Source: a virus. Taken from it: a stretch of 64,000 bases of DNA. Both the position numbers and the translations under genes were made by a program. Below, piece by piece: positions 1-64,000 of this stretch (positions within the stretch are counted from its first letter, which is position 1; each line of letters starts with the position of its first letter). The stretch lies in the IMG/VR virus record IMGVR_UViG_3300035663_000001, positions 64,542-128,541 of that record. The stretch is one strand, 5' to 3'. The notes under the pieces were generated by a model, which ran no database searches, was not told where the DNA came from, and saw only the letters and a program-made list of their open reading frames with translations.

Positions 1-291
1 AAGTGCCTTGACACTTCTTTAAGTGAAGTCACACAATATCTTAATTCTTTAATGGATTTGTTGGAAACAAATAAAATTTCTATTCAGTATTTTAATAATA
101 AAAATATAGAACAACACTATAATTTACTATGCGACAAATTAAAGAAACTGATTTAATCGGGAAAACAATTAAACATATTAGTCAACCTTCGGTTAATGTA
201 GTAACTCTTACTTTTGAAGATGATAGTGCAGTTGACTTGGTGGCTGATTGGGCCATTGAAACTCCTATGGGTTTAGTAGCTGGTATTTTTC

Positions 292-1218
292 TTGAAGAAA
301 AAAGTTAATATGATTCTGATTGGTAGTCGAGCTTTAGCTTTACGGGCGCCTTATCTACTGACTAAAAAACCAGTAGATTTTGATTTTGTTTGTTCAGAAG
401 AAGAATTTACTCAATGGTTAAATAATAATGAAAAGAAAGTTGCTCCCAATAAAATTTATTCTATCCACAATAAACAAATTGTAGAAGGTTTAGTTAATTG
501 TGAATTTGAAATTGTGGGTCAACAACCCTCTACTCAAATGTTAGTAGATTTAGTCAATAATGATCCTGAGACGATGGAGACTTCATTTGGTAAAGTTCTT
601 TCTTTAGATTTGTTGTTTACCCTTAAGTGTTCTCATAGATATCTAAAGAATAGTCCATATTTTTGGAAAACCTTATTAGATTATCATCGAATGAAATTCG
701 CTGGAGCTAAGGTCAAGGAAGCTTTCCAAGATTTTCTTAAAGTTCGAGAGCGAGAAACATACAATTATTCTCATCCTAAATTGAATGTATCTAAGGATAA
801 CTTCTTTAAGGATGATCATATTGACTATAAATTTGATCATGATACTTTGCATCAGGCAGTGGCTTTATATGGTCAGCCGGCTTATCTATCTTATATGAAG
901 GATGGAGAAGAGGTTAAGTCTGATAAAAAGAAATTTTTCCAATGTTCGAGAGAGATTCAATTAGCTGGAGTAATTGAGGAGGCTTGTGTTTTAGCCGCAG
1001 AACGATCTTTGATTCCGCATCCTGGAGTTTGGTCGCCAGAATATGCTTGGAGGTTTGCGTTAAGTAAAGTATGTACTTCTATTACCAGCGGTTGGTTTCG
1101 TGAATTTGCTTATGAGAATGCCTTAGACATTTTGAAAATGTATCCGGTGTATTTTTGGGATAAAATTCAACATGGAATTACTACTGGCTTAGTAAAGCCA
1201 TTTATTACTAAAGGTTAA
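292..1218 (+). CDS. conserved large-phage protein, possibly nucleotidyltransferase-like (likely start 310)
   Basis: N-terminal ILIGSRAL...DFD resembles a Pol-beta NTase GS/DxD motif. Confidence 0.45.
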   Translation: MKKKVNMILIGSRALALRAPYLLTKKPVDFDFVCSEEEFTQWLNNNEKKVAPNKIYSIHNKQIVEGLVNCEFEIVGQQPSTQMLVDLVNNDPETMETSFGKVLSLDLLFTLKCSHRYLKNSPYFWKTLLDYHRMKFAGAKVKEAFQDFLKVRERETYNYSHPKLNVSKDNFFKDDHIDYKFDHDTLHQAVALYGQPAYLSYMKDGEEVKSDKKKFFQCSREIQLAGVIEEACVLAAERSLIPHPGVWSPEYAWRFALSKVCTSITSGWFREFAYENALDILKMYPVYFWDKIQHGITTGLVKPFITKG

Positions 1219-1220
1219 AA

Positions 1221-1472
1221 ATGAATTTTAAGTGGTCTCGTTCTTTTTTAATGTGTTATGCAGAATTAGAAAAATACTTAAGTAAGGATACAGAAGGTTT
1301 ATCTTTATTAAAGAGATTCGGAAATCTTGCTGAAGATTCTAATATGTGGGGGTCTGCAAAGCTTACTATCTCTTTCTCTAAGATAGAGAAACATTTAGTC
1401 AATGATATTAACGCTAAGGATCTATTAAATAAGTTAACTTTAGCTTTTGATGAGATGTTCGATCATCTTTAG
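1221..1472 (+). CDS. hypothetical protein
   Basis: ORF tightly packed in operon. Confidence 0.5.
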   Translation: MNFKWSRSFLMCYAELEKYLSKDTEGLSLLKRFGNLAEDSNMWGSAKLTISFSKIEKHLVNDINAKDLLNKLTLAFDEMFDHL

Positions 1473-1487
1473 GATGAAGAGTAGCAA

Positions 1488-1907
1488 ATGTCAATTAAAA
1501 TTATACAAGACCCTATCGGATATATTAAATATACTAAGAATAATGAATTACACCGAGAAGATGGACCGGCAGTAGAATGGCCTTCAATAGAAGGTGATAA
1601 TGGGCATCAAGCTTGGTATCTTAATGGTAAGAGACATCGAGAAAATGGTCCCGCAGTATTTCATGTAAATGGAGATATTGAGTGGTATTACCATGGGGCT
1701 TTACATCGAGAGAATGGCCCGGCCATAGAGAGTACTATTGATGGAACAATTAAGATTTACGAATGGTATCTCCATGATATGCGGCATCGAGAAAATGGTC
1801 CGGCTGTAGAATGTTCGGATGGATATAAAGAGTTTTGGTTGAATAATGTTCTTATTCCTTCAGAAGAAGAATATTGGAGATTAATTAAGTTAAAAAACTT
1901 TTGGTAA
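1488..1907 (+). CDS. HREDGPA-repeat protein (23-aa MORN-like repeat)
   Basis: HRE(D/N)GPA repeats; tail EEEYWRLIKLKNFW. Confidence 0.85.
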   Translation: MSIKIIQDPIGYIKYTKNNELHREDGPAVEWPSIEGDNGHQAWYLNGKRHRENGPAVFHVNGDIEWYYHGALHRENGPAIESTIDGTIKIYEWYLHDMRHRENGPAVECSDGYKEFWLNNVLIPSEEEYWRLIKLKNFW

Positions 1908-1914
1908 AATTAAA

Positions 1915-2403
1915 ATGACCACCACAAAAAATAAACCAATCTATAAAAGAAAAAAAAGTAAAGACGGAGTTATAAAACATTATAGAAATAACAAATTACA
2001 TCGAGTAAAAGGGCCAGCAGTAGAATATCCTAATGGAAATAAAGAATGGTATCTTTATGGTAAATTACATCGAGAAAATGGTCCTGCAGTAGAATTTGCT
2101 TGCGGATCTAAATATTGGTATTGTTATGGTAAAAGACATCGAGAAGATGGTCCAGCTGTTGAGGCTGCTAATGGAAATAAGTTTTGGTGGTTTCATGGTC
2201 AAAAACATCGAGAAGATGGTCCAGCAGCAGAATTTATTTCTGGAACTAAAGAATGGTGGCTTCATGGCAAATGCCATCGAGAAGATGGTCCGGCTGTGCA
2301 TCCAGTTAAAGGTGCCAAACAATGGTATTATCATGGGAAATTTATTCCCGTTAAATCTACTAAGCAATTTAAAAGATGGTTAAAATTGCAAGCTTTATGG
2401 TAA
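1915..2403 (+). CDS. HREDGPA-repeat protein
   Basis: repeats; tail FKRWLKLQALW. Confidence 0.85.
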   Translation: MTTTKNKPIYKRKKSKDGVIKHYRNNKLHRVKGPAVEYPNGNKEWYLYGKLHRENGPAVEFACGSKYWYCYGKRHREDGPAVEAANGNKFWWFHGQKHREDGPAAEFISGTKEWWLHGKCHREDGPAVHPVKGAKQWYYHGKFIPVKSTKQFKRWLKLQALW

Positions 2404-2406
2404 ATT

Positions 2407-2793
2407 ATGCGAGAAATTAAGATAAGTGAATTTGGCACTATAAGATATTATTGGAATGGTAAGTTGCATCGAGAAGATGGTCCGGCAGTAGAATGGGATG
2501 ACGGCTCTAAAGAATGGTGGATTCAAGATATCTTACATCGAGAAGATGGTCCAGCAGCAGAATATATTGAAGGTACCAAATATTGGTACCATCATGGTCA
2601 ACTCCATCGAGTTGATGGTCCGGCCATAGAATTTGCTGATGGAACCAAATATTGGTATTGTTATCAACAATTACATCGAGCGGATGGTCCAGCCATAGAG
2701 TATTGTACTGGAAATAAAGAATATTGGATTTATAGTAAAAAATATACAGAAAAAGAATATTGGCGTTTAGTTAAGCTAAAAGCTTTATGGTAA
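2407..2793 (+). CDS. HREDGPA-repeat protein
   Basis: repeats; tail YWRLVKLKALW. Confidence 0.85.
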   Translation: MREIKISEFGTIRYYWNGKLHREDGPAVEWDDGSKEWWIQDILHREDGPAAEYIEGTKYWYHHGQLHRVDGPAIEFADGTKYWYCYQQLHRADGPAIEYCTGNKEYWIYSKKYTEKEYWRLVKLKALW

Positions 2794-3233
2794 AATATAA
2801 AAATAATAAATTGGGCGATATTTATTTACGTCTCGACCGACACATTGAAATAATTAAAGATCCTATTTTTGGTAAATTTTGTTACTATTATGATAATCTA
2901 ATTCATCGAGAAGATGGTCCCGCTATCCTATATTTGAATGGTGATAAAGCTTGGTTTCGCTATGGAGAGATTCATCGAGAAGATGGGCCGGCCATAGAAT
3001 ATGCTAGTGGAGAAAAACAATGGTGGTTTCAAGGACAATTGCATAGATCAAATGGTCCAGCTCTTATTGATAAGAAACGCAATTATACCGCCTGGTATTA
3101 TTTTGGTCTTCGCCATCGAGAAGATGGGCCAGCTGTTCAACATCATAATGGAGATAAAGAATTTTGGATTCAAAATAAAAAATATTCCGAAGCAGAATAT
3201 TGGCGGATGGTTAAATTAAAATCTTTATGGTAA
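2787..3233 (+). CDS. HREDGPA-repeat protein
   Basis: repeats; starts at ATG inside upstream TTATGGTAA. Confidence 0.85.
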   Translation: MVKYKNNKLGDIYLRLDRHIEIIKDPIFGKFCYYYDNLIHREDGPAILYLNGDKAWFRYGEIHREDGPAIEYASGEKQWWFQGQLHRSNGPALIDKKRNYTAWYYFGLRHREDGPAVQHHNGDKEFWIQNKKYSEAEYWRMVKLKSLW

Positions 3234-3236
3234 AAT

Positions 3237-3554
3237 ATGCAAGAAATTAAAGAAGACGAATTTGGAAATAAATTTTATTATTGGAATGGTAAATTGCATC
3301 GAGACGATGGTCCAGCCATAGAATGGGCTGATGGAAGTAAAAAATGGTATCTTCATGGCCAACTACATCGAGAAGCTGGACCAGCTATAGAAGATCCTAA
3401 TGGAGATAAATGGTGGTATCTTTATGGTAAATGTCATCGAGAAGATGGTCCAGCAGTAGAAAAAGCTAATGGATCTAAAAGATGGTACCTTCAAGGTATA
3501 GGATATATAGAAGAAGAATATTGGCGTTTAGTTAAATTAAAAGCTTTATGGTAA
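3237..3554 (+). CDS. HREDGPA-repeat protein
   Basis: MQEIK head, repeats, KLKALW tail. Confidence 0.85.
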   Translation: MQEIKEDEFGNKFYYWNGKLHRDDGPAIEWADGSKKWYLHGQLHREAGPAIEDPNGDKWWYLYGKCHREDGPAVEKANGSKRWYLQGIGYIEEEYWRLVKLKALW

Positions 3555-3558
3555 AGAT

Positions 3559-3948
3559 ATGCAAGAAATTAAAATAGATAAAGAAGGAACTAAAAGCTAC
3601 CATTATAATAGTCAATTACATCGAGAAGATGGTCCAGCGGTAGAATATAGTGATGGATCTAAAGAATGGTGGCGTCATGATCAACGCCATCGAGAAGATG
3701 GTCCAGCCGTAGTATGGATTGGTAGTAGTAAAAAATGGTATTATAATAATAAATTACATCGAGAAGACGGCCCAGCTGTAGAATGGTCTGATAGCAGTAA
3801 AGAATGGTGGCGTCATGGTCAACGCCATCGAGAAGATGGTCCAGCTATAGAGTATTTCTATGGAGAGAAAAACTGGTTTCTTCAAAATGAAGAAATAGAA
3901 TCAGAAGAAGAATATCGGCGTTTAGTTAAGTTGAAAGCTTTATGGTAA
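3559..3948 (+). CDS. HREDGPA-repeat protein
   Basis: MQEIK head, repeats, KLKALW tail. Confidence 0.85.
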   Translation: MQEIKIDKEGTKSYHYNSQLHREDGPAVEYSDGSKEWWRHDQRHREDGPAVVWIGSSKKWYYNNKLHREDGPAVEWSDSSKEWWRHGQRHREDGPAIEYFYGEKNWFLQNEEIESEEEYRRLVKLKALW

Positions 3949-3960
3949 TAAAAGGATGTT

Positions 3961-4164
3961 ATGTTAACTTTAAAACAAGCAAAGAATAAATTAAAAAATC
4001 ATTTAGTTCCATTACTAGGAGATAACCTAAAAGGTGTAGGAATTTCTAGCGTGACAACTATTGCTGTCAGAGTAGCTACAGAAAAAGATAAAAAAATAGT
4101 TCCAACCTCCTGGGAAGGTTTTAATGTAGAATGTTTAGTGGTTGGAGATTTATTTAAATTTTAA
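3961..4164 (+). CDS. hypothetical protein
   Basis: AAGGA RBS, ORF. Confidence 0.5.
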   Translation: MLTLKQAKNKLKNHLVPLLGDNLKGVGISSVTTIAVRVATEKDKKIVPTSWEGFNVECLVVGDLFKF

Positions 4165-4501
4165 ATATATGGATTTTGAGCAATATATCGTTGACATTAA
4201 AAAATTAACCAAGGCTATTTCTAAAAAAGAATCGGAAGTTTTTATAACCTATAAAGGTTACGAATTGGGAATATCCAAGCCCTGGCATATTAAATGCGAC
4301 ACAAAAGAATTTTATTCAGAGTCGCATTTGAATGCGGCTCAATCTTTATATAATATTCTAATAGAAGAATTAAAAAGAAAAATATCTGCCACTGAAGACC
4401 AAGTTTTTTCTTATAAAGAATCATTAACTGAAATAGTTAATCACCCTGGATTGGAATTAAAACGTGAAATATCTAGACGCCAAGAGACTTCACTCTCATG
4501 A
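4142..4501 (+). CDS. hypothetical protein (likely start 4169)
   Basis: ORF. Confidence 0.45.
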   Translation: MEIYLNFKYMDFEQYIVDIKKLTKAISKKESEVFITYKGYELGISKPWHIKCDTKEFYSESHLNAAQSLYNILIEELKRKISATEDQVFSYKESLTEIVNHPGLELKREISRRQETSLS

Positions 4502-4700
4502 TTCAGTTCTTAGTAAGAAAGATAATCAACTATTAACTGTATTAAGTATTGAAATAAATACTGAATATAAAACCGTAAAGATAAATTGTATAGACGCTAA
4601 TAATTATTTAGTAACTTTATATCATAACGAAATTAAATAATAAATATTTAAAATTACTTAGTAAGTGCAACGTGGGTAAATTTTGCGATACAGGTGAATT

Positions 4701-5783
4701 ATGTCAGATTGGAATTGTCAAGTTTGTCGAATAGAAAAGTTAGAAAAACATCCTAATGCAGATAGTCTCTCTATTGCCACCGTAATGTCCGACTATCCAG
4801 TCGTGGTAAAAACAGAAGACTACCATCTCAACCAATTAGTAGGTTATATTGCTATCGATACTATTGTTCCAGATACAGAACAATTCTATTTTCTATCTCC
4901 TAAAAATATAGAGAAATATGAAGAAAATGGAGAAATTAAAACTCGACCCAATGGGATGAAATATCCTCTTGGCTCTGTTCCAGAAAAGAATCGAGTAATT
5001 AAAGCTAAGAAAATTAGAAATGTTTATTCTCAGGGAATGTTAGTTCCAGCCCCACCTCACCTACAAGAAGGAGATTCTCTAGTAGAAGTCCTTAACCTAA
5101 AAAAGGTAGTAGAAGAGGAAGAAGAGAATATTACTAAATTTAAAAATAGTAATGCTGAGAAACCTCCAACTAACTGGGCCATTCCTTATTATGATATTGA
5201 AGGAATTCGGAAGTATATTAATTGTTTTCGTCCTCAAGAAGAGATTACCATTACAGAAAAATTACATGGAAGTAATGCAGCTTTTTGCTATGATGGTCAG
5301 CGTTTATGGGTTAAATCTAGAAATTTTTATAAAAAATTAGACCCGGATGATATGTGGTGGGATCTTGCTCTCAGGTATAATTTAGAAGAAAAACTATCTA
5401 AGTTTCCCAAACTAGTCTTCTTTGGAGAGGCTATTGGACAAGTCAAAGGATTTAGATATGATTCTAGTATTAAAGATGGTAAATTACATACTACAGTTCA
5501 TTTCTTTGATGTTTATGATGCTCATAATAATAGGTATTTAGATTATCAAGAAAGAGTTGATAAAATCAATCAACTGGAATTGTCTCCGGCTCCAGAATTA
5601 TATCGTGGCCCCTGGTTAGGAAAAGAGCACGCCTATCAATTTGCCGAAGGAATGTCTACTCTTAACTCTAAACATGTTAGAGAAGGCGCCGTAATAGTTC
5701 CTCTTCATGAGAGATTTGAGCCACGACTTAATGGCAGATTACAATTAAAAATAATTGGTCAAGGATACAATTTGTTAAAGTGA
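4701..5783 (+). CDS. ATP-dependent RNA ligase, Rnl2/DRB0094 type, with N-terminal OB fold
   Basis: HPNADSL N-domain; motif I TEKLHG; FFGE, FFDV, REG, LKII ligase motifs. Confidence 0.85.
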   Translation: MSDWNCQVCRIEKLEKHPNADSLSIATVMSDYPVVVKTEDYHLNQLVGYIAIDTIVPDTEQFYFLSPKNIEKYEENGEIKTRPNGMKYPLGSVPEKNRVIKAKKIRNVYSQGMLVPAPPHLQEGDSLVEVLNLKKVVEEEEENITKFKNSNAEKPPTNWAIPYYDIEGIRKYINCFRPQEEITITEKLHGSNAAFCYDGQRLWVKSRNFYKKLDPDDMWWDLALRYNLEEKLSKFPKLVFFGEAIGQVKGFRYDSSIKDGKLHTTVHFFDVYDAHNNRYLDYQERVDKINQLELSPAPELYRGPWLGKEHAYQFAEGMSTLNSKHVREGAVIVPLHERFEPRLNGRLQLKIIGQGYNLLK

Positions 5784-5793
5784 AAGGAAAAAA

Positions 5794-5982
5794 ATGAAAA
5801 GCGAAGATTATTTAGGATTAACAAAAAAGGCGGCACAAAATAAAGCAGAGCAACAAAATCTAATTTTCAGATTGATTAGAATCAATGATAAATCATATTT
5901 TGATTATCCTGAAGATACTAGATCTGATCGGGTTTGTGTTGAAATTGATCATGATAAAGTAGTAAAGGTCACTTTTCAATGA
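5794..5982 (+). CDS. small hypothetical protein (I78 inhibitor-like pattern)
   Basis: YLGLT...D.RSDRV.VEID pattern; RBS. Confidence 0.4.
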   Translation: MKSEDYLGLTKKAAQNKAEQQNLIFRLIRINDKSYFDYPEDTRSDRVCVEIDHDKVVKVTFQ

Positions 5983-6197
5983 CAGCTTGTCGTTGCGGAT
6001 ATATTGAAAATCAATCACATCATCCTTGTCATGGGCAAGAATATACTTGTTGTAAGCCTAGTACTATAAGATGGATTACTTATCCTACCGCATTAGCTGG
6101 TCAACAAATGAAATTGGGAGCTTATCAAACTTGGGCTTGTGATTCTTGTTGGGAAGATTTTCAGAAAAAATTGAAAGACCATTCAGATGGAAATTGA
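5979..6197 (+). CDS. Cys-rich hypothetical protein
   Basis: ORF overlapping neighbours. Confidence 0.45.
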   Translation: MTACRCGYIENQSHHPCHGQEYTCCKPSTIRWITYPTALAGQQMKLGAYQTWACDSCWEDFQKKLKDHSDGN

Positions 6198-6501
6198 AAT
6201 TAATTATTCAAAAGCTGAATTAGAGGCGGCGGTTAAATTTTTATCAAAACATAATACATCTTTTCTAGGTAAAGACGAAGAGATTCGTCAAACAATTTTA
6301 GATTATATTAATAAATTATCAACTGATGTTGATCGTTGGATGATTGGAACAATGGGTTTTGTCATTTTGGCTGAGAGAGAATTTGAAGGAATTAATTCTG
6401 ATAAGAATACTATTTATTACGAAATCCTAATTAATCCAGCAGTAAGTAAAGAACGAGAATATGTGACTTACTTGGTCAATGACCAAGAGGAAACATGTTA
6501 A
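6187..6501 (+). CDS. hypothetical protein
   Basis: ORF. Confidence 0.5.
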   Translation: MEIEINYSKAELEAAVKFLSKHNTSFLGKDEEIRQTILDYINKLSTDVDRWMIGTMGFVILAEREFEGINSDKNTIYYEILINPAVSKEREYVTYLVNDQEETC

Positions 6502-6542
6502 CTATTAATCTAGGATTAGAGTTAATTTGACGCCAACAATCT

Positions 6543-6557
6543 TGGCACGTTTCTTGC
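6543..6557 (+). promoter_or_regulatory. sigma54 (-24/-12) box
   Basis: TGGCAC-GTTTC-TTGC matches consensus, intergenic. Confidence 0.6.
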
Positions 6558-6564
6558 CACCGCT

Positions 6565-6595
6565 CCCAGCGACTAAATTTTTTCGCTGCTCCCTA
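6565..6595 (+). promoter_or_regulatory. repeated bipartite motif CCCAGCGACTAAA-N14-CCTA (copy 1)
   Basis: 4 intergenic copies with identical spacing. Confidence 0.65.
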
Positions 6596-6641
6596 AGTAG
6601 GAATGCAGCGGAGTTAAGATTAATTTAGGAAACCAGACATA

Positions 6642-7778
6642 ATGACTACACGTTCTTTTATTGTCCCGGTCGCTAACCAAAGCATCGTGGAGCAAAAAAT
6701 TGAGAAATTAAATAAGCGGGCTCTAAAATTAAAACTGGAGCCCGTTTCCATTACCTGGGGTAAAGCATTCTTAGAGCAAGATAAACTATGCTTGCCTTGC
6801 GAATTAACTGGACCTTTTCAAGTGTCTTATGATGGTTGGGAGTTTATTGCTACCTTACAGCATCTTCCTACCGGAGAAAATATCATTAGAGCCATTACTA
6901 ATGATTATGAAATTCCTCTTCAATATCGTACTTCCGGTAGCGCTTGCGAACATTGTAATGTTAAAAGATATCGCAAAGATACTTACGTTGTACGACATGA
7001 TGCTACTTGTGAGGCATTGCAAGTAGGATCTTCTTGTATTAAAGATTTTCTAGGAGGAAATTCTCCTGATAATATCTTGCAGCAAGCTGCCTTGGTCGGC
7101 GAATTAATTTCCTTTATGGAAGGTGCTCGTCACAATAATTTTGAAAATAATGAAGGCATTTATTATTTAAACCATGTCTTAGCGCAAGCGGCAGCTTGTA
7201 TTAGAGAATGTGGATGGATGTCTAAGACTGAAGCTAAAGAAACTGGAAAACTAGCTACGGCTACCGTAGTAGAATATAATCTATTACAAGATAGCACTTA
7301 TGGTTTATTTCCGGTGTCGACTGAAGATCGAGAGTTAGCAGAACAAGCTATTAATTGGGTAGAAAATCTGTCTGATGAAGAAGTAGAAAACTCTGATTAT
7401 CTCTATAACATTAGAGCCATTGCTCGTTCTGGAATGGTTGGAGTTAGAACTATTGGATATAGTGTTAGTATTATTTCTTCATATTTACGTCAAGTTAAAC
7501 AGTTACAGTTTAAAAAAGAATCTCAATTTGTTGGATTAGTAAATGATAGAAGTGTTTTTACTCTCAACCTTAAAAAGGTGACCGGGTTTTCTGGAAATTA
7601 TGGTTGGACCAATAAATATATTTTTCATGACCCTGCTGGTAACATTTTAGTATGGTTAACCTCTACCTCTAAAGATTTGCAAGAGGGGCAGCAATACCAA
7701 ATTAAAGCCACAGTCAAGGCTCACCAAGAATTCAAATCCATTAAAGAAACAATTCTTACTAGATGCGAAATTTTATGA
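6642..7778 (+). CDS. conserved phage protein with Zn finger and C-terminal OB-fold-like domain
   Basis: CEHC...R.R...VGSSC; C-terminal ILVW...IKATVKAH.EFK. Confidence 0.55.
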   Translation: MTTRSFIVPVANQSIVEQKIEKLNKRALKLKLEPVSITWGKAFLEQDKLCLPCELTGPFQVSYDGWEFIATLQHLPTGENIIRAITNDYEIPLQYRTSGSACEHCNVKRYRKDTYVVRHDATCEALQVGSSCIKDFLGGNSPDNILQQAALVGELISFMEGARHNNFENNEGIYYLNHVLAQAAACIRECGWMSKTEAKETGKLATATVVEYNLLQDSTYGLFPVSTEDRELAEQAINWVENLSDEEVENSDYLYNIRAIARSGMVGVRTIGYSVSIISSYLRQVKQLQFKKESQFVGLVNDRSVFTLNLKKVTGFSGNYGWTNKYIFHDPAGNILVWLTSTSKDLQEGQQYQIKATVKAHQEFKSIKETILTRCEIL

Positions 7779-8092
7779 GTGATCCGTATAACGAAACAGT
7801 ATTTTTTGAATTTGAATTAGAAAGATTATTCGATCCAAAAACTCAAGTATTTTCTAATTCTTTAGAAGAGTCAGAAGATGTTGAGTTTAAAACTATCAAA
7901 TTAAAAGTTGAAGGCAGATCATACTATCATCCTGGACAATATTATGGTCCACCAGAATATTGTTATCCTAGTGAATCAGATACCGAAATTCTTTCGGTTG
8001 AAAATGAAAATGGAGAAGATTGGTTAGATAAATTAACAGAGCCTGAAGTTCAATCTTTATTGGAAGAGATTGAAGACCGGGCTCAATCATAG
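7763..8092 (+). CDS. hypothetical protein
   Basis: ORF with YGPPEYCYP motif. Confidence 0.5.
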   Translation: MRNFMSDPYNETVFFEFELERLFDPKTQVFSNSLEESEDVEFKTIKLKVEGRSYYHPGQYYGPPEYCYPSESDTEILSVENENGEDWLDKLTEPEVQSLLEEIEDRAQS

Positions 8093-8549
8093 GAGTAACG
8101 TCAATAAGATTATGAAAAAATTTAAAGTTGGAGATTTAGTACAAAAAATAAAAGATAATTCTATTATGGATGGTCAAGTAACCGAATTAGTAGGAGAAAA
8201 ATTTTTAGTATCATGGACTGATGGCTCTTCCTCTGAAGAGGACTACTATCGTCTCTCTAATAGAGACTCTCTTTTCGAGAGAGAATTTAGACTAGAAGCT
8301 ATGAAGAGATTAAAAGAAATTGATGAGCATTTAGAAAATGCTTGTCGGGAATTAGATGCGGCCGTAAATATTTCAGAAAAATATGGCATCCCATTTTCTA
8401 CAAATATTTCTTTTATTAGTCAAAATTATAATCCTAAATCCAGATCAAAAAAATATCCTGATCTGGATTCAGACTTCTTAGAAAGTGTCACGGGCACTTA
8501 TGGTAGCGAAGATGATTATGGATGGCAGCATTCTGCTGTATGCTATTAA
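8070..8549 (+). CDS. hypothetical protein (likely start 8112)
   Basis: FKVGDLV head; GWQHSAVC end. Confidence 0.5.
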   Translation: MKTGLNHRSNVNKIMKKFKVGDLVQKIKDNSIMDGQVTELVGEKFLVSWTDGSSSEEDYYRLSNRDSLFEREFRLEAMKRLKEIDEHLENACRELDAAVNISEKYGIPFSTNISFISQNYNPKSRSKKYPDLDSDFLESVTGTYGSEDDYGWQHSAVCY

Positions 8550-8596
8550 AATTAACTTAACAATTAATAATTAACCTTGATAGAAAGATAAAAAAT

Positions 8597-8920
8597 ATGA
8601 CAAACCGAATTATGTTTTTGCGAGATACTAAGAATCATCCTGTAGGATGTGTAGCTATTAATTTTGATTTTCAGACTAGCCAACTGAGTTATCAGTTGTC
8701 AGTTTTGAATCCAAACGATAAGTTTGACCGTAAGATGGCTCGCCATTTAGCTTTGGGTCGTTTAGTAGAAAGGCCCTTTAGTGTTACTATTCCAGCGGTA
8801 CTTAAGTATAGTATGCATGATGTGACCAAGCTAGTTATGAGTGATATTAGCAATAATATCAAGTCGCCTTCTCGAGCTAAAAAGGCAGCTCAATTATGGT
8901 TGCATCAGAATAGTGTTTGA
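8597..8920 (+). CDS. hypothetical phage protein
   Basis: NPNDKFDRKMARHLALGRL motif. Confidence 0.5.
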   Translation: MTNRIMFLRDTKNHPVGCVAINFDFQTSQLSYQLSVLNPNDKFDRKMARHLALGRLVERPFSVTIPAVLKYSMHDVTKLVMSDISNNIKSPSRAKKAAQLWLHQNSV

Positions 8921-8939
8921 CTAGTTTTTACTGGCGGCT

Positions 8940-8955
8940 TGCAAGCCTCGTGCCA
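8940..8955 (-). promoter_or_regulatory. sigma54 box (minus strand)
   Basis: reverse complement TGGCAC-GAGGC-TTGCA. Confidence 0.6.
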
Positions 8956-8969
8956 GCTGGGTAGGTGTT

Positions 8970-9000
8970 CCCAGCGACTAAATTTTTTTAACACCACCTA
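8970..9000 (+). promoter_or_regulatory. CCCAGCGACTAAA-N14-CCTA motif (copy 2)
   Basis: exact repeat. Confidence 0.65.
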
Positions 9001-9007
9001 GTACTGC

Positions 9008-9043
9008 GACCAACCAACGAGAGATAAGTTGGTTGGTCTTTTT
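9008..9043 (+). terminator. intrinsic terminator-like hairpin
   Basis: GACCAACCAAC/GTTGGTTGGTC stem followed by T run. Confidence 0.6.
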
Positions 9044-9072
9044 ATTACCTTTTAATTGGAGAATTTAAAATT

Positions 9073-9402
9073 ATGGATAGCAAGCAACACATCGAGTTAG
9101 TTCTGAATCAGCGTCTTCGTCCCATTTTTGAGAAGGCGGCTGCTAAAATTGATAGCCTTCGACCCGGAGAGAAAGTTCCCGCAACTGAGTTAGCTAAGGA
9201 ACTCGGCAAAGAAATTGGTATGACAGGACCTCAATTGTATCCTACTCTTTTGTTCCTCTTTAAGGATTTTCCTGGTATTGAGATTAAGCGTGGGGCTCAT
9301 GGCGGTTTATGTAAGTTACCTACCACGAAAACCGTGGTAGATACGGCCACACCAGATGTTAAGGTAGATGTTACTAATTCAGAAGAGACTCTCTCAGAGT
9401 GA
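9073..9402 (+). CDS. winged-helix (Rrf2-like) DNA-binding protein
   Basis: ATELAKEL helix and IEIKRGAHGG wing. Confidence 0.5.
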   Translation: MDSKQHIELVLNQRLRPIFEKAAAKIDSLRPGEKVPATELAKELGKEIGMTGPQLYPTLLFLFKDFPGIEIKRGAHGGLCKLPTTKTVVDTATPDVKVDVTNSEETLSE

Positions 9403-9432
9403 ACGAAATATACTAATTAAAATATATTTGAT

Positions 9433-9681
9433 TTGTTTAAAGGAGAAAAAATGAATTTAGAAGATCTTGAAGAGGCGTTAGAAGAGTTATTTCCATCAGG
9501 TTTTCATACGACTAAGGATAGTCGGGGTCAAATTATTATTATGACTGGTCTGTGTGAAGAGGATGATGGAGAGTTAGTAGAACTTCTATCTGCTGAAGAT
9601 GAAGAGGATGATGATTTTGATTCTGATTTTTCATCCATGGATGATGAAGATTTTGTTGATGAGTCTGATGACGATCATTGA
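9433..9681 (+). CDS. acidic hypothetical protein (likely start 9451)
   Basis: AGGAG RBS; D/E-rich tail. Confidence 0.5.
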   Translation: MFKGEKMNLEDLEEALEELFPSGFHTTKDSRGQIIIMTGLCEEDDGELVELLSAEDEEDDDFDSDFSSMDDEDFVDESDDDH

Positions 9682-10087
9682 TCTTAATCAAGAAATTAAA
9701 TGCCACGAAGAAGGAGATTACTCTATTATAGAAATTTCTTGTGGCATTAAGAAATATTATTACCGTAATGTTGGTTATCGAACTGTATATCCTAATGGAT
9801 TTTCTATCTACCATAAAAATGGTACTCTTCATCGAGAAGATGGTCCTGCTATAGAGCGCCCAGATGGCCATCAAGAATGGCGTCTCAATGGTCTATTTCA
9901 TAGGACTGATGGTCCAGCTTTAATAGATAAAAAAGGTAATAAAAAGTGGTATTGTAATGGAGAATTACATCGTACAGATGGGCCGGCTATTGAAATGATT
10001 AGTGGTCGCGTGTATTATTACTTACAGGGTAAAAGAATTTATTCTGTCAATAAATTTAATCGTTTAGTTAAACTTCAATTTATTTAG
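9599..10087 (+). CDS. HREDGPA-repeat protein, divergent (likely start 9668)
   Basis: repeats; tail FNRLVKLQFI. Confidence 0.8.
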   Translation: MKRMMILILIFHPWMMKILLMSLMTIIDLNQEIKCHEEGDYSIIEISCGIKKYYYRNVGYRTVYPNGFSIYHKNGTLHREDGPAIERPDGHQEWRLNGLFHRTDGPALIDKKGNKKWYCNGELHRTDGPAIEMISGRVYYYLQGKRIYSVNKFNRLVKLQFI

Positions 10088-10101
10088 AATTTACAAGACA
10101 A

Positions 10102-10563
10102 ATGAAGCCGACTTATATCTTAACCTCTAATAAAACTAAAAAATATATGTTGAATGGGCAGCTTCATCGAGAAGATGGACCGGCTATTATAAATACAAAT
10201 GGAGATAAGTTGTGGTATTTAAACGATCTTCTCCATCGAGAAGATGGCCCAGCCATAGAGCGTGTTAATGAAAGTAAACATTGGTTTCTTCATGGCGAAT
10301 GCCATCGAGCAGATGGCCCTGCTACTGAATATAAAGATCATACCAGATATTATCTTTATAATAAGTTACATCGAACAGATGGGCCAGCAGTAGAGTGGAG
10401 TAATAATTCTAATTCTTATCAGGTATGGTACTTTTTAATGTCAGGTTTGACAGATTATAAAGATATAGAATATCCTGTTGAAGGAAAACGCTGGTATCTT
10501 GAAGATAAAGAATATACCGAAGAAGAATATTGGCGAATGCTTAAGTTACAAGCTTTATGGTAA
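10102..10563 (+). CDS. HREDGPA-repeat protein
   Basis: repeats; KLQALW tail. Confidence 0.85.
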   Translation: MKPTYILTSNKTKKYMLNGQLHREDGPAIINTNGDKLWYLNDLLHREDGPAIERVNESKHWFLHGECHRADGPATEYKDHTRYYLYNKLHRTDGPAVEWSNNSNSYQVWYFLMSGLTDYKDIEYPVEGKRWYLEDKEYTEEEYWRMLKLQALW

Positions 10564-10868
10564 AGTATGATGAATTTGGTATTAAAAGATATTTAGTAAA
10601 TGGAGAATTACATCGAGAAGATGGCCCGGCCGTAGAATTTAGCAATGGAGAAAAACATTGGTGTCTTCATGGTCAGCTTCATCGAGAAGATGGACCTACA
10701 GTAATATATGCTAATGGAAGTAAAAACTGGTATTTGCATGATCGATTGCATCGAGAAGATGGTCCAGCGATAGAAAACGCTAATGGAGAGAAATGGTGGT
10801 ACCTTCAAGGTAAACAATATACAGAAGAAGAATATTGGCGGACGGTTAAATTAAAAACTTTATGGTAA
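10557..10868 (+). CDS. HREDGPA-repeat protein
   Basis: repeats; KLKTLW tail. Confidence 0.85.
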   Translation: MVKYDEFGIKRYLVNGELHREDGPAVEFSNGEKHWCLHGQLHREDGPTVIYANGSKNWYLHDRLHREDGPAIENANGEKWWYLQGKQYTEEEYWRTVKLKTLW

Positions 10869-11560
10869 AAATTAAAGAAAAAAATTTTAATAGGTATTTA
10901 ATACAGAGCTTGTGCGTTCTATTTACTCTACTAATTTATAGTATATTTCTGGGTTGGAAACTAGGTATACTTTTAGTAGTAAGTATCTCTTTACATGAGA
11001 TGAGTCATCTTTGGGCGGCCCAAAGATTGGGAATGAAAACTCATGGTTTTATCTTGTTACCTTTTATTGGAGGCTTGGCTTTTATTGGAGGAACTTATAA
11101 AAGTCATAAACATAATGTCATTGTGTCTTTAGCCGGTCCCTTGGGTGGAAGTTTATTTGCGGCATTGACAGCCGTTCTATATCAGTTAACCGGCCTTTTA
11201 ATTCTGAAAGAAACGGTAGTTTTAATGAGCATATTAAATATATTTAATATGCTTCCGCTAGCATTTTTAGATGGCGGACAAGTTTTTAATTGTATTGGAA
11301 GCTCTATTGATAAACGTTTAGGATTTTATCATTTAATTTTTACTTCAGTAGTAATTGTATTCTTCTTATGGAAGATTAATGTCATCTTAGCGGTGGCTAT
11401 TATTCTGCTTTCTTCCTTAAGAATATTAGATGATTACTCTAATATCTTTAAAAAGAAAAAGGTATTTGTTGCCTTAACATTAAGTGAGATATTTCAAACA
11501 CTACTAGCTTGGTTATTTATTTACTACCTACTACTATTTCTATTACTTACCTTTATCTAA
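10862..11560 (+). CDS. site-2 protease family (M50) membrane metallopeptidase
   Basis: HEMSH, AGPL, NMLPLAFLDGG motifs; hydrophobic helices. Confidence 0.85.
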   Translation: MVKIKEKNFNRYLIQSLCVLFTLLIYSIFLGWKLGILLVVSISLHEMSHLWAAQRLGMKTHGFILLPFIGGLAFIGGTYKSHKHNVIVSLAGPLGGSLFAALTAVLYQLTGLLILKETVVLMSILNIFNMLPLAFLDGGQVFNCIGSSIDKRLGFYHLIFTSVVIVFFLWKINVILAVAIILLSSLRILDDYSNIFKKKKVFVALTLSEIFQTLLAWLFIYYLLLFLLLTFI

Positions 11561-11810
11561 ATTACTAAAAATTAGGTTAAGTAGTACAGCAACACTTCCC
11601 CCTATTAGATCCCCCGATCATTTGTCGAGAGACACTTCGTATATTAAAATCTTTTAACGTGTCTAAAGCTATAAATATATTTAACACAAACGCGGCTAGT
11701 GGAAGCGTCACAGCTAGGTTTTAAACTTTAAAAATATGTATAATTTCAGGATGACTGTTTATAAATTGTTCTTAAGGCTAGTCAAGATTTAATCCCAGTG
11801 CCAGCATAAA

Positions 11811-12134
11811 ATGATCATGCAAAAGATAAAATCTGATAAATATGGAAATAAATATTATTTTTGGGACCTTTGTCTTCATCGAGAAGATGGTCCGGCCGTA
11901 GAATTTGTTAGCGGAACTAAAGAGTGGTATATTCACGACAAACTCCATCGACTAGATGGTCCAGCGATAGAATATTTTGATGGAGGTAAATCATGGTATC
12001 TTCATGGTCGACGCCATCGAGAAGATGGCCCGGCATTAGAATTTATTAATGGATACCGAGAATATTACCTTCAAGGTAAAGAATATTCAGAAGAAGAGTA
12101 TTGGCGAGTGGTTAAATTAAAAGCTTTATGGTAA
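11811..12134 (+). CDS. HREDGPA-repeat protein
   Basis: repeats and tail. Confidence 0.85.
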   Translation: MIMQKIKSDKYGNKYYFWDLCLHREDGPAVEFVSGTKEWYIHDKLHRLDGPAIEYFDGGKSWYLHGRRHREDGPALEFINGYREYYLQGKEYSEEEYWRVVKLKALW

Positions 12135-12137
12135 AAT

Positions 12138-12524
12138 ATGCAAGAAATTAAGATAAATAAATATGGTACTAAATTTTATTATTGGAACGGTCAGCTTCAT
12201 CGAGAAGCTGGACCCGCCATAGAATTTACTAATGGCAGTAACGAATGGAGGCTTTATGATCGTTGGCATCGAGAAGCTGGGCCAGCAATAGAATATATTA
12301 ATAAATATAAAGCTTGGTATGTTAATGGTAAAAGACATCGAGAAGATGGGCCTGCTCTAGAATATGTTAGTGGATATAAAGAATGGTATCATCATGGCGA
12401 TCTACATCGAGAAGATGGACCAGCCGTAGAAGATGCTAATGGTACTAAATATTGGTGCCTTCAAGGCAAAAGATATTCCGAAGAAGAATATTGGAGATTA
12501 GTCAAGCTAAAAGCATTATGGTAA
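12138..12524 (+). CDS. HREDGPA-repeat protein
   Basis: repeats and tail. Confidence 0.85.
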   Translation: MQEIKINKYGTKFYYWNGQLHREAGPAIEFTNGSNEWRLYDRWHREAGPAIEYINKYKAWYVNGKRHREDGPALEYVSGYKEWYHHGDLHREDGPAVEDANGTKYWCLQGKRYSEEEYWRLVKLKALW

Positions 12525-12527
12525 AGT

Positions 12528-12845
12528 ATGCAAGAAATTACAATAGATGAACACGGGACTAAAAGATATTATTGGAATAACCAATTACATCGAGAAGATG
12601 GTCCTGCGATAGAATATGCTAATGGATCTAAAGAGTGGTGTCTTAATGGTCAATATCATCGAGAAGATGGCCCGGCATTAGAATATTCTAATGGAGACAA
12701 ATTCTGGTATTTGCATGATCAATTTCATCGAGAAGATGGTCCGGCCGCAGAATATGCTAATGGAGATAAAGAGTGGTTCCTTCACGGTAAAAAATATACA
12801 GAAGAAAAATATTGGCGTTTAGTTAAGCTAAAAGCTTTGTGGTAA
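12528..12845 (+). CDS. HREDGPA-repeat protein
   Basis: repeats and tail. Confidence 0.85.
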   Translation: MQEITIDEHGTKRYYWNNQLHREDGPAIEYANGSKEWCLNGQYHREDGPALEYSNGDKFWYLHDQFHREDGPAAEYANGDKEWFLHGKKYTEEKYWRLVKLKALW

Positions 12846-12848
12846 AAT

Positions 12849-13097
12849 ATGCAAGAAATTACGATAGATAAATTTGGCACTAAAAGATATTTTTGGAGTA
12901 ATAAACTCCATCGAGAAGATGGACCAGCAATAAAATATATTAATGGATATAAACAATGGTATCATCATGGTCAACGGCATCGAGAAGGTGGTCCGGCCAT
13001 AGATTATGTTAATGGATTTAAAAAATGGTATCTTCAAGGTGAATCATATTCAGAAGAAGAGTATTGGAGATTAGTTAAATTAAAAGCATTATGGTGA
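12849..13097 (+). CDS. HREDGPA-repeat protein
   Basis: repeats and tail. Confidence 0.85.
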   Translation: MQEITIDKFGTKRYFWSNKLHREDGPAIKYINGYKQWYHHGQRHREGGPAIDYVNGFKKWYLQGESYSEEEYWRLVKLKALW

Positions 13098-13100
13098 AGT

Positions 13101-13487
13101 ATGCAAGAAATTAAAATAGATGAACGTGGGACTAAAAGATACTATTGGAATGGCCAACTCCATCGAGAAGATGGACCAGCTATCGAATGGTATGATGGAA
13201 ATAAATATTGGTATCTTCATGGTCAACGACATCGAGAAGATGGTCCGGCTGTAGAGTATGTTAATGGAGATAAATATTGGTATCGTCATGATCAACTACA
13301 TCGAGAAGATGGTCCAGCCGTAGAGTGGAGTAATGGATCTAAAGAATGGTTGCTTCATAATCAACTCCATCGAGAAGATGGTCCGGCAGTAGAATATGTT
13401 GATGGTACTAAATTTTGGCATCTTAAAAATAAGAGATACACAGAAAAAAAGTATTGGCGAATGGTTAAATTAAAAGCTTTATGGTAA
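13101..13487 (+). CDS. HREDGPA-repeat protein
   Basis: repeats and tail. Confidence 0.85.
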   Translation: MQEIKIDERGTKRYYWNGQLHREDGPAIEWYDGNKYWYLHGQRHREDGPAVEYVNGDKYWYRHDQLHREDGPAVEWSNGSKEWLLHNQLHREDGPAVEYVDGTKFWHLKNKRYTEKKYWRMVKLKALW

Positions 13488-13491
13488 AGTA

Positions 13492-13740
13492 ATGCACGGA
13501 ATTAATATAGACAAAAATGGAAATAAATTTTATTATTGGAATGATCGATATCATCGAGAAGACGGTCCAGCGATAGAATTTTCTAATGGAAATAAATGGT
13601 GGTATCTTCATGATCTCTTACATCGAGAAGATGGGCCAGCGGTAGAATATGCTGATGGATATAAAGAGTGGTATCTTCAAAATAAACAATATACAGAAGA
13701 AGAATATTGGCGAATACTTAAATTAAAAACTTTATGGTAA
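13492..13740 (+). CDS. HREDGPA-repeat protein
   Basis: repeats and tail. Confidence 0.85.
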   Translation: MHGINIDKNGNKFYYWNDRYHREDGPAIEFSNGNKWWYLHDLLHREDGPAVEYADGYKEWYLQNKQYTEEEYWRILKLKTLW

Positions 13741-13803
13741 AGTATGCAAGAAATTGAAAGGTACGTATGAAACAAGGTTTTTCCTGCCCAAGTCCCGAGA
13801 TAT

Positions 13804-14589
13804 TTGTTCCGATTGACCTCAGTAAATGTACTGATGTTTTTCCTCCAGGTTTGTACGAAACCTGTTATGACCGTCAATATGGGTTTTTATTTTAAAAAAT
13901 TAGATATTGAGCAAAGAAGAATCTTTGCTTTTCAAGATGATACGAGTGACTTTATCATTAAAGACATCCAAAAATTTTGGACCCTGAAAGATAAGTACGC
14001 AGCATATCAAATGCCATTTAAGAGAGGAATCTTAATGTATGGACCGCCCGGATGTGGTAAGTCATCTATTATCTCTTTGTTGACATCTAATGTCACTTCT
14101 AAAGATGGCGTCGTAATTAAGTTTAATACTAACATCGACGTTTATAAAGAGTGTCTCTCTAAATTTAGAGAAATTTATCCGGATAAACCGATCATTGTTC
14201 TATTAGAAGATTTAAATTATATACTAGATAGTATTGATGAATCAGATTTTCTAAACATGTTAGATGGTTTAGAAAAATTTTCACACTCTACAGTATATCT
14301 TGGAACTACTAATTACATTAAAGATTTACAAAATAACATTAAAAATAGACCCAATAGATTCGATCTAGTTTTAGAAGTTAAGCCTCCTCAAGCAAAAATT
14401 AGAAAAGAATATTTGCAAAAATTACTGTTAGGGAAATCTAAAATTGAAAACTTAGACCAATGGGTCAAAGATACTGCTGGTTTTTCTTTTGCACATCTAG
14501 AAGAATTATTCAAATCTGTTTTCTTATTTGGAAGTGATTATCGATCTTCTATCACTAGAATTAAAAGTATGATTGCGAATTCCGATTGA
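13804..14589 (+). CDS. AAA+ ATPase (BCS1-like); true start probably 13767 across a +1 frameshift
   Basis: Walker A GPPGCGKS, Walker B VLLED, TTN sensor, RPNRFD. Confidence 0.85.
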   Translation: MFRLTSVNVLMFFLQVCTKPVMTVNMGFYFKKLDIEQRRIFAFQDDTSDFIIKDIQKFWTLKDKYAAYQMPFKRGILMYGPPGCGKSSIISLLTSNVTSKDGVVIKFNTNIDVYKECLSKFREIYPDKPIIVLLEDLNYILDSIDESDFLNMLDGLEKFSHSTVYLGTTNYIKDLQNNIKNRPNRFDLVLEVKPPQAKIRKEYLQKLLLGKSKIENLDQWVKDTAGFSFAHLEELFKSVFLFGSDYRSSITRIKSMIANSD

Positions 14590-14595
14590 ACCGGA

Positions 14596-14611
14596 TGCAA
14601 TTTTCGTGCCA
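14596..14611 (-). promoter_or_regulatory. sigma54 box (minus strand)
   Basis: reverse complement TGGCAC-GAAAA-TTGCA. Confidence 0.6.
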
Positions 14612-14620
14612 CGGCCAGCT

Positions 14621-14651
14621 CCCAGCGACTAAATTTTATTCTCACGCCCTA
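14621..14651 (+). promoter_or_regulatory. CCCAGCGACTAAA-N14-CCTA motif (copy 3)
   Basis: exact repeat. Confidence 0.65.
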
Positions 14652-14680
14652 GATAGTGAGGGCACTCAGAAAGAATAGTT

Positions 14681-15010
14681 ATGATGTATGCCCTTTATGT
14701 AGTTTGGTATTTGTTTAATTTTGTGTTGAGAGCATTTTATATTTCCATATTTTGGAAATGGTTTGTTGTTAAACAATTTACTAACTTTCCCTTATTAGGG
14801 CCTGCTCATTTTATTGGAGTGTTGCTTTTATTGCAGCTCTTTAAAACTAAAGAGGTAGTTGATTTGTTTAATCAAACTTCTGTGGTTATTCAATTAGCAG
14901 CTAAACAAGCCACTTCTTCCTATTTGTTTTTTAAATTATTTTATGATTTGCTATTTGCCACAATTATTTTTGTGGTAGGAGCTATTTTTCACACATTATT
15001 AATGTGGTAA
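14681..15010 (+). CDS. membrane protein
   Basis: three hydrophobic segments. Confidence 0.55.
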   Translation: MMYALYVVWYLFNFVLRAFYISIFWKWFVVKQFTNFPLLGPAHFIGVLLLLQLFKTKEVVDLFNQTSVVIQLAAKQATSSYLFFKLFYDLLFATIIFVVGAIFHTLLMW

Positions 15011-15032
15011 ATTTTCAATTAAACGGGGTTGT

Positions 15033-15371
15033 ATGTTACAAAAATTAATCTCACTAGGTCTAGTTGTGTTTATCTTGGGTTGCGTAGAGGAAGATTCTTC
15101 TGAAAATTTTAGTGAAAATGAATTTTCTACTCAAGAAGAGTTACCATTTTCTTCTTATGAAGAAAATAAAGAGGGATTATCCTGTGGTTTGTTTCAAACC
15201 ATTAAAACTAACGTAGATGGCTCTAAATTTACTTTAGAAGTTCCCGTTATGTGCGATCCTTTTCAGTTACCATATCATCTAGATCCCTTAGAAGAAATTC
15301 TTCCTCATGAAGATGAGGAGATAATGGAACATTATTTTAATACCTCTCCAGATTATTCTACCCATACTTAA
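15033..15371 (+). CDS. putative lipoprotein
   Basis: signal peptide with ILGC lipobox. Confidence 0.5.
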   Translation: MLQKLISLGLVVFILGCVEEDSSENFSENEFSTQEELPFSSYEENKEGLSCGLFQTIKTNVDGSKFTLEVPVMCDPFQLPYHLDPLEEILPHEDEEIMEHYFNTSPDYSTHT

Positions 15372-15372
15372 T

Positions 15373-16917
15373 ATGTCAAGTCAAGAAAGTTTAAAGGAAG
15401 TAAGATTAAATAAGCACACCATCTTAAATGGTGGTACTTATCCCTTGGCAGAGAAGCATCATTCTATTGCTTCTGTTCTTAAAGAAAGCAGTCATAATCA
15501 TCCGCCCACCTCTATTTCTCCAGACGAGTTATCTGAAGAGTGGAAACTACACGGCAGAATTACTAATATTCGTAAGTCTGGAGGAATTACTTTCATCAAG
15601 ATGACGGATGCTTCTGGGTCAATTCAATTGATTGCTTCTAAGTCATCTCTTTCAAATTATCAAGACCTTTATCTTCTTGATCTAGGAGATATTATTGAGA
15701 TTTCTGGATTATCTTGCCTATCTAAGACGGGAGAAATTTCTATTCTACTCCAAACTTGGAAAGTGCTAACTAAATCACATCTTCCTCCGCCAGAGAAGTT
15801 TTCTGGACTTTCAGATGAAGAAGTTAAGTATCGTCAAAGATATTTAGATCTTCTATCCTCCGAAGAAACTAGAGCGCGATTTATTGTTCGTTCTATGGTC
15901 ATTAAGGCTATTAGACAGTTTATGGAGACTCGCTCTTTTATGGAAGTAGAAACTCCAACTCTATCTGCTATTAGTTCAGGAGCTAACGCTAAGCCTTTTA
16001 ATACTTTTCATAACTCTCTAAATTGTTCCTTGCAATTAAGAATTGCTCCAGAACTTTATCTAAAAAGATTATTAGTGGGAGGCTATGAAAAGGTATTTGA
16101 AATTGGTAAAAATTATCGAAATGAAGGATTGTCGCCTCGACATAATCCAGAATTTACTATGCTGGAAAGTTATGAAGCATATGGTAACTTTAAAGATTTG
16201 ATTTCGCATACCTCTAATCTTTGGAATTTTATTATTTCTTATTTAGAAAATAATTTGCCTGCTAGTGCATTAAATTATTTTAATAATTGGATGGTTAATT
16301 CTCCTATTGATTGGAGTAGATTTCATTCTGTTTCCATGCTCAATTCCATTGAATATGCTGCTCATAAGTCTGGAATTGATTTATCAACACTGCAAGTGCA
16401 ACAAGAAAATAATCCTAGACTGCAGAAAATTTCTCTGCCAGATCTTTCAGAGGCAGTCAAGAATGTTTCTTCTGGTTCCAAAATTGGAATTTTATTCGAG
16501 CACCTAGTTGAACCTTTTCTAACTGAAGATTATAGGAATGAAAATGGCACTAAATCAGTGCCAGTCTTTATTACTGATTATCCAAAAGATATTTCTCCGT
16601 TAGCCAGAGCCTCAGATCAAGACCCTAATTTTTGCGATAGGTTTGAGCTTTTTGTTAATGGTCAAGAATTAGCGAATGCTTTCCAAGAATTAAATGACCC
16701 TCAAGAACAATTTTTAAGATTTCAACAGCAATTGTCATCCTCCGAAAAGGATCCAATGGCTTTTGACCAAGATTATATTGAAGCATTAGAATATGGAATG
16801 CCTCCCGCTATCGGTCTAGGTCTAGGTATCGATCGCTTAGTTTCCTTTCTAACTAATTCTTCTAACATCAAAGATGTAATACTTTTCCCTACCTTAAAGC
16901 CTATTGAATTAAAATAA
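15373..16917 (+). CDS. lysS: lysyl-tRNA synthetase, class II
   Basis: YRQRYLDL, EVETP, GANAKPF, LRIAPELYLKRL, YRNEG..HNPEFTMLE, GLGIDRL. Confidence 0.95.
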   Translation: MSSQESLKEVRLNKHTILNGGTYPLAEKHHSIASVLKESSHNHPPTSISPDELSEEWKLHGRITNIRKSGGITFIKMTDASGSIQLIASKSSLSNYQDLYLLDLGDIIEISGLSCLSKTGEISILLQTWKVLTKSHLPPPEKFSGLSDEEVKYRQRYLDLLSSEETRARFIVRSMVIKAIRQFMETRSFMEVETPTLSAISSGANAKPFNTFHNSLNCSLQLRIAPELYLKRLLVGGYEKVFEIGKNYRNEGLSPRHNPEFTMLESYEAYGNFKDLISHTSNLWNFIISYLENNLPASALNYFNNWMVNSPIDWSRFHSVSMLNSIEYAAHKSGIDLSTLQVQQENNPRLQKISLPDLSEAVKNVSSGSKIGILFEHLVEPFLTEDYRNENGTKSVPVFITDYPKDISPLARASDQDPNFCDRFELFVNGQELANAFQELNDPQEQFLRFQQQLSSSEKDPMAFDQDYIEALEYGMPPAIGLGLGIDRLVSFLTNSSNIKDVILFPTLKPIELK

Positions 16918-16918
16918 T

Positions 16919-17938
16919 ATGGATAATTTAATTTTAGCATCTAATAAATGTCCTCCGGGTTTTATTGATTGTGCTATTGGTGAACCACATGTAGTTCGAG
17001 ACAATCTATTAAATTCTTTTAATTTAGATGATAAAATTTTAGATTCCTTATCCGCTGAAGATCTTATTTATCCTGCTCCAGCAGGATATGGACCATTAGT
17101 TAAATATCTAGAAGATAAGTACCACTATCCAGTGGTTATTACTAATGGAGCTAAACAAGCTTTAGGTGCTTGTTTCTATGCTTGGAAAAAAATGGGGTGG
17201 AGTCAATATACCATGAAAAAACCATTTTGGGCTTTGATTCCACCTCTATCATCCATCCATAACATGGAATGTTCTTTTTATGCCAATCAAGGAAAATTAC
17301 CGTTTCTCTTATTAGATCCTAATAATCCAAATGGTGATTCTGTAAAGGTAGAGGAACTAATAAATTTAGAAAAAAAATATTCCGTTTTTCATGTTCCGTT
17401 AGTTCATGATGCGGCTTATTATAATCACATTTACTTGCCTACCGAACATCCATTACCAGTTATTGGTGACGCTCAAATATATTCAGTTTCTAAAATGTTA
17501 GGTCTGTCTGGACTTCGTTTAGGATATGTAGTATGTAAAAATAAGTTAATGCATTCATATATTACAGAATATATGGAGGCTATGACTGTTGGCGTGTCTA
17601 TTTTGTCTCAGAAGTTTTATTTTCAGATCTTAGCTAAACATTTAGACCTGTACCCTCAAACTACGCTCAATTTTGAGCGGACTAGTGCTGCCGATATTTT
17701 ACATAATAAAAAGCTATGTAAAGAAATAAATCCTAACATTTTGTTAGTTCCAGAAGATATTGAACAACAGTTTGGAATGTTTGGATTTTTTAAATGCCAT
17801 AATGTCTTAGCATTTGAGCAAGCAAAAATTAAAATAATTCAGGGAGCACCTTTTGGCGCGCCAGGATTCATTAGAATGAACTTAGCCATTCCTCGTTCTT
17901 TGATGCAAGAAGTAGTAACTCGTCTCAATAATACTTAA
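16919..17938 (+). CDS. PLP-dependent aminotransferase class I/II
   Basis: PNNPNG, HDAAY, SVSKMLGLSGLRLGY. Confidence 0.85.
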   Translation: MDNLILASNKCPPGFIDCAIGEPHVVRDNLLNSFNLDDKILDSLSAEDLIYPAPAGYGPLVKYLEDKYHYPVVITNGAKQALGACFYAWKKMGWSQYTMKKPFWALIPPLSSIHNMECSFYANQGKLPFLLLDPNNPNGDSVKVEELINLEKKYSVFHVPLVHDAAYYNHIYLPTEHPLPVIGDAQIYSVSKMLGLSGLRLGYVVCKNKLMHSYITEYMEAMTVGVSILSQKFYFQILAKHLDLYPQTTLNFERTSAADILHNKKLCKEINPNILLVPEDIEQQFGMFGFFKCHNVLAFEQAKIKIIQGAPFGAPGFIRMNLAIPRSLMQEVVTRLNNT

Positions 17939-17941
17939 ATT

Positions 17942-18142
17942 ATGGTCAAGCTTCCTTTTCAAACTATTGAAGATTTTGCTCTCTATTTAATTAGGATGGC
18001 TGCTGCCGGTGATTCAGAATATTATTTTAAATTGTATTTTAATTACTTAGCCGAATGCGGCTGGACCGATCAAGAGTTTAATCAAGAGCTCTTACGGCAG
18101 ATTGATGATTCTTGGTCATTAGATATTAATTCTTTACATTAA
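17942..18142 (+). CDS. hypothetical protein
   Basis: ORF in operon. Confidence 0.5.
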   Translation: MVKLPFQTIEDFALYLIRMAAAGDSEYYFKLYFNYLAECGWTDQEFNQELLRQIDDSWSLDINSLH

Positions 18143-18147
18143 AACAT

Positions 18148-18768
18148 ATGCAAGTTAAAAATAGAACCTCCCCTGATTTTTCTCTAACTTCTGAAGTACA
18201 CCAACAAGCTATGGCTGCGGGCACTTCTCATTTTAGTACCTGGCAATATAATGTTACAGATGCTCTTAAAGGAAAATCTGTAGAAGAAATTAAACAAGTT
18301 TTACGATCAACTGCGCATCCATTTTCCGTTCTCATGGAACGTTGGGTGGGTGATTTTAATTTTGGCACAATGATTCGTAATGCCAATGCTTTTAATGCTC
18401 AAAAAGTTTTTTATCTGGGAGATAAGAAATGGGATCGGCGTTCTGCTTTAGGCACCCATAATTATACAGATTTGCAGTGGCTTTCTACCGTGGAAGAAAT
18501 ATCAACTCTTCAATCCCAATATACTATTGTTGGAGTAGATAATATTACAGGCAAGTCTGTTCCACTTACTAACTATCAATTTGTGCCTAATACCCTCTTC
18601 ATTTTTGGAGAGGAAGGTGTGGGATTAACTCCCCAGATGCAATCTTTCTGCCAAGATATTGTAGAAATTGAAATGTATGGATCTGTTCGCAGTCTTAACT
18701 GCGGAGTAGCTTCTGGTATTTTAATGCACCAATATGTTTCTTGGTGGAAGTCTACTCATCAGAGTTAA
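18148..18768 (+). CDS. SPOUT TrmH/SpoU-family RNA 2'-O-methyltransferase
   Basis: NFGTMIRNA, FGEEGVGL, IEMYGSVRSLNCGVA. Confidence 0.9.
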   Translation: MQVKNRTSPDFSLTSEVHQQAMAAGTSHFSTWQYNVTDALKGKSVEEIKQVLRSTAHPFSVLMERWVGDFNFGTMIRNANAFNAQKVFYLGDKKWDRRSALGTHNYTDLQWLSTVEEISTLQSQYTIVGVDNITGKSVPLTNYQFVPNTLFIFGEEGVGLTPQMQSFCQDIVEIEMYGSVRSLNCGVASGILMHQYVSWWKSTHQS

Positions 18769-18790
18769 TTTTAAAAATAAGCGCTGGCAC

Positions 18791-18818
18791 TTGACACGGT
18801 ATTTAAAAAAAATACAAT
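18791..18818 (+). promoter_or_regulatory. sigma70-like promoter
   Basis: TTGACA-N16-TACAAT with AT-rich upstream tract. Confidence 0.6.
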
Positions 18819-18861
18819 AATAAGAGATTCCCCATTCAACATTAACACAAAGGAAAATAAT

Positions 18862-19101
18862 ATGTCAAAACGCGGTAAACCAGTTACTCAGGCTATTCGT
18901 ACAGAGCGTCGTCTTCGGGCAGAAAAAATGTTAGAAGAGTACCATCAAAAATATCCAACTACCCAAGATAAGTTAAACGCTTTGCCTCCTACTGGAGCAA
19001 CTCGTCAGAGGCAACGTTTGCTAGCTAAATTAGCAGAAGAACAAAAAGTATCAGCTGCTACTGAGCAGACCACTAATAAAAATAAAAAAGAAGGTAAGTG
19101 A
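18862..19101 (+). CDS. basic hypothetical protein
   Basis: RBS, ORF. Confidence 0.5.
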   Translation: MSKRGKPVTQAIRTERRLRAEKMLEEYHQKYPTTQDKLNALPPTGATRQRQRLLAKLAEEQKVSAATEQTTNKNKKEGK

Positions 19102-19305
19102 TGTTAGTTGTAATTTGTATCTTAGCTACATTTTTCCCCTTATTAGGTGGGGTAGCTTTCCATCTTCATCAAGCTAATGGGGAGCGTCTCAAAAAGGCTT
19201 ATATGGCTTATAAAGCCAATGATCCTTTTGTAGATGTGAAGGATTCAACTCTATCTACTGACACTAAATAATAACACTCAGAGCTAAGTGCAAAGCGGGT
19301 AAAAT

Positions 19306-20031
19306 ATGAGCGTAGCAATATACGTTTCAGATTCTGGCAATAAAAAAATTATGGGGTCACATAAAGCAGATGCTACTTATGTTTCTATTAAGGCGTCTTG
19401 CCCGACTGATTGCCCATTAATGGGAGAAGGATGCTATGCCCAAACATCTTATGTTGGGATAACTAATGCCCGTCTCGATCAAAAGTCAGAGCACATTTCT
19501 CCCGTGCAAGCGGCGCAGGCTGAAGTCAAAGCTATTGATTCTGCTTATCAAGGAGGAGATGTTCCAGCACATCGAGATCTAAGATTGCATGTCGCCGGAG
19601 ATTCTCGGACTATTACTGGAACTCGTTTGATCAATAAAGCGATTGCTCGCTGGAAAAAAAGAGGAGGAGGAGACTGTTGGTCTTATACTCACGCTTGGAA
19701 AAAAGTTCCTCGACATGAATGGTCTCAAGTATCTATTTTAGCTTCAGTTACCTCTACCGCAGAGGTAGAGTTGGCTAGACAGCAAGGTTATGCTCCGGCT
19801 ATTGTGGTTCCAGAACATACCACCACTAAAGCTTATTCTTTACCAGGGTCTGATGTTAAGTGGATTCCTTGCCCAGCTCAAACAAAGCCGGGAGGCAAAG
19901 AAATTGGATGTACTGATTGTCGATTATGCTTCAATGCTGATCGATTGTATCGAGACCAGATGGGTATTTCTTTTGCCGCACATGGAGTTAAACAAAATAA
20001 TCTTAAACGTCGATTAATAGTTTTAAAGTGA
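19306..20031 (+). CDS. conserved Cys-rich phage protein (gp88-like, possible Fe-S)
   Basis: CPTDCP...CYA, RLHVAGD, SYTH, CPAQ, CTDCRLC. Confidence 0.55.
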   Translation: MSVAIYVSDSGNKKIMGSHKADATYVSIKASCPTDCPLMGEGCYAQTSYVGITNARLDQKSEHISPVQAAQAEVKAIDSAYQGGDVPAHRDLRLHVAGDSRTITGTRLINKAIARWKKRGGGDCWSYTHAWKKVPRHEWSQVSILASVTSTAEVELARQQGYAPAIVVPEHTTTKAYSLPGSDVKWIPCPAQTKPGGKEIGCTDCRLCFNADRLYRDQMGISFAAHGVKQNNLKRRLIVLK

Positions 20032-20032
20032 A

Positions 20033-20653
20033 ATGCAGGTTTTACCTTTAGTTAACCAGTATAATTATTGTTTCATTGATGAGAACAATCAAACCCTTTC
20101 CTTAGGAAAGGAATTGGGATCTGGCGCAGATGGTCAAGTATTTAATATCATTGAGTGCCCAGATAAAGTAATTAAATTGGGGGCTTATTACGAGCCGCCA
20201 TATTCTACGGATAAAAATATCGAACATACTTGGATTCACTTATCGAAAGTATTACACTCAATATTATTATCAAATAATAACTTGCTCGCTAAAGTTTATT
20301 ATTATGATAAATTAGGAGTCCATACTAGAACGATAAATAATCAGCCGCAAAGATTTTTACTTTATTATTATATTATGGAAAAACTCCATCCTCTGTCAGA
20401 GGATGAAATTAAAGTTTTTCATTCTTTAGTCTCTCATGAAGATCAAAATAAAATAAAGAAATATTCTTCATTAGAAATTAATAAAATATTACAAGGCTTA
20501 TCGATTGGGCTTGACTTCGACTTACACAAGGTTATGTTTTTTTGTAAAAATTTAAATAAATTAACTATCCAACATTCGGATCTTCATCCAAGAAATCTTA
20601 TGAAGGATAGTGATGGAAACTTTAAACTTATAGATTTTGATAGAACAAAATAG
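20033..20653 (+). CDS. protein-kinase-like enzyme
   Basis: LGSGADG, VIK, HSDLHPRN, LIDFD. Confidence 0.8.
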   Translation: MQVLPLVNQYNYCFIDENNQTLSLGKELGSGADGQVFNIIECPDKVIKLGAYYEPPYSTDKNIEHTWIHLSKVLHSILLSNNNLLAKVYYYDKLGVHTRTINNQPQRFLLYYYIMEKLHPLSEDEIKVFHSLVSHEDQNKIKKYSSLEINKILQGLSIGLDFDLHKVMFFCKNLNKLTIQHSDLHPRNLMKDSDGNFKLIDFDRTK

Positions 20654-20662
20654 GAGATAATT

Positions 20663-20944
20663 ATGGCAAATATTGATTTATCGTTACTCAAGTCACTAGT
20701 GGCAGAATTAGAAGCCAGTATGAAAACCACAGAAGAGAATAAAAAAACTGCGGAAAAGCATCAGTATGTACTTAACATGTCTAAATGTATGGGCCTTGCG
20801 GTTAGTATCGCAAATGAGTCTACCGCACTCATTGCTGACATGAAGAGTGTTATTGCTCAATCTTCTATTCCGGGTAAAGAAGATGCTTTAGCTAAAATTA
20901 TTAGTGTGTTAGCTAATCCCAATGGTTTACCAGAAACTAATTGA
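20663..20944 (+). CDS. hypothetical protein
   Basis: AGGAG RBS. Confidence 0.5.
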   Translation: MANIDLSLLKSLVAELEASMKTTEENKKTAEKHQYVLNMSKCMGLAVSIANESTALIADMKSVIAQSSIPGKEDALAKIISVLANPNGLPETN

Positions 20945-21231
20945 TAAAAGGATTGATTATGTCAAATAAGTTAAATGATGTTAAGGTGTTAGCTGCCAAA
21001 ATTGAGAATTTGGCTCGTGATGTTCAAAAGCAAGTAGATTCTGAGACTGATTTCTTGCCTGTTGCGAACGAGTTAGTTCGTAATAATTTGACTTTTGTTT
21101 TCACGTTGGGCGAATTTTATGCGCTCCAGCAGTCCAAAAATAAAAAAAATAACGGAGCCCTAGCCACAGCTGGAAACAAGACGTACTATAATGTACGTGA
21201 CTTGCGAGGCAGATTCGTTAAGTCAGTCTAA
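20941..21231 (+). CDS. hypothetical protein with C-terminal RDxRGRFVK motif (likely start 20959)
   Basis: ORF. Confidence 0.5.
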   Translation: MIKGLIMSNKLNDVKVLAAKIENLARDVQKQVDSETDFLPVANELVRNNLTFVFTLGEFYALQQSKNKKNNGALATAGNKTYYNVRDLRGRFVKSV

Positions 21232-21254
21232 TTTCTGACTAAGACACTCATCTT

Positions 21255-21509
21255 ATGAAAAGATTTAAGACCAATCTACACTTGTTAAGTAGGAAAGCGC
21301 CACTGTTAGTATTAGTCTCAATGATGAATACTATTATTTGCTCTACCATTGCTCTAGTGGTGATGTTAGAACTGACTCAAGCGTATCCTACTTCTAAATG
21401 GCCATTGGTAATTGGGATTTTAATTGCCCTGGTTGTCTGGGCCTGGATAGCATACAACCATAAAATTGTTAATTACATTAACACAGATAAGGAAGAAAAA
21501 CATGAATAA
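21255..21509 (+). CDS. small membrane protein
   Basis: two hydrophobic helices. Confidence 0.5.
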   Translation: MKRFKTNLHLLSRKAPLLVLVSMMNTIICSTIALVVMLELTQAYPTSKWPLVIGILIALVVWAWIAYNHKIVNYINTDKEEKHE

Positions 21510-21909
21510 CCCTACTAAGGATAAATTACTACAAGATATCAATCAATTAATTGATTCGACAGATGAAGTTCTCAATAGCTGGTCTGGAGATACCAATCTA
21601 CAATTCCCTGTTTTATTAGGAATGATTGCTGTTCGTAATAACTGGGATGAGAAACAGGTACGACGGGCCGATCCTTTTGTCCGAGAATATATTCGGAACC
21701 ATCCTGAATGGTATGTCACTCGTGGTGCTCATGGCGGCATTATGAGGGCAGCTGATAAAAATAAAAAAGAACAAGCTAAACTGTCTAAAGAGTTGACTAA
21801 AAAACAAATGAAAAGTGATTTAGAGGCTAAGGTAGCTGCGATGGAAAGCAAAGTAACCTCACAGGTTACCTCAGATGTATCCGAGGATGATTCGGCAGAA
21901 AACGAGTGA
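21466..21909 (+). CDS. winged-helix-like protein, paralog of 9073 (likely start 21502)
   Basis: VTRGAHGG motif. Confidence 0.5.
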   Translation: MLITLTQIRKKNMNNPTKDKLLQDINQLIDSTDEVLNSWSGDTNLQFPVLLGMIAVRNNWDEKQVRRADPFVREYIRNHPEWYVTRGAHGGIMRAADKNKKEQAKLSKELTKKQMKSDLEAKVAAMESKVTSQVTSDVSEDDSAENE

Positions 21910-22016
21910 TATAGGAATCATGCCCCTTACGAGATACGAAGGGGCCATTATTCTTAGATAATAGAATCTAGATATCTAGATGTCTAAAGACGCCGACAAG
22001 GCATAGAAAGGTTCAT

Positions 22017-22583
22017 ATGAAAAGTATTTTTTTAACATCTCTATTAGCAGTTAGTTTAATGTCTTGCTCGGCTTGTGCAGGAAATTCGTCCTCTAACGGA
22101 GGGAATACGGTAGATTTGCCTGCTACCATTGTTCCCTCTGCAGAACCTACTGAAGTTCCAGTACCCAAACCACCAGAGAAATTTACATTTTCCCAAGAAA
22201 ATTGGGAGTTTACGTTGCCAGAACCATGGCCCCTAGAAGGAGAGCAAGGAGAATGTACTCCACAAAATTGTGGGGTTGTCTTACGATCTCCCAATCGTGA
22301 GGCCATGGTAATTTTCATTAGGGAAACTTTTAATGAATCATTTGATACTTTTGTAATTCTTTCACTGAGAAGTCTCAAAGGAATTGATGCAGAAGTAATT
22401 TCTGCCGATCCAGTTATGATAAATGGTCATAATTTTGTATTAATTAAAGCCCTCAAGAATGAGGTAATTGTAGATAATTGGGTGACTGTCAAGAATAATA
22501 ATGCATATAATTTATCTTGCGGCGGATTTGGAGATAATGCTGAATTATGTTCGCAGATAGCGGCTAGTTTAATTATTAGGTAA
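22017..22583 (+). CDS. putative lipoprotein
   Basis: signal peptide and lipobox-like LMSC, Pro-rich linker. Confidence 0.55.
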   Translation: MKSIFLTSLLAVSLMSCSACAGNSSSNGGNTVDLPATIVPSAEPTEVPVPKPPEKFTFSQENWEFTLPEPWPLEGEQGECTPQNCGVVLRSPNREAMVIFIRETFNESFDTFVILSLRSLKGIDAEVISADPVMINGHNFVLIKALKNEVIVDNWVTVKNNNAYNLSCGGFGDNAELCSQIAASLIIR

Positions 22584-22795
22584 TGTCAATAAAAAACACC
22601 TTTCTAGACATTGAAGAAATAAATGAGGCTAATAAGGAACGTCTACTACAAATTAGACAGAACTTATTTGCCTCATGTGTTCGCAATGCTCAAAATGAAG
22701 AAAGAAAAGGGATGTATTTAATATCGGTTATTATTTTTACTGAGTTTGAAAGATTAACCCGACATATTACCGAGCCGGATATAATTAAAAATTAA
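22583..22795 (+). CDS. hypothetical protein
   Basis: ORF. Confidence 0.4.
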   Translation: MSIKNTFLDIEEINEANKERLLQIRQNLFASCVRNAQNEERKGMYLISVIIFTEFERLTRHITEPDIIKN

Positions 22796-23133
22796 ACCAA
22801 AATTTCTTGAAATCCTAAATCAAAATCCTTTTGAAAGTTTTCTTTCAAAGAACTTTTAACTGCTAAGTTAATTAACTTATCTCTTTTTTCTTTATGTTTA
22901 TTAATAGTCTCTTGTTTATTCTTGTCTAGATTAAGAGTAAAAGCTATCGTCTGTTCAGCTGGCATAGTAACATGAGATACATAGACTAAACCATCCATAA
23001 CTAATGGAAACTTTTTGAAGAGATCTTCAATAGAGTTTCTGACTATTTTTTTAACTAAATTAATCTCAGGTTTAGCGGCTTGCTTTTGTTGATAAAGCCA
23101 AGCCCATCTTAACATGTATCCCGTTTTATTCAT
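22792..23133 (-). CDS. hypothetical protein
   Basis: ORF. Confidence 0.5.
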   Translation of the reverse strand: MNKTGYMLRWAWLYQQKQAAKPEINLVKKIVRNSIEDLFKKFPLVMDGLVYVSHVTMPAEQTIAFTLNLDKNKQETINKHKEKRDKLINLAVKSSLKENFQKDFDLGFQEILV

Positions 23134-23164
23134 ATTATCAATGCGTTTAAATTGACAGCCTTAG

Positions 23165-23485
23165 GTGCAACTAATGTTAAAATTAACAGAAAAAAAAAAT
23201 CTATCACGACTAATTAAGAGAGAAATTAGGAAATCGGTAAATGCCGAATCCAATTGCCCCATCTCTATTATTGATGGAGATAGCCCACCTATATTAGTAG
23301 GTGAGTCCTATCATTATCAAAATAAATCAGGGGATAAGATTCAATATCCCAATGCTTATCGAAAAGCTTGGGGCAAACCAGTTTATATTAATTCTACTCG
23401 TCGTATTGAAGTAGGATCAGATTGGTTACTTAACCAAATGAGCCTGTACAATTTTAGATTATTGCGTTTGAAAGTTCTCCAATAA
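23165..23485 (+). CDS. hypothetical protein with RLLRLKVLQ tail
   Basis: ORF. Confidence 0.5.
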   Translation: MQLMLKLTEKKNLSRLIKREIRKSVNAESNCPISIIDGDSPPILVGESYHYQNKSGDKIQYPNAYRKAWGKPVYINSTRRIEVGSDWLLNQMSLYNFRLLRLKVLQ

Positions 23486-23486
23486 G

Positions 23487-24314
23487 ATGGACAATATTTT
23501 ATTAATTGATGGTTTAAATTTTATCTGGAGAGCCTGTATCAAATTTGGAGTACCACCAGTAGCCGATGTGGATGATACTACTATCTTTACTTTTAACTTC
23601 TTTAGAAATCTCAGGCCAATCATTGAAGATTTTAAACCACATAAATGCTTCTTCGTCTTAGAAGGTCATCCTCAATTTAGATACGATCTATTCGCCGATT
23701 ATAAAGCCAACAGAATTATCAAACAAGCTTCTAAACAAGAAACTCGAGATAAGTTTTACGCCACTAAAGAAAAAATATTGCAATTAATGCAATTTCTTCC
23801 CATCACTTTATGTCGAGCGGAAGCTTATGAAGCCGATGATGTGATTGCCACTCTGTGTGATAATATGCAGTTAGAGTCATTAACTATTATCAGTAGCGAT
23901 TCTGATTTTACTCAGTTATTACAAAGAAATTATCCTCATATTCAAATTTATAATCCCATTAAAAAAATATTTGTCGAAGCGCCACCTTATCCTTATGTCG
24001 CTCATAAATGTTTAGTAGGAGATAAGTCAGATAATATTCCTGGCATCTTAAAACCTAAAAAAGCTTTAGACACTATTAGTCATCCTCAACTATTTCAATC
24101 TTTTCTTTCGATCGAAGAAAATCGTGCCAATTTCAATATTAATCGACAATTAATTGAATTTAGACACGTTCCTGAAGAAGAAATTATTTTGCTGGATGGT
24201 CATGCTAATTTTGATGCTTTGCATCAAGCATTTCAAGAAATGAAATTTGAATCCATTACTAATGATAAGTCTTGGCATAAGTATGTGACAACTTTTAATT
24301 GCCTAAAATATTAG
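23487..24314 (+). CDS. 5'-3' exonuclease / flap endonuclease (T4 RNase H-like)
   Basis: LLIDG, YKANR, EADDVIA, SSDSDF.QL, GDKSDNIPG. Confidence 0.9.
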   Translation: MDNILLIDGLNFIWRACIKFGVPPVADVDDTTIFTFNFFRNLRPIIEDFKPHKCFFVLEGHPQFRYDLFADYKANRIIKQASKQETRDKFYATKEKILQLMQFLPITLCRAEAYEADDVIATLCDNMQLESLTIISSDSDFTQLLQRNYPHIQIYNPIKKIFVEAPPYPYVAHKCLVGDKSDNIPGILKPKKALDTISHPQLFQSFLSIEENRANFNINRQLIEFRHVPEEEIILLDGHANFDALHQAFQEMKFESITNDKSWHKYVTTFNCLKY

Positions 24315-24321
24315 GATTATT

Positions 24322-24924
24322 ATGCAAATTTTTCTGATAGGTATGCCCCAAAGTGGAAGAACCACCGTGGCCAAATATATTGCGTCCCATCATAATTATG
24401 GATATATTGATGCTACGTCTTGGATTCTCTCCTCTTTTAGAGAGCCATTAGAATCAGAAACGATAAGTCAATATCAAGACGCTAAACATACTTGGCTGTT
24501 AGAAAGAATAAAAGAAAATCCCAAACTAATTGTTAGCAATATTCAAGATATTATTTCAATTAATAAAAAAAATTATCAGACACATCAGTTTGTAATCGAT
24601 GGTCTCTTTTCTCCCAAAGATTTTACTGAGTTATTTGATTACCATCAAGATATGGTAATCTTTGTTAACCGTCTTAATAATCCAGCCGATTATCAAGATT
24701 ATGAAAACATTGGCGCCTCAGTTATTAGAGATTATTGTTTTTGGTTGTCTTCCGCTGATTGCTTACCAAAAGAAAGATGGATAGAATTTAATTTCTCTAT
24801 TCCAGGAGAAAATAATAATTACATGAGACAAATTGGTAGTAAGAACTCTATCTTTTTAGTGAAGAATTTAAATAAAGTAAATGAAATTTTAACTGGGTTA
24901 TTATCTCAACAACCTTATTCTTGA
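24322..24924 (+). CDS. P-loop NMP-kinase-like protein
   Basis: IGMPQSGRTTVA Walker A variant; VIDG. Confidence 0.6.
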   Translation: MQIFLIGMPQSGRTTVAKYIASHHNYGYIDATSWILSSFREPLESETISQYQDAKHTWLLERIKENPKLIVSNIQDIISINKKNYQTHQFVIDGLFSPKDFTELFDYHQDMVIFVNRLNNPADYQDYENIGASVIRDYCFWLSSADCLPKERWIEFNFSIPGENNNYMRQIGSKNSIFLVKNLNKVNEILTGLLSQQPYS

Positions 24925-25112
24925 GCTAAAATAGCAGCTAATTTTTTATCCTCTTCATCAATTAATTCTTGAATAACCTTATCAATAACTGCAGAACTAT
25001 ATGCTTCTGCTTCGGCTAATACTTCTGGAGAGGCTCTTCTTAATGCGGCTTCTTCTTCAGCAGTTAGTTTGAGGTTTCTATCATCTAAGAAAGCTATTTT
25101 TTTATTTTTCAT
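24915..25112 (-). CDS. hypothetical protein
   Basis: ORF overlapping upstream stop. Confidence 0.45.
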   Translation of the reverse strand: MKNKKIAFLDDRNLKLTAEEEAALRRASPEVLAEAEAYSSAVIDKVIQELIDEEDKKLAAILAQE

Positions 25113-26650
25113 TGGTTCCTTAAGGAGTCTAAGACTACTTGCAAAGCATTAAGTGGAGATTTATATTCTTTCTCTTTATTAAAGTTAACTATTAACTTTT
25201 CTCCCATAGATATCAATTCTTCTATTGAGAATGGTAAAGATTCTTGTTTAACTACTTTCTCTACCATTTTTCTAAAATTTTCAATTTGATTAATATCTTC
25301 ACTAGCCTTGATAAAAATAGGGTTTACATTCACTAATGTATCAGCCATATTTTTAGCTATTGCTTCTAATCTCTTTAAATTCTCTTTATTCTCCTCAGTT
25401 GGGGATTCTTTGAATAACGCAAAGGCCGCTGTTATTTTTAAACGTATCTCAATAATTTCTGGATGTTTATCTACGCTTTTTAGCAATTTCTTTTTAATTT
25501 CACTTTTTGCGCTTTGAGTTTTTTGTTTTAAACTCAAATTGACACCATCCAAAGTGCCAGAATCTCGACGAACTTTTCTATCTTCTATTTCTTTTTCACG
25601 TGATACATGAAAGCTACTTTGCTCTGTAGCTGCTAAAACTTTAGCAATAGCAGTCATTTTTTGCTGTAATTTTTTATTTTCATTTATTAGTTTCGACTTT
25701 TCTGGGTCGTTATCTGGTAATAAGCCAATTTTAGCAGCATTAGCTTTATATACAATAGCTAGTTGTTCAATGTCTACCACTCGTTTTTTTCTAGTTTCTT
25801 GAACAGCACTTCTTATTTTATCTCGATATTGAACATAAAGTTCAGGATCTTCTTTCATTTTTTTACGTAATTCTGTTTGTCTAGATTTTTCTCTAGCTAA
25901 TATTGAATCATATTTATCTTTATCTTTTTGCGTCTCTTGATACCATGCTTGTCTTTTAGCTTGATGCAATTTCCATTTTTCTGGGTCGGCTTTCATTTTT
26001 AAATATCTTTTTCTAGCTGCCGCTTGTAATGCTTCGTATTTCTTTTTAAATAGAGGATTAGTCTTATACAATTCAAGTGTTTCTTTGGCTTTTTCAGAGG
26101 CATCGTGCATTCTTTTAGCCCGATAACCCTCAGCATTAGGATTACCTTCCATTTCAGTCGAATAACCAAATTCTTCCGGTAATACCAAAGCCATCATTTC
26201 TGCTTCAGACACACCGTCTTCTTCATGTTTTTTAATATGCTGGTACACATCGTTAAAAACATTTTCAATAAATTTATTTAATGAAGCAGGATCTATATCC
26301 TCATTCTCTAAAAATGACGAACTTCCAATATACGCATTATTCAGTAACTTTTCATACAACCTTTTAAAGGTATCATACACTTCAATAGAATTACCTACAT
26401 CCTCATCTTCCTCTTCTAAAGTATCCATAAATACATTATATTGATTATAGAATGCTTCTAATAAAGAAAATAATTCTGGATTTTTAATATCAATGGAGTC
26501 ATAATCAGCTTCAATATTTCCAGTTAAAGAAAAGTCATCCTCTCCCGTGTCATCATCTGGCATAGTATAATATGTAGTTTGACCGAGAGACCGCAAGACC
26601 CTTCGATAAAATAAATCAGCTAATTTTAAGATTGTAGATAGTTGGCTCAT
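25109..26650 (-). CDS. large coiled-coil hypothetical protein
   Basis: 513 aa, acidic N half and basic helical C half. Confidence 0.6.
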   Translation of the reverse strand: MSQLSTILKLADLFYRRVLRSLGQTTYYTMPDDDTGEDDFSLTGNIEADYDSIDIKNPELFSLLEAFYNQYNVFMDTLEEEDEDVGNSIEVYDTFKRLYEKLLNNAYIGSSSFLENEDIDPASLNKFIENVFNDVYQHIKKHEEDGVSEAEMMALVLPEEFGYSTEMEGNPNAEGYRAKRMHDASEKAKETLELYKTNPLFKKKYEALQAAARKRYLKMKADPEKWKLHQAKRQAWYQETQKDKDKYDSILAREKSRQTELRKKMKEDPELYVQYRDKIRSAVQETRKKRVVDIEQLAIVYKANAAKIGLLPDNDPEKSKLINENKKLQQKMTAIAKVLAATEQSSFHVSREKEIEDRKVRRDSGTLDGVNLSLKQKTQSAKSEIKKKLLKSVDKHPEIIEIRLKITAAFALFKESPTEENKENLKRLEAIAKNMADTLVNVNPIFIKASEDINQIENFRKMVEKVVKQESLPFSIEELISMGEKLIVNFNKEKEYKSPLNALQVVLDSLRNQ

Positions 26651-26682
26651 GTGTACCTTGTCTTTATGGTATATATAGTTTT

Positions 26683-27573
26683 ATGAGTAAAATAAAATCT
26701 CCTTTTCCCTTTTTTGGAGGAAAAAGCAAGGTCGCTGATTTGATTTGGTCAAGATTGGGTCATGTTTCCAATTATATCGAACCTTTTGCCGGTTCATTAG
26801 CTGTCTTGTTAGCTAATCCTCATCCAGCCAAAATTGAAACTATTAATGATAAAAATCATTTTATTGCTAATTTTTGGCGAGCTATCACCATCGACCCAGC
26901 AGGAGTTGCTAAATTTGCCGACCATCCAGTCAATGAGGCTGATTTGCATGCCCGTCATCATTGGTTAGTATCTGATGCTACTGATGACTTTAAATATCAA
27001 ATGGATCATAATCCAGATTTTTATGATCTAAAAATTGCCGGATGGTGGGTCTGGGGAATCAGCGCCTCGATTGGATCCAGTTGGATGAACCCATATGGTG
27101 TAAATTCTTTACCCTTACTCTCTTCCGCCGGTTCAGGCATTCACGGATTAACTCATAATATTTTTGATTGGTTTACTGCTTTACAAACTAGATTGAGACG
27201 AGTAAGAGTAGCCTGTGGTGATTGGGAACGTGTCATGTCCCCCTCGATTACTTTTAAAAATAAAGGCTTGTCTCACAATGATGTGACCGCTATTTTTTTA
27301 GACCCACCTTACCTGACCTCAGGTCGAGATAAGGTTTATTTAGAGGAGTCTAATATTTTTCCTCAAGTTTATCAATGGGCATTAGACCATGGAGATTTAC
27401 CGAATGTAAGAATTGCTTTATGCGGTTATGACAGCGAGTTAACTTTCCCAGATACTTGGGAAACGGTGGCATGGAAAACTAATGGGGGTTTTGCTAATGC
27501 TTCTAATACTCGTGGTAGAGCTAACTCAGATAAAGAAAGAATTTGGTTTAGCCCTCATTGTTTGAAAATATGA
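26683..27573 (+). CDS. DNA adenine methyltransferase (D12/Dam class)
   Basis: FPFFGGKS, EPFAGS, DPPY. Confidence 0.9.
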   Translation: MSKIKSPFPFFGGKSKVADLIWSRLGHVSNYIEPFAGSLAVLLANPHPAKIETINDKNHFIANFWRAITIDPAGVAKFADHPVNEADLHARHHWLVSDATDDFKYQMDHNPDFYDLKIAGWWVWGISASIGSSWMNPYGVNSLPLLSSAGSGIHGLTHNIFDWFTALQTRLRRVRVACGDWERVMSPSITFKNKGLSHNDVTAIFLDPPYLTSGRDKVYLEESNIFPQVYQWALDHGDLPNVRIALCGYDSELTFPDTWETVAWKTNGGFANASNTRGRANSDKERIWFSPHCLKI

Positions 27574-27778
27574 TTTTTGAAACATTATAATTATGGACTA
27601 CAGTTTTCCGTCTCGAAAATTTTTATTTAAATGTGACTCCTGTCATATGATTATTAGCGTCACCTTTGACGAAGAAGAAGACCTTGAAAAAGTTCAAGAA
27701 GATACCATGGTATTGGAATGTACTTGCGAGGGTCGCTGCACCGTGCTTCGAGACTAATTTTTAAAAATGCGCCCGGCC

Positions 27779-27806
27779 TTGACAGCCAATTTATAGTTTT
27801 TACCTT
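27779..27806 (+). promoter_or_regulatory. sigma70-like promoter
   Basis: TTGACA-N16-TACCTT. Confidence 0.5.
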
Positions 27807-27830
27807 AGGTGGACGAAAGGGAGTCGCACC

Positions 27831-28361
27831 TTGGATCAAGAAAAGCTATTATCGGAATTGTCAACGATCCGTCAAGGATCAACGTTTATAACCCTGTTAG
27901 GTTATCGAAATAATAATCAAGAGTTAGCGGATTACAATATTATTTTCAATATCAATTATCGTAATGCACTATTACGATCTATTTCTATTCTTTCTAAAAT
28001 AGAAACCTCCTTTGATATAGAGGCACAAGCCAAGCAACAATTAATGAGAGAATTAAATAATTCTCTGTCTAAAAAATCTCCACATGCGATATATACCCAA
28101 GTTACAGGTCCCAATGGTCAAATCATTTCGGGAATTAAAAAGCATCATCAGACTGGTGTTCTTTATCTATCTGGGCTTATTAATAGTAAGCGTGTCATTG
28201 TGCCTGGGACTTATTCAAATCGTCAGCGTTGTGGCCTGGCACAAACTAAAGAACATTTTCGTAAAATGTTACCGATTAGTAAAATTAGACAGTTTACCTT
28301 AACCCCACAACATCTCAATACAATTGCCGTGCAAGGCAAACGATTAACTCTTCAATCTTAA
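27831..28361 (+). CDS. hypothetical phage protein
   Basis: GGGAG RBS, TTG start. Confidence 0.55.
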   Translation: MDQEKLLSELSTIRQGSTFITLLGYRNNNQELADYNIIFNINYRNALLRSISILSKIETSFDIEAQAKQQLMRELNNSLSKKSPHAIYTQVTGPNGQIISGIKKHHQTGVLYLSGLINSKRVIVPGTYSNRQRCGLAQTKEHFRKMLPISKIRQFTLTPQHLNTIAVQGKRLTLQS

Positions 28362-28394
28362 ATTGTTGTATTTATTTACAAATAAAGGATTTTT

Positions 28395-29948
28395 ATGGCT
28401 TCCAAGAAATTATTCAACTCTAAATCTACTGTCGCAGCACCTGTCACCAATACTACTAATAATGCCGGAGGATCAGCTTATGCCATGTCAGATAAGGCAG
28501 CCCTGGCTCAATTAGCCATGACCGGCTGTTTTAATGGCACCTATTATGTATCAGCCGAACATCAATTAGAAAAAGTTATCGAGTTGGCTAATAAATTGAG
28601 CCCCAAGTATGTAGCCAAGTTAGCAGTGTATTCTCGTCAACAAGGTTTAATGAAAGATATGCCAGCTGTCTTAGCAGCGGTAGTGGCTGGTAAAGATTCA
28701 GCGCTTTTATCACGAATCTTTCCTCAAGTTATTGATAGTCCCAAAATGTTGCGGAACTTTGTTCAAGTACTCCGTTCCGGAGTGACTGGTCGTAAATCCT
28801 TAGGTACCCGCCCGAAGAAATTAATCCAACAATATTTAGCATCCTTAACAGATGAGCAGCTGTTTAACGCCGATGTGGGCCAAGATCCATCATTAAAAGA
28901 CATCATTAAGATGGTGCATCCTAAACCAAATAGCGAATCTCGTTCAGCTTTATATGGATATCTTCTAGATAAGAAATATAATCCTCAGCACTTATGTCAA
29001 CTAGCAAAGCAGTTTGAACTTTTTAAAAAGGAAATGGGATCAGAAATACCAGACGTTCCATTTCAAATGTTAACACAGTTGCCATTGACTGACAGTCATT
29101 GGAAGCAAATTGCAGCTAATGCCACTTGGACCCAAACTCGATTGAATCTCAATACTTTTGAGCGTCATGGCGTTTTTAAAGATGCCAAACTGACGCAACT
29201 TCTGGCCAATAAATTGCAAGATGCACACCAAGTTGAGAAAGCGAAAGTGTTCCCGTATCAGTTATTTACTGCTTTCAAAAATATGAACTCAACGATTCCT
29301 TCTTCGGTCTCTATCGCTTTGCAACAAGCAGCCGAGATTTCGATGGAAAATATCCCTACCTTTCCAGGTCAAGTATATGTTATGGTTGATACTTCTGGCT
29401 CTATGAGTTCTCCGGTGACAGGTCATCGAGGCAGTGTTACTAGTAAAATGCGATGTATTGATGTCGCAGCTTTAGTCGCAGCAGCCATTATGCGAAAGAA
29501 TCCTAATGCCGAAATTATTCCTTTTGATACTCAAGTTCATTCCCATCGATTGAATCCATGGGATTCTGTCATGACTAATGCTCAGAAATTATCTAATTTT
29601 GGTGGAGGTGGAACGGATTGTTCAATTGCTTTGCGTCATCTTAATAATACACAGGCTTCCGGAGACCTAGTTATCTATGTCTCCGATAATGAATCTTGGG
29701 TAGATCCGACTCGTTATCGGAGTACCGCAACCATGGCTGAATGGGTTAAATTTAAGTCGCGTAATAAAAATGCTAAACTGGTCTGTATTGATGTTACTCC
29801 TAATGGTACTGTGCAAGCTAGTGATGGCAATGCCATTTTAAATATTGGCGGGTTTTCTGATTCGGTCTTTGAAGTAATTGCTAAATTTACGGAATTAGGA
29901 AATCACAAAGATCTGTGGATTAATACCATAGAATCAGTGGAGATATAA
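28395..29948 (+). CDS. rsr: Ro60/Rsr RNA-binding protein (TROVE + vWA)
   Basis: NNAGGSAY, LAQLAMTG, RKSLGTRPK, RLNLNTFERHG, VFPYQL, DTSGSM, GGGTD, SDNESW. Confidence 0.9.
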   Translation: MASKKLFNSKSTVAAPVTNTTNNAGGSAYAMSDKAALAQLAMTGCFNGTYYVSAEHQLEKVIELANKLSPKYVAKLAVYSRQQGLMKDMPAVLAAVVAGKDSALLSRIFPQVIDSPKMLRNFVQVLRSGVTGRKSLGTRPKKLIQQYLASLTDEQLFNADVGQDPSLKDIIKMVHPKPNSESRSALYGYLLDKKYNPQHLCQLAKQFELFKKEMGSEIPDVPFQMLTQLPLTDSHWKQIAANATWTQTRLNLNTFERHGVFKDAKLTQLLANKLQDAHQVEKAKVFPYQLFTAFKNMNSTIPSSVSIALQQAAEISMENIPTFPGQVYVMVDTSGSMSSPVTGHRGSVTSKMRCIDVAALVAAAIMRKNPNAEIIPFDTQVHSHRLNPWDSVMTNAQKLSNFGGGGTDCSIALRHLNNTQASGDLVIYVSDNESWVDPTRYRSTATMAEWVKFKSRNKNAKLVCIDVTPNGTVQASDGNAILNIGGFSDSVFEVIAKFTELGNHKDLWINTIESVEI

Positions 29949-29953
29949 AATAG

Positions 29954-30193
29954 ATGGCTATACATTTAATTATTACTGCCAAAGAGAAGGTTGATGCGGC
30001 CTTATTAACTGAACTTCAACATCTTGGCGTCACAGTTTCTAGTTCTTTAGAAGAGTTAGGGATTGTCTTAGGATCTGTTTCTGAAATCAATTTTGACAAT
30101 ACTCTACAACAGATACAAAATCTTACTCCTGTTCTAGGAGTAGAAATTGAAAACGAACTATCAGTTGGACCGCCAGATACAGAAATTTATTAA
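29954..30193 (+). CDS. small hypothetical protein
   Basis: ORF in operon. Confidence 0.5.
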   Translation: MAIHLIITAKEKVDAALLTELQHLGVTVSSSLEELGIVLGSVSEINFDNTLQQIQNLTPVLGVEIENELSVGPPDTEIY

Positions 30194-30208
30194 ACAATAG
30201 GAACAAGT

Positions 30209-30922
30209 ATGACTAAACCAAATTTTTCTTCCATCAATATGATTATTGACCAAAGCGGCTCGATGGCTCATCTATCTAAAGATACCATTGGAAGCTTTAA
30301 TAACTTTTTAGCGGAACAAAAACTTGTTCCGGGTGAAGCGGCGTTAACTGTTACCACTTTTAATTATACTCCTCATACCCTTCATGATTTTGTTAACTTA
30401 ACCGAAGTTCCAGATCTTACCCCAGAAACCTACCAACCGTCTGGTGGTACCGCTTTGCTCGATGCCATTGGATTAACCATGGATACTTTAGGCCAAAAGC
30501 TAGCCGCGATGGCCGAACCAGATCGACCCTCTAAAGTATTGTTTGTCATTATTACTGATGGAGAAGAGAACTCTTCTAGAAAATATACTTTGTCTAAAAT
30601 AAAAGACATGATTGAGCATCAACGTCAAGTATATTCTTGGGAGTTTATTTTCTTAGGAGCTAATATTGATGCCGTCTCAGTGGGATCTTCTTTAGGAGTG
30701 GCGGCGAATAATTCTTTTAATTATAGTTCCGATTCGATCGGAATTCGTAACGTCTATAAAGGTATTAGTGCCACTACTCAAAGTTTCCGATCAGGTTCAG
30801 GGTCTAGTACGTTTACAAGTAACTTTACCGCTACTACTACCTCTAGTAAGACAAATTCTCAGCAAAAAAATACTGTTCTTGCTAGAGATAGTCGGGGCAG
30901 ATTTGTTAAAGTAACAAACTAA
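30209..30922 (+). CDS. vWA-domain protein
   Basis: DQSGSM MIDAS, GGTALLDAIG, ITDGEENSS, FLGAN. Confidence 0.85.
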   Translation: MTKPNFSSINMIIDQSGSMAHLSKDTIGSFNNFLAEQKLVPGEAALTVTTFNYTPHTLHDFVNLTEVPDLTPETYQPSGGTALLDAIGLTMDTLGQKLAAMAEPDRPSKVLFVIITDGEENSSRKYTLSKIKDMIEHQRQVYSWEFIFLGANIDAVSVGSSLGVAANNSFNYSSDSIGIRNVYKGISATTQSFRSGSGSSTFTSNFTATTTSSKTNSQQKNTVLARDSRGRFVKVTN

Positions 30923-30947
30923 TCTACTAATTATTAAATATTCTGCC

Positions 30948-31646
30948 ATGGAACCATGGCAGAATCCTAAATTAACGTTGGGCGAACGTTGTATAACTTT
31001 CGCCCAACAAGAATTAGCTAATAAAGTAGCAGAAGATAAACCTAATTCTTTTACTTCTCCTCGTATTAGAGAATACTTTTCTATTTGCACCCGATTAGTT
31101 AATGGAAAAGAATTTCCTATTGGAAAAACATTTAGGGTGGGTAATTGGTGTAGTGCCGCAGTCTCTTTTACCTTATCACAATCACTTTTGCCTCACGAAA
31201 CTCCTCCTCATGGCTTTCGTTTAGGGGTAGTAGAAATAATAGCTGATATGCAAAAACTTGATACTTATCGGCCACTTAGCGAAGTTAAAAATGGAAATTA
31301 TCAGATAAAAGTAGGAGACCCTGTTTTTTTTGATCGTAGTCGCCCCAATGAGCCACATACCGCTTGGTTTCGTCATATTGGTTTTGTCTTAGATCCTGGC
31401 TCAGGAGATGCTGCTAAATTTACTTGTATTTCTGGAAATAGTTTGGGTAAATGGAGAATTACTCATCATCATTATCATCAACCAGCTTTACTAGGATTTG
31501 GAGAGTATTCGTCAGTTATACCAGCGATCTCCCTTCCTGTTAATACTCCATGGGACCAAGTTAATATTCAAGACTTAGCTCCACTAGAAGATACTGGTCA
31601 AGGTTTAGATGCCAGCGATTTCTGGGATCTTTTCAGTGAACCCTAA
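30948..31646 (+). CDS. CHAP/NlpC-like cysteine hydrolase
   Basis: WCSAAV...GD.VFF...HIGFV...GN. Confidence 0.6.
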   Translation: MEPWQNPKLTLGERCITFAQQELANKVAEDKPNSFTSPRIREYFSICTRLVNGKEFPIGKTFRVGNWCSAAVSFTLSQSLLPHETPPHGFRLGVVEIIADMQKLDTYRPLSEVKNGNYQIKVGDPVFFDRSRPNEPHTAWFRHIGFVLDPGSGDAAKFTCISGNSLGKWRITHHHYHQPALLGFGEYSSVIPAISLPVNTPWDQVNIQDLAPLEDTGQGLDASDFWDLFSEP

Positions 31647-31672
31647 TATCTCGATTCTAGTGTGGCTGGAAT

Positions 31673-31703
31673 CCCAGCGACTAAATTTTTTCACACACCC
31701 CTA
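31673..31703 (+). promoter_or_regulatory. CCCAGCGACTAAA-N14-CCTA motif (copy 4)
   Basis: exact repeat. Confidence 0.65.
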
Positions 31704-31742
31704 AGTATGCAACTTGTCAGTATTAAAAAAAATAAACAGCCC

Positions 31743-31770
31743 TTGACAATCTTCACTTTGAGGTTATATT
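31743..31770 (+). promoter_or_regulatory. sigma70-like promoter of tRNA island
   Basis: TTGACA-N16-TATATT. Confidence 0.7.
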
Positions 31771-31825
31771 ATAGGGCATAATAAGTCATATTAATATTGC
31801 TTATTTTCCCACTCTGGGAAATTAT

Positions 31826-31912
31826 CCCGTCTGACTAGATCCCTGGGAGGATCCGCTGTCTGTAAAACAGTTGCCAATGAGCTAAGTGGTTCGATTCCCC
31901 CAGACGGGACCA
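31826..31912 (+). tRNA. atypical tRNA-Tyr(GTA)
   Basis: CCCGTCTG/CAGACGGG acceptor, loop CT-GTA-AA, TTCGATT T-loop, ACCA end. Confidence 0.7.
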
Positions 31913-31957
31913 TACAACAAATTAAGGTTGTTGTTCCTTTATAATATAATAATTCAT

Positions 31958-32033
31958 CGAGGATGAAGTGTAACCTGGTAGCACCCGTCGTCTGGACCGA
32001 CGTAGAGACGTTCAAATCGTACATCCTCGACCA
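31958..32033 (+). tRNA. tRNA-Pro(TGG), atypical
   Basis: CGAGGATG/CATCCTCG acceptor, CGTCG-TCTGGAC-CGACG, ACCA. Confidence 0.75.
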
Positions 32034-32054
32034 ACATCTGATATATGTTCCAAC

Positions 32055-32957
32055 ATGGAACTATCTGACGATGAATTGATAAATATCATACATGCAGCTA
32101 CTTGCAAATCCGATCTAGCTAGAAAATTAGGATTTACTTACTTTAATGGTAAAGTTTGGAAATCGATTCAGCAAATAATTGATCGACTACAAGTTTCTAC
32201 ACAACATTTTGATGCAACAGCAACTCGTCGTTCTCAAAGAACTCACGATCGGACGACAAAATCTTGTCCGATTTGTTTTAATAGTTTTTCTACTCTTTCT
32301 AAAAATAGAAAGATAACCTGTTCTTATTCTTGTGCTAATCGTTTCTTTAAGAAACGAGTCTCTACTATTTCTAGTAGATTAAAAAAATCTCATACTTTAT
32401 TAAAGTTACATGGTTCCACTAAACGTACAACCATACTTAATGGTGAAGTACAGTATACCTTAAATTGTCAAGTATGTAACAAAGAATTCTTTTCAGGCAA
32501 ATCAATTACTAAAACTTGTTCTCCAGATTGTTTGTGTTATTTAAAAAATAATCCGTCTCCATTGACTAGGCAAAAAATTTCTCAAGCTATTAAGAAAAGA
32601 GTAGCGTTAGGTATTCATCCTGGCTGGGCCACTCGGAATAAATTGATTCCGTCATATCCAGAAAAATATGTAGCCTCCATTTTAGATGAATTGAATGTTA
32701 ATTATATTAGGGAATTAAAGGTGAATAAATGGTTTATTGATTTTACAATTCCTGATTCTAAAATTGCATTAGAGGTAGATGGCAAGCAACATAATCTTCC
32801 AGAAAGAAAAAAGTCTGATTTCAATAAAGATACCTACCTATCTCAAGTAGGATGGCAAGTGCATCGAATTCCCTGGACTGGGATTAGAAATCTAGAAGAT
32901 AGAGAAAAGTTATTGAATCAAATAAAATCCTTAATTCCATTAAATACTGGAAACTAG
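32055..32957 (+). CDS. homing-type endonuclease, DUF559/Vsr-like PD-(D/E)xK with Zn fingers
   Basis: SYPEK, FIDF...ALEVDGKQH; CxxC motifs; sits between tRNAs. Confidence 0.75.
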   Translation: MELSDDELINIIHAATCKSDLARKLGFTYFNGKVWKSIQQIIDRLQVSTQHFDATATRRSQRTHDRTTKSCPICFNSFSTLSKNRKITCSYSCANRFFKKRVSTISSRLKKSHTLLKLHGSTKRTTILNGEVQYTLNCQVCNKEFFSGKSITKTCSPDCLCYLKNNPSPLTRQKISQAIKKRVALGIHPGWATRNKLIPSYPEKYVASILDELNVNYIRELKVNKWFIDFTIPDSKIALEVDGKQHNLPERKKSDFNKDTYLSQVGWQVHRIPWTGIRNLEDREKLLNQIKSLIPLNTGN

Positions 32958-32984
32958 AATGTCTAATTATAATCTAATAAATAT

Positions 32985-33060
32985 GGTCCTATCTTCTAAT
33001 GGTTAAGATGAAAGACTTTCAATCTTTTAATGTCGAGTTCGATTCTCACTAGGATCGCCA
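32985..33060 (+). tRNA. tRNA-Glu(TTC)
   Basis: cloverleaf, AAAGA-CTTTCAA-TCTTT, GCCA end. Confidence 0.85.
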
Positions 33061-33064
33061 ATAA

Positions 33065-33140
33065 GCAACTATAGTGTTTAATGATAGCATTCCTGACTTC
33101 CACTCAGAGGGTGTGGGTTTGAATCCCACTAGTTGCTCCA
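33065..33140 (+). tRNA. tRNA-Gly(TCC)
   Basis: GCAACTA/TAGTTGC, loop CTTCCAC, TCCA end. Confidence 0.85.
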
Positions 33141-33155
33141 AATTTTAAATATTAT

Positions 33156-33232
33156 CGGGAGCAGGGAGGAAGGGTGTTCCTCGGAGTTCTTATAAAGCTC
33201 TAAAACGGGTTCAAGTCCCGATGTCCCGACCA
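33156..33232 (+). tRNA. atypical tRNA with TAT anticodon (nominally Ile)
   Basis: GGAGTT-CTTATAA-AGCTCT arm, 6-bp D stem, CGGG-TTCAAGT-CCCG, ACCA. Confidence 0.65.
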
Positions 33233-33252
33233 TGTCATCTCAAATGACAAAT

Positions 33253-33283
33253 AATGGAAGCTAGAATCCTTAAATATCTAGAC
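33253..33283 (+). repeat. 31-nt dispersed structured motif AATGGAAGCTAGAATCCTTAAATATCTAGAC (copy 1 of 5)
   Basis: also at 34083, 34341, 58652, 61248. Confidence 0.75.
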
Positions 33284-33326
33284 AAAGCGGGTAAATAATA
33301 AAACAAATACTTAAAGAAGTAAATAT

Positions 33327-33412
33327 GGCCTAGTGGCGGAATGGCAGACGCGCCTGACTTAAGATCAGGTACCCTTTCGGGTGTGGGGGTTCAAGTCCCT
33401 CCTGGGCTACTA
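33327..33412 (+). tRNA. tRNA-Leu(TAA)
   Basis: GGCGGAATGGCAGACGC D arm, CT-TAA-GA, long variable arm; ends CTA rather than CCA. Confidence 0.9.
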
Positions 33413-33480
33413 AATGTGATGAATGCATTTATGGATTACATTAGGATAAAAATCTATAAAAATTTTAGTCATCACATTTA
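33411..33480 (+). ncRNA. Y-RNA-like hairpin RNA 1
   Basis: 12-bp closing stem; TGAATGC...GATTACAT...AATTTTAGTCA; three copies near Ro60 gene. Confidence 0.55.
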
Positions 33481-33487
33481 TTTTTAA

Positions 33488-33961
33488 ATGGCTAAATCGA
33501 AAATATCAGATCTCGAGTTTATCGAGTTAGTTAATCGCTCTACCTCTATTGCAGAGGTATTACTAGCACAAAACTTAACTCCGGCTGGAGGAAATTATAA
33601 ATCCTTCTATGCTAGAATCAAACGATTACAAGTATCCCTTGACCATTTTACTGGTCAAGGTCATTTACAAGGGAAGACGCATTCTTGGAATGCTAAGATT
33701 CCACTGTCAGAAATCTTAGTAGAAAATAGTAACTTTAATACCTATCATCTCAAAAATAGATTATTGAAGGAGAAAATACTCAATTATCGTTGTAGTCAGT
33801 GTGGGATTGTTGATTGGCAAGGTAAACCAATTTCTTTACATTTAGATCATATTGATGGTAATAATACCAATCACTCTCTCTCTAATTTAAGAATATTGTG
33901 TCCTAATTGTCATTCGCAAACTCCAACTTATTGTGTTAAAAAACAGATGTTAAATATCTAG
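33488..33961 (+). CDS. HNH endonuclease
   Basis: CSQC...LHLDHIDGNNTN...NLRILCPNCH. Confidence 0.9.
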   Translation: MAKSKISDLEFIELVNRSTSIAEVLLAQNLTPAGGNYKSFYARIKRLQVSLDHFTGQGHLQGKTHSWNAKIPLSEILVENSNFNTYHLKNRLLKEKILNYRCSQCGIVDWQGKPISLHLDHIDGNNTNHSLSNLRILCPNCHSQTPTYCVKKQMLNI

Positions 33962-33974
33962 AACAGTAAAATAT

Positions 33975-34060
33975 GGCCTAGTGGCGGAATGGCAGACGCA
34001 CCTAACTCAAGATTAGGTACCTTTTCGGGTGTGGGGGTTCAAGTCCCTCCTGGGCTACCA
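33975..34060 (+). tRNA. tRNA-Leu(CAA)
   Basis: near-duplicate of Leu(TAA), loop CT-CAA-GA, ACCA. Confidence 0.9.
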
Positions 34061-34082
34061 TCATCCATCTTGGATGATAAAT

Positions 34083-34113
34083 AATGGAAGCTAGAATCCT
34101 TAAATATCTAGAC
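34083..34113 (+). repeat. 31-nt structured motif (copy 2)
   Basis: identical to 33253. Confidence 0.75.
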
Positions 34114-34189
34114 GACTACTAAGTGCGATGAAAGCCTTTATTGCTCCATTAGTGGAGACAGACTACACGATATCTATTGAATAGATTAT

Positions 34190-34265
34190 TCTACTTTAGC
34201 TCAGCGGTAGTAGCAGCGGCCTGTTAAGCCGTGGGTCCCAGGTTCAAATCCTGGAAGTAGAGCAA
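34190..34265 (+). tRNA. tRNA-Asn(GTT)
   Basis: TCTACTT/AAGTAGA, GCGGC-CTGTTAA-GCCGT. Confidence 0.9.
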
Positions 34266-34340
34266 GTATATAGTGAATGCCGTAATTGATTACATTTAAT
34301 TGGATAAAAACATCAATTACAATTTTTGTCATTATATATT
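34265..34340 (+). ncRNA. Y-RNA-like hairpin RNA 2
   Basis: TGAATGCC-GTAATTGAT..GATTACAT..ATCAATTAC-AATTTTTGTCA. Confidence 0.55.
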
Positions 34341-34371
34341 AATGGAAGCTAGAATCCCTAAATATCTAGAC
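34341..34371 (+). repeat. 31-nt structured motif (copy 3)
   Basis: one mismatch to 33253. Confidence 0.75.
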
Positions 34372-34372
34372 A

Positions 34373-34453
34373 GGCAGCTGTCTTGCCAATAGAGATAGAT
34401 TTTTAATCTCTTAAAAGAAGACTAAAGCCGATCGTAACGGCTAGTTGGCGCCA
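34373..34453 (+). ncRNA. tRNA-like RNA (acceptor + T arm + CCA, no canonical anticodon arm)
   Basis: AGCCG-ATCGTAA-CGGCT arm followed by AGTTGGC-GCCA. Confidence 0.4.
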
Positions 34454-34466
34454 TTTTAAAATTAAA

Positions 34467-34531
34467 TATAATGAATGCCGTAATTGATTACATCGGATTA
34501 AATTATATCAATTACAATTTTTGTCATTATA
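34467..34531 (+). ncRNA. Y-RNA-like hairpin RNA 3
   Basis: near-copy of RNA 2 with different apical loop. Confidence 0.55.
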
Positions 34532-34567
34532 GTTATTAACTATATTTGAAAATATAGCTTATCATAA

Positions 34568-34641
34568 GCTAACGTAGCTCAATGGTAGAGCCCTGTTTTG
34601 TAAACAGGCGGTTGGCGGTTCGAGTCCGTTCGTTAGCTCCA
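34568..34641 (+). tRNA. tRNA-Thr(TGT)
   Basis: GCTAACG/CGTTAGC, CCTGT-TTTGTAA-ACAGG, TCCA. Confidence 0.85.
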
Positions 34642-34660
34642 GATATTAAATATTTTTAAT

Positions 34661-34707
34661 CGGCCATTCGTACAAAAGTTAAGTGTCACTGTCTGATAAG
34701 CAGTAGA
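34661..34707 (+). tRNA. tRNA-Ile(GAT), 5' part, interrupted by IS607
   Basis: CGGCCAT acceptor strand, D arm, ACTGT-CTGATAA-GCAGT; 3' part at 36637. Confidence 0.85.
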
Positions 34708-34733
34708 GTTAACATAAATATATAAAAATATAT

Positions 34734-35993
34734 TTAGTTTTTGTTTGTGCCAGGGACTCTAAGCTCCTGACCAGTATTATCAAATAAACCTTCTGATTTC
34801 CAATAGAAACTAGATAGTTTCGATAAATACTGCCGAAAATAAAATCGTATTTCAGGAAGATCTATTTCATGATTAAGTGCCGCATTTAAATCTGCATCTA
34901 TATGCAACTTGCACTCTTTACATTTATATTCCTTACCTTTGCGATTTGCTTTTCGTACTATTCCGCATCCAGAACATCTCTGAGACCGATATGGACTGGA
35001 TTGTAGATTCAGTTGGACCCCAACCTCTTCTAAAACTTTTGTTATTTTATTATGAATTAAAAGATTGCTCCAAGCAGACATTTTTCTGCTAGTTCTTTTT
35101 CCTCGTTTAATATCATACACATGTTCAAGATTGACTTGACCAATATCTTTCCAATTTAATTGGTTAATGGACCAATTAATAAAATTCATTCTATGATCCT
35201 GAGCTTTATTAAAAGCTTTTGATCCTTTTTTCTTTTTGGCAATTTTATTGCAAATAGAATCTAAAGAATGACCATGATTATCTTTCTCTGGAGTTTTATG
35301 CCCATTAGATAAAGTAAGAGCTGTTTTTAATCCAGTATCTCCTCCAACAGTTTTTCCGACCTTTTTAGTGGGAACTGGAACTTCATATCTTAATTGAATA
35401 CAATTTTCTTTGATTAAAACTCCTGCCAATCTTTTTCCAGATGAAGAAATCCATTTCTGGTCTTGTTTGTGATATTTTATAGGAATTTTAACAATATCAA
35501 AACCAGTTCCATACAACTTAATAAACAAGTTAAAGTGATTTGAACTTTCTCGTATTTCTATTTGTTTTTGAGACAGCTCTGCTTGAAAATTTGATCCAAT
35601 AATTGGTTTTGTAAGTTTTAATTTTTCAAGTTTTGATTCCCAATAATTGGAAGACTTATTCTCTTCTTTTCTTTTTTTAATAATATATAATATTTTATTT
35701 CTAATCGATACCCTGCCTTTAACGATTCCAATTGCTTGGGATAAGGCCGCAGAAAGAGCCCTGGCAGATAATTTATCATGACTTATTATTTTATAATCTA
35801 AAAATTTTGGAAGAAATAATAAATCGTCATTAATGCTCCAAATGATTCTTCCATTATGATCTAATAATTTGTTTGACCAAATGTAATCAATATAAGACTG
35901 AACTGCAAATCGATATTCTTTCAAGAAAGAAGAAATTATTTCTTTTTTTCCAGAATTACAATCTTGCAGATAGTGTTTCGTAGATCTAATCAC
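34734..35993 (-). CDS. tnpB: TnpB RNA-guided nuclease
   Basis: RuvC GGDTG, NLE, DADLNAA; CSGC/CKEC Zn finger. Confidence 0.9.
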   Translation of the reverse strand: MIRSTKHYLQDCNSGKKEIISSFLKEYRFAVQSYIDYIWSNKLLDHNGRIIWSINDDLLFLPKFLDYKIISHDKLSARALSAALSQAIGIVKGRVSIRNKILYIIKKRKEENKSSNYWESKLEKLKLTKPIIGSNFQAELSQKQIEIRESSNHFNLFIKLYGTGFDIVKIPIKYHKQDQKWISSSGKRLAGVLIKENCIQLRYEVPVPTKKVGKTVGGDTGLKTALTLSNGHKTPEKDNHGHSLDSICNKIAKKKKGSKAFNKAQDHRMNFINWSINQLNWKDIGQVNLEHVYDIKRGKRTSRKMSAWSNLLIHNKITKVLEEVGVQLNLQSSPYRSQRCSGCGIVRKANRKGKEYKCKECKLHIDADLNAALNHEIDLPEIRFYFRQYLSKLSSFYWKSEGLFDNTGQELRVPGTNKN

Positions 35994-36567
35994 TAGATTC
36001 CTCTAATGTTTTTTTAATTGCTTTTACTTTTTTAGCGCCTCTTCGTAATCCATATAGTCGACAACAAAAGGAAGTAATTATTGCAATTAAATCTTTAATT
36101 AGATCGTTTTCATCTTCTTTATCTCTGTTGATAACAACTAGATGATATCCCAGAATATTTAACAGTCTATCTAGGTAATTAAATCCAAATCTTGTTAATC
36201 TATCTTTATGTTCTACTACAATTCTTTTAGGCTCGGAATTTAATAAAAGATTTAATTGCTTTCTATTATCATTCATTCCAGAAGCAATTTCTTTATAAAC
36301 TTTCTCTACTTCCCAGCCGTTGGCAGTACAAAATTGTAAACATCTTTCTATTTGTCTATTTAAATCATCTTTCTTATTGGAAGAAGATACTCTGCAATAA
36401 ACATAGGTTTTTAATGATTGATTATTTTTAACTACTGAATCTTCTTCTACTAAAATAGTTCCAGATGACAGCTGGATAACTTTTCCTGGCAACTGACCTT
36501 TTTTAAAAAGGTTAAATGCTGTCTGATAAGTTAATCCATTCTTTTTTGCCCATTGAGATAGTTTCAT
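35986..36567 (-). CDS. tnpA: IS607 serine recombinase TnpA
   Basis: MKLSQWAK HTH, YCRVSS, EIASG, EHKDRLTRFGF, FCCRLYGLR. Confidence 0.95.
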   Translation of the reverse strand: MKLSQWAKKNGLTYQTAFNLFKKGQLPGKVIQLSSGTILVEEDSVVKNNQSLKTYVYCRVSSSNKKDDLNRQIERCLQFCTANGWEVEKVYKEIASGMNDNRKQLNLLLNSEPKRIVVEHKDRLTRFGFNYLDRLLNILGYHLVVINRDKEDENDLIKDLIAIITSFCCRLYGLRRGAKKVKAIKKTLEESSD

Positions 36568-36636
36568 TCATTTATATGAAATTATATTAGTATAAATTTA
36601 CATAAAATTATACATTTTAAATAAAATGTCTATAGA

Positions 36637-36665
36637 CGATGGAGCGTTACCATCATGGCCGACCA
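36637..36665 (+). tRNA. tRNA-Ile(GAT), 3' part
   Basis: GATGG-AGCGTTA-CCATC T arm, ATGGCCG-ACCA pairing with 34661. Confidence 0.85.
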
Positions 36666-36689
36666 CACTTTTCAGAAAGCAAGATTATG

Positions 36690-36904
36690 GCACATAAGAT
36701 ATTTATGGCGCTCTTCATCGAGAAGATGGTCCAGCATTAGAAGGAGCCAATGGATATAAGGCTTGGTATCGTAATGATCAACGGCATCGAATAGATGGGC
36801 CGGCCATAGAACATGCTGATGGTAGAAAAAGTTTTTACCTAGCAGGCGATCACTATTCTGAAGAAGAGTATTGGCGAATAGTTAAGCTAAAAGCTTTATG
36901 GTAA
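36690..36904 (+). pseudogene. 5'-damaged HREDGPA-repeat gene
   Basis: two repeats and KLKALW tail, but no in-frame start (TAA upstream). Confidence 0.7.
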
Positions 36905-36907
36905 AGT

Positions 36908-37291
36908 ATGCAAGAAATTATAGATATAATTGGTACTAAATTTTATTATTGTAATGGAGATCTTCATCGGGAAGATGGTCCGGCTATAGAATATATAAAT
37001 GGCGATAAAGCTTGGTGGATTCGCGGTCAACGCCACCGAGAAGATGGTCCCGCAGTAGAATATGTTAATGGAGATAAATGTTGGTATTTTTATGGCCAGT
37101 ACCATCGAGAAGGTGGGCCAGCCGTAGAGGTTTATAATGGAGATAAATCTTGGTGGATTTATGGTCAACTCCATCGAGAAGATGGTCCAGCAGTAGAATA
37201 TGCTGATGGAGAGAAACGATGGTTTCTTCAAGATAAAGAATACTCTGAAGAAGAATATTGGCGAGTAGTCAAGTTAAAAACTTTATGGTAA
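36908..37291 (+). CDS. HREDGPA-repeat protein
   Basis: repeats and tail. Confidence 0.85.
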   Translation: MQEIIDIIGTKFYYCNGDLHREDGPAIEYINGDKAWWIRGQRHREDGPAVEYVNGDKCWYFYGQYHREGGPAVEVYNGDKSWWIYGQLHREDGPAVEYADGEKRWFLQDKEYSEEEYWRVVKLKTLW

Positions 37292-37294
37292 AGT

Positions 37295-37681
37295 ATGCAA
37301 GAAATTATAATAGATGAACGTGGAACTAAAAAATACTATTGGAATGGCAAATTCCATCGAGAAGATGGTCCAGCTATTGAATGGTATGATGGAGATAAGC
37401 ATTGGTTTTTTAATGGTCAAAGACATCGGGAAAATGGTCCGGCTGTAGAGAAGGTTAATGGAGACAAAGAATGGTTTATTTATGATCACCTTCATCGAGA
37501 AGGTGGTCCGGCCATAGATTATGCTAATGGATTTAAGCAGTGGTATTATTATGGAAATTTACATCGAGAAGATGGCCCAGCTATAGAAAATACTCATGGC
37601 CATAAATATTGGCACCTTCAAGGTAAAAGCTATTCAGAAGAAGAATATTGGCGAGTAGTTAAACTAAAAGCTTTATGGTAG
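37295..37681 (+). CDS. HREDGPA-repeat protein
   Basis: repeats and tail. Confidence 0.85.
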   Translation: MQEIIIDERGTKKYYWNGKFHREDGPAIEWYDGDKHWFFNGQRHRENGPAVEKVNGDKEWFIYDHLHREGGPAIDYANGFKQWYYYGNLHREDGPAIENTHGHKYWHLQGKSYSEEEYWRVVKLKALW

Positions 37682-37685
37682 CAAT

Positions 37686-38279
37686 ATGCAAAAAATTGAG
37701 ATAGATGAACATGGCGTTAAAAGATATCGCTGGAATAACCAGCTTCATCGAGAAGATGGTCCAGCAGTAGAATATCCTAATGGAGATAAATCTTGGTGGG
37801 TTTATGATAAATACCATCGGGAAGATGGCCCTGCAGTAGAAGAGGCTGATGGAACTAAAGAGTGGTGGGTTAATGATCGACGACATCGAGAAGATGGTCC
37901 AGCCATAGAATGGTCTGATGGCAGTAAAGAATGGTATCTTCATGATCAACTCCATCGAGAAGATGGTCCAGCAGTAGAAAAGGCCAATGGAGATAAACAC
38001 TGGTATCATCATGATGAATTACATCGAGAAAATGGTCCTGCCATAGAATTGGCTAATGGAGATAAATATTGGTATCGTTATGATCAACGACATCGAGAAG
38101 ATGGACCAGCCATTATCCATGCTAATGGAACTAAAGAATGGTGGCGTTATGATTTGCGCCATCGAGTAGATGGCCCGGCTATAGAACATTCTAATGGAAG
38201 TAAAACTTTTTACCTAGAAGGTAAAAAATATTCGCCAGAAAAATATTGGCGATTAGTTAAATTGCAAGCTTTATGGTAA
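37686..38279 (+). CDS. HREDGPA-repeat protein (7 repeats)
   Basis: repeats and tail. Confidence 0.85.
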   Translation: MQKIEIDEHGVKRYRWNNQLHREDGPAVEYPNGDKSWWVYDKYHREDGPAVEEADGTKEWWVNDRRHREDGPAIEWSDGSKEWYLHDQLHREDGPAVEKANGDKHWYHHDELHRENGPAIELANGDKYWYRYDQRHREDGPAIIHANGTKEWWRYDLRHRVDGPAIEHSNGSKTFYLEGKKYSPEKYWRLVKLQALW

Positions 38280-38280
38280 T

Positions 38281-38523
38281 ATGATATATACAGATATGTT
38301 TAATAATAAACATTATTTTTGTAATGGCAAACTTCATCGAGAAGATGGACCAGCCCTAGAAAATACTAATGGAGATAAATATTGGTATCTTCATGGTCAG
38401 TTACATCGAGAAGATGGTGCCGCCATAGAAAATAATGATGGAACTAAATATTGGTACCTTCAAGGCAAACGATATTCCGAAGAAGAATATTGGAGAGCAC
38501 TTAAATTAAAATCTTTATGGTAA
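38281..38523 (+). CDS. HREDGPA-repeat protein
   Basis: repeats and tail. Confidence 0.85.
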   Translation: MIYTDMFNNKHYFCNGKLHREDGPALENTNGDKYWYLHGQLHREDGAAIENNDGTKYWYLQGKRYSEEEYWRALKLKSLW

Positions 38524-38768
38524 AACATCTAAAAATTATCACTGAACATGCTACATATTATTATTTGGGTCATAAATACCATCGAGAAAATAGTCCCGCC
38601 ATAGAGTATGTTAATGGAGATAAAGAGTGGTGGATTCATGGCAAAAGACATCGAGAAGATGGTCCTGCCAAGGAATATAATGATGGGCGGAAATTCTGGT
38701 ATCTTCAAGGCGAAGAATATTCAGAAGAAGAATATTTTCGAGTACTTAAATTAAAAACTTTGTGGTAA
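38517..38768 (+). CDS. HREDGPA-repeat protein
   Basis: repeats and tail. Confidence 0.85.
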   Translation: MVKHLKIITEHATYYYLGHKYHRENSPAIEYVNGDKEWWIHGKRHREDGPAKEYNDGRKFWYLQGEEYSEEEYFRVLKLKTLW

Positions 38769-38771
38769 AGT

Positions 38772-39227
38772 ATGCAAGAAATAGAAACAGATCAATTTGG
38801 TATATATTATTACTGGAATAATCAGTTGCACCGAGAAGATGGTCCGGCAGTAGAAGATTATGAGGGAGATAAAGAATGGTGGCTTCATGGTCAGCGTCAT
38901 CGAGAAGATGGTCCAGCAGTAGAATTTTCTAATGGAAGTAAATTTTGGTATCGTCATAGCCTTCTTCATCGAGAAGATGGTTCAGCAGTAGAAAAGGTTA
39001 ATGGATATAAAGGGTGGTGGATCCACGGTCGATGTCATCGAGAAAACGGACCAGCTATAGAATATGCCGATGGAAGTAAAGATTGGTGGCTTCAGGGAAA
39101 ACGGCATCGAGAAGATGGACCTGCAGCAGATCATACTGATGGATATAAAGCGTGGTACCTTCAAGGTAAAAAATATTCAGAGAAAGAATATTGGCGAGTA
39201 GTTAAATTAAAAGCTTTGTGGTATTAA
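38772..39227 (+). CDS. HREDGPA-repeat protein
   Basis: repeats and tail. Confidence 0.85.
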   Translation: MQEIETDQFGIYYYWNNQLHREDGPAVEDYEGDKEWWLHGQRHREDGPAVEFSNGSKFWYRHSLLHREDGSAVEKVNGYKGWWIHGRCHRENGPAIEYADGSKDWWLQGKRHREDGPAADHTDGYKAWYLQGKKYSEKEYWRVVKLKALWY

Positions 39228-39228
39228 T

Positions 39229-39819
39229 ATGAATATAAATAAAGAATTATTTTCTCGTTTAGGAATCAAAGAATTAATTCTCACCCAAGAAAGTGATTGG
39301 ATTAAAGTTATTATTCCAGACAAGAAGCAACAAGAATCTTTCCGTTTAGCTAAAATTCAAGAAGATGACTCTCGAGATAATGAATTATATGATCATGCTT
39401 TTCAAAATTCTAGAGAACAAAGTTTGTTCTGTACGACGGAATCCAAAGGCGCAGAATTTGCCGTTCAAGAATGGGGCGGTGGTACTGCTCGGGTAACTCA
39501 ACCTAATGAATTTCATTCTTATCCCGATGTAGGTCAAGTCAATGTTCGTCATATCAATGATCCAGAAGATGGATTAATGATTATGAAAAAGGACCAAAAT
39601 AAAGTTCCATTAGTATTAGTGACTGGTAAAATGCCAGAATATTTTCTTATGGGCTGGACTATTCCGGCTTATGCGAAGCAATATATTTATCGAATTAATT
39701 TGGGTCGAGAAAAATTAGGAGATGGTTTTTTGCATAATATGCAGCCGCACGAGGCATGCACATTTAGCAAGCAATGGTTATTCCCGATGTGGTCTCTCAA
39801 TAAAGATTTAGTTAAATAA
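39229..39819 (+). CDS. hypothetical phage protein (possible PD-(D/E)xK-like fold)
   Basis: GAEFAV...PDVG.VNVR...LVTG...GW. Confidence 0.45.
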   Translation: MNINKELFSRLGIKELILTQESDWIKVIIPDKKQQESFRLAKIQEDDSRDNELYDHAFQNSREQSLFCTTESKGAEFAVQEWGGGTARVTQPNEFHSYPDVGQVNVRHINDPEDGLMIMKKDQNKVPLVLVTGKMPEYFLMGWTIPAYAKQYIYRINLGREKLGDGFLHNMQPHEACTFSKQWLFPMWSLNKDLVK

Positions 39820-39842
39820 TTAAGGATAATTAACAGGTAAGT

Positions 39843-40256
39843 ATGGCTATTGAAAATTTTTCAGATTTAGGATTAGGGGCGGAAACAAAAAAGGAAGATA
39901 TCTCTTCTATTATACAAGAAGTATTAGGAATTACCATTGAGGATTTAACTAATAAATTATCTGCCAATGTAGCAGCTAATGCGGCTAAATTAGCCGAGCA
40001 AATTATTAATATTGCTCCACATAACAATTATGCTAAATTGTTAGAAACAGATGTTGATAAAGCTAATTTCTTACAAACGGAAGCTCATAAGTCAGAGTAT
40101 TGGGATCTTCGAGAAATAAAAGCCAGTGATAAAATAGATAATTTATTGGTCTTTACTTTTATGAATACTGCGGTAGATGACGGAGCATCCTTAAAAGGAT
40201 GCGTATATGTTACCTTTACTGGCAAAATAAAATATGCTTTTGCTACTGTCAATTGA
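39843..40256 (+). CDS. hypothetical protein
   Basis: ORF. Confidence 0.5.
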   Translation: MAIENFSDLGLGAETKKEDISSIIQEVLGITIEDLTNKLSANVAANAAKLAEQIINIAPHNNYAKLLETDVDKANFLQTEAHKSEYWDLREIKASDKIDNLLVFTFMNTAVDDGASLKGCVYVTFTGKIKYAFATVN

Positions 40257-40420
40257 ATAACTCCATCGAGAGAATGGATCTGCCATAGAATTTGCTAATG
40301 GTCCAACCACTAAAGTGGTTGGCTTTCTGCTATAAAGATCGTAAATATTGGTACCTTCAAGGTAAAAATTATTCTGAAAAAATATATTGGCGTTTAGTTA
40401 AATTAAAAGCTTTCTGGTAA
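40257..40420 (+). pseudogene. headless HREDGPA-repeat remnant with palindromic insertion
   Basis: LHRENGSAIEFANG, insertion, KYWYLQG...KLKAFW*. Confidence 0.7.
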
Positions 40421-40424
40421 CATA

Positions 40425-40739
40425 ATGCAAAAAATTATAACAGAGAAAAATGGATCCCAATATTATTATTGGAATAATCAGCCACACCGAGAAGATGGTC
40501 CAGCGGTAGAATATTACAATGGAGAACAAGAATATTGGATGTATGGTCTACCTCATAGAGAGGACGGGCCGGCAATTGTTAAAAAAACACATAAATTATG
40601 GTATTATCAGGGGCAGCTCCATCGAGAAGATGGGCCAGCGATTGAACAACAAAATGGCGCCAAAGCATTTTATCTGCATGGGAAATTCTACTTAGAAGAA
40701 TCTTATTGGCGATTAGTTAAGTTGAAAGCTTTGTGGTAA
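40425..40739 (+). CDS. HREDGPA-repeat protein
   Basis: repeats and tail. Confidence 0.85.
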   Translation: MQKIITEKNGSQYYYWNNQPHREDGPAVEYYNGEQEYWMYGLPHREDGPAIVKKTHKLWYYQGQLHREDGPAIEQQNGAKAFYLHGKFYLEESYWRLVKLKALW

Positions 40740-40742
40740 AGT

Positions 40743-41198
40743 ATGCAAGAAATTAAGGTTGATAAAGACGGAACTAAAAGATATTATTGCAATGGTAAAT
40801 TGCATCGAGAAGACGGTCCGGCAATAGAGTCTATTAATGGGGAAAAATATTGGTTTATTAATGACCAACAACATCGAGAAGACGGTCCAGCGGTAGAATA
40901 TTCTGATGGAAGTAAAGAATGGTATCTTCATGGTCAACGTCATCGAGAAGATGGTCCGGCAGTAGAATATGCTCATGGATCTAAACATTGGTATCTTCAT
41001 GACAAACTACATCGAGTTGATGGTCCAGCATTAGAAAATGCTAATGGCCATAAAGAGTGGTACCGTCATGGTAAATTCCATCGAGAAGATGGACCAGCAG
41101 TAGAAGGCACTAATGGAAATAAGTATTGGTTTCTTCAAGATAAAAGATATTCAGAACAAGAATATTGGCAAATGATTAAACTTAAAGCTTTATGGTAA
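40743..41198 (+). CDS. HREDGPA-repeat protein
   Basis: repeats and tail. Confidence 0.85.
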   Translation: MQEIKVDKDGTKRYYCNGKLHREDGPAIESINGEKYWFINDQQHREDGPAVEYSDGSKEWYLHGQRHREDGPAVEYAHGSKHWYLHDKLHRVDGPALENANGHKEWYRHGKFHREDGPAVEGTNGNKYWFLQDKRYSEQEYWQMIKLKALW

Positions 41199-41250
41199 TT
41201 TTTTGAAATATTAACATTAGTCGCGTGTTATATTAAGATTGTTACTTTAT

Positions 41251-41324
41251 TCGGGTTTCGTTCAACGGTAGGACAGAGGACTTTGAATCCTCGAATTGGA
41301 GTTCGATTCTCTAAACCCGAACCA
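41251..41324 (+). tRNA. tRNA-Gln(TTG)
   Basis: TCGGGTT/AACCCGA, GAGGA-CTTTGAA-TCCTC, ACCA. Confidence 0.9.
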
Positions 41325-41353
41325 CTATCTATTAATAGTTACTCATATTTTAC

Positions 41354-42055
41354 ATGAGTACCAGTAAATTATTTAAGTTAGCCCAACACATTGAAGATAA
41401 ATTAGCCAAAATTAATCCAGATACCGTCTTAGAAGAGCATGAAGGAGTTTCTCCGGTCTCTTATATGGCTTTTAATAATTTAAAAAATATCGTTAAAGAC
41501 GCAAATGAATTATTAGAATTATTAAATGATCAAGATGATTTACCTCAATGGGCCGATGAATTTATTGCATTAGCTAAATTTAATGTGACTAAAATTCTAA
41601 ATTATGTCAGAGCAGAAAAGTCCTCCCATGGAGAAACAGAAAAGAATGCTTATCAATTGCATGATTTAGTTAAATATGCCGCCGGGAAATATGACCATAT
41701 TGATTTCAAACCCTCTGAAGCCGTGGCTAATGCCGCTGCTCGTGGTTTAGAATTACGTAAGAAAAATAAAGGAAAAGGCGGTTTAAGTACCCAGCAAGCT
41801 GGAGCCCAAGGAATTGGTTCTGGTGTAGCTAGAGCAGTGTCGCTGAAAAATAGACAAACTTTAAGTCCTTCCACCGTTCGTCGAATGAAATCTTTTTTTG
41901 ATCGACACGAAAAGAATAAAGGCGCCAGCGATGGAAAACCTTTAACTCAAGATAAAGGTTATATTGCTTGGCTGATCTGGGGAGGTGATCCGGGGAGATC
42001 TTGGGCCAACAAAATTTGCAAGCAAATGGATGCAGCAGATAAAAAATCTAAATAA
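41354..42055 (+). CDS. phage protein with conserved ARGL...GVARA...RMKSFFDRH...IAWLIWGG domain
   Basis: recognisable phage domain of unknown function. Confidence 0.55.
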   Translation: MSTSKLFKLAQHIEDKLAKINPDTVLEEHEGVSPVSYMAFNNLKNIVKDANELLELLNDQDDLPQWADEFIALAKFNVTKILNYVRAEKSSHGETEKNAYQLHDLVKYAAGKYDHIDFKPSEAVANAAARGLELRKKNKGKGGLSTQQAGAQGIGSGVARAVSLKNRQTLSPSTVRRMKSFFDRHEKNKGASDGKPLTQDKGYIAWLIWGGDPGRSWANKICKQMDAADKKSK

Positions 42056-42072
42056 TTGGGGATTAGTTTAGC

Positions 42073-42159
42073 CCTTGACAATCTTTACTTTGAGGTTATA
42101 TTATACCACTCTGGGAAATTATCCTGTCTGACTAGATCTCTGAGAGGACCCGTTGTCTG
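42073..42159 (+). pseudogene. duplicated promoter + 5' half of the tRNA-Tyr-like gene
   Basis: close match to 31741-31862, ending in the anticodon loop. Confidence 0.75.
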
Positions 42160-42160
42160 A

Positions 42161-42191
42161 CATAAGTTCTAATTGCTCCATACGTGGAGAC
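42161..42191 (+). repeat. 31-nt repeat CATAAGTTCTAATTGCTCCATACGTGGAGAC
   Basis: also at 61327 and 61683; partial at 34140. Confidence 0.7.
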
Positions 42192-42227
42192 GGGCGCCGA
42201 CTAACTAATAGTTTGCCATATATAGGC

Positions 42228-42752
42228 ATGAGCAATTTATCTAAATATGGAGCCCTGCTAGAAGAGATTGATAGCTATTATTTATTAGCCCAAGCTAGTA
42301 AAGTGTATGGCCCGTACCATCGTTTAGATGGTCGACAAATTGTCATTGTCGTAGAAGAAGACGGTTCTCGGAGAACTGTTAGCTATCCTAAATTCTTAAT
42401 GGAAGAACATTTAGGTCGAACTTTAGACCCCGATTTAGAAACCGTAGATCATTGGGATTCCAATTATTTAAATAATGATTTATCGAATTTAAGATTGGTT
42501 CCTCGGGATCAGCATTCGGCAGATGATACTCGTCGGGTGAAATTGGTTAAATTGAAGTGCGCCTTGTGTGATAAGGAATTTGAGAGAAGTCCCAGGTTGT
42601 TGAGGGATAAGGCGAAGAAGAAGCGAGCTGGGCCATTTTGTAGCAGGCTGTGTGCGGGGCGTTATAGCAGACAGCTCCAGCTCCGACTCATCCGCAAACT
42701 TCCCCAACAACCTTTCCTCTCATCTGAATATTATAAGAAAAAATATCAGTGA
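42228..42752 (+). CDS. HNH endonuclease
   Basis: MEEHLGR.L...TVDHWD...NNDLSNLRLV...H; CALC/CSRLC. Confidence 0.8.
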   Translation: MSNLSKYGALLEEIDSYYLLAQASKVYGPYHRLDGRQIVIVVEEDGSRRTVSYPKFLMEEHLGRTLDPDLETVDHWDSNYLNNDLSNLRLVPRDQHSADDTRRVKLVKLKCALCDKEFERSPRLLRDKAKKKRAGPFCSRLCAGRYSRQLQLRLIRKLPQQPFLSSEYYKKKYQ

Positions 42753-42763
42753 TATAGCATCTC

Positions 42764-43816
42764 ATGATGAGATATACCTATTATCCTAATATTTTTACCG
42801 ATGAAACAGCTTTATCCTTTTATTTTTTGGGATTGTACATTACGGATGGTAATGTATATCTGAAGCATGGATATGAGGTTTCCATCAAATCAATTGATGT
42901 GTCCTTATTGCACGCTATTGCTAAGTTAGTATGCCCTACTAAATCGCTAGTCAAAATTAAAAATTCTAATTGTTTTAAATTAAGTTTTAATTGCCAAGCG
43001 ATTGCTGAGTGGTTAGTCTCTTATGGTTGCGTCCCGAATAAAACTAAAATAGTCAAGTTTCCAACTATACCAGAAAAATATTATCCAGATTTGATTCGAG
43101 GGTTATTAGATGGAGATGGAAGCATTGGATTTTACAAATCTCCGATGATTAGATTTGACTCGGCATCCTTCCATTTAATTAATGGAGTCAAAGATTATCT
43201 TAATTCAACTTTAGGTTTTACTCTTTCTCTCAAGGAAACGCCTTGGATTACTACCACTATTAATGGTCAAGCAGCTAGTTCTACTACTCAAATGTATAGG
43301 CTATCTATCGTAAATTTGAATGCATATAAATTATTAAAACATATTTATTATCAACCAGATTGTTTTAGTTTAGATAGAAAGAAGGCTCAAGCTTTTGAAA
43401 TTATTAACCATTATGAGTCTCGTTGGTCGCCAGACAAGTTATTAAGTTTTAATAAGTTGCCTATTAAAGATTGGCCAGGTGATCAGGAATTATTTAATTT
43501 AGTTTGTTCTTATCACGGATCGTTTAAGTTGACGGCTCAGCATTTGAATGTGTCGGCTTGGGGATTAGTTTCTAGATTAAGAAAAATTGGTTATTATCAA
43601 CAATTAAAAACCCTGTATCCCGTAGAGAGGGCTAAAAATTTTAACGGGTTTAGGAAGCCTAAAATGGTTAGCGAATCCTTGATTCAAGAGATTGACTCTT
43701 TGTTTGAGCATTTAACTCATCGGCAAATTGCGGAGAAATTCTCTCTTAAAGAGAGTTATGTGGCTTTTTTGAAAAGAGATAGTAATAAAAGAAATGTAAT
43801 TGACCATGAACAATAA
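42764..43816 (+). CDS. LAGLIDADG-family homing endonuclease
   Basis: YFLGLYITDG and LIRGLLDGDG motifs. Confidence 0.85.
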   Translation: MMRYTYYPNIFTDETALSFYFLGLYITDGNVYLKHGYEVSIKSIDVSLLHAIAKLVCPTKSLVKIKNSNCFKLSFNCQAIAEWLVSYGCVPNKTKIVKFPTIPEKYYPDLIRGLLDGDGSIGFYKSPMIRFDSASFHLINGVKDYLNSTLGFTLSLKETPWITTTINGQAASSTTQMYRLSIVNLNAYKLLKHIYYQPDCFSLDRKKAQAFEIINHYESRWSPDKLLSFNKLPIKDWPGDQELFNLVCSYHGSFKLTAQHLNVSAWGLVSRLRKIGYYQQLKTLYPVERAKNFNGFRKPKMVSESLIQEIDSLFEHLTHRQIAEKFSLKESYVAFLKRDSNKRNVIDHEQ

Positions 43817-44150
43817 ATGGATCAGAATATATAGGTGGAGCCTTTATAATGGTATTCTAATTAAAGAATATTATGCGAATAATCTTGTTCATCGAGAAGA
43901 TGGTCCGGCGAGAGAATTTAGCAGTGGAGAAAAACATTGGTGTCTTCATGGCCATCTTCATCGAGAAGATGGACCTGCAGTAGTATACGCTAATGGAGTT
44001 AAATGTTGGTATCTTTATGGTCAACTTCATCGATCAGATGGCCCCGCTATTGAATGGCCTGATGGCGGAAAATCATGGTTTATACAAGATAATAAAATTT
44101 CTTCAGAAAAAAAATATTGGAGACTAGTTAAGTTGAAAACTTTATGGTAA
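43800..44150 (+). CDS. HREDGPA-repeat protein
   Basis: repeats and tail. Confidence 0.85.
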   Translation: MTMNNKWIRIYRWSLYNGILIKEYYANNLVHREDGPAREFSSGEKHWCLHGHLHREDGPAVVYANGVKCWYLYGQLHRSDGPAIEWPDGGKSWFIQDNKISSEKKYWRLVKLKTLW

Positions 44151-44154
44151 AGTT

Positions 44155-44469
44155 ATGCAAGAAATTAAAGAAAATAAATGGGGTAAATATTATTGTTATA
44201 ATGGGAACTTACATCGAGAAGATGGGCCGGCGTTAGAAGAACCTAGTGGATATAAAGAATGGCGTTTACATGGTAAACTACATCGAACAAATGGTCCAGC
44301 ATTAGAATGGGTTAATGGAAATAAAGAATGGTATCTTCACGGTCAATTACATCGAGAAGATGGTCCTGCCATAGAATGGGTTGTTGGAAACAAATATTGG
44401 TTTCTTCAAGGTAAAGAATATACCGAAAAAGACTATTGGAGAATAGTTAAATTAAAAGCTTTATGGTAA
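44155..44469 (+). CDS. HREDGPA-repeat protein
   Basis: repeats and tail. Confidence 0.85.
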   Translation: MQEIKENKWGKYYCYNGNLHREDGPALEEPSGYKEWRLHGKLHRTNGPALEWVNGNKEWYLHGQLHREDGPAIEWVVGNKYWFLQGKEYTEKDYWRIVKLKALW

Positions 44470-44472
44470 AGT

Positions 44473-44859
44473 ATGCAAGAAATAAAAACAAATAAATATG
44501 GTAAACATTATTTCTTTAATGGTCGATTACATCGAGAAGATGGTCCAGCTATAGAGAATAATGACGGAAGTACAGAATGGTATCTTCATGGCAAACTGCA
44601 TCGAACAGATGGTCCCGCAGTAAAATTTACTTATAATTCTATTAAAGAATGGTGGGTTTACGGTAAACTCCATCGGGAAGATGGACCGGCAGTAGAGCGC
44701 GCTAATGGAACGAAATATTGGTTTCTTCATGGTGAAATCCATCGAGAAGATGGCCCGGCCATAGAATATGCTGATGGAATTAAAGAATATTGGTTGCAAG
44801 AAAAGAAATATTCAGAAGAAGACTATTGGCGAGTAGTTAAGTTAAAAGCTTTATGGTAA
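44473..44859 (+). CDS. HREDGPA-repeat protein
   Basis: repeats and tail. Confidence 0.85.
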   Translation: MQEIKTNKYGKHYFFNGRLHREDGPAIENNDGSTEWYLHGKLHRTDGPAVKFTYNSIKEWWVYGKLHREDGPAVERANGTKYWFLHGEIHREDGPAIEYADGIKEYWLQEKKYSEEDYWRVVKLKALW

Positions 44860-45236
44860 AGTATACAAATGATGAGGGAGATATTTTTTGGATGGTCGAT
44901 GGAGTTTATCATCGAGAAGACGGGCCTGCAGTAGAATGGGCTAATGGAGATAAATCTTGGTATCTTCATGGTCAACTACATCGAACAGATGGTCCAGCCA
45001 TAGAGCGAATTAATGGAGATACAGAGTGGTGGATTCATGACCAACGTCATCGAGAAGACGGTCCAGCCGTAGATAATATTGGTGGAACTAAAATATGGCT
45101 TATTAATGGTATTTATCATCGAGAAGATGGCTCAGCTGTAGAATTAGCTAATGGCACTAAAAGGTGGTATCTTCAAGGTAAACAATATTCTAAAGAAGAG
45201 TTTTGGCGAGTAGTTAAATTACAAGCTTTGTGGTGA
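44853..45236 (+). CDS. HREDGPA-repeat protein
   Basis: repeats and tail. Confidence 0.85.
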   Translation: MVKYTNDEGDIFWMVDGVYHREDGPAVEWANGDKSWYLHGQLHRTDGPAIERINGDTEWWIHDQRHREDGPAVDNIGGTKIWLINGIYHREDGSAVELANGTKRWYLQGKQYSKEEFWRVVKLQALW

Positions 45237-45239
45237 AAT

Positions 45240-46211
45240 ATGCAAGAAATTAAGATAGATCAAGGTGGAAATAAATATTATTATTGGAATGATAAGTTAC
45301 ATCGAGAAGATGGCCCTGCGATAGAATTTGTTAATGGAGATAAAGAGTGGTTTTTTCATGGTAAATATCATCGAGTGGATGGGCCAGCAATAGAGTTAGC
45401 CAGTGGCCATAAAGAATGGTGGTATTTTCATGGAAAATTACATCGAACAAATGGTCCGGCTATAGATCATGAAGGTAAATTTTTTCTTCATGGTAAAGAA
45501 TATACAGAAGAAGAATATGGCAAATTAGGTAATAACATGTCAAAAGAATTTTTAAATAATTTATATTATCAATGTCTTAATTTAAAAGAAGGAGGCGCTG
45601 ACCAAGCATATTTTTTTATCTCCAAATTGTTGGAGCAAAAGAATTTTTCAGCTATTAATTCTCTTTTCTCAGACTTAGATCTATCTCTAGTAGATACTGG
45701 TACCATGTATATGATGATTAATTTAACCGCTCCTTATCGATCTAAAATATCTACTTATCAAAATTTTTATCTAAAAATTAGAGAAGAATATGCTAGACGA
45801 GGACGCTCGTCACAAGACATATCAAAATTACTTGATCACTTTCAAGAGGTAAAGGAAAGTTCGGAGACTCCATATGTCTCTAAAGAAGAGTCTGGATTTA
45901 ATCAATTAAATTTTCTGATAGAGAAAGCAGAGCTTTCTAATGATAAAGAATTAGTTTTTTGGCTACAATTGTGTAAATCACAAAAATTAGCTCATGCAAA
46001 TAAGGAAGATAAATTTAGGAATTTAGTTCAAACTTTAGGACATGATGAATTGAGAAAAAGAACTATTGATTCTTTACGTCATATGGCAAATCTTTTAGAG
46101 AAAACGACGGGTTGTTGGCCGGGCATTTATTATGCTGAATTGCCAAAAGATTTGAATAGTGATATGCTGGCTAAATTAGAAGTTATTCTTTCGTATCCTT
46201 GGCCCGGTTGA
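45240..46211 (+). CDS. HREDGPA-repeat protein fused to unrelated helical protein (own ATG at 45537)
   Basis: repeats to EEEY, then foreign sequence; orphan tail at 46217. Confidence 0.75.
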   Translation: MQEIKIDQGGNKYYYWNDKLHREDGPAIEFVNGDKEWFFHGKYHRVDGPAIELASGHKEWWYFHGKLHRTNGPAIDHEGKFFLHGKEYTEEEYGKLGNNMSKEFLNNLYYQCLNLKEGGADQAYFFISKLLEQKNFSAINSLFSDLDLSLVDTGTMYMMINLTAPYRSKISTYQNFYLKIREEYARRGRSSQDISKLLDHFQEVKESSETPYVSKEESGFNQLNFLIEKAELSNDKELVFWLQLCKSQKLAHANKEDKFRNLVQTLGHDELRKRTIDSLRHMANLLEKTTGCWPGIYYAELPKDLNSDMLAKLEVILSYPWPG

Positions 46212-46252
46212 TAGATTGGCGAACAGTAAAGCTTAAATTTTTATGGTGAAGT

Positions 46253-46570
46253 ATGGAAAAAATTACAACAGATAAATATGGTAATAAATTTTATTCTTAT
46301 AATGGTCAACTCCATCGAGAAGCTGGTCCAGCCGTAGAATATGCTAATGGAAATAAATATTGGTATCGTCATGGTCGTCTTCATCGAGACGATGGCCCGG
46401 CAGTAGAATATGGTAATGGTAGTAAAGAATGGTGGTTTCATGGCAAATGTCATCGAGAAGATGGCCCAGCAGCAGATCATGTTGATGGCTATAAAGCGTG
46501 GTTCCTTCAAGGTAAAAAATATACAGAAGAAGAATATTGGCGATTAGTTAAGTTGAAAGCTTTGTGGTGA
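46253..46570 (+). CDS. HREDGPA-repeat protein
   Basis: repeats and tail. Confidence 0.85.
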   Translation: MEKITTDKYGNKFYSYNGQLHREAGPAVEYANGNKYWYRHGRLHRDDGPAVEYGNGSKEWWFHGKCHREDGPAADHVDGYKAWFLQGKKYTEEEYWRLVKLKALW

Positions 46571-46573
46571 AAT

Positions 46574-46891
46574 ATGCAAGAAATTAAAACAGATAACAAT
46601 GGCAAGAAAAAATATTATTGTAATGGAAATCTTCATCGAGAAGATGGTCCAGCGATAGAATTCTATAATGGAGATAAATTTTGGTTGCTTCATGGTCAAC
46701 GCCATCGAGAGAATGGTCCCGCAATAGAATGTTCTAATGGAGATAAATATTGGTATCTTCATGATCGATGTCATCGAGAAAATGGTCCAGCGGTAGAATT
46801 AGCTAATGGTACTAAAAGATGGTACCTTCAAAATAAAGAATATTCAGAAGAAGAATATTTGAGAGTAGTTAAGCTAAAAGCTTTATGGTAA
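46574..46891 (+). CDS. HREDGPA-repeat protein
   Basis: repeats and tail. Confidence 0.85.
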   Translation: MQEIKTDNNGKKKYYCNGNLHREDGPAIEFYNGDKFWLLHGQRHRENGPAIECSNGDKYWYLHDRCHRENGPAVELANGTKRWYLQNKEYSEEEYLRVVKLKALW

Positions 46892-46923
46892 TTTTTAAAA
46901 TTTATTTTATAAAATAGCCGACC

Positions 46924-46951
46924 TTGACACGGGCCAGATCGGTGTTATTAT
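46924..46951 (+). promoter_or_regulatory. sigma70-like promoter
   Basis: TTGACA-N16-TATTAT. Confidence 0.55.
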
Positions 46952-46954
46952 ATT

Positions 46955-47338
46955 TTAAGCGGTGGAGTTATCTCTAACATATTTGTCTTGAGGAAAAGAA
47001 CCATCAGGTCGATACACCGCAGTAATTGCTCTCTCAGATAGGCATTCAAAATCAGTATATTCGCCTTGTTCTTGAACGACAATATCGCCCTCCTGGTAAA
47101 TATTGTCATTCATCTTGACGGATCCTAATAAGATAATAGTCACTTCTTCGCTTTTTAAATGGCAATGGGATTGTTCATAATCCCCTTGTTGATAATATTT
47201 GAATCCTAATTCATAATCCTTTTGATATACATGGGGCTCAAATTGCCCCACCATCCATCCACGAGTCATATTATTTAATTTAAATAATTTCATTTTTATT
47301 TCCAGGTAAAATTTATGCAAATCTGTATTCACTGTCAC
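46955..47338 (-). CDS. cupin-domain protein (likely start 47293)
   Basis: GWMVGQFEP...HCH...E...GDIVV. Confidence 0.7.
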   Translation of the reverse strand: MTVNTDLHKFYLEIKMKLFKLNNMTRGWMVGQFEPHVYQKDYELGFKYYQQGDYEQSHCHLKSEEVTIILLGSVKMNDNIYQEGDIVVQEQGEYTDFECLSERAITAVYRPDGSFPQDKYVRDNSTA

Positions 47339-47650
47339 GATGAATTTGAGTTACATTCACCTGCCAAAAAATTAGCAGGAGGCAAAATTAATGAGTGCCC
47401 CGAATGTGCTAACGAATCAACCATTAAATATGCTGGAGTTCAATCTGCCGACGGCAAACAGGCTCAAGCTACTATTCTTAAGTTCAAATCTGAACAAGAT
47501 AAATCCGTATATTTAAACTTTTGGCAGAATAATTCTGGTTTACATAAAGGTAAATCCTGCCAATTAGGCAATCATTTATCCACTACCCCTTCTATTAAGT
47601 TTGAGATTATTACTAATTTTAGTCCAACTAATCATAAAGGCAAGAGCTAA
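47315..47650 (+). CDS. Zn-ribbon hypothetical protein
   Basis: CIHC...CPEC. Confidence 0.5.
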   Translation: MQICIHCHDEFELHSPAKKLAGGKINECPECANESTIKYAGVQSADGKQAQATILKFKSEQDKSVYLNFWQNNSGLHKGKSCQLGNHLSTTPSIKFEIITNFSPTNHKGKS

Positions 47651-47806
47651 CAGTAACTTATAAAATTACCGCCACCGGTTAACGGTCCGTGGCTCGTGCC
47701 ACGGCTCGCGTATTTTTTAAGATGGGCCATCGTATTTATTACGATGGTGGCACCTGGTTAGGCTTGGAAAAGTTGGCTAGCGATATCAATTAATTAGCAA
47801 TATAAT

Positions 47807-48349
47807 ATGTCAAAAAAATTAGAAATAGAGAGAAGATTTATAGTGAAATTTCCTTCCTCTTGGACTGCTTTGGCATCTATGTTAGAAGGATTAATAGATA
47901 TTAAAAGAATTTGCCAAACTTACTTAAAGCCAAAAGGCGAAGAACAATCTGGTCGAGTCAGAAAAACGGTTGCTGGATTAGCTGACAACAAGAAAACAGT
48001 TTATCATTTTAATCAAAAAAAGCCAGTTGCAACTGGCGTGCATCAAGAGTTAGAAAAAGAGATTTCATTATCCCAATATCAGAAATATTTAACTCAAGCC
48101 CATCCAGAAAAAGTATCTATCGATAAAACTAGGTTTCTTTTTAGATATAAAGATCAGATATTTGAGTTAGATATTTTTAAAGTACCATTAAAAGGTCTAG
48201 CAATTTTAGAGATAGAATTATCTAATAAATCTGACCCAATTCGTTTCCCTCCATTCTTAACTTTGGTTCAAGAAGTGACGGATAATAGTAATTATACTAA
48301 TTATGCGTTAGCCAGTAAACAATTACACTTATCACTGAAAAATAAGTGA
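47807..48349 (+). CDS. CYTH-domain triphosphatase
   Basis: EIERRF, QTYL, KTRF, ELDIF, EIEL, EVTD. Confidence 0.85.
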   Translation: MSKKLEIERRFIVKFPSSWTALASMLEGLIDIKRICQTYLKPKGEEQSGRVRKTVAGLADNKKTVYHFNQKKPVATGVHQELEKEISLSQYQKYLTQAHPEKVSIDKTRFLFRYKDQIFELDIFKVPLKGLAILEIELSNKSDPIRFPPFLTLVQEVTDNSNYTNYALASKQLHLSLKNK

Positions 48350-48405
48350 TTTAACTTATTAAAAAACTTTCTATTGCTCTATATGTAGAGACTAAGGATA
48401 AATAT

Positions 48406-48888
48406 ATGGATATCAATTCCAGCATTGACACATTATTTGATAAATTTGGCACCAAAGATTGGTTTTTTACCATTGATACTGACGAATTTAATAGAATTGT
48501 CATGTATGTTAAATACATGTGTCATGAAACCCTACATGATATTCCTAATTCTATTAATTATCACCCAATTTTAGTGCACTTTGCTAAAAGTTATGCGTTA
48601 GATAAAGAGCAATTTATACATCAAGAAAAAGATTTAACACCCTCTCAAGTGTCTGTGGTAGAAGAAATTAGTTTTCCCACGGTTAATTTACATTATCTTC
48701 TTTCAGAATTAGACAGATTAGAAAAAATCTGCGGCAGTAATCTCTTGCAAGATATTTTTTATGAGGTGCATGATGGTAAAAATGCTGTTACCAATTATGG
48801 ATCTAAATTTCCAGAAGTAAAAAATGCCATACAAGTATTGTATCATACGTATGGATTTGATGCTATTTACGAAGAGATTGATGGATAA
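48406..48888 (+). CDS. hypothetical protein
   Basis: RBS, ORF. Confidence 0.5.
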   Translation: MDINSSIDTLFDKFGTKDWFFTIDTDEFNRIVMYVKYMCHETLHDIPNSINYHPILVHFAKSYALDKEQFIHQEKDLTPSQVSVVEEISFPTVNLHYLLSELDRLEKICGSNLLQDIFYEVHDGKNAVTNYGSKFPEVKNAIQVLYHTYGFDAIYEEIDG

Positions 48889-49014
48889 TTTTTTGGGTTA
48901 AAAACCAATAAAATCACATATAATATATACGTCTAGGAGGTAATTAACAATTTTTAATTAACAAAACCGCTTTAGTAGGAGTTAGGTAGTTGGCTACCTA
49001 ACATATCCAGAGAC

Positions 49015-49374
49015 ATGGAGTTGCATATGACTGCTCAAAATTTAGATAACTTAACATTAATTAATAATGTTGCTGTCACTGATCAAGATGAAGAGTTTTC
49101 TATTCCTTTAGATATTTCCGATATTATTGCTATTTGCAAAGAGTTTAATAAACTTGGTTGGCAAATTCAAAATCAAATTGAAAATATCCTAGATTTGGGA
49201 GTAGAGGAGTCAATTAAAAGCGGAATTGTTAATCAAAAATCATTACCTTTTATTAAGAGTTTTTTATCCTCTGTTTCTAAAAATGCGTATTTCGGTGATG
49301 CAGTTGCGCAAGCTGAAGAATGTATTCATTTGATTTCGGAATATGAAAATAATTCGCAGTTAGAATTAAACTGA
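49015..49374 (+). CDS. hypothetical protein (likely start 49027)
   Basis: ORF. Confidence 0.5.
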   Translation: MELHMTAQNLDNLTLINNVAVTDQDEEFSIPLDISDIIAICKEFNKLGWQIQNQIENILDLGVEESIKSGIVNQKSLPFIKSFLSSVSKNAYFGDAVAQAEECIHLISEYENNSQLELN

Positions 49375-49397
49375 ATCTTATCACTTAACTAAACACT

Positions 49398-49421
49398 AAG
49401 CGACCTGCGGGTCGCTTTTTT
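49398..49421 (+). terminator. intrinsic terminator
   Basis: AAGCGACC-TGCG-GGTCGCTT followed by T run. Confidence 0.7.
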
Positions 49422-49435
49422 ATTGGAGCCAAAAG

Positions 49436-49636
49436 ATGTCGCCTATAGATCAAGATAAGTTACGAGATTTATTTAAGAATTATTCTCCACAGGAAATAAT
49501 GGTTTCTTTATCTCAATTAGCATTAGAGCAAGCCTCAGAATTTTCTGATCTAGGCTTAGCTGATCAGGCCAAAGATTTAGTAAAATTTTCTATCTCTTTA
49601 GATGATTTAATTTCTGGCAGGCCATTTCTAATCTAA
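49436..49636 (+). CDS. hypothetical protein
   Basis: GGAG RBS. Confidence 0.5.
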   Translation: MSPIDQDKLRDLFKNYSPQEIMVSLSQLALEQASEFSDLGLADQAKDLVKFSISLDDLISGRPFLI

Positions 49637-49653
49637 TATCTTAACATATAATT

Positions 49654-50166
49654 ATGTTAATAGTGTTAACTATAATTATATCATATATTACCACTTTACT
49701 TTTTGGATATGGTTTTCATTGGGCGTTACATCAAACCTGGATGAAAGAAGCTCATCAGGCTCATATGACTCATCATCAAAGGTTATATCCAGCTCATGAT
49801 TATGTTTCTAGCACCTATCGTCATGCAGGTAAAGATGCGGCTCCCAAGTTTTTTATTATTGCCGCCCTCCCGCTAGTGATCTTGCCACTTATTTTATATT
49901 TCTTAGGGTTAATCTCATGTTATTTAGTACTTATTATTTGGAGCGTACAGATACTGACTGGACTAGCTCACAATTACTTACATGATGCTTTTCATATTAA
50001 AAATCATTGGTTGGGGAAAATTCCCGTAATCTACACTATATATAGAAAGTGGAGTTATTTACATTACTTACATCATGTAAATATGCAAATTAATTATGGA
50101 ATTTTCTCTTTTTGGGCCGACAAATTATTTGGAACCTTTCGAGATCATCGAAGAAAAAATAAATGA
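49654..50166 (+). CDS. fatty acid hydroxylase / sterol desaturase family
   Basis: HWALH, HMTHH, HDAFH, HYLHH...NYG His boxes. Confidence 0.85.
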   Translation: MLIVLTIIISYITTLLFGYGFHWALHQTWMKEAHQAHMTHHQRLYPAHDYVSSTYRHAGKDAAPKFFIIAALPLVILPLILYFLGLISCYLVLIIWSVQILTGLAHNYLHDAFHIKNHWLGKIPVIYTIYRKWSYLHYLHHVNMQINYGIFSFWADKLFGTFRDHRRKNK

Positions 50167-50290
50167 ATCTTTGCGTCTGGTGAGGCGAGAACAAAAATTA
50201 TTGGGACAGGCAAATTATTTATCTCCAGAATTCATTCCTTTTAGGACTGAAAGACGAAAAATTGTGTTTCGATAATTTATCGAGGTTAAT

Positions 50291-50809
50291 ATGCAAGAAA
50301 TTAAAGAAGATGAATTTAGTAAATGCTATTATTGGAATGGTCAACTCCATCGAGAAGATGGTCCAGCGGCAGAATGGTCTGAGGGCCATAAGCAATGGTG
50401 GATTCATGGTCAACGACATCGAGAAAACGGTCCAGCTATAGAGTGGGAGAGTGGATCCAAAGAATGGCATCTCTATAGTCAATGCCATCGAGAGGGCGGT
50501 CCAGCGGTAGAAGTAGCTAATGGGGATAAACAATGGTGGCTTCATGGTCAACTCCATCGAATAGATGGTCCAGCCTTAGAAAGCCCGGATAATAAAGTCT
50601 GGTATTTTAATGGACGTCTTCATCGAGAAGATGGCCCTGCTATTGAATATTCTAGTGGAGCTAAAGAGTGGTGGTATCACGGCAAATTACATCGAGAAGA
50701 TGGTCCGGCTATAGAATATGCTAATGGAATTAAATTGTGGTATCTTCAAGATAAAATCTATTCAGGAGAAGAATATTGGAGAGTGGTGAAATTAAAAGCT
50801 TTATGGTAA
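50291..50809 (+). CDS. HREDGPA-repeat protein
   Basis: repeats and tail. Confidence 0.85.
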   Translation: MQEIKEDEFSKCYYWNGQLHREDGPAAEWSEGHKQWWIHGQRHRENGPAIEWESGSKEWHLYSQCHREGGPAVEVANGDKQWWLHGQLHRIDGPALESPDNKVWYFNGRLHREDGPAIEYSSGAKEWWYHGKLHREDGPAIEYANGIKLWYLQDKIYSGEEYWRVVKLKALW

Positions 50810-50813
50810 ATTT

Positions 50814-51134
50814 ATGCAAAAAGTGAAAATAGATCAAGAGGATAATAAATTTTATTACTATAATGGTCAAAAACATCGAGAAGATGGCCCAGCAGTAGAG
50901 TTTATTTCTGGAACCAAAGAATATTATTGGAATGGTATTCTTCATCGAGAAGATGGCCCAGCTATCGAATGGTCTGATGGATCCAAAGAATGGCTTATTC
51001 ATGGTCGACATCATCGAGAAGATGGTCCGGCCATGGATTATATCAATGGAGTAAAATGGTGGTTTCTTCAAAATAAAGAATACTCTGAAGAAGACTATTG
51101 GCGAGTGGTTAAATTGAAAGCGTTATGGCAATAG
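50814..51134 (+). CDS. HREDGPA-repeat protein
   Basis: repeats and tail. Confidence 0.85.
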   Translation: MQKVKIDQEDNKFYYYNGQKHREDGPAVEFISGTKEYYWNGILHREDGPAIEWSDGSKEWLIHGRHHREDGPAMDYINGVKWWFLQNKEYSEEDYWRVVKLKALWQ

Positions 51135-51135
51135 T

Positions 51136-51453
51136 ATGCAAGAAATTAAAATAGATGGAGATGGGACTAAAAAATATTATTGGAATAGTCAGATACATCG
51201 AGAAGATGGTCCAGCTATAGAATGGCCTAATGGTTCTAAAGAGTGGTGGATGCATGGTCAATTGCATCGAGAAAATGCTCCTGCGATGGAGCATAGCACT
51301 GGAATTAAAGTTTGGTATTATCATGGTCAACGACATCGAATAGATGGCCCAGCATTTGAATCACCTTGTGGCTTCACAGGATTCTATATTCAAGGCAAAG
51401 AATATACAGAAGAAGAGTATTGGAGATTAGTTAAATTGAAAGCTTTGTGGTAA
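51136..51453 (+). CDS. HREDGPA-repeat protein
   Basis: repeats and tail. Confidence 0.85.
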   Translation: MQEIKIDGDGTKKYYWNSQIHREDGPAIEWPNGSKEWWMHGQLHRENAPAMEHSTGIKVWYYHGQRHRIDGPAFESPCGFTGFYIQGKEYTEEEYWRLVKLKALW

Positions 51454-51457
51454 AGTT

Positions 51458-51703
51458 ATGCAGGAAATTAAAACAGACCGCTGGGGTAAATATTATTATT
51501 GGAATGGCCAATTACATCGAGAAGATGGTCCTGCCATAGAATATACTGATGGAAGTAAATTTTGGTATCTTCATGATCAGCGTCATCGAGAAGATGGTCC
51601 AGCTATACAACATTTTAGTGGGCTTAAAGAGTGGTGGCTTCAAGGTAAACAATATTCAGAAAAAGAATATTGGCGAGTAGTTAAGCTCAAAGCTTTGTGG
51701 TAA
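51458..51703 (+). CDS. HREDGPA-repeat protein
   Basis: repeats and tail. Confidence 0.85.
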   Translation: MQEIKTDRWGKYYYWNGQLHREDGPAIEYTDGSKFWYLHDQRHREDGPAIQHFSGLKEWWLQGKQYSEKEYWRVVKLKALW

Positions 51704-52086
51704 TTATGCAAACAATTGTAAATCAATTTGGTAATATATATTATTCTTATAATGGTCAGTTACATAGAGAAGATGGTCCTGCTATAGAATATAAAGATGG
51801 TAGAAAAGATTGGTATCTTCATGGTCAACGACATCGAGAAGATGGTCCTGCCATAGAACATCCTAATGATTGTAAACAATGGTGGTTTCATGGTAAATTA
51901 CATCGAACAGATGGTCCAGCAATAGAATATCTTAATGGAGGTAAAGAGTGGTATCTTCACGATGCGATAGAATATGGTGTTAATTCAATTAAAGGATCTG
52001 CTGGAACTAAAGAATGGTATCTTAACGGTCAAAAATATTCAGAAGAAGATTATTGGAGAGTAGTAAAGTTACAAGCTTTATGGTAA
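51697..52086 (+). CDS. HREDGPA-repeat protein
   Basis: repeats and tail. Confidence 0.85.
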   Translation: MVIMQTIVNQFGNIYYSYNGQLHREDGPAIEYKDGRKDWYLHGQRHREDGPAIEHPNDCKQWWFHGKLHRTDGPAIEYLNGGKEWYLHDAIEYGVNSIKGSAGTKEWYLNGQKYSEEDYWRVVKLQALW

Positions 52087-52089
52087 AGT

Positions 52090-52623
52090 ATGCAAAAAAT
52101 TAAAATCGACAAATTGGGGACCAAAAAATATTTTTTGAAAGGTGATCTACATCGAGAAGATGGTCCAGCCCTAGAATATGCTAATGGTAGTAAAGAATGG
52201 TGGATTCATGGTCAACGACATCGAGAAGATGGTCCAGCCATAGATCGTATTAGTGGAGCTAAAGAATGGTGGGTTAAGGGGCAATTACATCGAGAAGATG
52301 GTCCAGCCATAGAATATTCTAATGGAGATAAACAATGGTGGATTCATGGCAAAAGACATCGAGAAGGTGGTCCAGCAGTAGAATCTTTTGATGGAAGTAA
52401 AGAATGGTATCGTCATGGAAAACTTCATCGAGAAGATGGTCCAGCAGTAGAACTGGCTGATGGATATAAAGAATGGTATCGTCATGGAAAACTTCATCGA
52501 GAAGATGGTCCAGCAGTAGAATCTTTTGATGGAAGTAAAAGATGGTTTTACTGCGACGTTAAAATACCAGTCTCTTGTCAATTAGATTTTCAGCGCTATT
52601 TAAAATTAAAATTATTTTGGTAA
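52090..52623 (+). CDS. HREDGPA-repeat protein
   Basis: repeats; tail FQRYLKLKLFW. Confidence 0.85.
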   Translation: MQKIKIDKLGTKKYFLKGDLHREDGPALEYANGSKEWWIHGQRHREDGPAIDRISGAKEWWVKGQLHREDGPAIEYSNGDKQWWIHGKRHREGGPAVESFDGSKEWYRHGKLHREDGPAVELADGYKEWYRHGKLHREDGPAVESFDGSKRWFYCDVKIPVSCQLDFQRYLKLKLFW

Positions 52624-52626
52624 ATT

Positions 52627-52989
52627 ATGTATCAGACGAAAACTATTATAGAAGATAATAAATCTTATTTCTTGCTGATGGATAACGAAGGAGATAAATA
52701 TTGGCTATTCAATAGTACTCTTCATCGAGAAAATGGTCCAGCTATTGAGCGAGCTAATGGCTCTCAAATGTGGTTTAATTACGGTCAACTCCATCGTATG
52801 GATGGGCCAGCCATTATCTATGATAATGGTAATCAAGAGTGGTATTGTCATGATCTTCTTCATCGAGAAGACGGACCAGCCATAGAACATGTTTCTGGCC
52901 GGAAAGAATGGTGGTTTAAAGGCAAATTTGTCACTTCTTCTTCTCAAGAAGAATTTGATAGATCGCTAAAATTACAAGCTTTATGGTGA
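52627..52989 (+). CDS. HREDGPA-repeat protein
   Basis: repeats; tail FDRSLKLQALW. Confidence 0.85.
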   Translation: MYQTKTIIEDNKSYFLLMDNEGDKYWLFNSTLHRENGPAIERANGSQMWFNYGQLHRMDGPAIIYDNGNQEWYCHDLLHREDGPAIEHVSGRKEWWFKGKFVTSSSQEEFDRSLKLQALW

Positions 52990-53382
52990 TTAATAATTTA
53001 ATGTAAACGTAAAATCATCATAATCAATATCTTCGCCATTTTTAACGGTTCCAAATAATTCTAAATTTCTTTGCAGATAATTTCTAATTTGATTAGATAA
53101 TGGAGAGTACTTATCTGTTAAATGGCTAGGAGCTACTGCTGGATAAGAAACTTTAATTTTATTACCGTCTCTGACTACATTAATAGCTAAGGTAGCTCTA
53201 TCCTCTTGTAACATACTAACAAAAGGCATAACACCACTAGTTTCGGTACTAGTAGAAGCATTAGCTACTTGTTGCTTAATATAATCTGCTATTTCTTGTT
53301 TCATTTCATTAGCATCAATATCAGCATATTTTTTTAATAATTTATTAGCTTGTTTAACTAGTTGAAGAGTGGCTTTTTTCAT
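52990..53382 (-). CDS. hypothetical protein
   Basis: ORF. Confidence 0.55.
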   Translation of the reverse strand: MKKATLQLVKQANKLLKKYADIDANEMKQEIADYIKQQVANASTSTETSGVMPFVSMLQEDRATLAINVVRDGNKIKVSYPAVAPSHLTDKYSPLSNQIRNYLQRNLELFGTVKNGEDIDYDDFTFTLNY

Positions 53383-53391
53383 GATCTTTAG

Positions 53392-54651
53392 GCAAGGACA
53401 CCCTCAGCCTTGTGCTGAGGGAGGAATTGCCTCTCCTTTCTGCTATCTAAATAAATTTTTAGGTTACACAAAAATTCCTATATATTGATATATCACTACA
53501 TATGAGGTTATATAGAACGGTCAAACTAAAACTTGATGTCAAGGCAGAAGAAATTCTACCTTCACTGCAAGCTTATACTGCTGCTTTTAATCTTGTCTGT
53601 CAAATAGGTTACAAGAGCAAAATAACTAATTCTATTAAACTACATAAGCTAACTTACCAAGACTGTCGAACTAACTTTAACTTACCATCTCAATTAGCAA
53701 TTTCTGCTAGAACTAAAGCCGCAGAAGCTCTTAAAAGCATTAAAGCTAAAAATAAGTATAGCAAATGTCCACAGTCAAAGTTAGCTGCCATTCGACTAGA
53801 TTGTAATAGCTACTCTATCTCTAAATCTGGAGTTGTGTCTATTCTGACTATTGCTGGTAGAAAGAAAATTAAGCTAGATATTCCTCAGTATTATCAGCAT
53901 TATTTTACTGATTGGAAGTATACTAGTGCTGACCTTCTGATTAAGAAGAATACTATCTATTTGCATATCTCTTTTGAGAAAGAAAGAGAAGACGTAAAGG
54001 TTAATGGTAAGTTTTTAGGAGTTGATCGAGGTATCAAAAAGTTAGCCGTTACTTCAGATAATAAGTTTTATTGCGGAAGTAAACTTAAGTCAATATGTCA
54101 CAAGTATAAAGCATTAAGGAGAAAATTACAGAAAGTTGGTAGTCCATCTGCTAAAAGGCATCTTAGAAACCTTTCAGGTAAAGAAAAACGGTTTAAAGCA
54201 GACATTAACCATCAGATTAGTAAACAGATTATTAATAGTTTAAATCCAGGTGATACCGTAGTACTAGAAAAGTTAATTGGTATTAGAAGATCACGTATGA
54301 GAAAACCTCAAAGATCAGCCTTGAATAGTTGGAATTATTATCAACTAGAGCAGTTCCTAACCTATAAAGGTCAGGCAAAAGGCATACAAGTAGTCCATGT
54401 TAATCCTGCTTATACCAGTCAACAATGTAGTAAATGCGGGTTTACTGAGAAGAAAAACAGGAAGACTCAGGTTAGTTTTTGTTGTCAACAATGTGGATTT
54501 AAACTAAATGCAGACTTAAATGCTAGTAGAAATATTAGCAGACGAGCATTAGATGACTATATGTTATTTAATGGGGCTGAAGTCAATCAGCCTATGGTAA
54601 GAGCAGCGAAGCTACTTACAAGCCACCAGCCTTGTGCTGGTGATAATTGAC
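53392..54651 (+). mobile_element. IS200/IS605-family (IS1341-type, tnpB-only) element
   Basis: subterminal hairpins with shared CAGCCTTGTGCTG core at both ends; right end ...AATTGAC. Confidence 0.8.
53502..54650 (+). CDS. tnpB: TnpB RNA-guided nuclease
   Basis: GVDRG, VLE, NPAYTSQQCSKC, CQQC, NADLNAS. Confidence 0.95.
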   Translation: MRLYRTVKLKLDVKAEEILPSLQAYTAAFNLVCQIGYKSKITNSIKLHKLTYQDCRTNFNLPSQLAISARTKAAEALKSIKAKNKYSKCPQSKLAAIRLDCNSYSISKSGVVSILTIAGRKKIKLDIPQYYQHYFTDWKYTSADLLIKKNTIYLHISFEKEREDVKVNGKFLGVDRGIKKLAVTSDNKFYCGSKLKSICHKYKALRRKLQKVGSPSAKRHLRNLSGKEKRFKADINHQISKQIINSLNPGDTVVLEKLIGIRRSRMRKPQRSALNSWNYYQLEQFLTYKGQAKGIQVVHVNPAYTSQQCSKCGFTEKKNRKTQVSFCCQQCGFKLNADLNASRNISRRALDDYMLFNGAEVNQPMVRAAKLLTSHQPCAGDN

Positions 54652-54680
54652 AAAATTAATGTGATTTTAGTGGCATAATT

Positions 54681-54998
54681 ATGGCAAAAGAAATAATACG
54701 ATTTAGCAATAAGATTCTCTATTTCGAGGATGACCATCTCCATCGAGAAGATGGTCCAGCCATCGAGTTTGCAGATGGTTCTCAAGAATGGTATTTTAAC
54801 GATCAACGTCATCGAGAAGGAGGCCCCGCCATAGAATGGTCTGATGGCAGTAAAGCTTGGTATCTTCATGGTCAACGACATCGAGAAGATGGGCCAGCAG
54901 CCGAATATTCTAGCGGTTTTAAAGCTTGGTTTATTAATGATAAACAATATTCAGAAGAAGACTATTGGCGAGTGGTTAAATTAAAAACTTTATGGTGA
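54681..54998 (+). CDS. HREDGPA-repeat protein
   Basis: repeats and tail. Confidence 0.85.
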   Translation: MAKEIIRFSNKILYFEDDHLHREDGPAIEFADGSQEWYFNDQRHREGGPAIEWSDGSKAWYLHGQRHREDGPAAEYSSGFKAWFINDKQYSEEDYWRVVKLKTLW

Positions 54999-55002
54999 AG
55001 TT

Positions 55003-55317
55003 ATGCAAGAAATTAAAGAAGATCACTGGGGAAAATATTATTATTGGAGTGATCGTCTCCATCGAGAAGATGGCCCTGCGATAAAATTTTTTAATGGCGA
55101 TGAACATTGGTATCTTCATGGCTCTCGTCATCGAGAAGATAGACCAGCCGTAGAATATGCTAATGGAACTAAATATTGGTATCTTCATGGTCAACGACAT
55201 CGAGAAGATGGACCAGCCATAGAATGGTCTAATGGAGATAAAGAGTGGTACCTTCAAGGTAAACAATATACAGAAGAAGAATATTGGCGGCTAGTTAAAT
55301 TAAAAGCTTTATGGTGA
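55003..55317 (+). CDS. HREDGPA-repeat protein
   Basis: repeats and tail. Confidence 0.85.
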   Translation: MQEIKEDHWGKYYYWSDRLHREDGPAIKFFNGDEHWYLHGSRHREDRPAVEYANGTKYWYLHGQRHREDGPAIEWSNGDKEWYLQGKQYTEEEYWRLVKLKALW

Positions 55318-55320
55318 AGT

Positions 55321-55707
55321 ATGCAAGAAATTAAGATAGATAAAGATGGAACTAAAAGATATTATTGGAATGGTTAGCTGCATCGAGAAGATGGTCCAGC
55401 CATAGAATGGCCTAATGGAACTAAAGAGTGGTATTTTCATAATCAACTCCATCGAAAAGATGGTCCAGCCCTAGAATATAATAATGGATCTAAAGAGTGG
55501 TATTTTTATGGAAAGTACCACCGAGAAGATGGCCCGGCCAGAGAATATGCTGATGGAAGTAAAATATGGTGTCTTCATGGTCTTTTCCATCGAGAAGATG
55601 GCCCGGCTATCGAATATGCTAATGGAGATAAATCTTGGTACCTTCACGGTACGCCATATTCAGAAGAAGACTATTGGAGAGTGGTTAAATTACAAGCTTT
55701 GTGGTAA
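55321..55707 (+). pseudogene. full-length HREDGPA-repeat gene with a single in-frame TAG at 55375
   Basis: NG*LHRED where paralogs have NGQLHRED or NGKLHRED. Confidence 0.85.
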
Positions 55708-55710
55708 AGT

Positions 55711-56097
55711 ATGCAAGAAATTAAAATAGATGAATTTGGTAATAAAAGATATTATTGGAATGGTATCATACATCGAGAAGACGGTCCGGCAATAGAGTAT
55801 ATTAATGGGGATAAATATTGGTATTGTCATGGGCGATGGCATAGAGAAGACGGCCCAGCGATAGATAGTTCCCTTGATGGAAAACATTGGTATCTTCATA
55901 GTCAACGTCATCGAGAAGACGGTCCGGCGATAGAATATGCTGATGGTAGTAAAGAATATTGGATTCATGGAAAACGCCATCGAGAAGATGGCCCTGCTCT
56001 AGAATATTCTAATAAAATGAAAGAATGGTACCTTCAAGGTAAACAATATTCAGAGCAAGAATATTGGCGAGTGGTTAAATTGAAAGCTTTATGGTAA
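55711..56097 (+). CDS. HREDGPA-repeat protein
   Basis: repeats and tail. Confidence 0.85.
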   Translation: MQEIKIDEFGNKRYYWNGIIHREDGPAIEYINGDKYWYCHGRWHREDGPAIDSSLDGKHWYLHSQRHREDGPAIEYADGSKEYWIHGKRHREDGPALEYSNKMKEWYLQGKQYSEQEYWRVVKLKALW

Positions 56098-56420
56098 AAT
56101 TTATGCAAAAAATTAAGATAGATAAATTCGGCAATAAAGAATACTATTGGAATGGTGAATTACATCGAGAAGATGGACCCGCAGTAGAATGTGCTAATGG
56201 AGATAAAGAATGGTATTTTAATGACCGATATCATCGAGAAGATGGTCCAGCGGTAGAATTTATTTCTGGATATAAATCTTGGTGGTTTCATGGTCAACGT
56301 CATCGAGAAGATGGTCCAGCAGTAGAATATGCTAATGGTCATAAAGAATGGTGGATTAGACATATTCAGTATTCTGAAGAAAATTATTGGAGAGTAGTAA
56401 AGCTCAAAGTTTTATGGTAA
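56091..56420 (+). CDS. HREDGPA-repeat protein
   Basis: repeats and tail. Confidence 0.85.
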   Translation: MVKFMQKIKIDKFGNKEYYWNGELHREDGPAVECANGDKEWYFNDRYHREDGPAVEFISGYKSWWFHGQRHREDGPAVEYANGHKEWWIRHIQYSEENYWRVVKLKVLW

Positions 56421-56423
56421 AGT

Positions 56424-56879
56424 ATGCAAGAAATTATAATAGATGAACTTGGGACTAAAAGATACTATTGGAATGATGAATTGCATCGAGAAGATGGTCC
56501 AGCGATAGAATATTTTAATGGAGACAAATTTTGGTATTTTCATGGACAATGTCATCGAGAAGATAAACCAGCTATAGAATGTAATAATGGTGATCAAGAG
56601 TGGTGGATTTATGATAAATTACATCGAGCAGATGGTCCAGCAATAGACTTTATTAGTGGCCGTCAAGAATGGTGGATTCATGGTAAAAAACATCGAGAAG
56701 GTGGTCCAGCCATCATCTGGGATGATGGCTATAAAGCTTGGTATATATCAGGCCAACGACATCGAGAAGATGGTCCGGCCATAGAATATAGTAATGGGTA
56801 TAAAGAATGGTATCTTCACGGTACACCATATACAGAAGAAGATTATTGGAGAGTAGTTAAATTAAAAGCTTTATGGTAA
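56424..56879 (+). CDS. HREDGPA-repeat protein
   Basis: repeats and tail. Confidence 0.85.
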   Translation: MQEIIIDELGTKRYYWNDELHREDGPAIEYFNGDKFWYFHGQCHREDKPAIECNNGDQEWWIYDKLHRADGPAIDFISGRQEWWIHGKKHREGGPAIIWDDGYKAWYISGQRHREDGPAIEYSNGYKEWYLHGTPYTEEDYWRVVKLKALW

Positions 56880-57536
56880 ATTAATATTCGTAATATGACT
56901 CCAAGTTTTTCCAGTAATAATTTTTTTAATGGCAGCTCGACTCACATTAAATAATTGAGCTAATTGTTGTTGACTATAATTTTTTCTATATAATTCCACT
57001 ATTTTTAACACTTGCTCTCCCTTAAGTTTAGCTTGACTGGTTTTTTCTCCTACCGGAATTTTCCTATTAGGAAATTTTCTACCGACATTAATCTGATGTC
57101 CTTTTTTAAATCCATGGGTAATTCCTATTTTTCCTTTTAACCAAGAGGGTTGCCCCGGCTTAAAACTTCCACTATTAGGTTTAATGATACCTTTAGTTCC
57201 CTTATTCCATGCAGAACACACTGGTTTATTATTACCACCAATAGTCGCATTATATCCAAATGGTGCTTGCGATTGATATTGAGCAATTAATTCAATTTCT
57301 GACTCATTGGCTAAATTTAAACTAGTTGTGGTAGCAATTACTTCAAAAGTAAAATTTTCTACCCCATATTTCTTAATAGCTTTAGAAATTAACATTAATG
57401 GAGAAAGGTGACGGGCATCAATTTTATGCCGGCGCCACCTTTGTTTCGGATTTTTTGTTTGACCAATATAAATTTTATTATTTACTTGATTGATGATCCG
57501 ATATAGATAATAGGAGATATTTTGCATATCTCCCAT
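56871..57536 (-). CDS. GIY-YIG homing endonuclease (Seg-like) with NUMOD/HTH tail
   Basis: YLY...IYIGQT...R...H, KYG.ENF, E...I, GYN; AWNKG. Confidence 0.85.
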   Translation of the reverse strand: MGDMQNISYYLYRIINQVNNKIYIGQTKNPKQRWRRHKIDARHLSPLMLISKAIKKYGVENFTFEVIATTTSLNLANESEIELIAQYQSQAPFGYNATIGGNNKPVCSAWNKGTKGIIKPNSGSFKPGQPSWLKGKIGITHGFKKGHQINVGRKFPNRKIPVGEKTSQAKLKGEQVLKIVELYRKNYSQQQLAQLFNVSRAAIKKIITGKTWSHITNINLP

Positions 57537-57543
57537 ATATCAA

Positions 57544-58473
57544 TTATAGTTGAGTCCATTCAAACGTAGTAGTATTAAAGGACCAAGTATCATTATAGAC
57601 GACATCGTATCCATTAGTACCACCTGTTAGAATAACTCGGCTGGATTGAATATCATACACCATCATGGCGCCTACTCGACCCGGAGGATTATTAGCCGGG
57701 GCTCTCTTAGTCCAAGCCGTACGACCAGCATTCAATGTCCAAGTCTCACTGGGTAACACGTCAGAGTTATTAGCACCACCAAATAAAACCCATAAGTTAT
57801 TGGCAGGGTCATAGGTTAAACAACCACCATAACGAGCAGAAGGGGGAGTGGTGGGGGTGTTTTGGGTCCACGTAGTACCGTTAAACGACCACGTATCACC
57901 AAACATCTCATTCGTTCCTAATCCACCAAACAATACACAATTGCTATTACCACCACTAAACATAAAGTCAGTGCGAGCGGCTGGTTTAGCAGCGGGAGCT
58001 AATAACGTCCAGGTTTTTAAATTACCATCCCATTGCCAAGTTTCATCTAATACATTGTTTTCATTGCAACCACCAAACATAATTGCTTTTGGGGCCGCCA
58101 CGTTTAATAAAGCTAATTTAGCTTTATAACGAGCAAAGGGTGATGTTGGTGGAGCTTCTTTTGTCCAAGAAACGCTAGCATTGCCAACAGTCCAGGTATC
58201 TCCTAAGACACCAGTTTCTCCCTTACCACCATACATTAAGGCGTTATATCCATCATAACACATGGCCATATCAATTCTAGTTGGTAATGGACCACTACCT
58301 AGCGCAGAAATTGGTCGACTCCAGTCAGTACCTGACCATTTCTCAGTAAAGTTTAAAAAGCTGGAATCAGCCGGGTAATTTCCTGTGTTTAGTAACACCA
58401 CTTTATTACCAGCAAAAGCGGTAGTGGCAGCAATTCCGGCATAAGAACAACGAAGGGGATTATTAGTTGGCAT
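57544..58473 (-). CDS. kelch-repeat beta-propeller protein
   Basis: repeated P.AR...LFGG...DTW...W. Confidence 0.8.
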   Translation of the reverse strand: MPTNNPLRCSYAGIAATTAFAGNKVVLLNTGNYPADSSFLNFTEKWSGTDWSRPISALGSGPLPTRIDMAMCYDGYNALMYGGKGETGVLGDTWTVGNASVSWTKEAPPTSPFARYKAKLALLNVAAPKAIMFGGCNENNVLDETWQWDGNLKTWTLLAPAAKPAARTDFMFSGGNSNCVLFGGLGTNEMFGDTWSFNGTTWTQNTPTTPPSARYGGCLTYDPANNLWVLFGGANNSDVLPSETWTLNAGRTAWTKRAPANNPPGRVGAMMVYDIQSSRVILTGGTNGYDVVYNDTWSFNTTTFEWTQL

Positions 58474-58611
58474 TTTATCTCCATCTAGATATTGACGGCT
58501 TCTAGCTGCCGTTATATTAACCTAACTTTATGTGAAAGAATACATAGAAATTGATAGAATCAAAACTTACGCTCCACCAAATATTTGAGTATTTTTAAAA
58601 ATTTCTGTCTC

Positions 58612-58639
58612 TTGACAAGTATTTTGTAAAATTTAACTT
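58612..58639 (+). promoter_or_regulatory. sigma70-like promoter for tsf
   Basis: TTGACA-N16-TAACTT. Confidence 0.55.
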
Positions 58640-58651
58640 TAACCCGGCAAC

Positions 58652-58682
58652 AATGGAAGCTGGGATCCTTAAATATTCAGAC
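58652..58682 (+). repeat. 31-nt structured motif (copy 4, in tsf leader)
   Basis: CTGGG/TTCAG variant of the stem. Confidence 0.7.
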
Positions 58683-58697
58683 ACCTACGAGGACATA

Positions 58698-59564
58698 ATG
58701 CTCAATAAACAAGAATTAATTAAAGAATTACGAAGATTAACTTCGGCTGGCATGTCAGATTGCTTAGCGGCGCTCCAAGAAGCTAATTGGGATCTAACAC
58801 AAGCCGTAGATATAGTAAAAATTAAAGGACTCAATGTAGTCTCTAATCGAGACACTAATGTAGTTAGAGAAGGGGTAGTCTCTATTTTAGATTTACCAAC
58901 CGCCAAAATTATGGTCGAAATAAATTGTCAAACAGATTTTGTGGCTCGGTCCAAAGAATTTAAAGACTTTACTCAAGTAACTTTGCACACAATTAAAGAT
59001 TGTGTGGTAAAAAACATGCCCTTTTCAGTATCACTGGTCGAAGATGCTAGAAAGACATTAATGTCTATTACTAAAGAAAATATTGTAGTTTCTCGATGGT
59101 GGGTACAAGAAAGTTTGTCTCCGACAGCCGTTGTTTGCTCTTATTTACATTCCAATGAGAAAATTGGAGTCCTCTTAACTCTTCAATCTGCTTCCTTAGT
59201 AACAGGTTCAGCTTTAGCATTACAATGTCTACAACTAGAATCATTAGGCGCAGAATTAGCGATGCAGGTGGCCGCCATGAATCCTTTAGCCGTCTCTCCT
59301 GAACAACTTGACACTGCCACGGTAGAGAGACAAGAGCATATTTTTAAAGCTCAATTACAAGAATTAAATAAGCCAGAAGCCGCTTGGCCTAAGATTTTAG
59401 CAGGTAAATTTAATAAATGGCATCAAGAAGTATGTCTGTTAAATCAAGAATCGGTGGTGTTTCCTAAAACCAGCGTGGCTCAAGTCTTAGAAAAAGCTGA
59501 GAAATCAATAGCACCAGGTATTACTGTTGTTAACTTTATCAGATGTCAAGTAGGTGAATGCTGA
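58698..59564 (+). CDS. tsf: translation elongation factor Ts
   Basis: IKELRRLTSAGMSDC..AL, EINCQTDFVAR, ENIVV.R, AMQVAAMNP, KILAGK, CLLNQ. Confidence 0.9.
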   Translation: MLNKQELIKELRRLTSAGMSDCLAALQEANWDLTQAVDIVKIKGLNVVSNRDTNVVREGVVSILDLPTAKIMVEINCQTDFVARSKEFKDFTQVTLHTIKDCVVKNMPFSVSLVEDARKTLMSITKENIVVSRWWVQESLSPTAVVCSYLHSNEKIGVLLTLQSASLVTGSALALQCLQLESLGAELAMQVAAMNPLAVSPEQLDTATVERQEHIFKAQLQELNKPEAAWPKILAGKFNKWHQEVCLLNQESVVFPKTSVAQVLEKAEKSIAPGITVVNFIRCQVGEC

Positions 59565-59605
59565 TTCTTTAAAAGATTATAATTTACAATTAAAGCCACA
59601 AAATC

Positions 59606-59971
59606 ATGAATAAAAAACAATTATTGCAAGAAATGCAAGAGAGTATTGGTACTAAAGACCCAATCGTCTTTTTTTCGCAGATGGTAAATGTTTTCGACCT
59701 TCTATTTTCTAAAATAGAAGAATTAGAACAACAATTATCAAAAATTAAAAATCAATCCGCCCTTTCCATTCAATGGGATCCTAAATTAGCCTTGATAATG
59801 ATTGCTAAGGAAATCAATAATTTACGAGCCTTAGATAAAGAAACTTATGCTTCTGAAATTGCTCAGTTAAAACAAGCCTATTCAGAAGATAAAGTAACAC
59901 AATCTTATCCAGAATTTTGTCAATTCTGGGAAAACACCTTAGGTTGGCACCCCTTTATCGATTATAAATAA
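59606..59971 (+). CDS. hypothetical protein
   Basis: ORF. Confidence 0.5.
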   Translation: MNKKQLLQEMQESIGTKDPIVFFSQMVNVFDLLFSKIEELEQQLSKIKNQSALSIQWDPKLALIMIAKEINNLRALDKETYASEIAQLKQAYSEDKVTQSYPEFCQFWENTLGWHPFIDYK

Positions 59972-59972
59972 C

Positions 59973-60365
59973 ATGTTTACTTCCATTGGCAAACTAATTT
60001 ATAGCCCTCGGAGTCATTTAGGTTCCAATGAGAGATGGCTAGTCTTAATGTGTGACGATGAAATTTCTAAATATTATCGTCATATGTTTTATCAGCAGTT
60101 TCCATGGAAAGGAAAATTAACTCGCCCGGTCTGGGGCACCCATATCTCTATTATTCGGGGAGAGAAAATTCCTAATTATCATTTATGGGGATTGCAGGCC
60201 AATAAAATTGTGGAATTTCAATACCAACCTGGAGTATTAGATAATGGAGAATACTTTTGGCTCAAAGTAAAATCTCCTTTTCTCTCAGAAATTAGAGAAA
60301 CTTATGGTTTGACTAAAGAGCCAAAATTTGGATTTCATCTCACTATAGGAAGAAAATGTGAATAA
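59973..60365 (+). CDS. 2H phosphoesterase-like protein
   Basis: two Hx(S/T) motifs: HISI and HLTI. Confidence 0.7.
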   Translation: MFTSIGKLIYSPRSHLGSNERWLVLMCDDEISKYYRHMFYQQFPWKGKLTRPVWGTHISIIRGEKIPNYHLWGLQANKIVEFQYQPGVLDNGEYFWLKVKSPFLSEIRETYGLTKEPKFGFHLTIGRKCE

Positions 60366-60597
60366 CTATTGCGATCAACACCAAAACACAGTCGGATCTG
60401 ATTGTCCTTATTGTGTGAACGAAAAATTAACTTATGAATTGAAAATGATTCAAGAATCTTTTGTGGCCGCTATTAAAAGTAAAACTAATAAAGGAGGCCA
60501 ACAAGTCCCCTATCATGGAGATTTTGCTAATATTTCACCTTCTGTCATTCGAGATATGACTTTCTATCTCGAAAGATGGGAACAAGTTCTTAAATGA
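60358..60597 (+). CDS. hypothetical protein
   Basis: ORF. Confidence 0.4.
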   Translation: MNNYCDQHQNTVGSDCPYCVNEKLTYELKMIQESFVAAIKSKTNKGGQQVPYHGDFANISPSVIRDMTFYLERWEQVLK

Positions 60598-60667
60598 GAT
60601 ATATTGTATGTTGCCATTAACAACTTTTACCTCTGAGAGGTAAGAATAAAACACAAGGAGTTTAATT

Positions 60668-60958
60668 ATGAGTTTACAGCCATTAAGAGATTTTATTGTC
60701 GTCGCTAAACCAGTAGAAGAAGAAAAAACAGAAAGCGGTTTAATTTTTAAACCCGCCACAGCCGATTCTAAAGTGTCCAAAAGTAAAGTCTTGGCCGCTG
60801 GTTCTGGCAGAGTAACTATGTCGGGAACTGTCGTACCTTTAGAAGTCAAAGAAGGGGATACAGTTTTCTTTAATAAGCACCATGCGACTGAGTTAGCAGA
60901 TGGTTCGCAAACAGTTTTTCTGTTGAGAGAAGATCAAGTTTTAGCAGTAGTGAAATGA
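60668..60958 (+). CDS. groES: co-chaperonin GroES
   Basis: LQPLRDFIVV, TESGL, VLAAGSG, VKEGDTV, LREDQVLAVV. Confidence 0.9.
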   Translation: MSLQPLRDFIVVAKPVEEEKTESGLIFKPATADSKVSKSKVLAAGSGRVTMSGTVVPLEVKEGDTVFFNKHHATELADGSQTVFLLREDQVLAVVK

Positions 60959-61236
60959 AAATTAAAAGAAATTTGTCTACTCCGGAAGGCAAAGCATTTT
61001 GGGATTCGGCCGAATTAATTGCTCAACAAGCAGAACATTGGCCGGATTCCAAATTAGCTGGCATTAATGTTTCTCCTACTCGTCAAAAAGATCCTATTGG
61101 AGAGTTTATTGGATGGATCATTTATATAGAGGGACTACTCATTATGAGTAGTGAAAAATGGAATCCAGAGTGGAAATTATCTACAGGAAAATATTATCTC
61201 TATATGGGGGAGTTATCTAAATTATTAACCAGGTAA
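60955..61236 (+). CDS. hypothetical protein
   Basis: ORF overlapping groES stop. Confidence 0.45.
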   Translation: MKIKRNLSTPEGKAFWDSAELIAQQAEHWPDSKLAGINVSPTRQKDPIGEFIGWIIYIEGLLIMSSEKWNPEWKLSTGKYYLYMGELSKLLTR

Positions 61237-61247
61237 ATATTTCCAGC

Positions 61248-61278
61248 AATGGAGGCTGGGCTCCTTAAATATCCAGAT
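61248..61278 (+). repeat. 31-nt structured motif (copy 5)
   Basis: GGAG/CTCC and CTGGG/TCCAG variant. Confidence 0.7.
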
Positions 61279-61338
61279 CAGAGGGACGAATAATTTCGCA
61301 TACTGACAGAAGATAATTAATGTCTCCATAAGTTATAA

Positions 61339-61665
61339 TTGCTCTATACGTGGAGACATACCAGGAGACAACGGAGATGTCAGATGCGCAAGCTCAAAAA
61401 AAGATTTGAACAAAGCGGCACCCTAGTAGTGGTGGGCAAAGCTAGCGTGGTCATTCCATTGTTAGACTTTCCCCATCGAGTCGAAGTTTATTTTAAGAAA
61501 AAGTCGGTACCACTACCCTGTGACCCTGGGCCTAAGAAAAAAGATAAACTAGTATACAAAGTATATCGTCATTATTTAAGTCATTGTCGCCACACCTATA
61601 CTTTATTTATTGAATGGAAAGTTAAAGATATTAGAGAAATTACCTGGAATGTTTATTACTGCTGA
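61339..61665 (+). CDS. basic hypothetical protein (likely start 61384) flanked by 31-nt direct repeats
   Basis: GGAG RBS; repeats at 61327 and 61683. Confidence 0.5.
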   Translation: MLYTWRHTRRQRRCQMRKLKKRFEQSGTLVVVGKASVVIPLLDFPHRVEVYFKKKSVPLPCDPGPKKKDKLVYKVYRHYLSHCRHTYTLFIEWKVKDIREITWNVYYC

Positions 61666-61722
61666 TGCAAATAAGAGGATGACATAAGTTCTAATTGCTC
61701 TATACCTGGAGACAGATAACAA

Positions 61723-62682
61723 GTGAATATTTTAGTCCTAGGCTGGTATTTTAAACAAAATTTAGGCGATAATTTATTTATTGAAGCGTTTCAGCATCTA
61801 TTTCCTCAACATCAATTTACTTTTACTGACAAGATCACCTTATCTCAATTGAATAATATTCAAGCTGTCTTTATTGGCGGAGGTTCTTTTATTAACCAAC
61901 CCTGTCAAGTAGCGCCAGAAGCTTGGTCTAAATTAACATCTCTTCCTATCTGTTATGTAGGTATTGGAGCAGAAACTAATATTCATGACACACATCGACA
62001 GCTAATGTCAATAGCTAAGCTCATTGCTATTAGGAGTGATTCTCATTTAGAAACAGTTAATAATCTCAACTCTAATACTCTAGTTATTCCTGATTTGGTA
62101 TATTCTTTACCTGTTACCATTAAAAATATTACTAAACCCAAGTCTATTCTGTATATTCCAAATGTTTCAGTAGTCCCGAAATGGGATTCTCCGCATTGGA
62201 AACATACGGCCTGGGAATACTTTAAAAGTGAAATGGCTCAATCTTTAGATTTATTATCTAAAGAGTTTGAGATTAAATTTTTACCTTTTTGCCTTAATAA
62301 TAAATTAAGTGATGTTTATACGGCCGGAGAAATTATTAATCGAATGTGTCATACTAAGGATGAGATGATTTTATCACAGGTTCCGCTGACTGTACAGGAA
62401 GCGATAGATATGATCTCTCCATATACGATGACTATTACTCAAAGATTTCATGGCACAGTTTTATCTGACATGGCGCAAGTCCCATGTTTAACTATTCATC
62501 ATCATGATAAATTAAAAAATTCTATAGGTTCAAAAATTCCTTATTATGGGTGTCACAAACAACTCATATTAGATGAAATTAAAAATGTTTTATCGACAAA
62601 AAATAACCCTATTCTACCAATAGACCGTAATATATTTGAATCTTTAAGAGAGAGGGTAGAAGATGCGCTTTGTCGGAGTTAA
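61723..62682 (+). CDS. polysaccharide pyruvyl transferase family protein
   Basis: GWY..NLGD, IGGGS, GIG, IR, PDLV, RFHG. Confidence 0.85.
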   Translation: MNILVLGWYFKQNLGDNLFIEAFQHLFPQHQFTFTDKITLSQLNNIQAVFIGGGSFINQPCQVAPEAWSKLTSLPICYVGIGAETNIHDTHRQLMSIAKLIAIRSDSHLETVNNLNSNTLVIPDLVYSLPVTIKNITKPKSILYIPNVSVVPKWDSPHWKHTAWEYFKSEMAQSLDLLSKEFEIKFLPFCLNNKLSDVYTAGEIINRMCHTKDEMILSQVPLTVQEAIDMISPYTMTITQRFHGTVLSDMAQVPCLTIHHHDKLKNSIGSKIPYYGCHKQLILDEIKNVLSTKNNPILPIDRNIFESLRERVEDALCRS

Positions 62683-63940
62683 AAACAATAAAATTTGTGT
62701 TATCTCTAACGAATCCATTAATGATAAAGAGTTAGAAGTTATTGCTATTCCTCCCGAATTAAATCATATTGATTCTTTACAATTAATTACTAATTGTCGA
62801 ATTAAAAATGGCCGCTTAGTTTCTAAATTATCCAAAAAACCTGCCTCCCAACTGAAAGTTGCCTTAATTGGTAATTGGAAAATGAGATGTGGCATCGCTA
62901 CCTATGCCGAAAACTTATGGGGACACGTAGTTAAACAAGTTGGCGACTTCAAATTGTTCATTGAAAACAATGAGTTAATTACTGGTCCCACCAATTTAAT
63001 TGGTGGAGAGAGTTATTCAGAAGATAAAGTAGTGCCTTGCTGGAAACGAGGCGAACCCTTAACAGATTTAATTTCACAAATTAAAGAATATGACCCAGAT
63101 ATTGTCTGGATTCAACATGAATTTGGATTATGGCCCAATGCTATGCATTGGTTATCGATGATGACTCAATTATCTGAGTATCGAGTCATAGTTACTATGC
63201 ATTCTGTCTTTCATCATCGAGATAAAACTATTGTGGAAGCCGCTATGCCTGAGATTGTAGTGCATTTAGCGGGGGCACAACAAGTTTTATTGCAAGAAAA
63301 ACAGGTTCCTAGTAAAGTGTATGTGATTCCTCATGGATGTTTTGCTCCTCAAGGTCATAAATTATGGAATTATTATAAATCCAATAAGACCTTTATGCAA
63401 TTTGGTTTTGGATTAAGATATAAAGGTTGGGAAAATGCCATTCGAGCCACCGCAGTGTTAAAACAAAAACATGCTGATGTCTTTTTTACTGGTTTATTTT
63501 CGGAATCGCCTCATAATAAAGCGGAGCATGAATTATACTTTAATGAATTATTAGCCTTAATTTACGAATTAGGAGTACAAGATAATGTCGCCTTGTTGAG
63601 AGGATATTTTTCTGAAGAAGTATTAGATTCTTATTTAAGAACCAATCAAGCTACTTTATTTCCATATATTTCTCATCCAGAACATGAAGTCTTTGGGGTT
63701 TCTGGGGCGGCTCGGATTGCGATGTCTAAAGGATTACCAGTAGTGACGTCTTCAGTTAATCATTTTAGTGACTTGCCTACTATCAAAGCTGATTCTCCAG
63801 AAGAGATTGCTAGTGCTTTAGAAAGAGTTTTTCTTGATAAGAATTATAAAGAGCAACAAATTGCTCAACAAAATGAGTATTTAATTGATAATTCTTGGGA
63901 GCAAGTGGCGGCGCAATATCTTAAATTATTCGAGAGTTAA
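62663..63940 (+). CDS. glycosyltransferase family 4 (GT-B)
   Basis: CGIATY, IQHEFGL, IPHG, FG...YKG.E, SGA...A...GLPVVTS. Confidence 0.85.
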   Translation: MRFVGVKNNKICVISNESINDKELEVIAIPPELNHIDSLQLITNCRIKNGRLVSKLSKKPASQLKVALIGNWKMRCGIATYAENLWGHVVKQVGDFKLFIENNELITGPTNLIGGESYSEDKVVPCWKRGEPLTDLISQIKEYDPDIVWIQHEFGLWPNAMHWLSMMTQLSEYRVIVTMHSVFHHRDKTIVEAAMPEIVVHLAGAQQVLLQEKQVPSKVYVIPHGCFAPQGHKLWNYYKSNKTFMQFGFGLRYKGWENAIRATAVLKQKHADVFFTGLFSESPHNKAEHELYFNELLALIYELGVQDNVALLRGYFSEEVLDSYLRTNQATLFPYISHPEHEVFGVSGAARIAMSKGLPVVTSSVNHFSDLPTIKADSPEEIASALERVFLDKNYKEQQIAQQNEYLIDNSWEQVAAQYLKLFES

Positions 63941-64000
63941 TTTTTATTAATTAGCTCCCTTGACTCGGTATTTACGCAGATTATCATTACTGAATGACTA

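What the first reader, a model, noticed from the sequence alone, without database searches (positions are those of the whole stretch)
1488..56879. About 45-copy modular HREDGPA-repeat gene family in 8 tandem arrays: a candidate diversifying repertoire
Seen: about 42 intact and 3 broken paralogs in clusters at 1.5-3.9, 9.6-10.9, 11.8-13.7, 36.7-39.2, 40.3-41.2, 43.8-46.9, 50.3-53.0 and 54.7-56.9 kb, about a quarter of the window. Each has a short head (often MQEIK), 2-7 copies of a 23-aa unit, and a constant tail. Lengths step in exact 23-aa units (82/105/128/151/197 aa). The DNA core CATCGAGAAGATGGTCC(A/G)GC is nearly invariant even at synonymous sites, while residues after PA(I/V)E and around the W-x-x strand vary strongly. 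I saw no two identical genes. Established: HRxDGPA repeat proteins occur in large DNA viruses, and their function is unknown to me. Inference: a constant scaffold with a variable surface, shuffled by recombination through the conserved 69-nt period, forming an antibody-like library of binders (for example anti-defence decoys or host-protein binders).
Basis: partly seen in the sequence, partly recalled or inferred. Interest (0 to 1): 0.9.

Follow-up and report, generated by a model that had tools for sequence, protein, structure and literature searches.

The report
Huge phage's MORN-like repeat gene family
A very large uncultured lake-water phage spends about a quarter of this DNA on dozens of small sister genes for beta-hairpin repeat proteins with a fixed frame and free surface positions, probably a standing panel of protein binders used inside the host, though no target is known.

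Summary
The window holds 42 intact family genes in 8 arrays, two nonsense-broken copies and one interrupted copy. The whole 128.5-kb viral contig holds 73, covering 27% of its DNA. PHROG hits, tRNAs and Atlas taxa point to a huge tailed phage.

Each protein is an N-cap, n x 23-aa hairpin units and a C-terminal helix. AlphaFold gives pLDDT 94.5 and Foldseek finds MORN1/MORN4/junctophilin, but the MORN sequence motifs and Pfam MORN models are not met.

The scaffold and tail are under purifying selection (pN/pS 0.30 and 0.31). Variable positions run near neutral (about 1.1).

The "actively shuffling library" reading is weakly supported:
- no pair of genes exceeds 74% identity;
- recombination tests are mostly negative;
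- four other lake metagenomes carry identical array pieces;
- no reverse transcriptase is present.

Arrays with genome-specific heads, tails and silent-site states recur in many phages and mobile elements. This indicates repeated lineage-specific expansions.

This scan has found the same family before on other DNA. Function is inferred only: a stable panel of intracellular binders.

The parts
1488..3948 (+). Array 1: six family genes (1488-1907, 1915-2403, 2407-2793, 2787-3233, 3237-3554, 3559-3948)
   Evidence: Motif-bearing ORFs; core matches; junctions of 3-7 nt or a 7-nt overlap.
9599..10868 (+). Array 2: three family genes. The first (9599-10087) has an atypical hydrophobic N-terminus and a divergent tail (VKLQFI).
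11811..13740 (+). Array 3: six family genes, including 13101-13487, the one modelled (pLDDT 94.5)
36698..36904 (+). Broken copy: two units plus a canonical tail, with an in-frame stop in place of the head
   Evidence: Core matches at 36716 and 36785 lie outside any family ORF; in-frame translation.
36908..39227 (+). Array 4: six family genes, including the 7-unit 197-aa gene 37686-38279
40425..41198 (+). Array 5: two family genes, followed by tRNA-Gln at 41251-41324
43800..46891 (+). Array 6: seven family genes. Gene 45240-46211 (323 aa) has three units fused to an unrelated C-terminal part, and a displaced tail remnant lies at about 46212-46252.
   Evidence: no Pfam match above threshold for the C-terminal part.
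50291..52989 (+). Array 7: seven family genes
54681..55317 (+). Array 8, first part: two family genes
55321..55707 (+). Broken copy: a four-unit gene stopped by TAG at 55375-55377, where the consensus has Gln
   Evidence: TAG also ends 6 of 73 intact family genes, so recoding is unlikely.
55711..56879 (+). Array 8, second part: three family genes
56871..57536 (-). GIY-YIG homing-endonuclease-like gene abutting array 8. Homologs lie beside the array in the related phage locus L096.
   Evidence: Pfam GIY-YIG at 2.1e-11; 34-37% identity to L096 ORFs next to its array. It is a neighbour, not shown to be a functional partner.

Best explanation
The window is part of a huge tailed phage. The phage has expanded one family of small, soluble, cytoplasmic repeat proteins to at least 73 genes.

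Anatomy. Each protein is a self-contained domain. It has an N-terminal capping hairpin (MQEIKID..G.K.YY.NG), then 1-7 beta-hairpin units of 23 residues (14 in the longest fusion) that stack into a MORN-like sheet. It ends in a C-terminal helix (EEEYWRLVKLKALW) that is part of the fold.

Conserved and variable positions. H1, R2, G5, P6, A7, E9, G13, K15 and W17 of each unit build the frame. About nine positions vary. They flank the two tight turns and alternate with the conserved residues on the central strand.

Expression. The genes sit in head-to-tail chains with 3-4 nt gaps or a 7-nt overlap, and mostly lack their own Shine-Dalgarno site. They are probably made together by coupled translation.

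History. The set arose by expansion within this phage lineage, and the same thing happened independently in many other phages and mobile elements. It is now an old, selection-maintained and stable repertoire, not an actively recombining one.

Proposed function (inferred, not shown). Each paralog binds a different partner inside the infected cell, as MORN repeats and bacterial MORN-variant immunity proteins do. Likely partners are host proteins such as defence or toxin effectors. The phage would then carry a standing panel of binders or inhibitors.
For: Shown:
- 42 intact genes in the window and 73 in the contig, 27% of its DNA.
- AlphaFold pLDDT 94.5, with hairpins plus helix 115-127.
- Foldseek top hits are MORN1, MORN4-Myo3a and junctophilin, at E 1e-4 to 1e-2 and probability 1.0.
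- pN/pS is 0.30 at scaffold positions and about 1.11 at variable positions over 400 in-register gene pairs, with mean pS 0.44.
- The tail has pN/pS 0.31 at pS 0.52 in the 59 of 73 genes with a canonical tail.
- 42 of about 45 copies in the window are intact.
- In the fusion proteins the tail-like helix (YTEAEWKKKVAAMKKK) is internal to each module, so it belongs to the fold.
- Only 1 of 73 has a hydrophobic N-terminus. 7 of 73 have an SD-like site, against 28 of 83 other genes. 44 of 70 consecutive pairs lie -7 to +7 nt apart.

Lineage-specific expansion:
- Heads and tails are constant within a genome and differ between genomes. For example, L113 has 18 genes in 12 kb, all ending in close variants of QQVTSSSILD.
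- Each genome has its own near-fixed Arg codon and wobble states.

Stability: array pieces are identical in four other metagenomes.

Phage identity: phrog_2141 at 2.5e-95, phrog_2319 at 1.2e-72, 7 tRNAs, and Atlas look-alike clusters 94-100% Viruses/Uroviricota.

Early or intracellular hint: in cultured Celeribacter phage P12053L the two family genes (gp09, gp10) lie among small genes between thyX/endonuclease and primase/polymerase.

Established knowledge: MORN repeats are protein-protein interaction modules (PMC7725318, passages read).
Against: - No target, no expression data and no experiment exist. No RNA run is listed.
- pN/pS near 1 at the variable positions is also what unconstrained drift gives. 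Those positions were chosen after seeing their variability, and silent sites are themselves unevenly constrained (pS 0.04-0.80 per codon).
- No conserved partner gene lies beside the arrays. The best neighbour cluster is in 18 of 166 loci.
- No hit to PADLOC or NCBIfam families above cut-off.
- Median pI is 6.4, so the proteins are not DNA-mimic-like.
- One of 14 long relatives carries a phage tail-collar domain. The fusion proteins, with Ser/Thr/Pro linkers, look like displayed beads on a string. Both fit a virion or surface role better.
- I could not obtain model coordinates, so the placing of variable residues on one face is inferred from strand alternation only.
Confidence: 0.5

Rival explanations
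1. Virion-borne or cell-surface binding modules. The repeats bind a periodic surface ligand (cell wall, glycan, capsule) as decoration, fibre or lysin-targeting domains. The many paralogs would broaden adsorption.
For: Five fusion proteins string 2-4 complete modules on Ser/Thr/Pro-rich linkers ahead of a shared C-terminal helical domain that could be an anchor. One of 14 long relatives has a Phage Tail Collar domain. PMC9238414 (one passage read) states that MORN repeats occur in phage endolysins. PMC10584680 (one passage read) links MORN-variant hairpin folds to cell-wall-binding annotations.
Against: 59 of 73 genes are single small domains with no anchoring part and no signal peptide. They lie among tRNA, RNA-repair and homing-endonuclease genes, not structural genes. 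In P12053L they sit in the early/replication block. The C-terminal domain model is unreliable at pLDDT 53.
Confidence: 0.15
2. One reading: an actively diversifying library, continually reshuffled by recombination through the conserved 69-nt period.
For: Repeat number differs in units of 23 aa. A unit's nearest relative is in a distant gene for 215 of 257 units. PHI is significant for the seven 5-unit genes (p <= 0.02) and marginal for the 3-unit genes (p 0.04-0.10). Orphan tail remnants exist. Notes from other follow-ups report reshuffling between related phages (not tested here).
Against: PHI gives p 0.24-0.65 for 2-unit genes and 0.07-0.67 for 4-unit genes. There is no recent exchange tract: no unit pair reaches 95% identity and the maximum is 94%. 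The scatter of nearest units is what saturation of 69-nt pieces would also give; the observed best-match mean of 0.827 is only slightly above the column-shuffle null of 0.809. Array pieces are identical in four other metagenomes, and the listed joints are short-sided and the same in all runs, so they are paralog cross-matches. No reverse transcriptase is present.
Confidence: 0.12
3. Self-assembling structural proteins inside the cell. The paralogs co-polymerise through caps or tails into a mesh or scaffold, as TbMORN1 does, rather than each binding a different target.
For: MORN1 proteins dimerise by their C-termini and form meshes (PMC7725318, passages read). All paralogs share the same head and tail, which would suit a common interface. 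The chains of coupled genes suggest high combined dosage.
Against: A scaffold needs no surface diversity, yet 9 positions per unit are free. In the fusions the helix is internal to each module.
Confidence: 0.1
4. Largely neutral or selfish tandem amplification (a genomic accordion) with little function per copy.
For: Variable positions evolve near the neutral rate. Three copies in the window are broken or interrupted. Arrays are interleaved with mobile genes: TnpB, LAGLIDADG, GIY-YIG and HNH.
Against: Mean pS of 0.44 between copies, with scaffold and tail at pN/pS about 0.3, means long-term purifying selection on nearly every copy. 42 of about 45 copies are intact. There are no recent duplicates. 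The same architecture is kept in many unrelated phages, and 27% of a size-limited genome is a heavy cost.
Confidence: 0.08

Closest known systems
Eukaryotic MORN repeat proteins with solved structures (MORN1 6t68/6t69/6t4d, MORN4-Myo3a 6jle, junctophilins 7rxq/9uo9; Sajko et al. 2020, PMC7725318)
   Same: [quoted passage not shown]
   Different: The GxG and YEGEW signature motifs are replaced by HREDGPA and K-x-W-[YW]. There is no Pfam MORN hit and no profile hit to any PDB chain. The proteins here are tiny stand-alone domains with a capping helix, encoded in dozens of tandem phage genes.
Bacterial MORN_2 'MORN repeat variant' proteins (Pfam PF07661; YwqK-type immunity/antitoxin proteins; expanded MORN2 families of Fusobacterium, over 40 genes in F. 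periodonticum, bioRxiv 10.1101/534297, passages read)
   Same: A prokaryotic hairpin repeat of similar pattern (aromatic-x-N-G-K-L ... G); large multigene expansions of unknown function. YwqK acting by binding and neutralising a toxin is recalled knowledge.
   Different: No PF07661 or NCBIfam hit for the proteins tested here; only one database relative (P0017) carries a precomputed PF07661 hit. No adjacent toxin gene was seen. Most Fusobacterium MORN2 proteins have signal peptides, and these do not.
Lineage-specific expansions in jumbo phages and giant viruses (about 35-copy zinc ribbon of Bacillus phage G, Iyer et al. 2021, PMC7824862; ankyrin/MORN repeat families of amoebal giant viruses, PMC5753266, search listing only)
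   Same: One small binding-type domain amplified to tens of copies in a very large viral genome.
   Different: A different fold. The copy number here is at least 73 in a fragment that CheckV rates as 28% of the genome, about double the case that paper calls unprecedented for a phage. The genes are chained with a stereotyped stop/start junction.
Pfam DUF6745 (PF20530)
   Same: The only Pfam model that matches. Scores pass the gathering cut-off for some members (32.5 and 60.3 bits against 27).
   Different: Matches cover only about 20-45 of 206 profile positions, which is the LHREDGPA motif. This is a shared motif, not domain membership.

Membership tests
MORN repeat (Pfam PF02493; structure-based definition of PMC7725318) | 23-residue repeat period | tested here: met
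   185 of the 210 unit-to-next-unit spacings are exactly 23 aa; the contig has 283 units, and the last unit of each of the 73 genes has no next unit.
MORN repeat (Pfam PF02493; structure-based definition of PMC7725318) | Each repeat forms a beta-hairpin; array fold similar to solved MORN proteins | tested here: met
   AF2 pLDDT 94.5, all-beta plus one helix. Foldseek finds MORN1, MORN4 and junctophilin at E 1.1e-4 to 1e-2, probability 1.0, TM about 0.5. This rests on a predicted model, not a solved one.
MORN repeat (Pfam PF02493; structure-based definition of PMC7725318) | GxG motif at the repeat start, and the YEGEW motif | tested here: not met
   The unit consensus is HREDGPA-[IV]-E-x-x-[ND]-G-x-K-x-W-[YW]-x-[HN]-G-x-x. 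It has G-P-A in place of GxG and no YEGEW.
MORN repeat (Pfam PF02493; structure-based definition of PMC7725318) | Significant match to the family's sequence model or to solved MORN chains | tested here: not met
   No MORN family appears among Pfam hits at E <= 1 for 6 proteins. A profile of 22 sequences finds no PDB chain below E 0.39.
MORN_2 / YwqK-type immunity proteins (PF07661) | Match to PF07661 or to an NCBIfam YwqK model | tested here: not met
   No hit for 6 proteins in Pfam or 5 in NCBIfam. Of the 120 database relatives listed, one (P0017) carries a precomputed PF07661 hit.
MORN_2 / YwqK-type immunity proteins (PF07661) | Adjacent cognate toxin gene | tested here: not met
   Neighbour clustering over 166 loci found RNA ligases, phosphoesterases, HNH, GIY-YIG and SRAP, but no toxin family among the ten clusters scanned. 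Only the top clusters were scanned.
DUF6745 (PF20530) | Match over the length of the 206-position domain | tested here: not met
   Best stretches align to profile positions of about 52-113 only, though some scores pass the 27-bit cut-off.
Diversity-generating retroelement target | Nearby reverse transcriptase and a near-identical template repeat | tested here: not met
   RVT_1 gives 0 matches in the 128.5-kb fragment while the control rang in 3 genomes. No unit pair reaches 95% nt identity. The rest of the genome is not available.
Known anti-phage defence proteins (PADLOC) | Match to any PADLOC model | tested here: not met
   0 families for 5 proteins at E <= 0.1.

The most novel reading that the evidence does not exclude
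Many unrelated large phages (and some plasmids or ICEs) have independently built and kept their own innate panel of dozens to perhaps hundreds of MORN-like mini-binders. Positive selection for diversity acts at the hairpin-flanking positions, and each paralog neutralises a different host defence or toxin protein. That would make this a widespread, unrecognised class of phage counter-defence, comparable in logic to variable-repeat immune receptors. The odd silent-site pattern may additionally mark a DNA- or RNA-level constraint tied to how the arrays are maintained or translated: a lineage-specific, near-fixed Arg codon and fixed third bases at hypervariable codons, beside free wobbles in Gly-Pro-Ala.
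Probability: 0.25. Interest if true: 0.85.

Novelty: new variant of a known kind. Interest (0 to 1): 0.6.

Why it matters
A single unstudied protein family takes up about a quarter of the DNA seen from a phage of an estimated 450 kb or so. It numbers about 36,000 distinct clusters at 50% identity in public data and has been expanded again and again in different phages.

If the members are host-directed binders, they would be a large untapped source of natural inhibitors of bacterial defence and toxin systems. They would also be compact, stable binding scaffolds of 80-200 aa.

The family also explains why such phage regions assemble poorly. And it gives a clean natural system for studying how repeat proteins and tandem gene arrays stay stable despite 69-nt periodic homology.

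Tried and rejected
- Megablast of 22 kb of the window against GenBank phages found no match.
- Single-protein pattern scans were too specific: 6 viral loci and no cellular locus. They were replaced by alignment-based scans.
- PHROGs gave one weak hit for 4 family proteins.
- The sigma-70 promoter scan showed no enrichment, 78 found against 81 expected. The sigma-54 core pattern gave 5 matches against 1.2 expected, none tied to an array. Neither says anything about timing.
- The first tail regex was wrong and caught only 15 of 73 genes. The corrected run is.
- The C-terminal domain of the fusion proteins has only 6 relatives. Its AF2 model has pLDDT 53, so no fold search was run on it.
- Complex prediction on two copies of one paralog gave no verdict (score 0.01, controls not run). 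This is not evidence either way.
- The look-up of sequencing runs listed no RNA holder, so expression could not be tested.
- Joints in read laying were not accepted as rearrangements. Their sides are 18-64 nt and they are the same in all four runs, so they most likely come from other paralogs.
- The search for a close relative phage through the inter-array gene 6642-7778 found none.
- Capsid-family searches on the fragment were uninformative because the controls did not ring.
- TAG recoding to rescue the broken copy was rejected, because TAG ends 6 intact family genes.
- A DNA-mimic idea was rejected on a median pI of 6.4.
- Literature: no paper holds HREDGPA, HRxDGPA, LHRxDGPA or DUF6745. None of the 15 listed papers on jumbo, huge or mega-phages holds 'MORN'.

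Full report
WHAT IS THERE

The window is bases 64,542-128,541 of a 128,541-bp IMG/VR viral contig that CheckV rates 28% complete. GC content is 35%.

Forty-two + strand ORFs carry the H-R-x-D-G-P-A motif.

Six core matches lie outside intact family ORFs and mark two broken copies. One is a headless two-unit remnant at about 36.70-36.90 kb. The other is a four-unit gene at 55,321-55,707, stopped by TAG where the consensus has Gln. The 323-aa gene 45,240-46,211 is a family gene whose tail was displaced by unrelated coding sequence, and the tail remnant lies just downstream.

The family continues into the other half of the contig. There are 73 ORFs in all, 27% of the DNA. No two genes are alike: the best full-length pair is 74% identical and the median is 52% over 741 pairs.

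WHAT KIND OF GENOME

Non-family genes give strong PHROG matches (phrog_2141 at 2.5e-95, phrog_2319 at 1.2e-72). The window also encodes:
- a class II lysyl-type tRNA synthetase, a Ro60/TROVE-vWA protein, an RNA ligase, two TnpB-like genes and a LAGLIDADG gene;
- a GIY-YIG gene;
- seven tRNAs.

The language-model look-alike clusters of a family member are 94-100% viral, commonest Uroviricota. I therefore read this as a huge tailed phage, not a eukaryotic giant virus. No capsid gene is in the fragment, and the searches for one were uninformative. Twenty-four lake or fresh-water DNA runs hold parts of the stretch, 10 of them half or more of its sampled words.

ANATOMY OF THE PROTEINS

The contig has 283 anchored units, and 185 are exactly 23 residues from the next.

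- H1, R2, G5, P6, A7, G13 and W17 are almost invariant.
- E3, D4, E9 and K15 are strongly conserved.
- Positions 10, 11, 14, 16 and 19 have 2.6-3.2 bits of entropy.
- Positions 8, 18, 22 and 23 have 1.9-2.2 bits.

Fifty-nine of 73 genes end in the tail YSEEEYWRLVKLKALW, and 32 start with MQ[EK][IV]. Lengths fit 36+23n exactly in 22 of these 59 genes, and within one residue in 37.

AlphaFold2 on a 22-row alignment models the 128-aa paralog 13,101-13,487 at pLDDT 94.5. The model is a run of short strands with a C-terminal helix at residues 115-127. Foldseek against the PDB returns MORN1 of Toxoplasma, Trypanosoma and Plasmodium, MORN4-Myo3a, junctophilins and radial-spoke MORN proteins (E 1.1e-4 to about 1e-2, probability 1.0, TM about 0.5).

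At sequence level there is no link. There is no Pfam MORN hit, no PDB chain below E 0.39 with the family profile, nothing above cut-off in NCBIfam and nothing in PADLOC. The only Pfam match is DUF6745, restricted to the motif.

By the structure-based definition of Sajko et al. (PMC7725318, passages read), the 23-residue period and the hairpin fold are met. The GxG and YEGEW motifs are not. This is a MORN-like repeat class of its own.

GENE ORGANISATION

Of 70 consecutive same-strand family pairs, 44 are -7 to +7 nt apart: 24 with a 3-nt gap, 8 with 4 nt, and 9 with the 7-nt overlap ttATGGTAA, in which the Leu-Trp-stop of one gene holds the ATG of the next. Only 7 of 73 family genes have an SD-like motif at -20 to -5, against 28 of 83 other genes. 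Coupled translation along the chains is the likely reading, but this is inference. Only one gene (9,599-10,087) has a hydrophobic N-terminus. Median pI is 6.4.

THE TAIL

Two results bear on this.

First, it is kept by selection on the protein, not by recent copying. Among 59 tails pS is 0.52 and pN is 0.16, a ratio of 0.31.

Second, the first half of the contig has five longer proteins (286-761 aa). Each is made of one to four complete modules: a head-like hairpin, 1-4 units, then a tail-like helix YTEAEWKKKVAAMKKK. Where there are several modules, Ser/Thr/Pro-rich linkers join them. All five end in a shared helical domain of about 150 residues. There the helix is internal. So the helix is best read as the C-terminal cap of the fold, which may also serve in contacts.

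The shared C-terminal domain has only six relatives among 5.8 billion proteins, no Pfam match and a poor model at pLDDT 53.

TESTS OF THE DIVERSIFYING-LIBRARY IDEA

(i) Selection. In 400 in-register pairs of genes with equal unit number, mean pS is 0.44. pN/pS is 0.62 overall, 0.30 at the 14 scaffold positions and 1.11 at the nine variable positions. Per codon, pN/pS exceeds 1 at positions 8, 10, 11, 12, 14, 18 and 19, but partly because pS is locally low there. Across 16 genomes with arrays, per-base diversity at first and second positions of the most variable codons is 0.51, against 0.38 at the four-fold wobbles of invariant Gly5, Pro6 and Ala7. The variable positions thus change at, or somewhat above, the neutral rate. 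That excludes constraint but does not prove positive selection. The positions were chosen after the fact, and p-distances saturate.

(ii) Recombination.
- Units of one gene are no more alike (70.2% nt) than units of different genes (68.7%). A unit's nearest relative is in a distant gene for 215 of 257 units, and no pair reaches 95% (maximum 94.2%).
- Against a codon-column shuffle there is a little real genealogy: mean best match is 0.827 against 0.809 +- 0.002. Collinear runs are rare, at 4 of 165 against a null of 0.36.
- The PHI test gives p 0.24-0.65 for 8 two-unit genes, 0.04-0.10 for 22 three-unit genes, 0.07-0.67 for 16 four-unit genes, and <= 0.02 for 7 five-unit genes.
- The sequences are close to saturation, so power is low. 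What can be said is that there is no sign of recent exchange.

(iii) Population. Logan contigs of four other lake-water runs match pieces of up to 3.5 kb with no difference, including pieces inside arrays (37,950-38,657; 45,322-46,553; 50,396-51,418). The listed variants cluster in the TnpB region at 53.2-54.6 kb. The listed joints have sides of 18-64 nt and are the same in all runs, as expected from other paralogs matching in part. Contigs hide rare variants, but nothing points to rapid change.

(iv) No reverse transcriptase is in the fragment.

SILENT SITES

CAT, CGA, GAA and GAT of the core are 93-97% fixed. CGA makes up only 25% of Arg codons in 42 other long ORFs of the contig. The wobbles of Gly5, Pro6 and Ala7 are free. 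Fixation is equally strong elsewhere in the unit: GCT 93% at Ala11, CTT 86% at Leu19 against 11% background, and ATA 76% at Ile8 against 14%.

At positions 11, 14 and 19, where 12-16 different residues occur, the third base is T in 85-88% of units. Among the 60 units with Ala at position 11, the Ala7 wobble is still spread over all four bases. So this is not simply a young subfamily.

Other genomes show the same kind of pattern with other letters. The Arg codon is AGA in 40 of 44 units of L113, CGT in 23 of 23 of L173 and 21 of 21 of L132, CGC in 20 of 26 of L045, and CGA in 36 of 37 of L140 and 19 of 20 of L096. Third bases at variable codons are near 0 or 1 for T, depending on the genome. 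The major wobble base differs between genomes at most four-fold sites.

The simplest reading is that each genome's units descend from one founder unit, or are kept alike by conversion. Expansion would then have happened separately in each lineage. Why some silent sites stay fixed while others drift is unexplained.

THE WIDER FAMILY

- A word-indexed search found 7,843 significant proteins among 8,000 scored candidates, and none of the 120 listed carries an informative name.
- An exhaustive profile search of 1.84 billion cluster representatives found 35,996 at E <= 1e-3 and 21,890 at E <= 1e-10.
- Of 85 viral loci of up to about 20 kb, 31 hold three or more family ORFs. Of 80 loci from the cellular collection, 13 do.

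Within a locus, heads and tails are constant and lengths step by 23. Between loci they differ. Examples are L113 (18 genes in 12 kb, tails close variants of QQVTSSSILD), L173 (NRETNSLEFE), L140 (KLLFNSEVMV) and L132 (IEVSKLKITK). A Janthinobacterium isolate contig has seven genes with head MKNGRYEE and tail KPKPTQKRSKI, just upstream of a relaxase-like ORF; that label is by eye and untested. L096 shares this phage's KLKALW tail.

The repeat cores carry no lineage signal. A paralog's best match inside this contig (median 72.5%) is no better than its best match in other loci (73.8%), and own is higher in 20 of 70.

Against L096, family genes are 57-71% identical. The only flank homolog, the GIY-YIG gene, is 34-37% identical.

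No neighbour is universal; the best cluster is in 18 of 166 loci. Recurrent neighbours are RNA ligases, metallophosphoesterases, HNH and GIY-YIG endonucleases and an SRAP peptidase.

Of 14 long relatives scanned, one has a phage tail-collar domain plus EF-hands and one has LRV/HEAT repeats.

Only two cultured phages carry the family, both annotated hypothetical: Celeribacter phage P12053L and the 490-kb Agrobacterium phage Atu_ph07. Five plasmid records also match. In P12053L the two genes sit in the block of small genes between thyX/endonuclease and primase/polymerase.

WHAT IT MOST LIKELY DOES

Shown: a real, very large, selection-maintained family of small soluble MORN-like repeat proteins, with a fixed frame and cap and about nine free positions per unit. 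It is arranged in coupled gene chains in the accessory part of a huge phage and is stable across samples.

Inferred: the paralogs act inside the infected cell as binders of different partners. MORN repeats are protein-interaction modules (PMC7725318). The bacterial MORN-variant protein YwqK is known, from recall, as an immunity protein that binds a toxin.

I put 0.5 on this. The rivals are surface or virion binding (0.15), an actively recombining library (0.12), a self-assembling intracellular scaffold (0.10) and near-neutral amplification (0.08).

COMPARISON AND NOVELTY

Large repeat-protein expansions are known in giant viruses, and MORN2 expansions are known in Fusobacterium (10.1101/534297, passages read). 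Iyer et al. call a roughly 35-copy zinc-ribbon expansion in Bacillus phage G unprecedented for a jumbo phage (PMC7824862, passage read). A long-read study found MORN-annotated repeats 37 times enriched over assemblies in marine viral data (PMC9238414, one passage read).

I found no paper on this repeat or on such arrays. Supplements were closed.

The scan itself has met the family repeatedly on other genomes, with the same general reading. What this window adds:
- the largest set so far seen by me (73 in a fragment);
- the multi-module fusions, which recast the tail as a cap;
- evidence against ongoing shuffling;
- the lineage-specific silent-site signature of repeated independent expansion.

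Noticed in passing
window 40303-40332 and 53419-53445: Two different GC-rich hairpins on the + strand are each followed by the same ten bases, CTTTCTGCTA. One lies about 100 nt before array 5 and the other before the TnpB gene. This may be a shared regulatory or processing signal.
   Followed up: no
window 53188-54610: In four other lake metagenomes the listed base differences cluster in the TnpB gene and the stretch before it, while the repeat arrays show pieces with no difference.
   Followed up: partly
window 32985-34641 and 41251-41324: Seven phage tRNAs are present: Glu-TTC, Gly-TCC, Leu-TAA, Leu-CAA, Asn-GTT, Thr-TGT and Gln-TTG. Several read codons that the repeat family uses very heavily (GAA, GGA, AAT, CAA, TTA). 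A link between the tRNA set and the family's codon load is possible.
   Followed up: no
G000:C1 34400-35917, 38499-39410, 40737-42224, 50474-52759, 53984-54844 (first half of the contig): Five proteins chain one to four complete family modules on Ser/Thr/Pro linkers. They end in a shared helical domain of about 150 aa that has only six relatives in 5.8 billion proteins and no Pfam match.
   Followed up: partly
window 4701-5783, 15373-16917, 16919-17938, 28395-29948: An RNA-repair and translation gene set lies between the arrays: an RNA ligase (PF09414), a lysyl-type class II tRNA synthetase, an aminotransferase-like gene and a Ro60/TROVE-vWA protein. RNA ligases and phosphoesterases also recur beside arrays in other phages.
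   Followed up: partly
window 34734-35993 (-), 42764-43816, 53502-54650, 56871-57536 (-), 32055-32957: Mobile or homing genes are interleaved with the arrays: two TnpB-like genes, plus LAGLIDADG, GIY-YIG+HTH and HNH-like genes.
   Followed up: partly
L015 (Janthinobacterium sp. RB2P8 contig), 2950-6330 and 6327-7661: A seven-gene array of the same family, with its own constant head and tail, lies directly upstream of a 444-aa ORF that looks like a relaxase by eye. The position would fit the leading region of a conjugative element, where anti-defence genes are known to gather (recalled).
   Followed up: no
loci L113, L173, L132, L045, L140, L096 and the window: Each genome uses its own nearly fixed Arg codon in the HR motif (AGA, CGT, CGC or CGA), regardless of similar GC content. 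Why this six-fold degenerate codon stays fixed while nearby Gly/Pro/Ala wobbles drift is unexplained.
   Followed up: partly

Follow-up and report, generated by a model that had tools for sequence, protein, structure and literature searches.

A 30-nt element recurs seven times in the 128.5-kb record of a huge uncultured lake phage (IMGVR_UViG_3300035663_000001). Its copies keep their base pairing while their sequence changes, and the element most likely folds into a tiny H-type RNA knot. It is probably not a promoter and appears to be transcribed, judging by where it lies relative to promoter-like sequences. We tentatively read it as a mobile, transcribed H-type pseudoknot leader, a cis-acting RNA that would serve as a barrier or insulator. 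A processing or stabilising element, one of the functions offered in an earlier note on this DNA, is by analogy our best guess for its role. The phage puts this one 30-base module just ahead of unrelated genes and tRNAs, where it would probably shield or insulate the RNA that follows.

The window analyzed is a 64,000-nt stretch of this record (positions 64542–128541). A degenerate 30-mer search located the five copies that the earlier note had described, all on the plus strand without mismatches, at 33253, 34083, 34341, 58652 and 61248. None is expected by chance (no match in 100 dinucleotide-preserving shuffles). A sixth copy lies outside the window at genome position 47306 (+, one mismatch), and a seventh occupies window positions 58513..58484 on the minus strand with five differences from the motif. 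Four further copies were found in three related phage fragments: one in G001, two in G009 and one in L232. The full copies thus number 11 in four records, with seven in the record under study (G000), and all 11 are co-oriented with the downstream gene or tRNA, including the single minus-strand copy.

Half-motifs also occur. A 13-nt 3′ half (motif positions 18–30) lies at 33950..33962 (+), at the end of the HNH ORF 33488–33961; the TAG within it is the stop codon of that ORF, and from the end of the half-motif it is 12 nt to tRNA-Leu(caa). G009 has an isolated 5′ half (2426–2444). Both halves, without a partner, adjoin gene starts, and a strict knot model does not explain them. The motif is absent from 57 of the 58 related records searched. 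Because close relatives, with portal and protease 87–89% identical, carry it at different, non-orthologous sites, we suggest that the element would be a small regulatory cassette that moves about within a single narrow phage lineage.

The predicted fold has two stems. Stem 1 would pair positions 4–6 with 15–17 (GGA/UCC) and could extend to 4–5 bp in two copies. Stem 2 would pair positions 9–13 with 25–29 (CUAGA/UCUAG). Loop 1 would span 1–2 nt, and the A-rich 7-nt loop 3 (UUAAAUA) could occupy the groove of stem 1. Copies 1 (33253..33282, +) and 2 (34083..34112, +) are identical and have the consensus sequence; copy 3 (34341..34370, +) carries T18C. Stem 2 is CTAGA/TCTAG in the consensus, CTGGG/TTCAG in copy 4 (58652..58681, +) and CTGGG/TCCAG in copy 5 (61248..61277, +), and stem 1 varies from GGA/TCC to GGAG/CTCC in copy 5, all as the earlier note had it. 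Copy 7 (58484..58513, −) adds GGC/GCC, lengthened to ACGGC/GCCGT through two double changes, and has loop 3 GTCAATA.

These substitutions support a nucleic-acid motif folded into two interleaved helices. Covariation, whose absence the earlier note held would count against its motif, is present: across eight core pairs and 11 copies, 85 of 88 cells are standard pairs, and three pairs are altered on both sides. For stem 1 (GGA/UCC) the count of paired cells is 32 of 33, and two double changes occur there. Over a base of few independent events (about four double changes), and with a structure derived from the same sequences, none of 500 shuffles reaches the covariation score, and sliding the pairing by 1–3 columns leaves 16–51% paired. 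In copies 4, 5 and 7, 13 of the 14 substitutions fall at paired positions and no core pair is broken. The simulated chance of such core-pair preservation is 0.0018, falling to 0.0002 once the two newly formed pairs are required as well. Strand asymmetry is slight (85/88 cells paired on the sense strand versus 83/88 on the antisense strand). Taken singly, the helices are weak (−1.7 to −7.5 kcal/mol), z-scores are close to 0 in six of the seven copies folded, and the predicted knot would depend for its stability on stacking, a protein or a ligand. Judged by its reading frames, the 30-nt element is not coding: read in frame from the ATG, the copies would differ by R→G and L→S/P, and ACG replaces ATG in copy 7.

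The element matches no Rfam family, and the earlier note, too, recognized none. Scanning the window with Rfam 15 gave no match at gathering score other than seven to tRNAs. At E up to 10, nothing in 32900–34700 or 58400–61500 overlaps any motif copy.

Several copies sit in gene leaders. Copy 4 is indeed in the leader of the EF-Ts gene (tsf; 58698..59564, +; Pfam EF_TS E = 5.7e-48), where it ends 16 nt before the ATG at 58698 and 8 nt before the SD GAGGA. Copy 7 ends 10 nt before the ATG (58473) of a Kelch-repeat gene (57544..58473, −), and the SD GGAG begins 2 nt past the motif. Together copies 4 and 7 flank one divergent intergenic region, 58484–58681. Copy 5 begins 11 nt after the stop of ORF 60955–61236 and about 100 nt before ORF 61384–61665. 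The upstream CC(A/G)GC pointed out previously for copies 4 and 5 is there (CCGGC and CCAGC), and a competing hairpin with it is predicted. An SD begins 1–8 nt past the motif in copies 4 and 7, the G001 copy and the G009 portal copy, so transcripts that began downstream of stem 2 would lose these SDs. The units behind the copies are unrelated: EF-Ts, Kelch-repeat, portal, prohead-protease-like and HREDGPA-repeat proteins, tRNAs and a putative tRNA mimic.

Copies 1–3 lie in the tRNA island. Copy 1 is preceded by a tRNA-like element that ends in CCA and has no ARAGORN call; a 17-nt hairpin (33233..33249, +) follows, then copy 1 after 3 nt and tRNA-Leu(taa) after a further 44 nt. Copy 2 is preceded by tRNA-Leu(caa) and a hairpin (34060..34078, +), begins 4 nt after it and lies 77 nt before tRNA-Asn. 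The earlier note had both copies following a tRNA CCA and a 17-nt hairpin; both hairpins are present, but that of copy 2 has 19 nt. The two hairpins fall outside the repeat, are unlike in sequence and have no T tracts. Copy 3 is directly 3′ of one of the repeated hairpin elements that bear GATTACAT, and 2 nt before a structured, putatively tRNA-mimic-like stretch. This hairpin element had been called a Y-like RNA. It does precede copy 3, but the YrlA match, found for its sister at 33416–33478, is sub-threshold (19.4 bits versus a gathering score of 69).

Placement downstream of conserved promoter-like elements suggests that the motif is transcribed. Before copy 4 is a predicted sigma-70-type tsf promoter (TTGACA, 16-nt spacer, TAACTT; 58612..58639, +) with an A/T-rich tract before it. 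This promoter-like element is conserved at the orthologous place in the relatives G002 and G005; all three tsf leaders share the A/T-rich tract, TTGAC(A/T), a 16-nt spacer and TAnnnT. Among them the motif is found in the G000 leader alone, between promoter and SD, and the predicted tsf start falls at about 58645–58647, 5–7 nt upstream of copy 4. A GATATAT/GATATGT element precedes the portal gene in 74 of 80 relatives, mostly 40–77 nt before the match start. In G009 it is at 117 nt, and the motif lies between it and the SD. Both the tsf and the portal promoter are predicted at the level of consensus. Scanning 58300–58800 for consensus promoters gave no site inside copy 4 or copy 7, and by eye the conserved block has no −35-like hexamer 16–18 nt upstream of TAAATA. 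Over the same 58300–58800 no terminator-like site falls inside the plus-strand motif 58652–58681; the sole plus-strand site reported, 58496–58508, is on the strand opposite copy 7.

RNA data are available for copy 7. The Kelch-repeat gene is covered in three freshwater metatranscriptome runs and is the only well-covered gene of 44–64 kb. One contig reaches 58497, motif position 17, and so includes positions 17–30 with the whole TCAATAT stretch; it is a single low-depth (4.7), unstranded contig, assembled contigs cannot show RNA ends, and DNA carry-over or read-through could account for it.

Four other explanations need to be weighed. Rather unlikely, in our judgment, is an operator for a phage RNA-binding protein that reads the loops on a small knot and co-regulates translation, processing or antitermination. 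Known parallels are the binding of T4 gp32 or RegA to target mRNAs and of lambda N to nut sites. Letters in the loops and junctions hardly change (A2, G8, T19, A21, A22 and A24 in 10–11 of the 11 copies) while the stems vary, the helices are weak enough alone to fit a protein-stabilized fold, and four mRNA copies are close to an SD. The T4 gene 32 operator is likewise a pseudoknot in a 5′ leader, with UUAA(A) repeats after it (PMC3014915). However, we found no candidate protein, and three of the seven G000 copies stand before tRNAs or non-coding RNAs, which offer nothing for translational control to act on. The genes share neither function nor timing class (EF-Ts has a sigma-70-type promoter, portal is structural); with downstream genes mutually unrelated, the earlier suggestion of an operator for translation genes finds no support. 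We consider it unlikely that the motif is instead promoter DNA recognized by a sigma factor or polymerase specific to the phage. In that reading TAAATAT would be the −10 element, transcription would start near position 31, and the dyad symmetry would be incidental or bound by a regulator. The motif does head expression units, including both sides of the divergent region, and would yield 10–26 nt leaders in six copies. A21 and T25 never vary, TTAAATAT is commoner on the coding strand than on the other (29 versus 7), and in complete relatives there is a sigma-70-family ORF of about 214 aa. But pairing-preserving double substitutions are unexpected for a duplex-DNA site read by one protein, other letters of the would-be −10 element in loop 3 vary (A20C in two copies, T23G in three), and no −35 element stands at the proper distance. 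The earlier note had said that a DNA promoter element would speak against its RNA reading; at tsf and portal the motif is downstream of the clade-conserved promoter-like elements, and the copy 7 contig contains the supposed −10 element. A cognate promoter would also be expected throughout a clade having the same sigma factor, yet 57 of the 58 related records lack the motif. A search for a T7-like polymerase found none, with the control for that search also silent. A second, tandem promoter inside the motif is possible.

We think it quite improbable that the motif is primarily a DNA-level mobile or recombination element, such as a boundary repeat for cassette exchange or a homing-endonuclease target, with the RNA fold secondary. 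Close relatives bear it at different places; the G001 copy adjoins an inserted HNH gene, missing from that junction in 79 relatives, the G000 HNH ORF ends in a half-motif, and G009 has the lone 5′ half. PeSLs are composite motifs that recur and mediate modular shuffling (PMC4122927). Yet homologous recombination requires identity, not compensatory stem changes, and 30 nt is short for efficient exchange. The strict co-orientation with transcription and the fixed pre-SD position point to an expression role, and the G000 and G001 HNH proteins are not close relatives (E = 0.038). Least probable is a ligand-sensing riboswitch or a self-cleaving ribozyme, both raised in the earlier note. The compact H-type knot with an A-rich third loop beside an SD is like preQ1-I in size and topology, and alternative folds are predicted for copies 4 and 5 in which the 3′ strand of stem 1 (A/CUCCU) pairs with the SD or an SD-like purine run. 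The RNA contig ends at position 17 and the 3′ half-motif starts at position 18, although the contig end is a single low-depth observation. Against a riboswitch, tRNAs and genes without a common function lie behind the copies, the motif is followed by neither a terminator nor a conserved expression platform, and no Rfam riboswitch matches around the copies at E up to 10. The known self-cleaving ribozyme classes in Rfam likewise give no match there at E up to 10, and 30 nt is, to our knowledge, smaller than any known self-cleaving class.

The barrier or insulator is the explanation that we prefer. The element would be transcribed within mRNA 5′ leaders and tRNA-island spacers. Because it stands just upstream of an SD or ahead of tRNAs, it would be a constant structural module heading an expression unit. 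This module would block 5′-end-dependent or 5′-to-3′ decay, or other machines moving along the RNA, protecting the RNA behind it and isolating that RNA from upstream sequence. We propose this mode by likeness to plant-virus coremin/xrRNA knots and 5′ stabilizer structures.

Among known systems, the preQ1-I riboswitch aptamer (about 30–34 nt) is an H-type knot with an A-rich third loop beside the SD, and the element resembles it in size, predicted architecture and SD-adjacent position. Unlike preQ1-I, it has no Rfam match at E up to 10, precedes tRNAs and genes unrelated to queuosine, and does not hold the SD in stem 2. The promoter-early stem-loops (PeSLs) of T4-type phages are mobile regulatory cassettes combining a terminator with an early promoter (PMC4122927, PMC2839356). 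They too are short conserved intergenic motifs repeated in one phage genome at variable-gene boundaries, with positions that differ between close relatives. In contrast to PeSLs, the element has no terminator-like T-tract hairpin or convincing promoter, and it shows pseudoknot-type covariation.

The T4/T2 gene 32 leader pseudoknot lies 67 nt upstream of one gene, is bound by gp32 and is autoregulatory, and among T4 mRNAs those of gene 32 are the most stable (PMC3014915). Like the predicted fold of the element, it is an H-type pseudoknot in a phage 5′ leader, with two short coaxial stems upstream of an A/U-rich stretch and RBS. The gene 32 type is a single site in the leader of a ssDNA-binding protein gene with UUAA(A) repeats reaching the RBS; the phage element instead is multi-copy, fronts unrelated genes and tRNAs, lies 10–26 nt from start codons and has no sequence similarity to the T4 knot.

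Coremin (xrRNA-C) and its Watson–Crick variant come from plant and other RNA viruses (PMC6546385, PMC10321173). In the consensus, the hairpin-1 loop is YGAD (4 nt) or YGNNAD (6 nt), and a 10-nt spacer (U13 U14 A15–17 C18 U19 A20 C21) ends in CUAC (PMC6546385, PMC10321173). A second hairpin of 4 bp or more directly after the spacer is required for exonuclease resistance (PMC6546385). No conserved second hairpin was found after the phage copies, and mRNA copies have the SD within 1–8 nt. Relative to coremin, the phage element has a different loop (AGCUAGAA, 8 nt in most copies; GCUGGG in copy 5), a stem 2 of five Watson–Crick pairs and a spacer 3 nt longer, and the phage host is a bacterium. UUAAA directly follows stem 1 in eight of the 11 copies, with CUAG 3 nt later, although length and last letter differ from the coremin spacer. 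What the two share, with the phage fold taken as predicted, is a 3-bp first hairpin whose loop contacts sequence past an A-rich spacer, a spacer that in most phage copies starts UUAAA directly after the hairpin region with CUA later, and H-type topology with a first loop of 1–2 nt; it is by analogy with this arrangement that we propose a barrier role for the phage element.

The degenerate 30-mer that an earlier note placed at five sites of the window matches exactly at each of them (copies 1–5, plus strand, starting at 33253, 34083, 34341, 58652 and 61248), and 100 dinucleotide-preserving shuffles gave no match. A Hamming scan of the whole 128.5-kb record (G000) added two copies, copy 6 at genome position 47306 on the plus strand and copy 7 at window 58513..58484 on the minus strand. 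The next-best windows in the record are at least 9 of 30 positions off the consensus and lie inside coding sequence. A hairpin, CAGCGA...TCGCTG, followed by CACCTAG, lies 75 nt upstream of copy 6 (L006 1385–1430, genome ~47190–47235).

The window is the second half of G000, a 128.5-kb fragment that CheckV rates 28% complete, which puts the whole phage at about 450 kb. Genes in the window encode EF-Ts (tsf, 58698..59564, plus strand), a Kelch-repeat protein (57544..58473, minus strand), homing endonucleases, a class II aminoacyl-tRNA synthetase, Ro60, an RNA ligase and seven tRNAs called by ARAGORN. IS607-type genes, a serine resolvase paired with a TnpB that has a Cas12f1-like TNB domain (34734–36567, minus strand), adjoin the tRNA island, and a second, solitary TnpB (OrfB_IS605) lies at 53502–54650. 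EF-Ts identity and a common tsf promoter architecture suggest that G000 belongs to a large clade of huge phages. EF-Ts is 45–52% identical in three complete clade members; these EF-Ts relatives were recovered by genome search and missed by the search for related loci.

Few other phages carry the element. When IMG/VR was scanned with a strict pattern and with a loose one of 17 fixed letters, G001 was the only further contig to match (29.9 kb, rated 7% complete); a pattern for the 5' half then brought in L232, a contig of 6 kb. A covariance model built from the first eight copies (R1) was run on 58 of the 60 records taken from 80 related loci (L126 and L141 fell outside). By this model, the 18.6-kb fragment G009 carries two copies as well as an isolated 5' half; the protease-like proteins of G009 and G001 are 89% identical. 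Among the remaining 57 related records, six of them rated 97–100% complete (433–481 kb), there were only chance-level matches, none above 21.3 bits. The loose pattern matched 57 loci in metagenomes and 39 loci in one genome per prokaryote species (185,579 species genomes), all at least 6 of 30 positions off the consensus and in unrelated, mostly coding contexts. With only chance-like matches outside a narrow sub-lineage, the element is lineage-bound, and we rejected a host sequence or a mimic of a host element. On these searches, it is restricted to one narrow sub-lineage of the large huge-phage clade. A CRISPR-like or solitary repeat was also set aside, given the irregular spacing of the copies and the lack of a genuine copy among the 39 species-genome loci.

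Two matches are partial. The isolated 5' half in G009 (positions 1–13 counted from the first A; G009:C1:2426–2444, locus L216) runs directly into GAGG and ATG. In the complete relative G003, a match after tRNA-Ser(gga) has only AATGGAAGCTA in common with the motif, and there it is the start of another tRNA-like fold. This tRNA-sized fold (L195 1508–1590), which ARAGORN does not call, agrees with the motif in its first 11 letters alone, and its GGAAGC pairs with GCTTCC about 75 nt downstream. A pseudoknot-descriptor scan of another complete relative, G002, gave 57 matches versus 26–40 in mononucleotide shuffles, with no recurrent family among the 57.

In the proposed fold, stem 1 pairs positions 4–6 with 15–17 and stem 2 pairs positions 9–13 with 25–29, leaving loop 1 at 7–8, loop 2 at 14 and loop 3 at 18–24. 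This arrangement, a classical H-type pseudoknot of two interleaved helices, is partly supported by the substitutions among copies, the structure having been read off the same sequences. Copy 4 is substituted at positions 11, 13, 26 and 27, copy 5 at 7, 11, 13, 14 and 27, and copy 7 at 3, 6, 15, 18 and 20; 13 of these 14 substitutions fall in the registers i+j = 21 and i+j = 38. Core pairs A11:T27 and A6:T15 changed on both sides to G:C and C:G, and the mismatches A7/A14 and T3/T18 became G:C and C:G pairs. The other in-register changes give G-U pairs, and no core pair is broken in copies 4, 5 and 7. When the same numbers of substitutions were placed at random on the consensus, counting changes common to copies 4 and 5 once, all core pairs stayed intact in 0.18% of 200,000 trials, and in 0.02% when both gained pairs were also required. 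Across 11 copies and eight core pairs, 85 of 88 cells hold standard pairs, with both-sided changes in three pairs. The covariation score, which draws on few substitution events, was reached by none of 500 shuffles, and structures slid along the alignment were 16–51% paired. The stems are weak taken singly (−1.7 to −7.5 kcal/mol; z about 0 except in copy 7), and the antisense strand pairs nearly as well as the sense strand (83 of 88 cells).

All 11 full copies are co-oriented with the next gene. The motif ends 10 nt before the Kelch-repeat gene (copy 7), 12 nt before the portal gene (G009), 14 nt before a prohead-protease-like gene (G001), 16 nt before the EF-Ts gene (copy 4), 16 nt before a small ORF (second G009 copy) and 26 nt before an HREDGPA-repeat gene (L232). 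Copies 1 and 2 end 44 and 77 nt before a tRNA, copy 3 ends 2 nt before a tRNA-mimic-like stretch, and copies 5 and 6 end some 75–100 nt before ORFs. A good Shine-Dalgarno (SD) sequence (GGAG, AGGAG or GAGGA) starts 1–8 nt past the motif in four mRNA copies. Copies 4 and 7 face outward within one divergent intergenic region. Positions differ between close relatives: the motif precedes the portal gene in G009 but not in G001, where it stands before the protease-like gene beside an inserted HNH gene. At that locus, 79 other relatives mostly couple the gene directly to the upstream ORF, a few carry another HNH insert and none carries the motif.

Four observations, in which the promoters are predicted from consensus, favour a transcribed element. 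The tsf leaders of G000 and the complete relatives G002 and G005 align over an A/T-rich tract, TTGAC(A/T), a 16-nt spacer and TAnnnT. The SD comes no more than ~15–20 nt after this promoter-like element in G002 and G005; in G000 the 30-mer lies between the predicted start (~58645–58647) and the SD. In 74 of 80 relatives (loci L250–L329), a GATATAT/GATATGT element, often as TGATATATTAT, precedes the portal gene, mostly 40–77 nt before the match start; in G009 it stands 117 nt away, with the motif between it and the portal SD. The TGATATATTAT-like element resembles an extended −10 and probably serves these huge phages throughout as the portal promoter. Metatranscriptomes (three freshwater runs from one study, 5–6% of words present) cover the Kelch-repeat gene well, as the only gene of 44–64 kb (window 57664–58497, several contigs). 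One error-free contig of depth 4.7 reaches 58497, entering copy 7 by 13 nt from the 3' side, and spans the whole TCAATAT stretch of that copy; such contigs show neither strand nor ends. Three fragments of 94–166 nt make up the remaining cover of 44–64 kb, too sparse to be evidence of absence elsewhere. The Kelch-repeat gene may be an abundantly expressed phage gene.

As the fourth observation, RNA that started downstream of stem 2 would lack the SDs, and the candidate −10 letters vary, with A20C in two copies and T23G in three (G009/L232 branch). We consider the promoter reading unlikely; an additional, tandem promoter inside the motif may exist. Two specific forms were rejected: in an ECF-type promoter (GGAAGC ... 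TCTAGA) the start would land in or past the SD sequences, and for a sigma-54 site the GG-to-GC spacing is one base short and GC occurs only in copy 7. The complete relatives G005, G002 and G003 (L247, L248 and L249) have a sigma-70-family ORF of 214–225 aa with a region 2 match (E 7.8e-8 to 3.3e-5), a candidate phage sigma factor. The 128.5-kb fragment yielded no such ORF. No T7-like RNA polymerase was found either, a result of little weight given that the search drew a blank in its control genomes as well. Separately, the window holds a sigma-70-type promoter-like family (A/T-rich tract, G/C-rich run, TTGACA, 16–17-nt spacer, TATATT-like hexamer) at 31743–31790, the head of the tRNA island, and 42075–42122, these two near-identical over ~45 nt, and also at 18791, 27779, 46924, 58612 and 63960.

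The observation in the earlier note is borne out and extended, and its structured-RNA reading has partial support; the function can only be inferred. The role must suit mRNAs unrelated in function and timing as well as tRNAs, tolerate insertion into existing leaders and need a small knot with conserved loops, and therefore a protein-independent structural module is favoured. A protein operator would explain the weak helices and invariant loop letters; we regard it as possible but doubtful. A recombination or homing role accounts for the HNH neighbours, the half-motifs at 33950–33962 and G009 2426–2444, and the shifting positions, yet we think it improbable. The riboswitch or ribozyme that had also been suggested found no support, with no Rfam match, and is very improbable. 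Copies 4 and 5 do have predicted alternative folds in which the stem-1 3' strand pairs with the SD or an SD-like purine run, and the contig end at position 17 meets the half-motif boundary at position 18. An HDV-like or theta-type ribozyme with the preceding hairpin was dismissed by eye for want of room for nested helices, again with no Rfam match. A small leader peptide (ATG at 2–4, open frame) was rejected as well: the changes are radical for the peptide (R to G, L to S/P) but compensatory for the RNA, the ATG is replaced by ACG in copy 7, and the ATG has no preceding SD.

An HNH endonuclease ORF between two tRNA-Leu genes (window 33488–33962) ends in the 13-nt 3' half of the motif, where TCTAGA supplies its TAG stop codon. 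The HNH ORF of G001 is a different one, and its stop lies in a full motif, at the other CTAG. The G009 large terminase (981 aa) and portal protein (1358 aa; L222 612–7765) are both much enlarged by inserted segments that, on visual inspection of the translations, resemble inteins carrying parts of homing endonucleases.

The function we favour for the structural module is that of a putative barrier or insulator. Placed first in an expression unit, it would oppose 5'-end-dependent or 5'-to-3' decay and would also insulate the context of the ribosome-binding site. A bolder version, which we hold as a tentative and rather doubtful proposal, is a phage counterpart of xrRNAs: a mobile cassette with a 30-nt, Watson-Crick, coremin-like knot that would need no protein to physically halt decay of the RNase J type (5'-to-3'), or other machines translocating along the RNA, ahead of mRNAs and tRNA precursors. 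It would thereby fix the 5' boundaries of these RNAs and their half-lives. If both the fold and the barrier role prove real, the element would be one of the smallest RNA modules in nature that protect or insulate transcripts in bacteria, serving ahead of mRNAs and tRNAs alike and copied from place to place by a huge phage. It would carry the xrRNA principle over from RNA viruses of eukaryotes to phages with DNA genomes, illustrate how giant phages make gene expression uniform by means of portable leaders, and offer synthetic biology a 30-nt insulator part. A protein operator would instead define a new phage regulon. Either way, the narrow distribution and shifting positions offer a glimpse of the way regulatory cassettes spread.

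Among published architectures, the coremin xrRNA of plant viruses comes closest. In two accounts (PMC6546385, PMC10321173), it has a 3-bp hairpin whose loop contacts sequence after a spacer (U13 U14 A15–17 C18 U19 A20 C21), and Watson-Crick variants of this contact exist. The element is similar in that stem 1 has 3 bp and loop 3 starts with UUAAA, followed by CUAG. Of the features that define coremin in those accounts, the YGAD loop and the second hairpin that coremin requires are absent, and the spacer agrees in part: UUAAA directly follows stem 1 in 8 of 11 copies and CUAG comes 3 nt later, with a different length and last letter. We therefore do not file the element as a coremin member, though it may work similarly. 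The nearest phage precedent is the leader knot of T4 gene 32, a 5' leader pseudoknot tied to message stability, which differs in being a single autoregulatory site (PMC3014915). For a repeated, relocating regulatory motif, the nearest precedent is the PeSL cassettes, which are promoter-terminator composites (PMC4122927). Set beside these systems, the element is a variant of the small pseudoknots that viruses are known to carry in leaders and spacers, uncatalogued and restricted to one lineage.

Follow-up and report, generated by a model that had tools for sequence, protein, structure and literature searches.

What becomes of a phage tRNA gene that is entered by a transposon encoding an RNA-guided nuclease: is the gene lost, can it be restored, or is the nuclease turned on unbroken copies of it? 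The 64,000-nt stretch analysed here (the window) raises this question. It comes from a very large, lake-water phage of the ~450-kb class, and in the tRNA island of this phage an IS607-family element lies between the two parts of a tRNA-Ile(GAT) gene (Table 1). The reading that we consider probable is that an accessory and non-canonical tRNA-Ile(GAU) gene was inactivated when an active-looking IS607 element integrated, in antisense orientation, at a GTCT within its variable loop.

Table 1. Window coordinates of the split tRNA gene and of the element that divides it.
Feature	Positions	Strand	Description
tRNA-Ile(GAT) 5′ part	34661..34707	+	Acceptor 5′ strand, D arm, anticodon arm, first variable-loop bases
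Predicted guide template	34685..34704	-	20 nt adjoining the right end; antisense to the tRNA anticodon arm
IS607-family element	34705..36637	-	1933 bp, GTCT to ...TAACTCT
Right-end terminal motif TAACT and core dinucleotide CT	34705..34711	-	
AT-rich terminal hairpin	34716..34735	-	Presumed omega-RNA scaffold (RNAfold)
tnpB	34734..35993	-	419 aa, GTG start; downstream of tnpA, same strand, 8-nt overlap
Hairpin in tnpB 3′ coding end (GQELRVP)	34749..34772	-	Presumed omega-RNA stem (RNAalifold)
tnpA	35986..36567	-	193-aa serine recombinase; PF00239
Left end	36568..36637	-	Carries the junction motif GTCT (36634-36637)
tRNA-Ile(GAT) 3′ part	36637..36665	+	Last variable-loop base, T arm (loop AGCGTTA), acceptor 3′ strand, A73, CCA

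The tRNA-Ile(GAT) gene is real and is split exactly by the element. The initial annotation proposed that deletion of 34708-36636 restores a complete tRNA, and this holds: in-silico removal yields a 76-nt tRNA-Ile(gat) by ARAGORN, with 7/4/5/5 stems, a 7-nt anticodon loop (CTGATAA) and a CCA end. Among 6000 random 1929-bp deletions of the 128.5-kb record, a single one gave a tRNA call across the joint. The insertion point falls where the anticodon stem meets the variable loop, with position 36637 common to the left end of the element and the 3′ part of the tRNA. Because the variable loop is flexible, ARAGORN accepts many neighbouring joints, so the tRNA call cannot place the joint with single-base precision. 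The rejoined tRNA passes the default ARAGORN threshold (100%) and fails at 105%, as do the tRNA-Glu and tRNA-Gly of the window; the split halves had no match to Rfam RF00005 at E ≤ 1.

Canonical tRNAs carry a T-Psi-C-R-A T loop and have G18 and G19 in the D loop. The T loop of the rejoined tRNA reads AGCGTTA, against GTT(C/T)RA in the other seven tRNAs of the window, and its D loop, AAAAGTTAA, holds a single G. An unbroken ortholog, L149:1000-1074(-), is found in a related phage of the ~450-kb class (G005); it is alignable to the 5′ part over full length, and the 3′ part matches it with 87% identity over 39 nt. The ortholog agrees with the split tRNA in T arm and D loop and carries compensatory changes in three stems; a relative with a CAT anticodon has this T arm too. 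Since this arm is common to both, we regard the odd T loop as a trait of the lineage and not as decay. The intact gene of the relative was not found in the records of nine other relatives, several of which are fragments, and two exact-match probes, of 23 nt from the anticodon arm and 24 nt from the T arm, found nothing in viral contigs, a set that possibly excludes the window's own record. The family of non-canonical tRNAs with the AGCGTTA loop may be a more unusual object than the element itself.

The ends of the element could be placed by comparison with relatives inserted elsewhere. By blastn, homology to L002, L059, L060 and L065 stops at 34705 and 36637, and four full copies are each exactly 1933 nt long, with no indels; on these alignments the ends are fixed to the base. 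The TAGA that the initial annotation took as shared is indeed present at both junctions (34704-34707 and 36633-36636), but of this TAGA/TCTA only TCT is kept across relatives, standing at both junctions in all copies. With a TCT core at either junction, the inserted length is 1929-1930 bp. There is no target-site duplication, and the rejoined flanks regain four genes without gain or loss. Of 84 inverted pairs, the 25 longest include none that would link the termini as a terminal inverted repeat does.

GTCT stands immediately before the left end in all nine CT-core elements with a located tnpA. For the right end, we aligned 46 of the 52 listed relatives' ends with the window's own, giving 47 sequences (L011, L029, L081, the second L044 site, L017 and L076, being doubtful, truncated or near-duplicates, were omitted). 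AACT is invariant across this alignment, the two bases that follow differ by lineage of the clade (CT, GT, CC, AT or GC), and every right end of the CT-core relatives reads AACTCT. According to a review (PMC13565253), most IS607 members end in GG and insert at G-rich sites, a majority trait and not a strict definition; this element instead has a right end of TAACT-CT and a left junction of GTCT. It is single-copy in the record. Against a phage collection, blastn with the element found one 389-nt stretch only, in a 636-kb uncultured phage, and the flanks matched tRNAs and one HNH gene and nothing else.

The element is a member of the IS607 family, as first annotated: TnpA scores 190.1 bits against the IS607 transposase equivalog NF033518 (cut-off 110) and matches the catalytic domains of ISC1926 and IS1535 TnpA in the PDB with E-values from 1e-28 to 3e-24. 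TnpB scores 47.9 bits against PF07282 (cut-off 26.3), 61 bits against the NCBIfam guided_TnpB model NF040570 (below its cut-off of 100) and 29 bits against the IS607_TnpB model NF038280 (cut-off 350). It has 1069 homologs at E ≤ 0.001, and an identical TnpB occurs on five contigs. No relatives were retrieved from viral contigs with a single TnpB query, whereas an alignment query did find some. The C-terminal part is alignable to solved Cas12f/TnpB-like chains. The RuvC residues D219, E323 and D366/D368 are invariant across 29 aligned TnpBs, as are the zinc-finger residues C340, C343, C358 and C361, which form two CxxC pairs. Both frames are open, and between them the ORFs occupy the element except for ~100 nt. 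The claim of intact genes and a complete RuvC D/E/D set is therefore borne out, and we rejected a nuclease-dead TnpB.

Related copies bear on whether such an element still moves. L065 carries a 93%-identical copy at another site, and three ~95%-alike copies occupy three further sites, which shows recent mobility; altogether, the close subfamily has five independent insertion sites. The flanks of L059 correspond to positions 1-175 and 177-265 of the thymidylate synthase profile, those of L002 rejoin into one 629-codon frame, and those of L063 rejoin into a tRNA-Glu. As the subfamily also splits these genes, tRNA targeting is not a rule. Across the clade, 2 of 55 right ends split a tRNA, too few to tell whether tRNA genes are over-hit; calls for L013 and a second one for L063 are excluded from the count, since they extend across the joint by just 8-12 nt or take a left end inside tnpA.

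Two predicted hairpins near the right end may belong to the omega-RNA. By RNAfold, the terminal hairpin closes just 5′ of (T/C/A)AACT in most of the 47 relatives, with differing sequences (mean z -1.7; z below -1.5 in 22 of 47). In the 3′ coding end of tnpB, RNAalifold predicts nine pairs on the right-end alignment, three of which are kept via two-sided changes in 19-24 of the 47 sequences. We placed the guide from the family-wide layout of right ends together with published work on IS607 TnpBs. In two tested IS607 TnpBs (10.1101/2023.11.20.567912, PMC10711439), the core dinucleotide is part of the RNA scaffold; by analogy, the first guide base is most likely 34704, about 3 nt inward of the start that the initial annotation proposed, while its antisense match to the anticodon arm stands. 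Because the right end carries CT here and GG in those elements, this transfer of the scaffold/guide border is an assumption.

Within the 128.5-kb record, the first 16 nt of the guide have no second match with two or fewer mismatches, and the sole perfect match is preceded by AACTCT. From the junctions, and by analogy with CboIStron and ISXfa1, GTCT is likely to be both target motif and TAM. Since the element sits inside the tRNA-Ile gene, an uninterrupted copy of that gene is what the guide it carries should match. The ortholog of G005, the sole intact one found, would escape: it has no GTCT at this position, and its anticodon stem is different.

A mechanism can be proposed on the model of the CboIStron, ISXfa1 and ISFba1 work (10.1101/2023.11.20.567912, PMC10711439, PMC11061315). 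TnpA would excise the element scarlessly, with the crossover in the shared TCT core. Right-end transcription would produce an omega-RNA whose scaffold ends in ...UAACUCU, and the next ~16-20 nt, the reverse complement of 34685-34704, would act as the guide. TnpB could then cut GTCT-flanked unbroken copies of the tRNA gene, either the just-excised donor site or the genome of a conspecific phage in the same cell, and recombinational repair off an occupied copy would reinstall the element. The occupied site would be spared because the target there is preceded by CTCT, not GTCT. Homing and retention are thus what we infer by analogy. Homing of TnpB into co-infecting phages has already been put forward in print (PMC13565253) and is the ordinary expectation for a TnpB; the locus presents a known mechanism in a clean instance, and no new one. 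It provides a natural case in which an RNA-guided transposon nuclease would be aimed at a phage tRNA gene through its own insertion, with exact ends, target motif and intact ortholog all in hand for one case, and with a concrete TAM prediction (GTCT) for an IS607 branch without the usual GG core.

The likeness to CboIStron of Clostridium (10.1101/2023.11.20.567912) extends to a serine recombinase followed by TnpB, the lack of a target duplication, an identical short core at both junctions, and a left-junction motif of four nucleotides, the core among them (TGGG in CboIStron, GTCT in our element). In both, the right-end bases are one base off the motif (UCGG/TGGG there, CTCT/GTCT here), and by this likeness cutting of the donor joint would be expected here too. 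Unlike CboIStron, the present element has no group I intron, has a CT or TC core and not GG, is phage-borne and lies antisense in a tRNA gene. An Rfam search at E ≤ 1 returned only the six tRNAs and one weak plastid match, with no group I intron and no RAGATH-18. We rejected an IStron identity on the grounds that the element has no Rfam intron match at that threshold, is filled with ORFs and is antisense to the tRNA.

ISXfa1 and ISFba1 TnpBs (PMC10711439, PMC11061315) resemble the predicted arrangement in having a ~150-nt right-end RNA that overlaps the 3′ end of the gene, fixed junction base(s) in the scaffold, a D-E-D RuvC site and a zinc finger. Their TAMs, in contrast, are G-rich (GGG, AGGAG, GAGGG), ISFba1 has a RAGATH-18 RNA where the present element has no such Rfam match, and our TnpB scores only 29 bits against NF038280. 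T4 SegB and other free-standing homing endonucleases of phage tRNA regions, cited in the review (PMC13565253), offer another parallel: in both cases a tRNA island of a phage harbours a selfish nuclease gene, expected to cleave the competing allele when two phages co-infect and to be copied into it. With SegB, the protein itself reads the target site and no tRNA gene is split, whereas here an RNA-guided transposon would take that role.

A wider generalisation can be drawn, though we hold it to be quite doubtful: tRNA genes of very large phages may be a recurrent niche for IS607-TnpB homing, the element an RNA-guided gene drive and marker-exclusion weapon, and the CT-core, GTCT-TAM branch of IS607 specialised for phage genomes. 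If so, the element would be an RNA-guided counterpart of T4 SegB acting between phages, and the niche would make sense in that tRNA sequences are common to co-infecting relatives and single accessory tRNAs can be lost.

The state of the locus in sequenced material was followed in assembled contigs of four runs (X9, X11, X12 and X13), at a depth of 2-6. The left junction is bridged by contigs in three of the four. No contig among those listed bridges the right junction: contigs of X9 and X11 end at 34700-34711, and X12 and X13 have no coverage across bin 34670-34886. We put this gap down to poor coverage of a stretch very rich in AT and do not take it as evidence of an empty allele. All sampled words are present in three runs, possibly the source runs, and fractions of 0.68-0.93 in seven further runs. 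Judged by the left-junction contigs and these words, the insertion is stable. The search for empty-site and circle-junction sequences suggested by the initial annotation came back negative: the empty-site joint 34707->36637 is absent among the 15 of 60 joints listed for the four runs, no circle junction was seen there, and no empty allele of the phage was found.

The absence of an empty site and of a circle there speaks for the chief rival to our reading, a dead-end insertion in a dispensable tRNA gene with TnpB and its RNA idle in the phage and neither excision nor homing taking place; the element could, for example, be host-derived and silent during infection. TnpB was likewise found in none of five relatives searched (an empty answer that carries no weight), and, much as an ordinary IS would, members of the subfamily interrupt a thymidylate synthase gene and one other ORF. 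We nevertheless think a dead end unlikely, given that both genes and every catalytic residue are intact, that right-end structure is conserved, and that the L065 copy and its three ~95%-alike counterparts elsewhere show recent mobility.

An excision-controlled tRNA switch, raised in the initial annotation, found no support. Regulated excision by TnpA would restore tRNA-Ile when the phage needs it, and it is true that excision would be scarless and that the gene stays intact as an ortholog in a relative. Yet the restored allele was not seen among the 15 of 60 joints listed, one would expect a restored gene to be cleaved by the element's own TnpB, copies elsewhere interrupt protein genes, where such logic does not apply, and only 2 of 55 clade right ends lie in tRNAs. 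We consider a switch very improbable.

The undamaged stems of both halves could also suggest that these still yield a working tRNA, through trans joining or IStron-like splicing from the transcript; we give this almost no credence, as the element is antisense to the tRNA, its ORFs leave only ~100 nt uncovered, and the Rfam search of 32800-37200 at E ≤ 1 yielded neither a group I intron nor any other family besides tRNA. Equally hard to credit is a chimera in which the assembler joined element and tRNA halves, for although the right junction is unbridged among the contigs listed for four runs, the left is bridged in three of them, the sampled words recur completely in three runs (perhaps the source) and at 0.68-0.93 in seven others, an identical TnpB lies on five contigs, and both flanks fit one tRNA with an existing ortholog.

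The splitting of the tRNA-Ile(GAT) gene by the IS607-family element is real and clean, and its mechanism is ordinary. As the initial annotation had anticipated, in silico removal of 34708-36636 rejoins a tRNA gene, reported by ARAGORN as a 76-nt tRNA-Ile(gat). Random 1929-bp deletions within the record gave a joint-spanning tRNA call in 1/6000 cases; the likelihood of a chance origin for the rejoined call is low. The call itself is weak, passing the default ARAGORN threshold and failing at 105%, as do the tRNA-Glu and tRNA-Gly of the window. Because the joint falls in the variable loop, ARAGORN likewise accepts many neighbouring joints and therefore does not fix the exact joint base. The rejoined tRNA is non-canonical, with a T loop of AGCGTTA and a D loop holding a single G; the T loop is standard in each of the window's seven other tRNAs, and there is no second tRNA-Ile in the 128.5-kb record.

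Coordinates of the split tRNA gene and associated features (window positions unless a locus is named)
Feature	Position	Remark
tRNA-Ile 5′ part	34661-34707	tRNA-like sequence
tRNA-Ile 3′ part	36637-36665	ends A-CCA
TAGA at both junctions	34704-34707 and 36633-36636	sequence
12-nt direct repeat	34689-34700 and 36519-36530	exact
Unbroken tRNA-Ile(gat)	L149:1000-1074(-)	75 nt
CAT-anticodon tRNA-like gene	L156:~770-850	not called by ARAGORN
Split thymidylate synthase	L059:1043-1647 and 3577-3853	element in sense direction
Split tRNA-Glu(ttc)	L063:~1048-1060 and 2999-3060	element in sense direction
tRNA-Lys near a clade right end	L013:4785-4873	opposite strand
Ro60 gene	28395-29948	TROVE plus vWA
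HNH endonuclease gene	33488-33961	homing-type
LAGLIDADG-domain gene	42764-43816	homing-type

The unbroken tRNA-Ile lies in the tRNA island of G005, the closest relative by Ro60 (74%). It matches the window gene in the T arm, D loop, C1 and A73-CCA, and differs by compensatory changes in the acceptor, T and anticodon stems. Judged by such sequence comparison, the split tRNA is a real gene. The CAT-anticodon gene of a third phage record shares the T arm of the window tRNA-Ile, which makes the unusual T loop a trait of the lineage and not a product of decay after insertion. The three members of this non-canonical family, two with GAT and one with CAT anticodons, have in common the T arm (G/A)ATGGAGCGTTACCAT(C/T). 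The G005 ortholog reads AGAA where the window has AGAC, and so lacks GTCT, and its anticodon stem is different; for these reasons it is not an empty site of the element and is unlikely to be a target. No tRNA-Ile ortholog was found in the records of nine other relatives, and no TnpB in the five relatives searched, several of these records being fragments.

Between the tRNA halves lie two open genes on the minus strand, both intact as first described. TnpA belongs to the serine recombinases of the IS607 type, scoring 190 bits with NF033518 (cut-off 110), and matches the solved catalytic domains of ISC1926 and IS1535 TnpA. A search with TnpB, which contains the Pfam TNB domain, retrieves 1069 homologs at E<=0.001. 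Across 29 aligned TnpBs there is no variation at its RuvC residues D219, E323 and D366/D368 or at four cysteines of the zinc finger. The protein scores under the NCBIfam TnpB cut-offs and is thus divergent.

Homology to four close copies in other contexts (L002, L059 and L060 (=L061), whose TnpBs are 71% identical to the window's, and L065, 93% identical over the C-terminal part only) stops at 34705 and 36637. All full copies (n=4) have a length of precisely 1933 nt and align free of indels. In the orientation of the element, each left junction has GTCT directly after the flank and each right junction has GTTAACTCT directly before the flank; four distinct left flanks and five distinct right ones are represented. 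The TAGA noted initially at both junctions is indeed present at both in the window, but TCT alone recurs at both junctions across copies, so the fourth base is a coincidence. GTCT occurs before the left end in 9/9 elements with a locatable tnpA among the CT-core relatives, whose right end is AACT followed by CT. The 25 longest of 84 inverted pairs include no terminal inverted repeat. The element is an IS607 family member with a non-GG core, whereas most members end in GG according to passages of PMC13565253.

The scarless joint holds for other copies when one GTCT is kept and the flanks are joined. L059 yields a thymidylate synthase, one half matching profile positions 1-175 and the other 177-265 (profile length 266), L002 a single 629-codon frame, and L063 a tRNA-Glu split in the D arm at GTCT by a CT-core element that is more distantly related (46% identity in TnpB). 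The split point in L059, whose element belongs to the same IS607 subfamily as the window's, falls between FLG and LPFNIASY in a conserved stretch of the enzyme. A tRNA is split at 2/55 right ends of the clade (the window element and L063), and one lies within 300 nt downstream in 4/55, the window's own included. There is a hint here of tRNA genes as a recurrent target, but no rule. In L013, the right end of a clade member and the tRNA-Lys 3′ end are 15 nt apart, the element being adjacent to the tRNA and not inside it.

The right end has a layout common to 47 aligned clade relatives: a hairpin within the 3′ coding end of tnpB in which three pairs are preserved by double substitutions, then a variable hairpin and (T/C/A)AACT plus two lineage-specific bases. 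Passages of 10.1101/2023.11.20.567912 describe CboIStron as having a 4-nt TnpA target motif that equals the TnpB target-adjacent motif (TAM; TGGG) and a scaffold ending in UCGG; for ISXfa1, passages of PMC10711439 assign the fixed flanking base to the scaffold. By analogy with these systems we infer the guide start and TAM placement: the scaffold would end in UAACUCU and the guide would be the reverse complement of 34685-34704, its start shifted inward by about 3 nt from the one that the initial annotation gave for a guide antisense to the anticodon arm. The first 16 nt of this predicted guide have no other match with <=2 mismatches in the record. The occupied right junction carries CTCT, which would protect the occupied site. 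TAMs of tested IS607 elements are described as G-rich in parts of PMC13565253 and PMC11061315. The direct repeat CTGTCTGATAAG has one copy in the anticodon arm of the tRNA, within the predicted target, and another in the 5′ part of the tnpA coding sequence (TYQTA motif); across 2.1 kb of AT-rich sequence it is probably a chance match.

Contigs from four sequencing runs bridged the left junction in three; no bridging piece for the right junction was among the pieces listed. In runs X9 and X11 the Logan contigs end within a few bases of it (34700-34711), and X12 and X13 have zero depth over 34670-34886; very AT-rich sequence or a graph branch could account for these gaps in coverage. The 34707-to-36637 joint was not among the best 15 of 60 joints in these contigs, and homing, retention and any switch are therefore processes that we infer. 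The transfer of such elements into co-infecting phages already appears in a passage of PMC13565253 under the name "non-restorative homing".

The window spans positions 64542-128541 of the 128.5-kb IMG/VR source record, which is rated 28% complete (CheckV). Among the Ro60-based relatives of this record (67-74% identical in amino acids) are some of 433-448 kb rated 97-100% complete, which places the phage in the ~450-kb class. The stretch is present in runs labelled lake-water or freshwater metagenomes. Ro60, upstream of the tRNA island, is kept at 67-74% in ten viral records (L139-L148), with 6-17 tRNA genes downstream in 8/8 records for which enough downstream DNA was fetched. The HNH gene lies between tRNAs and the LAGLIDADG-domain gene beyond it, placing homing-type nucleases in or near the island; part of PMC13565253 cites T4 SegB as an example of a nuclease from a tRNA region in a phage. 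In the G005 locus L149, the HNH homolog is in reversed orientation relative to the window.
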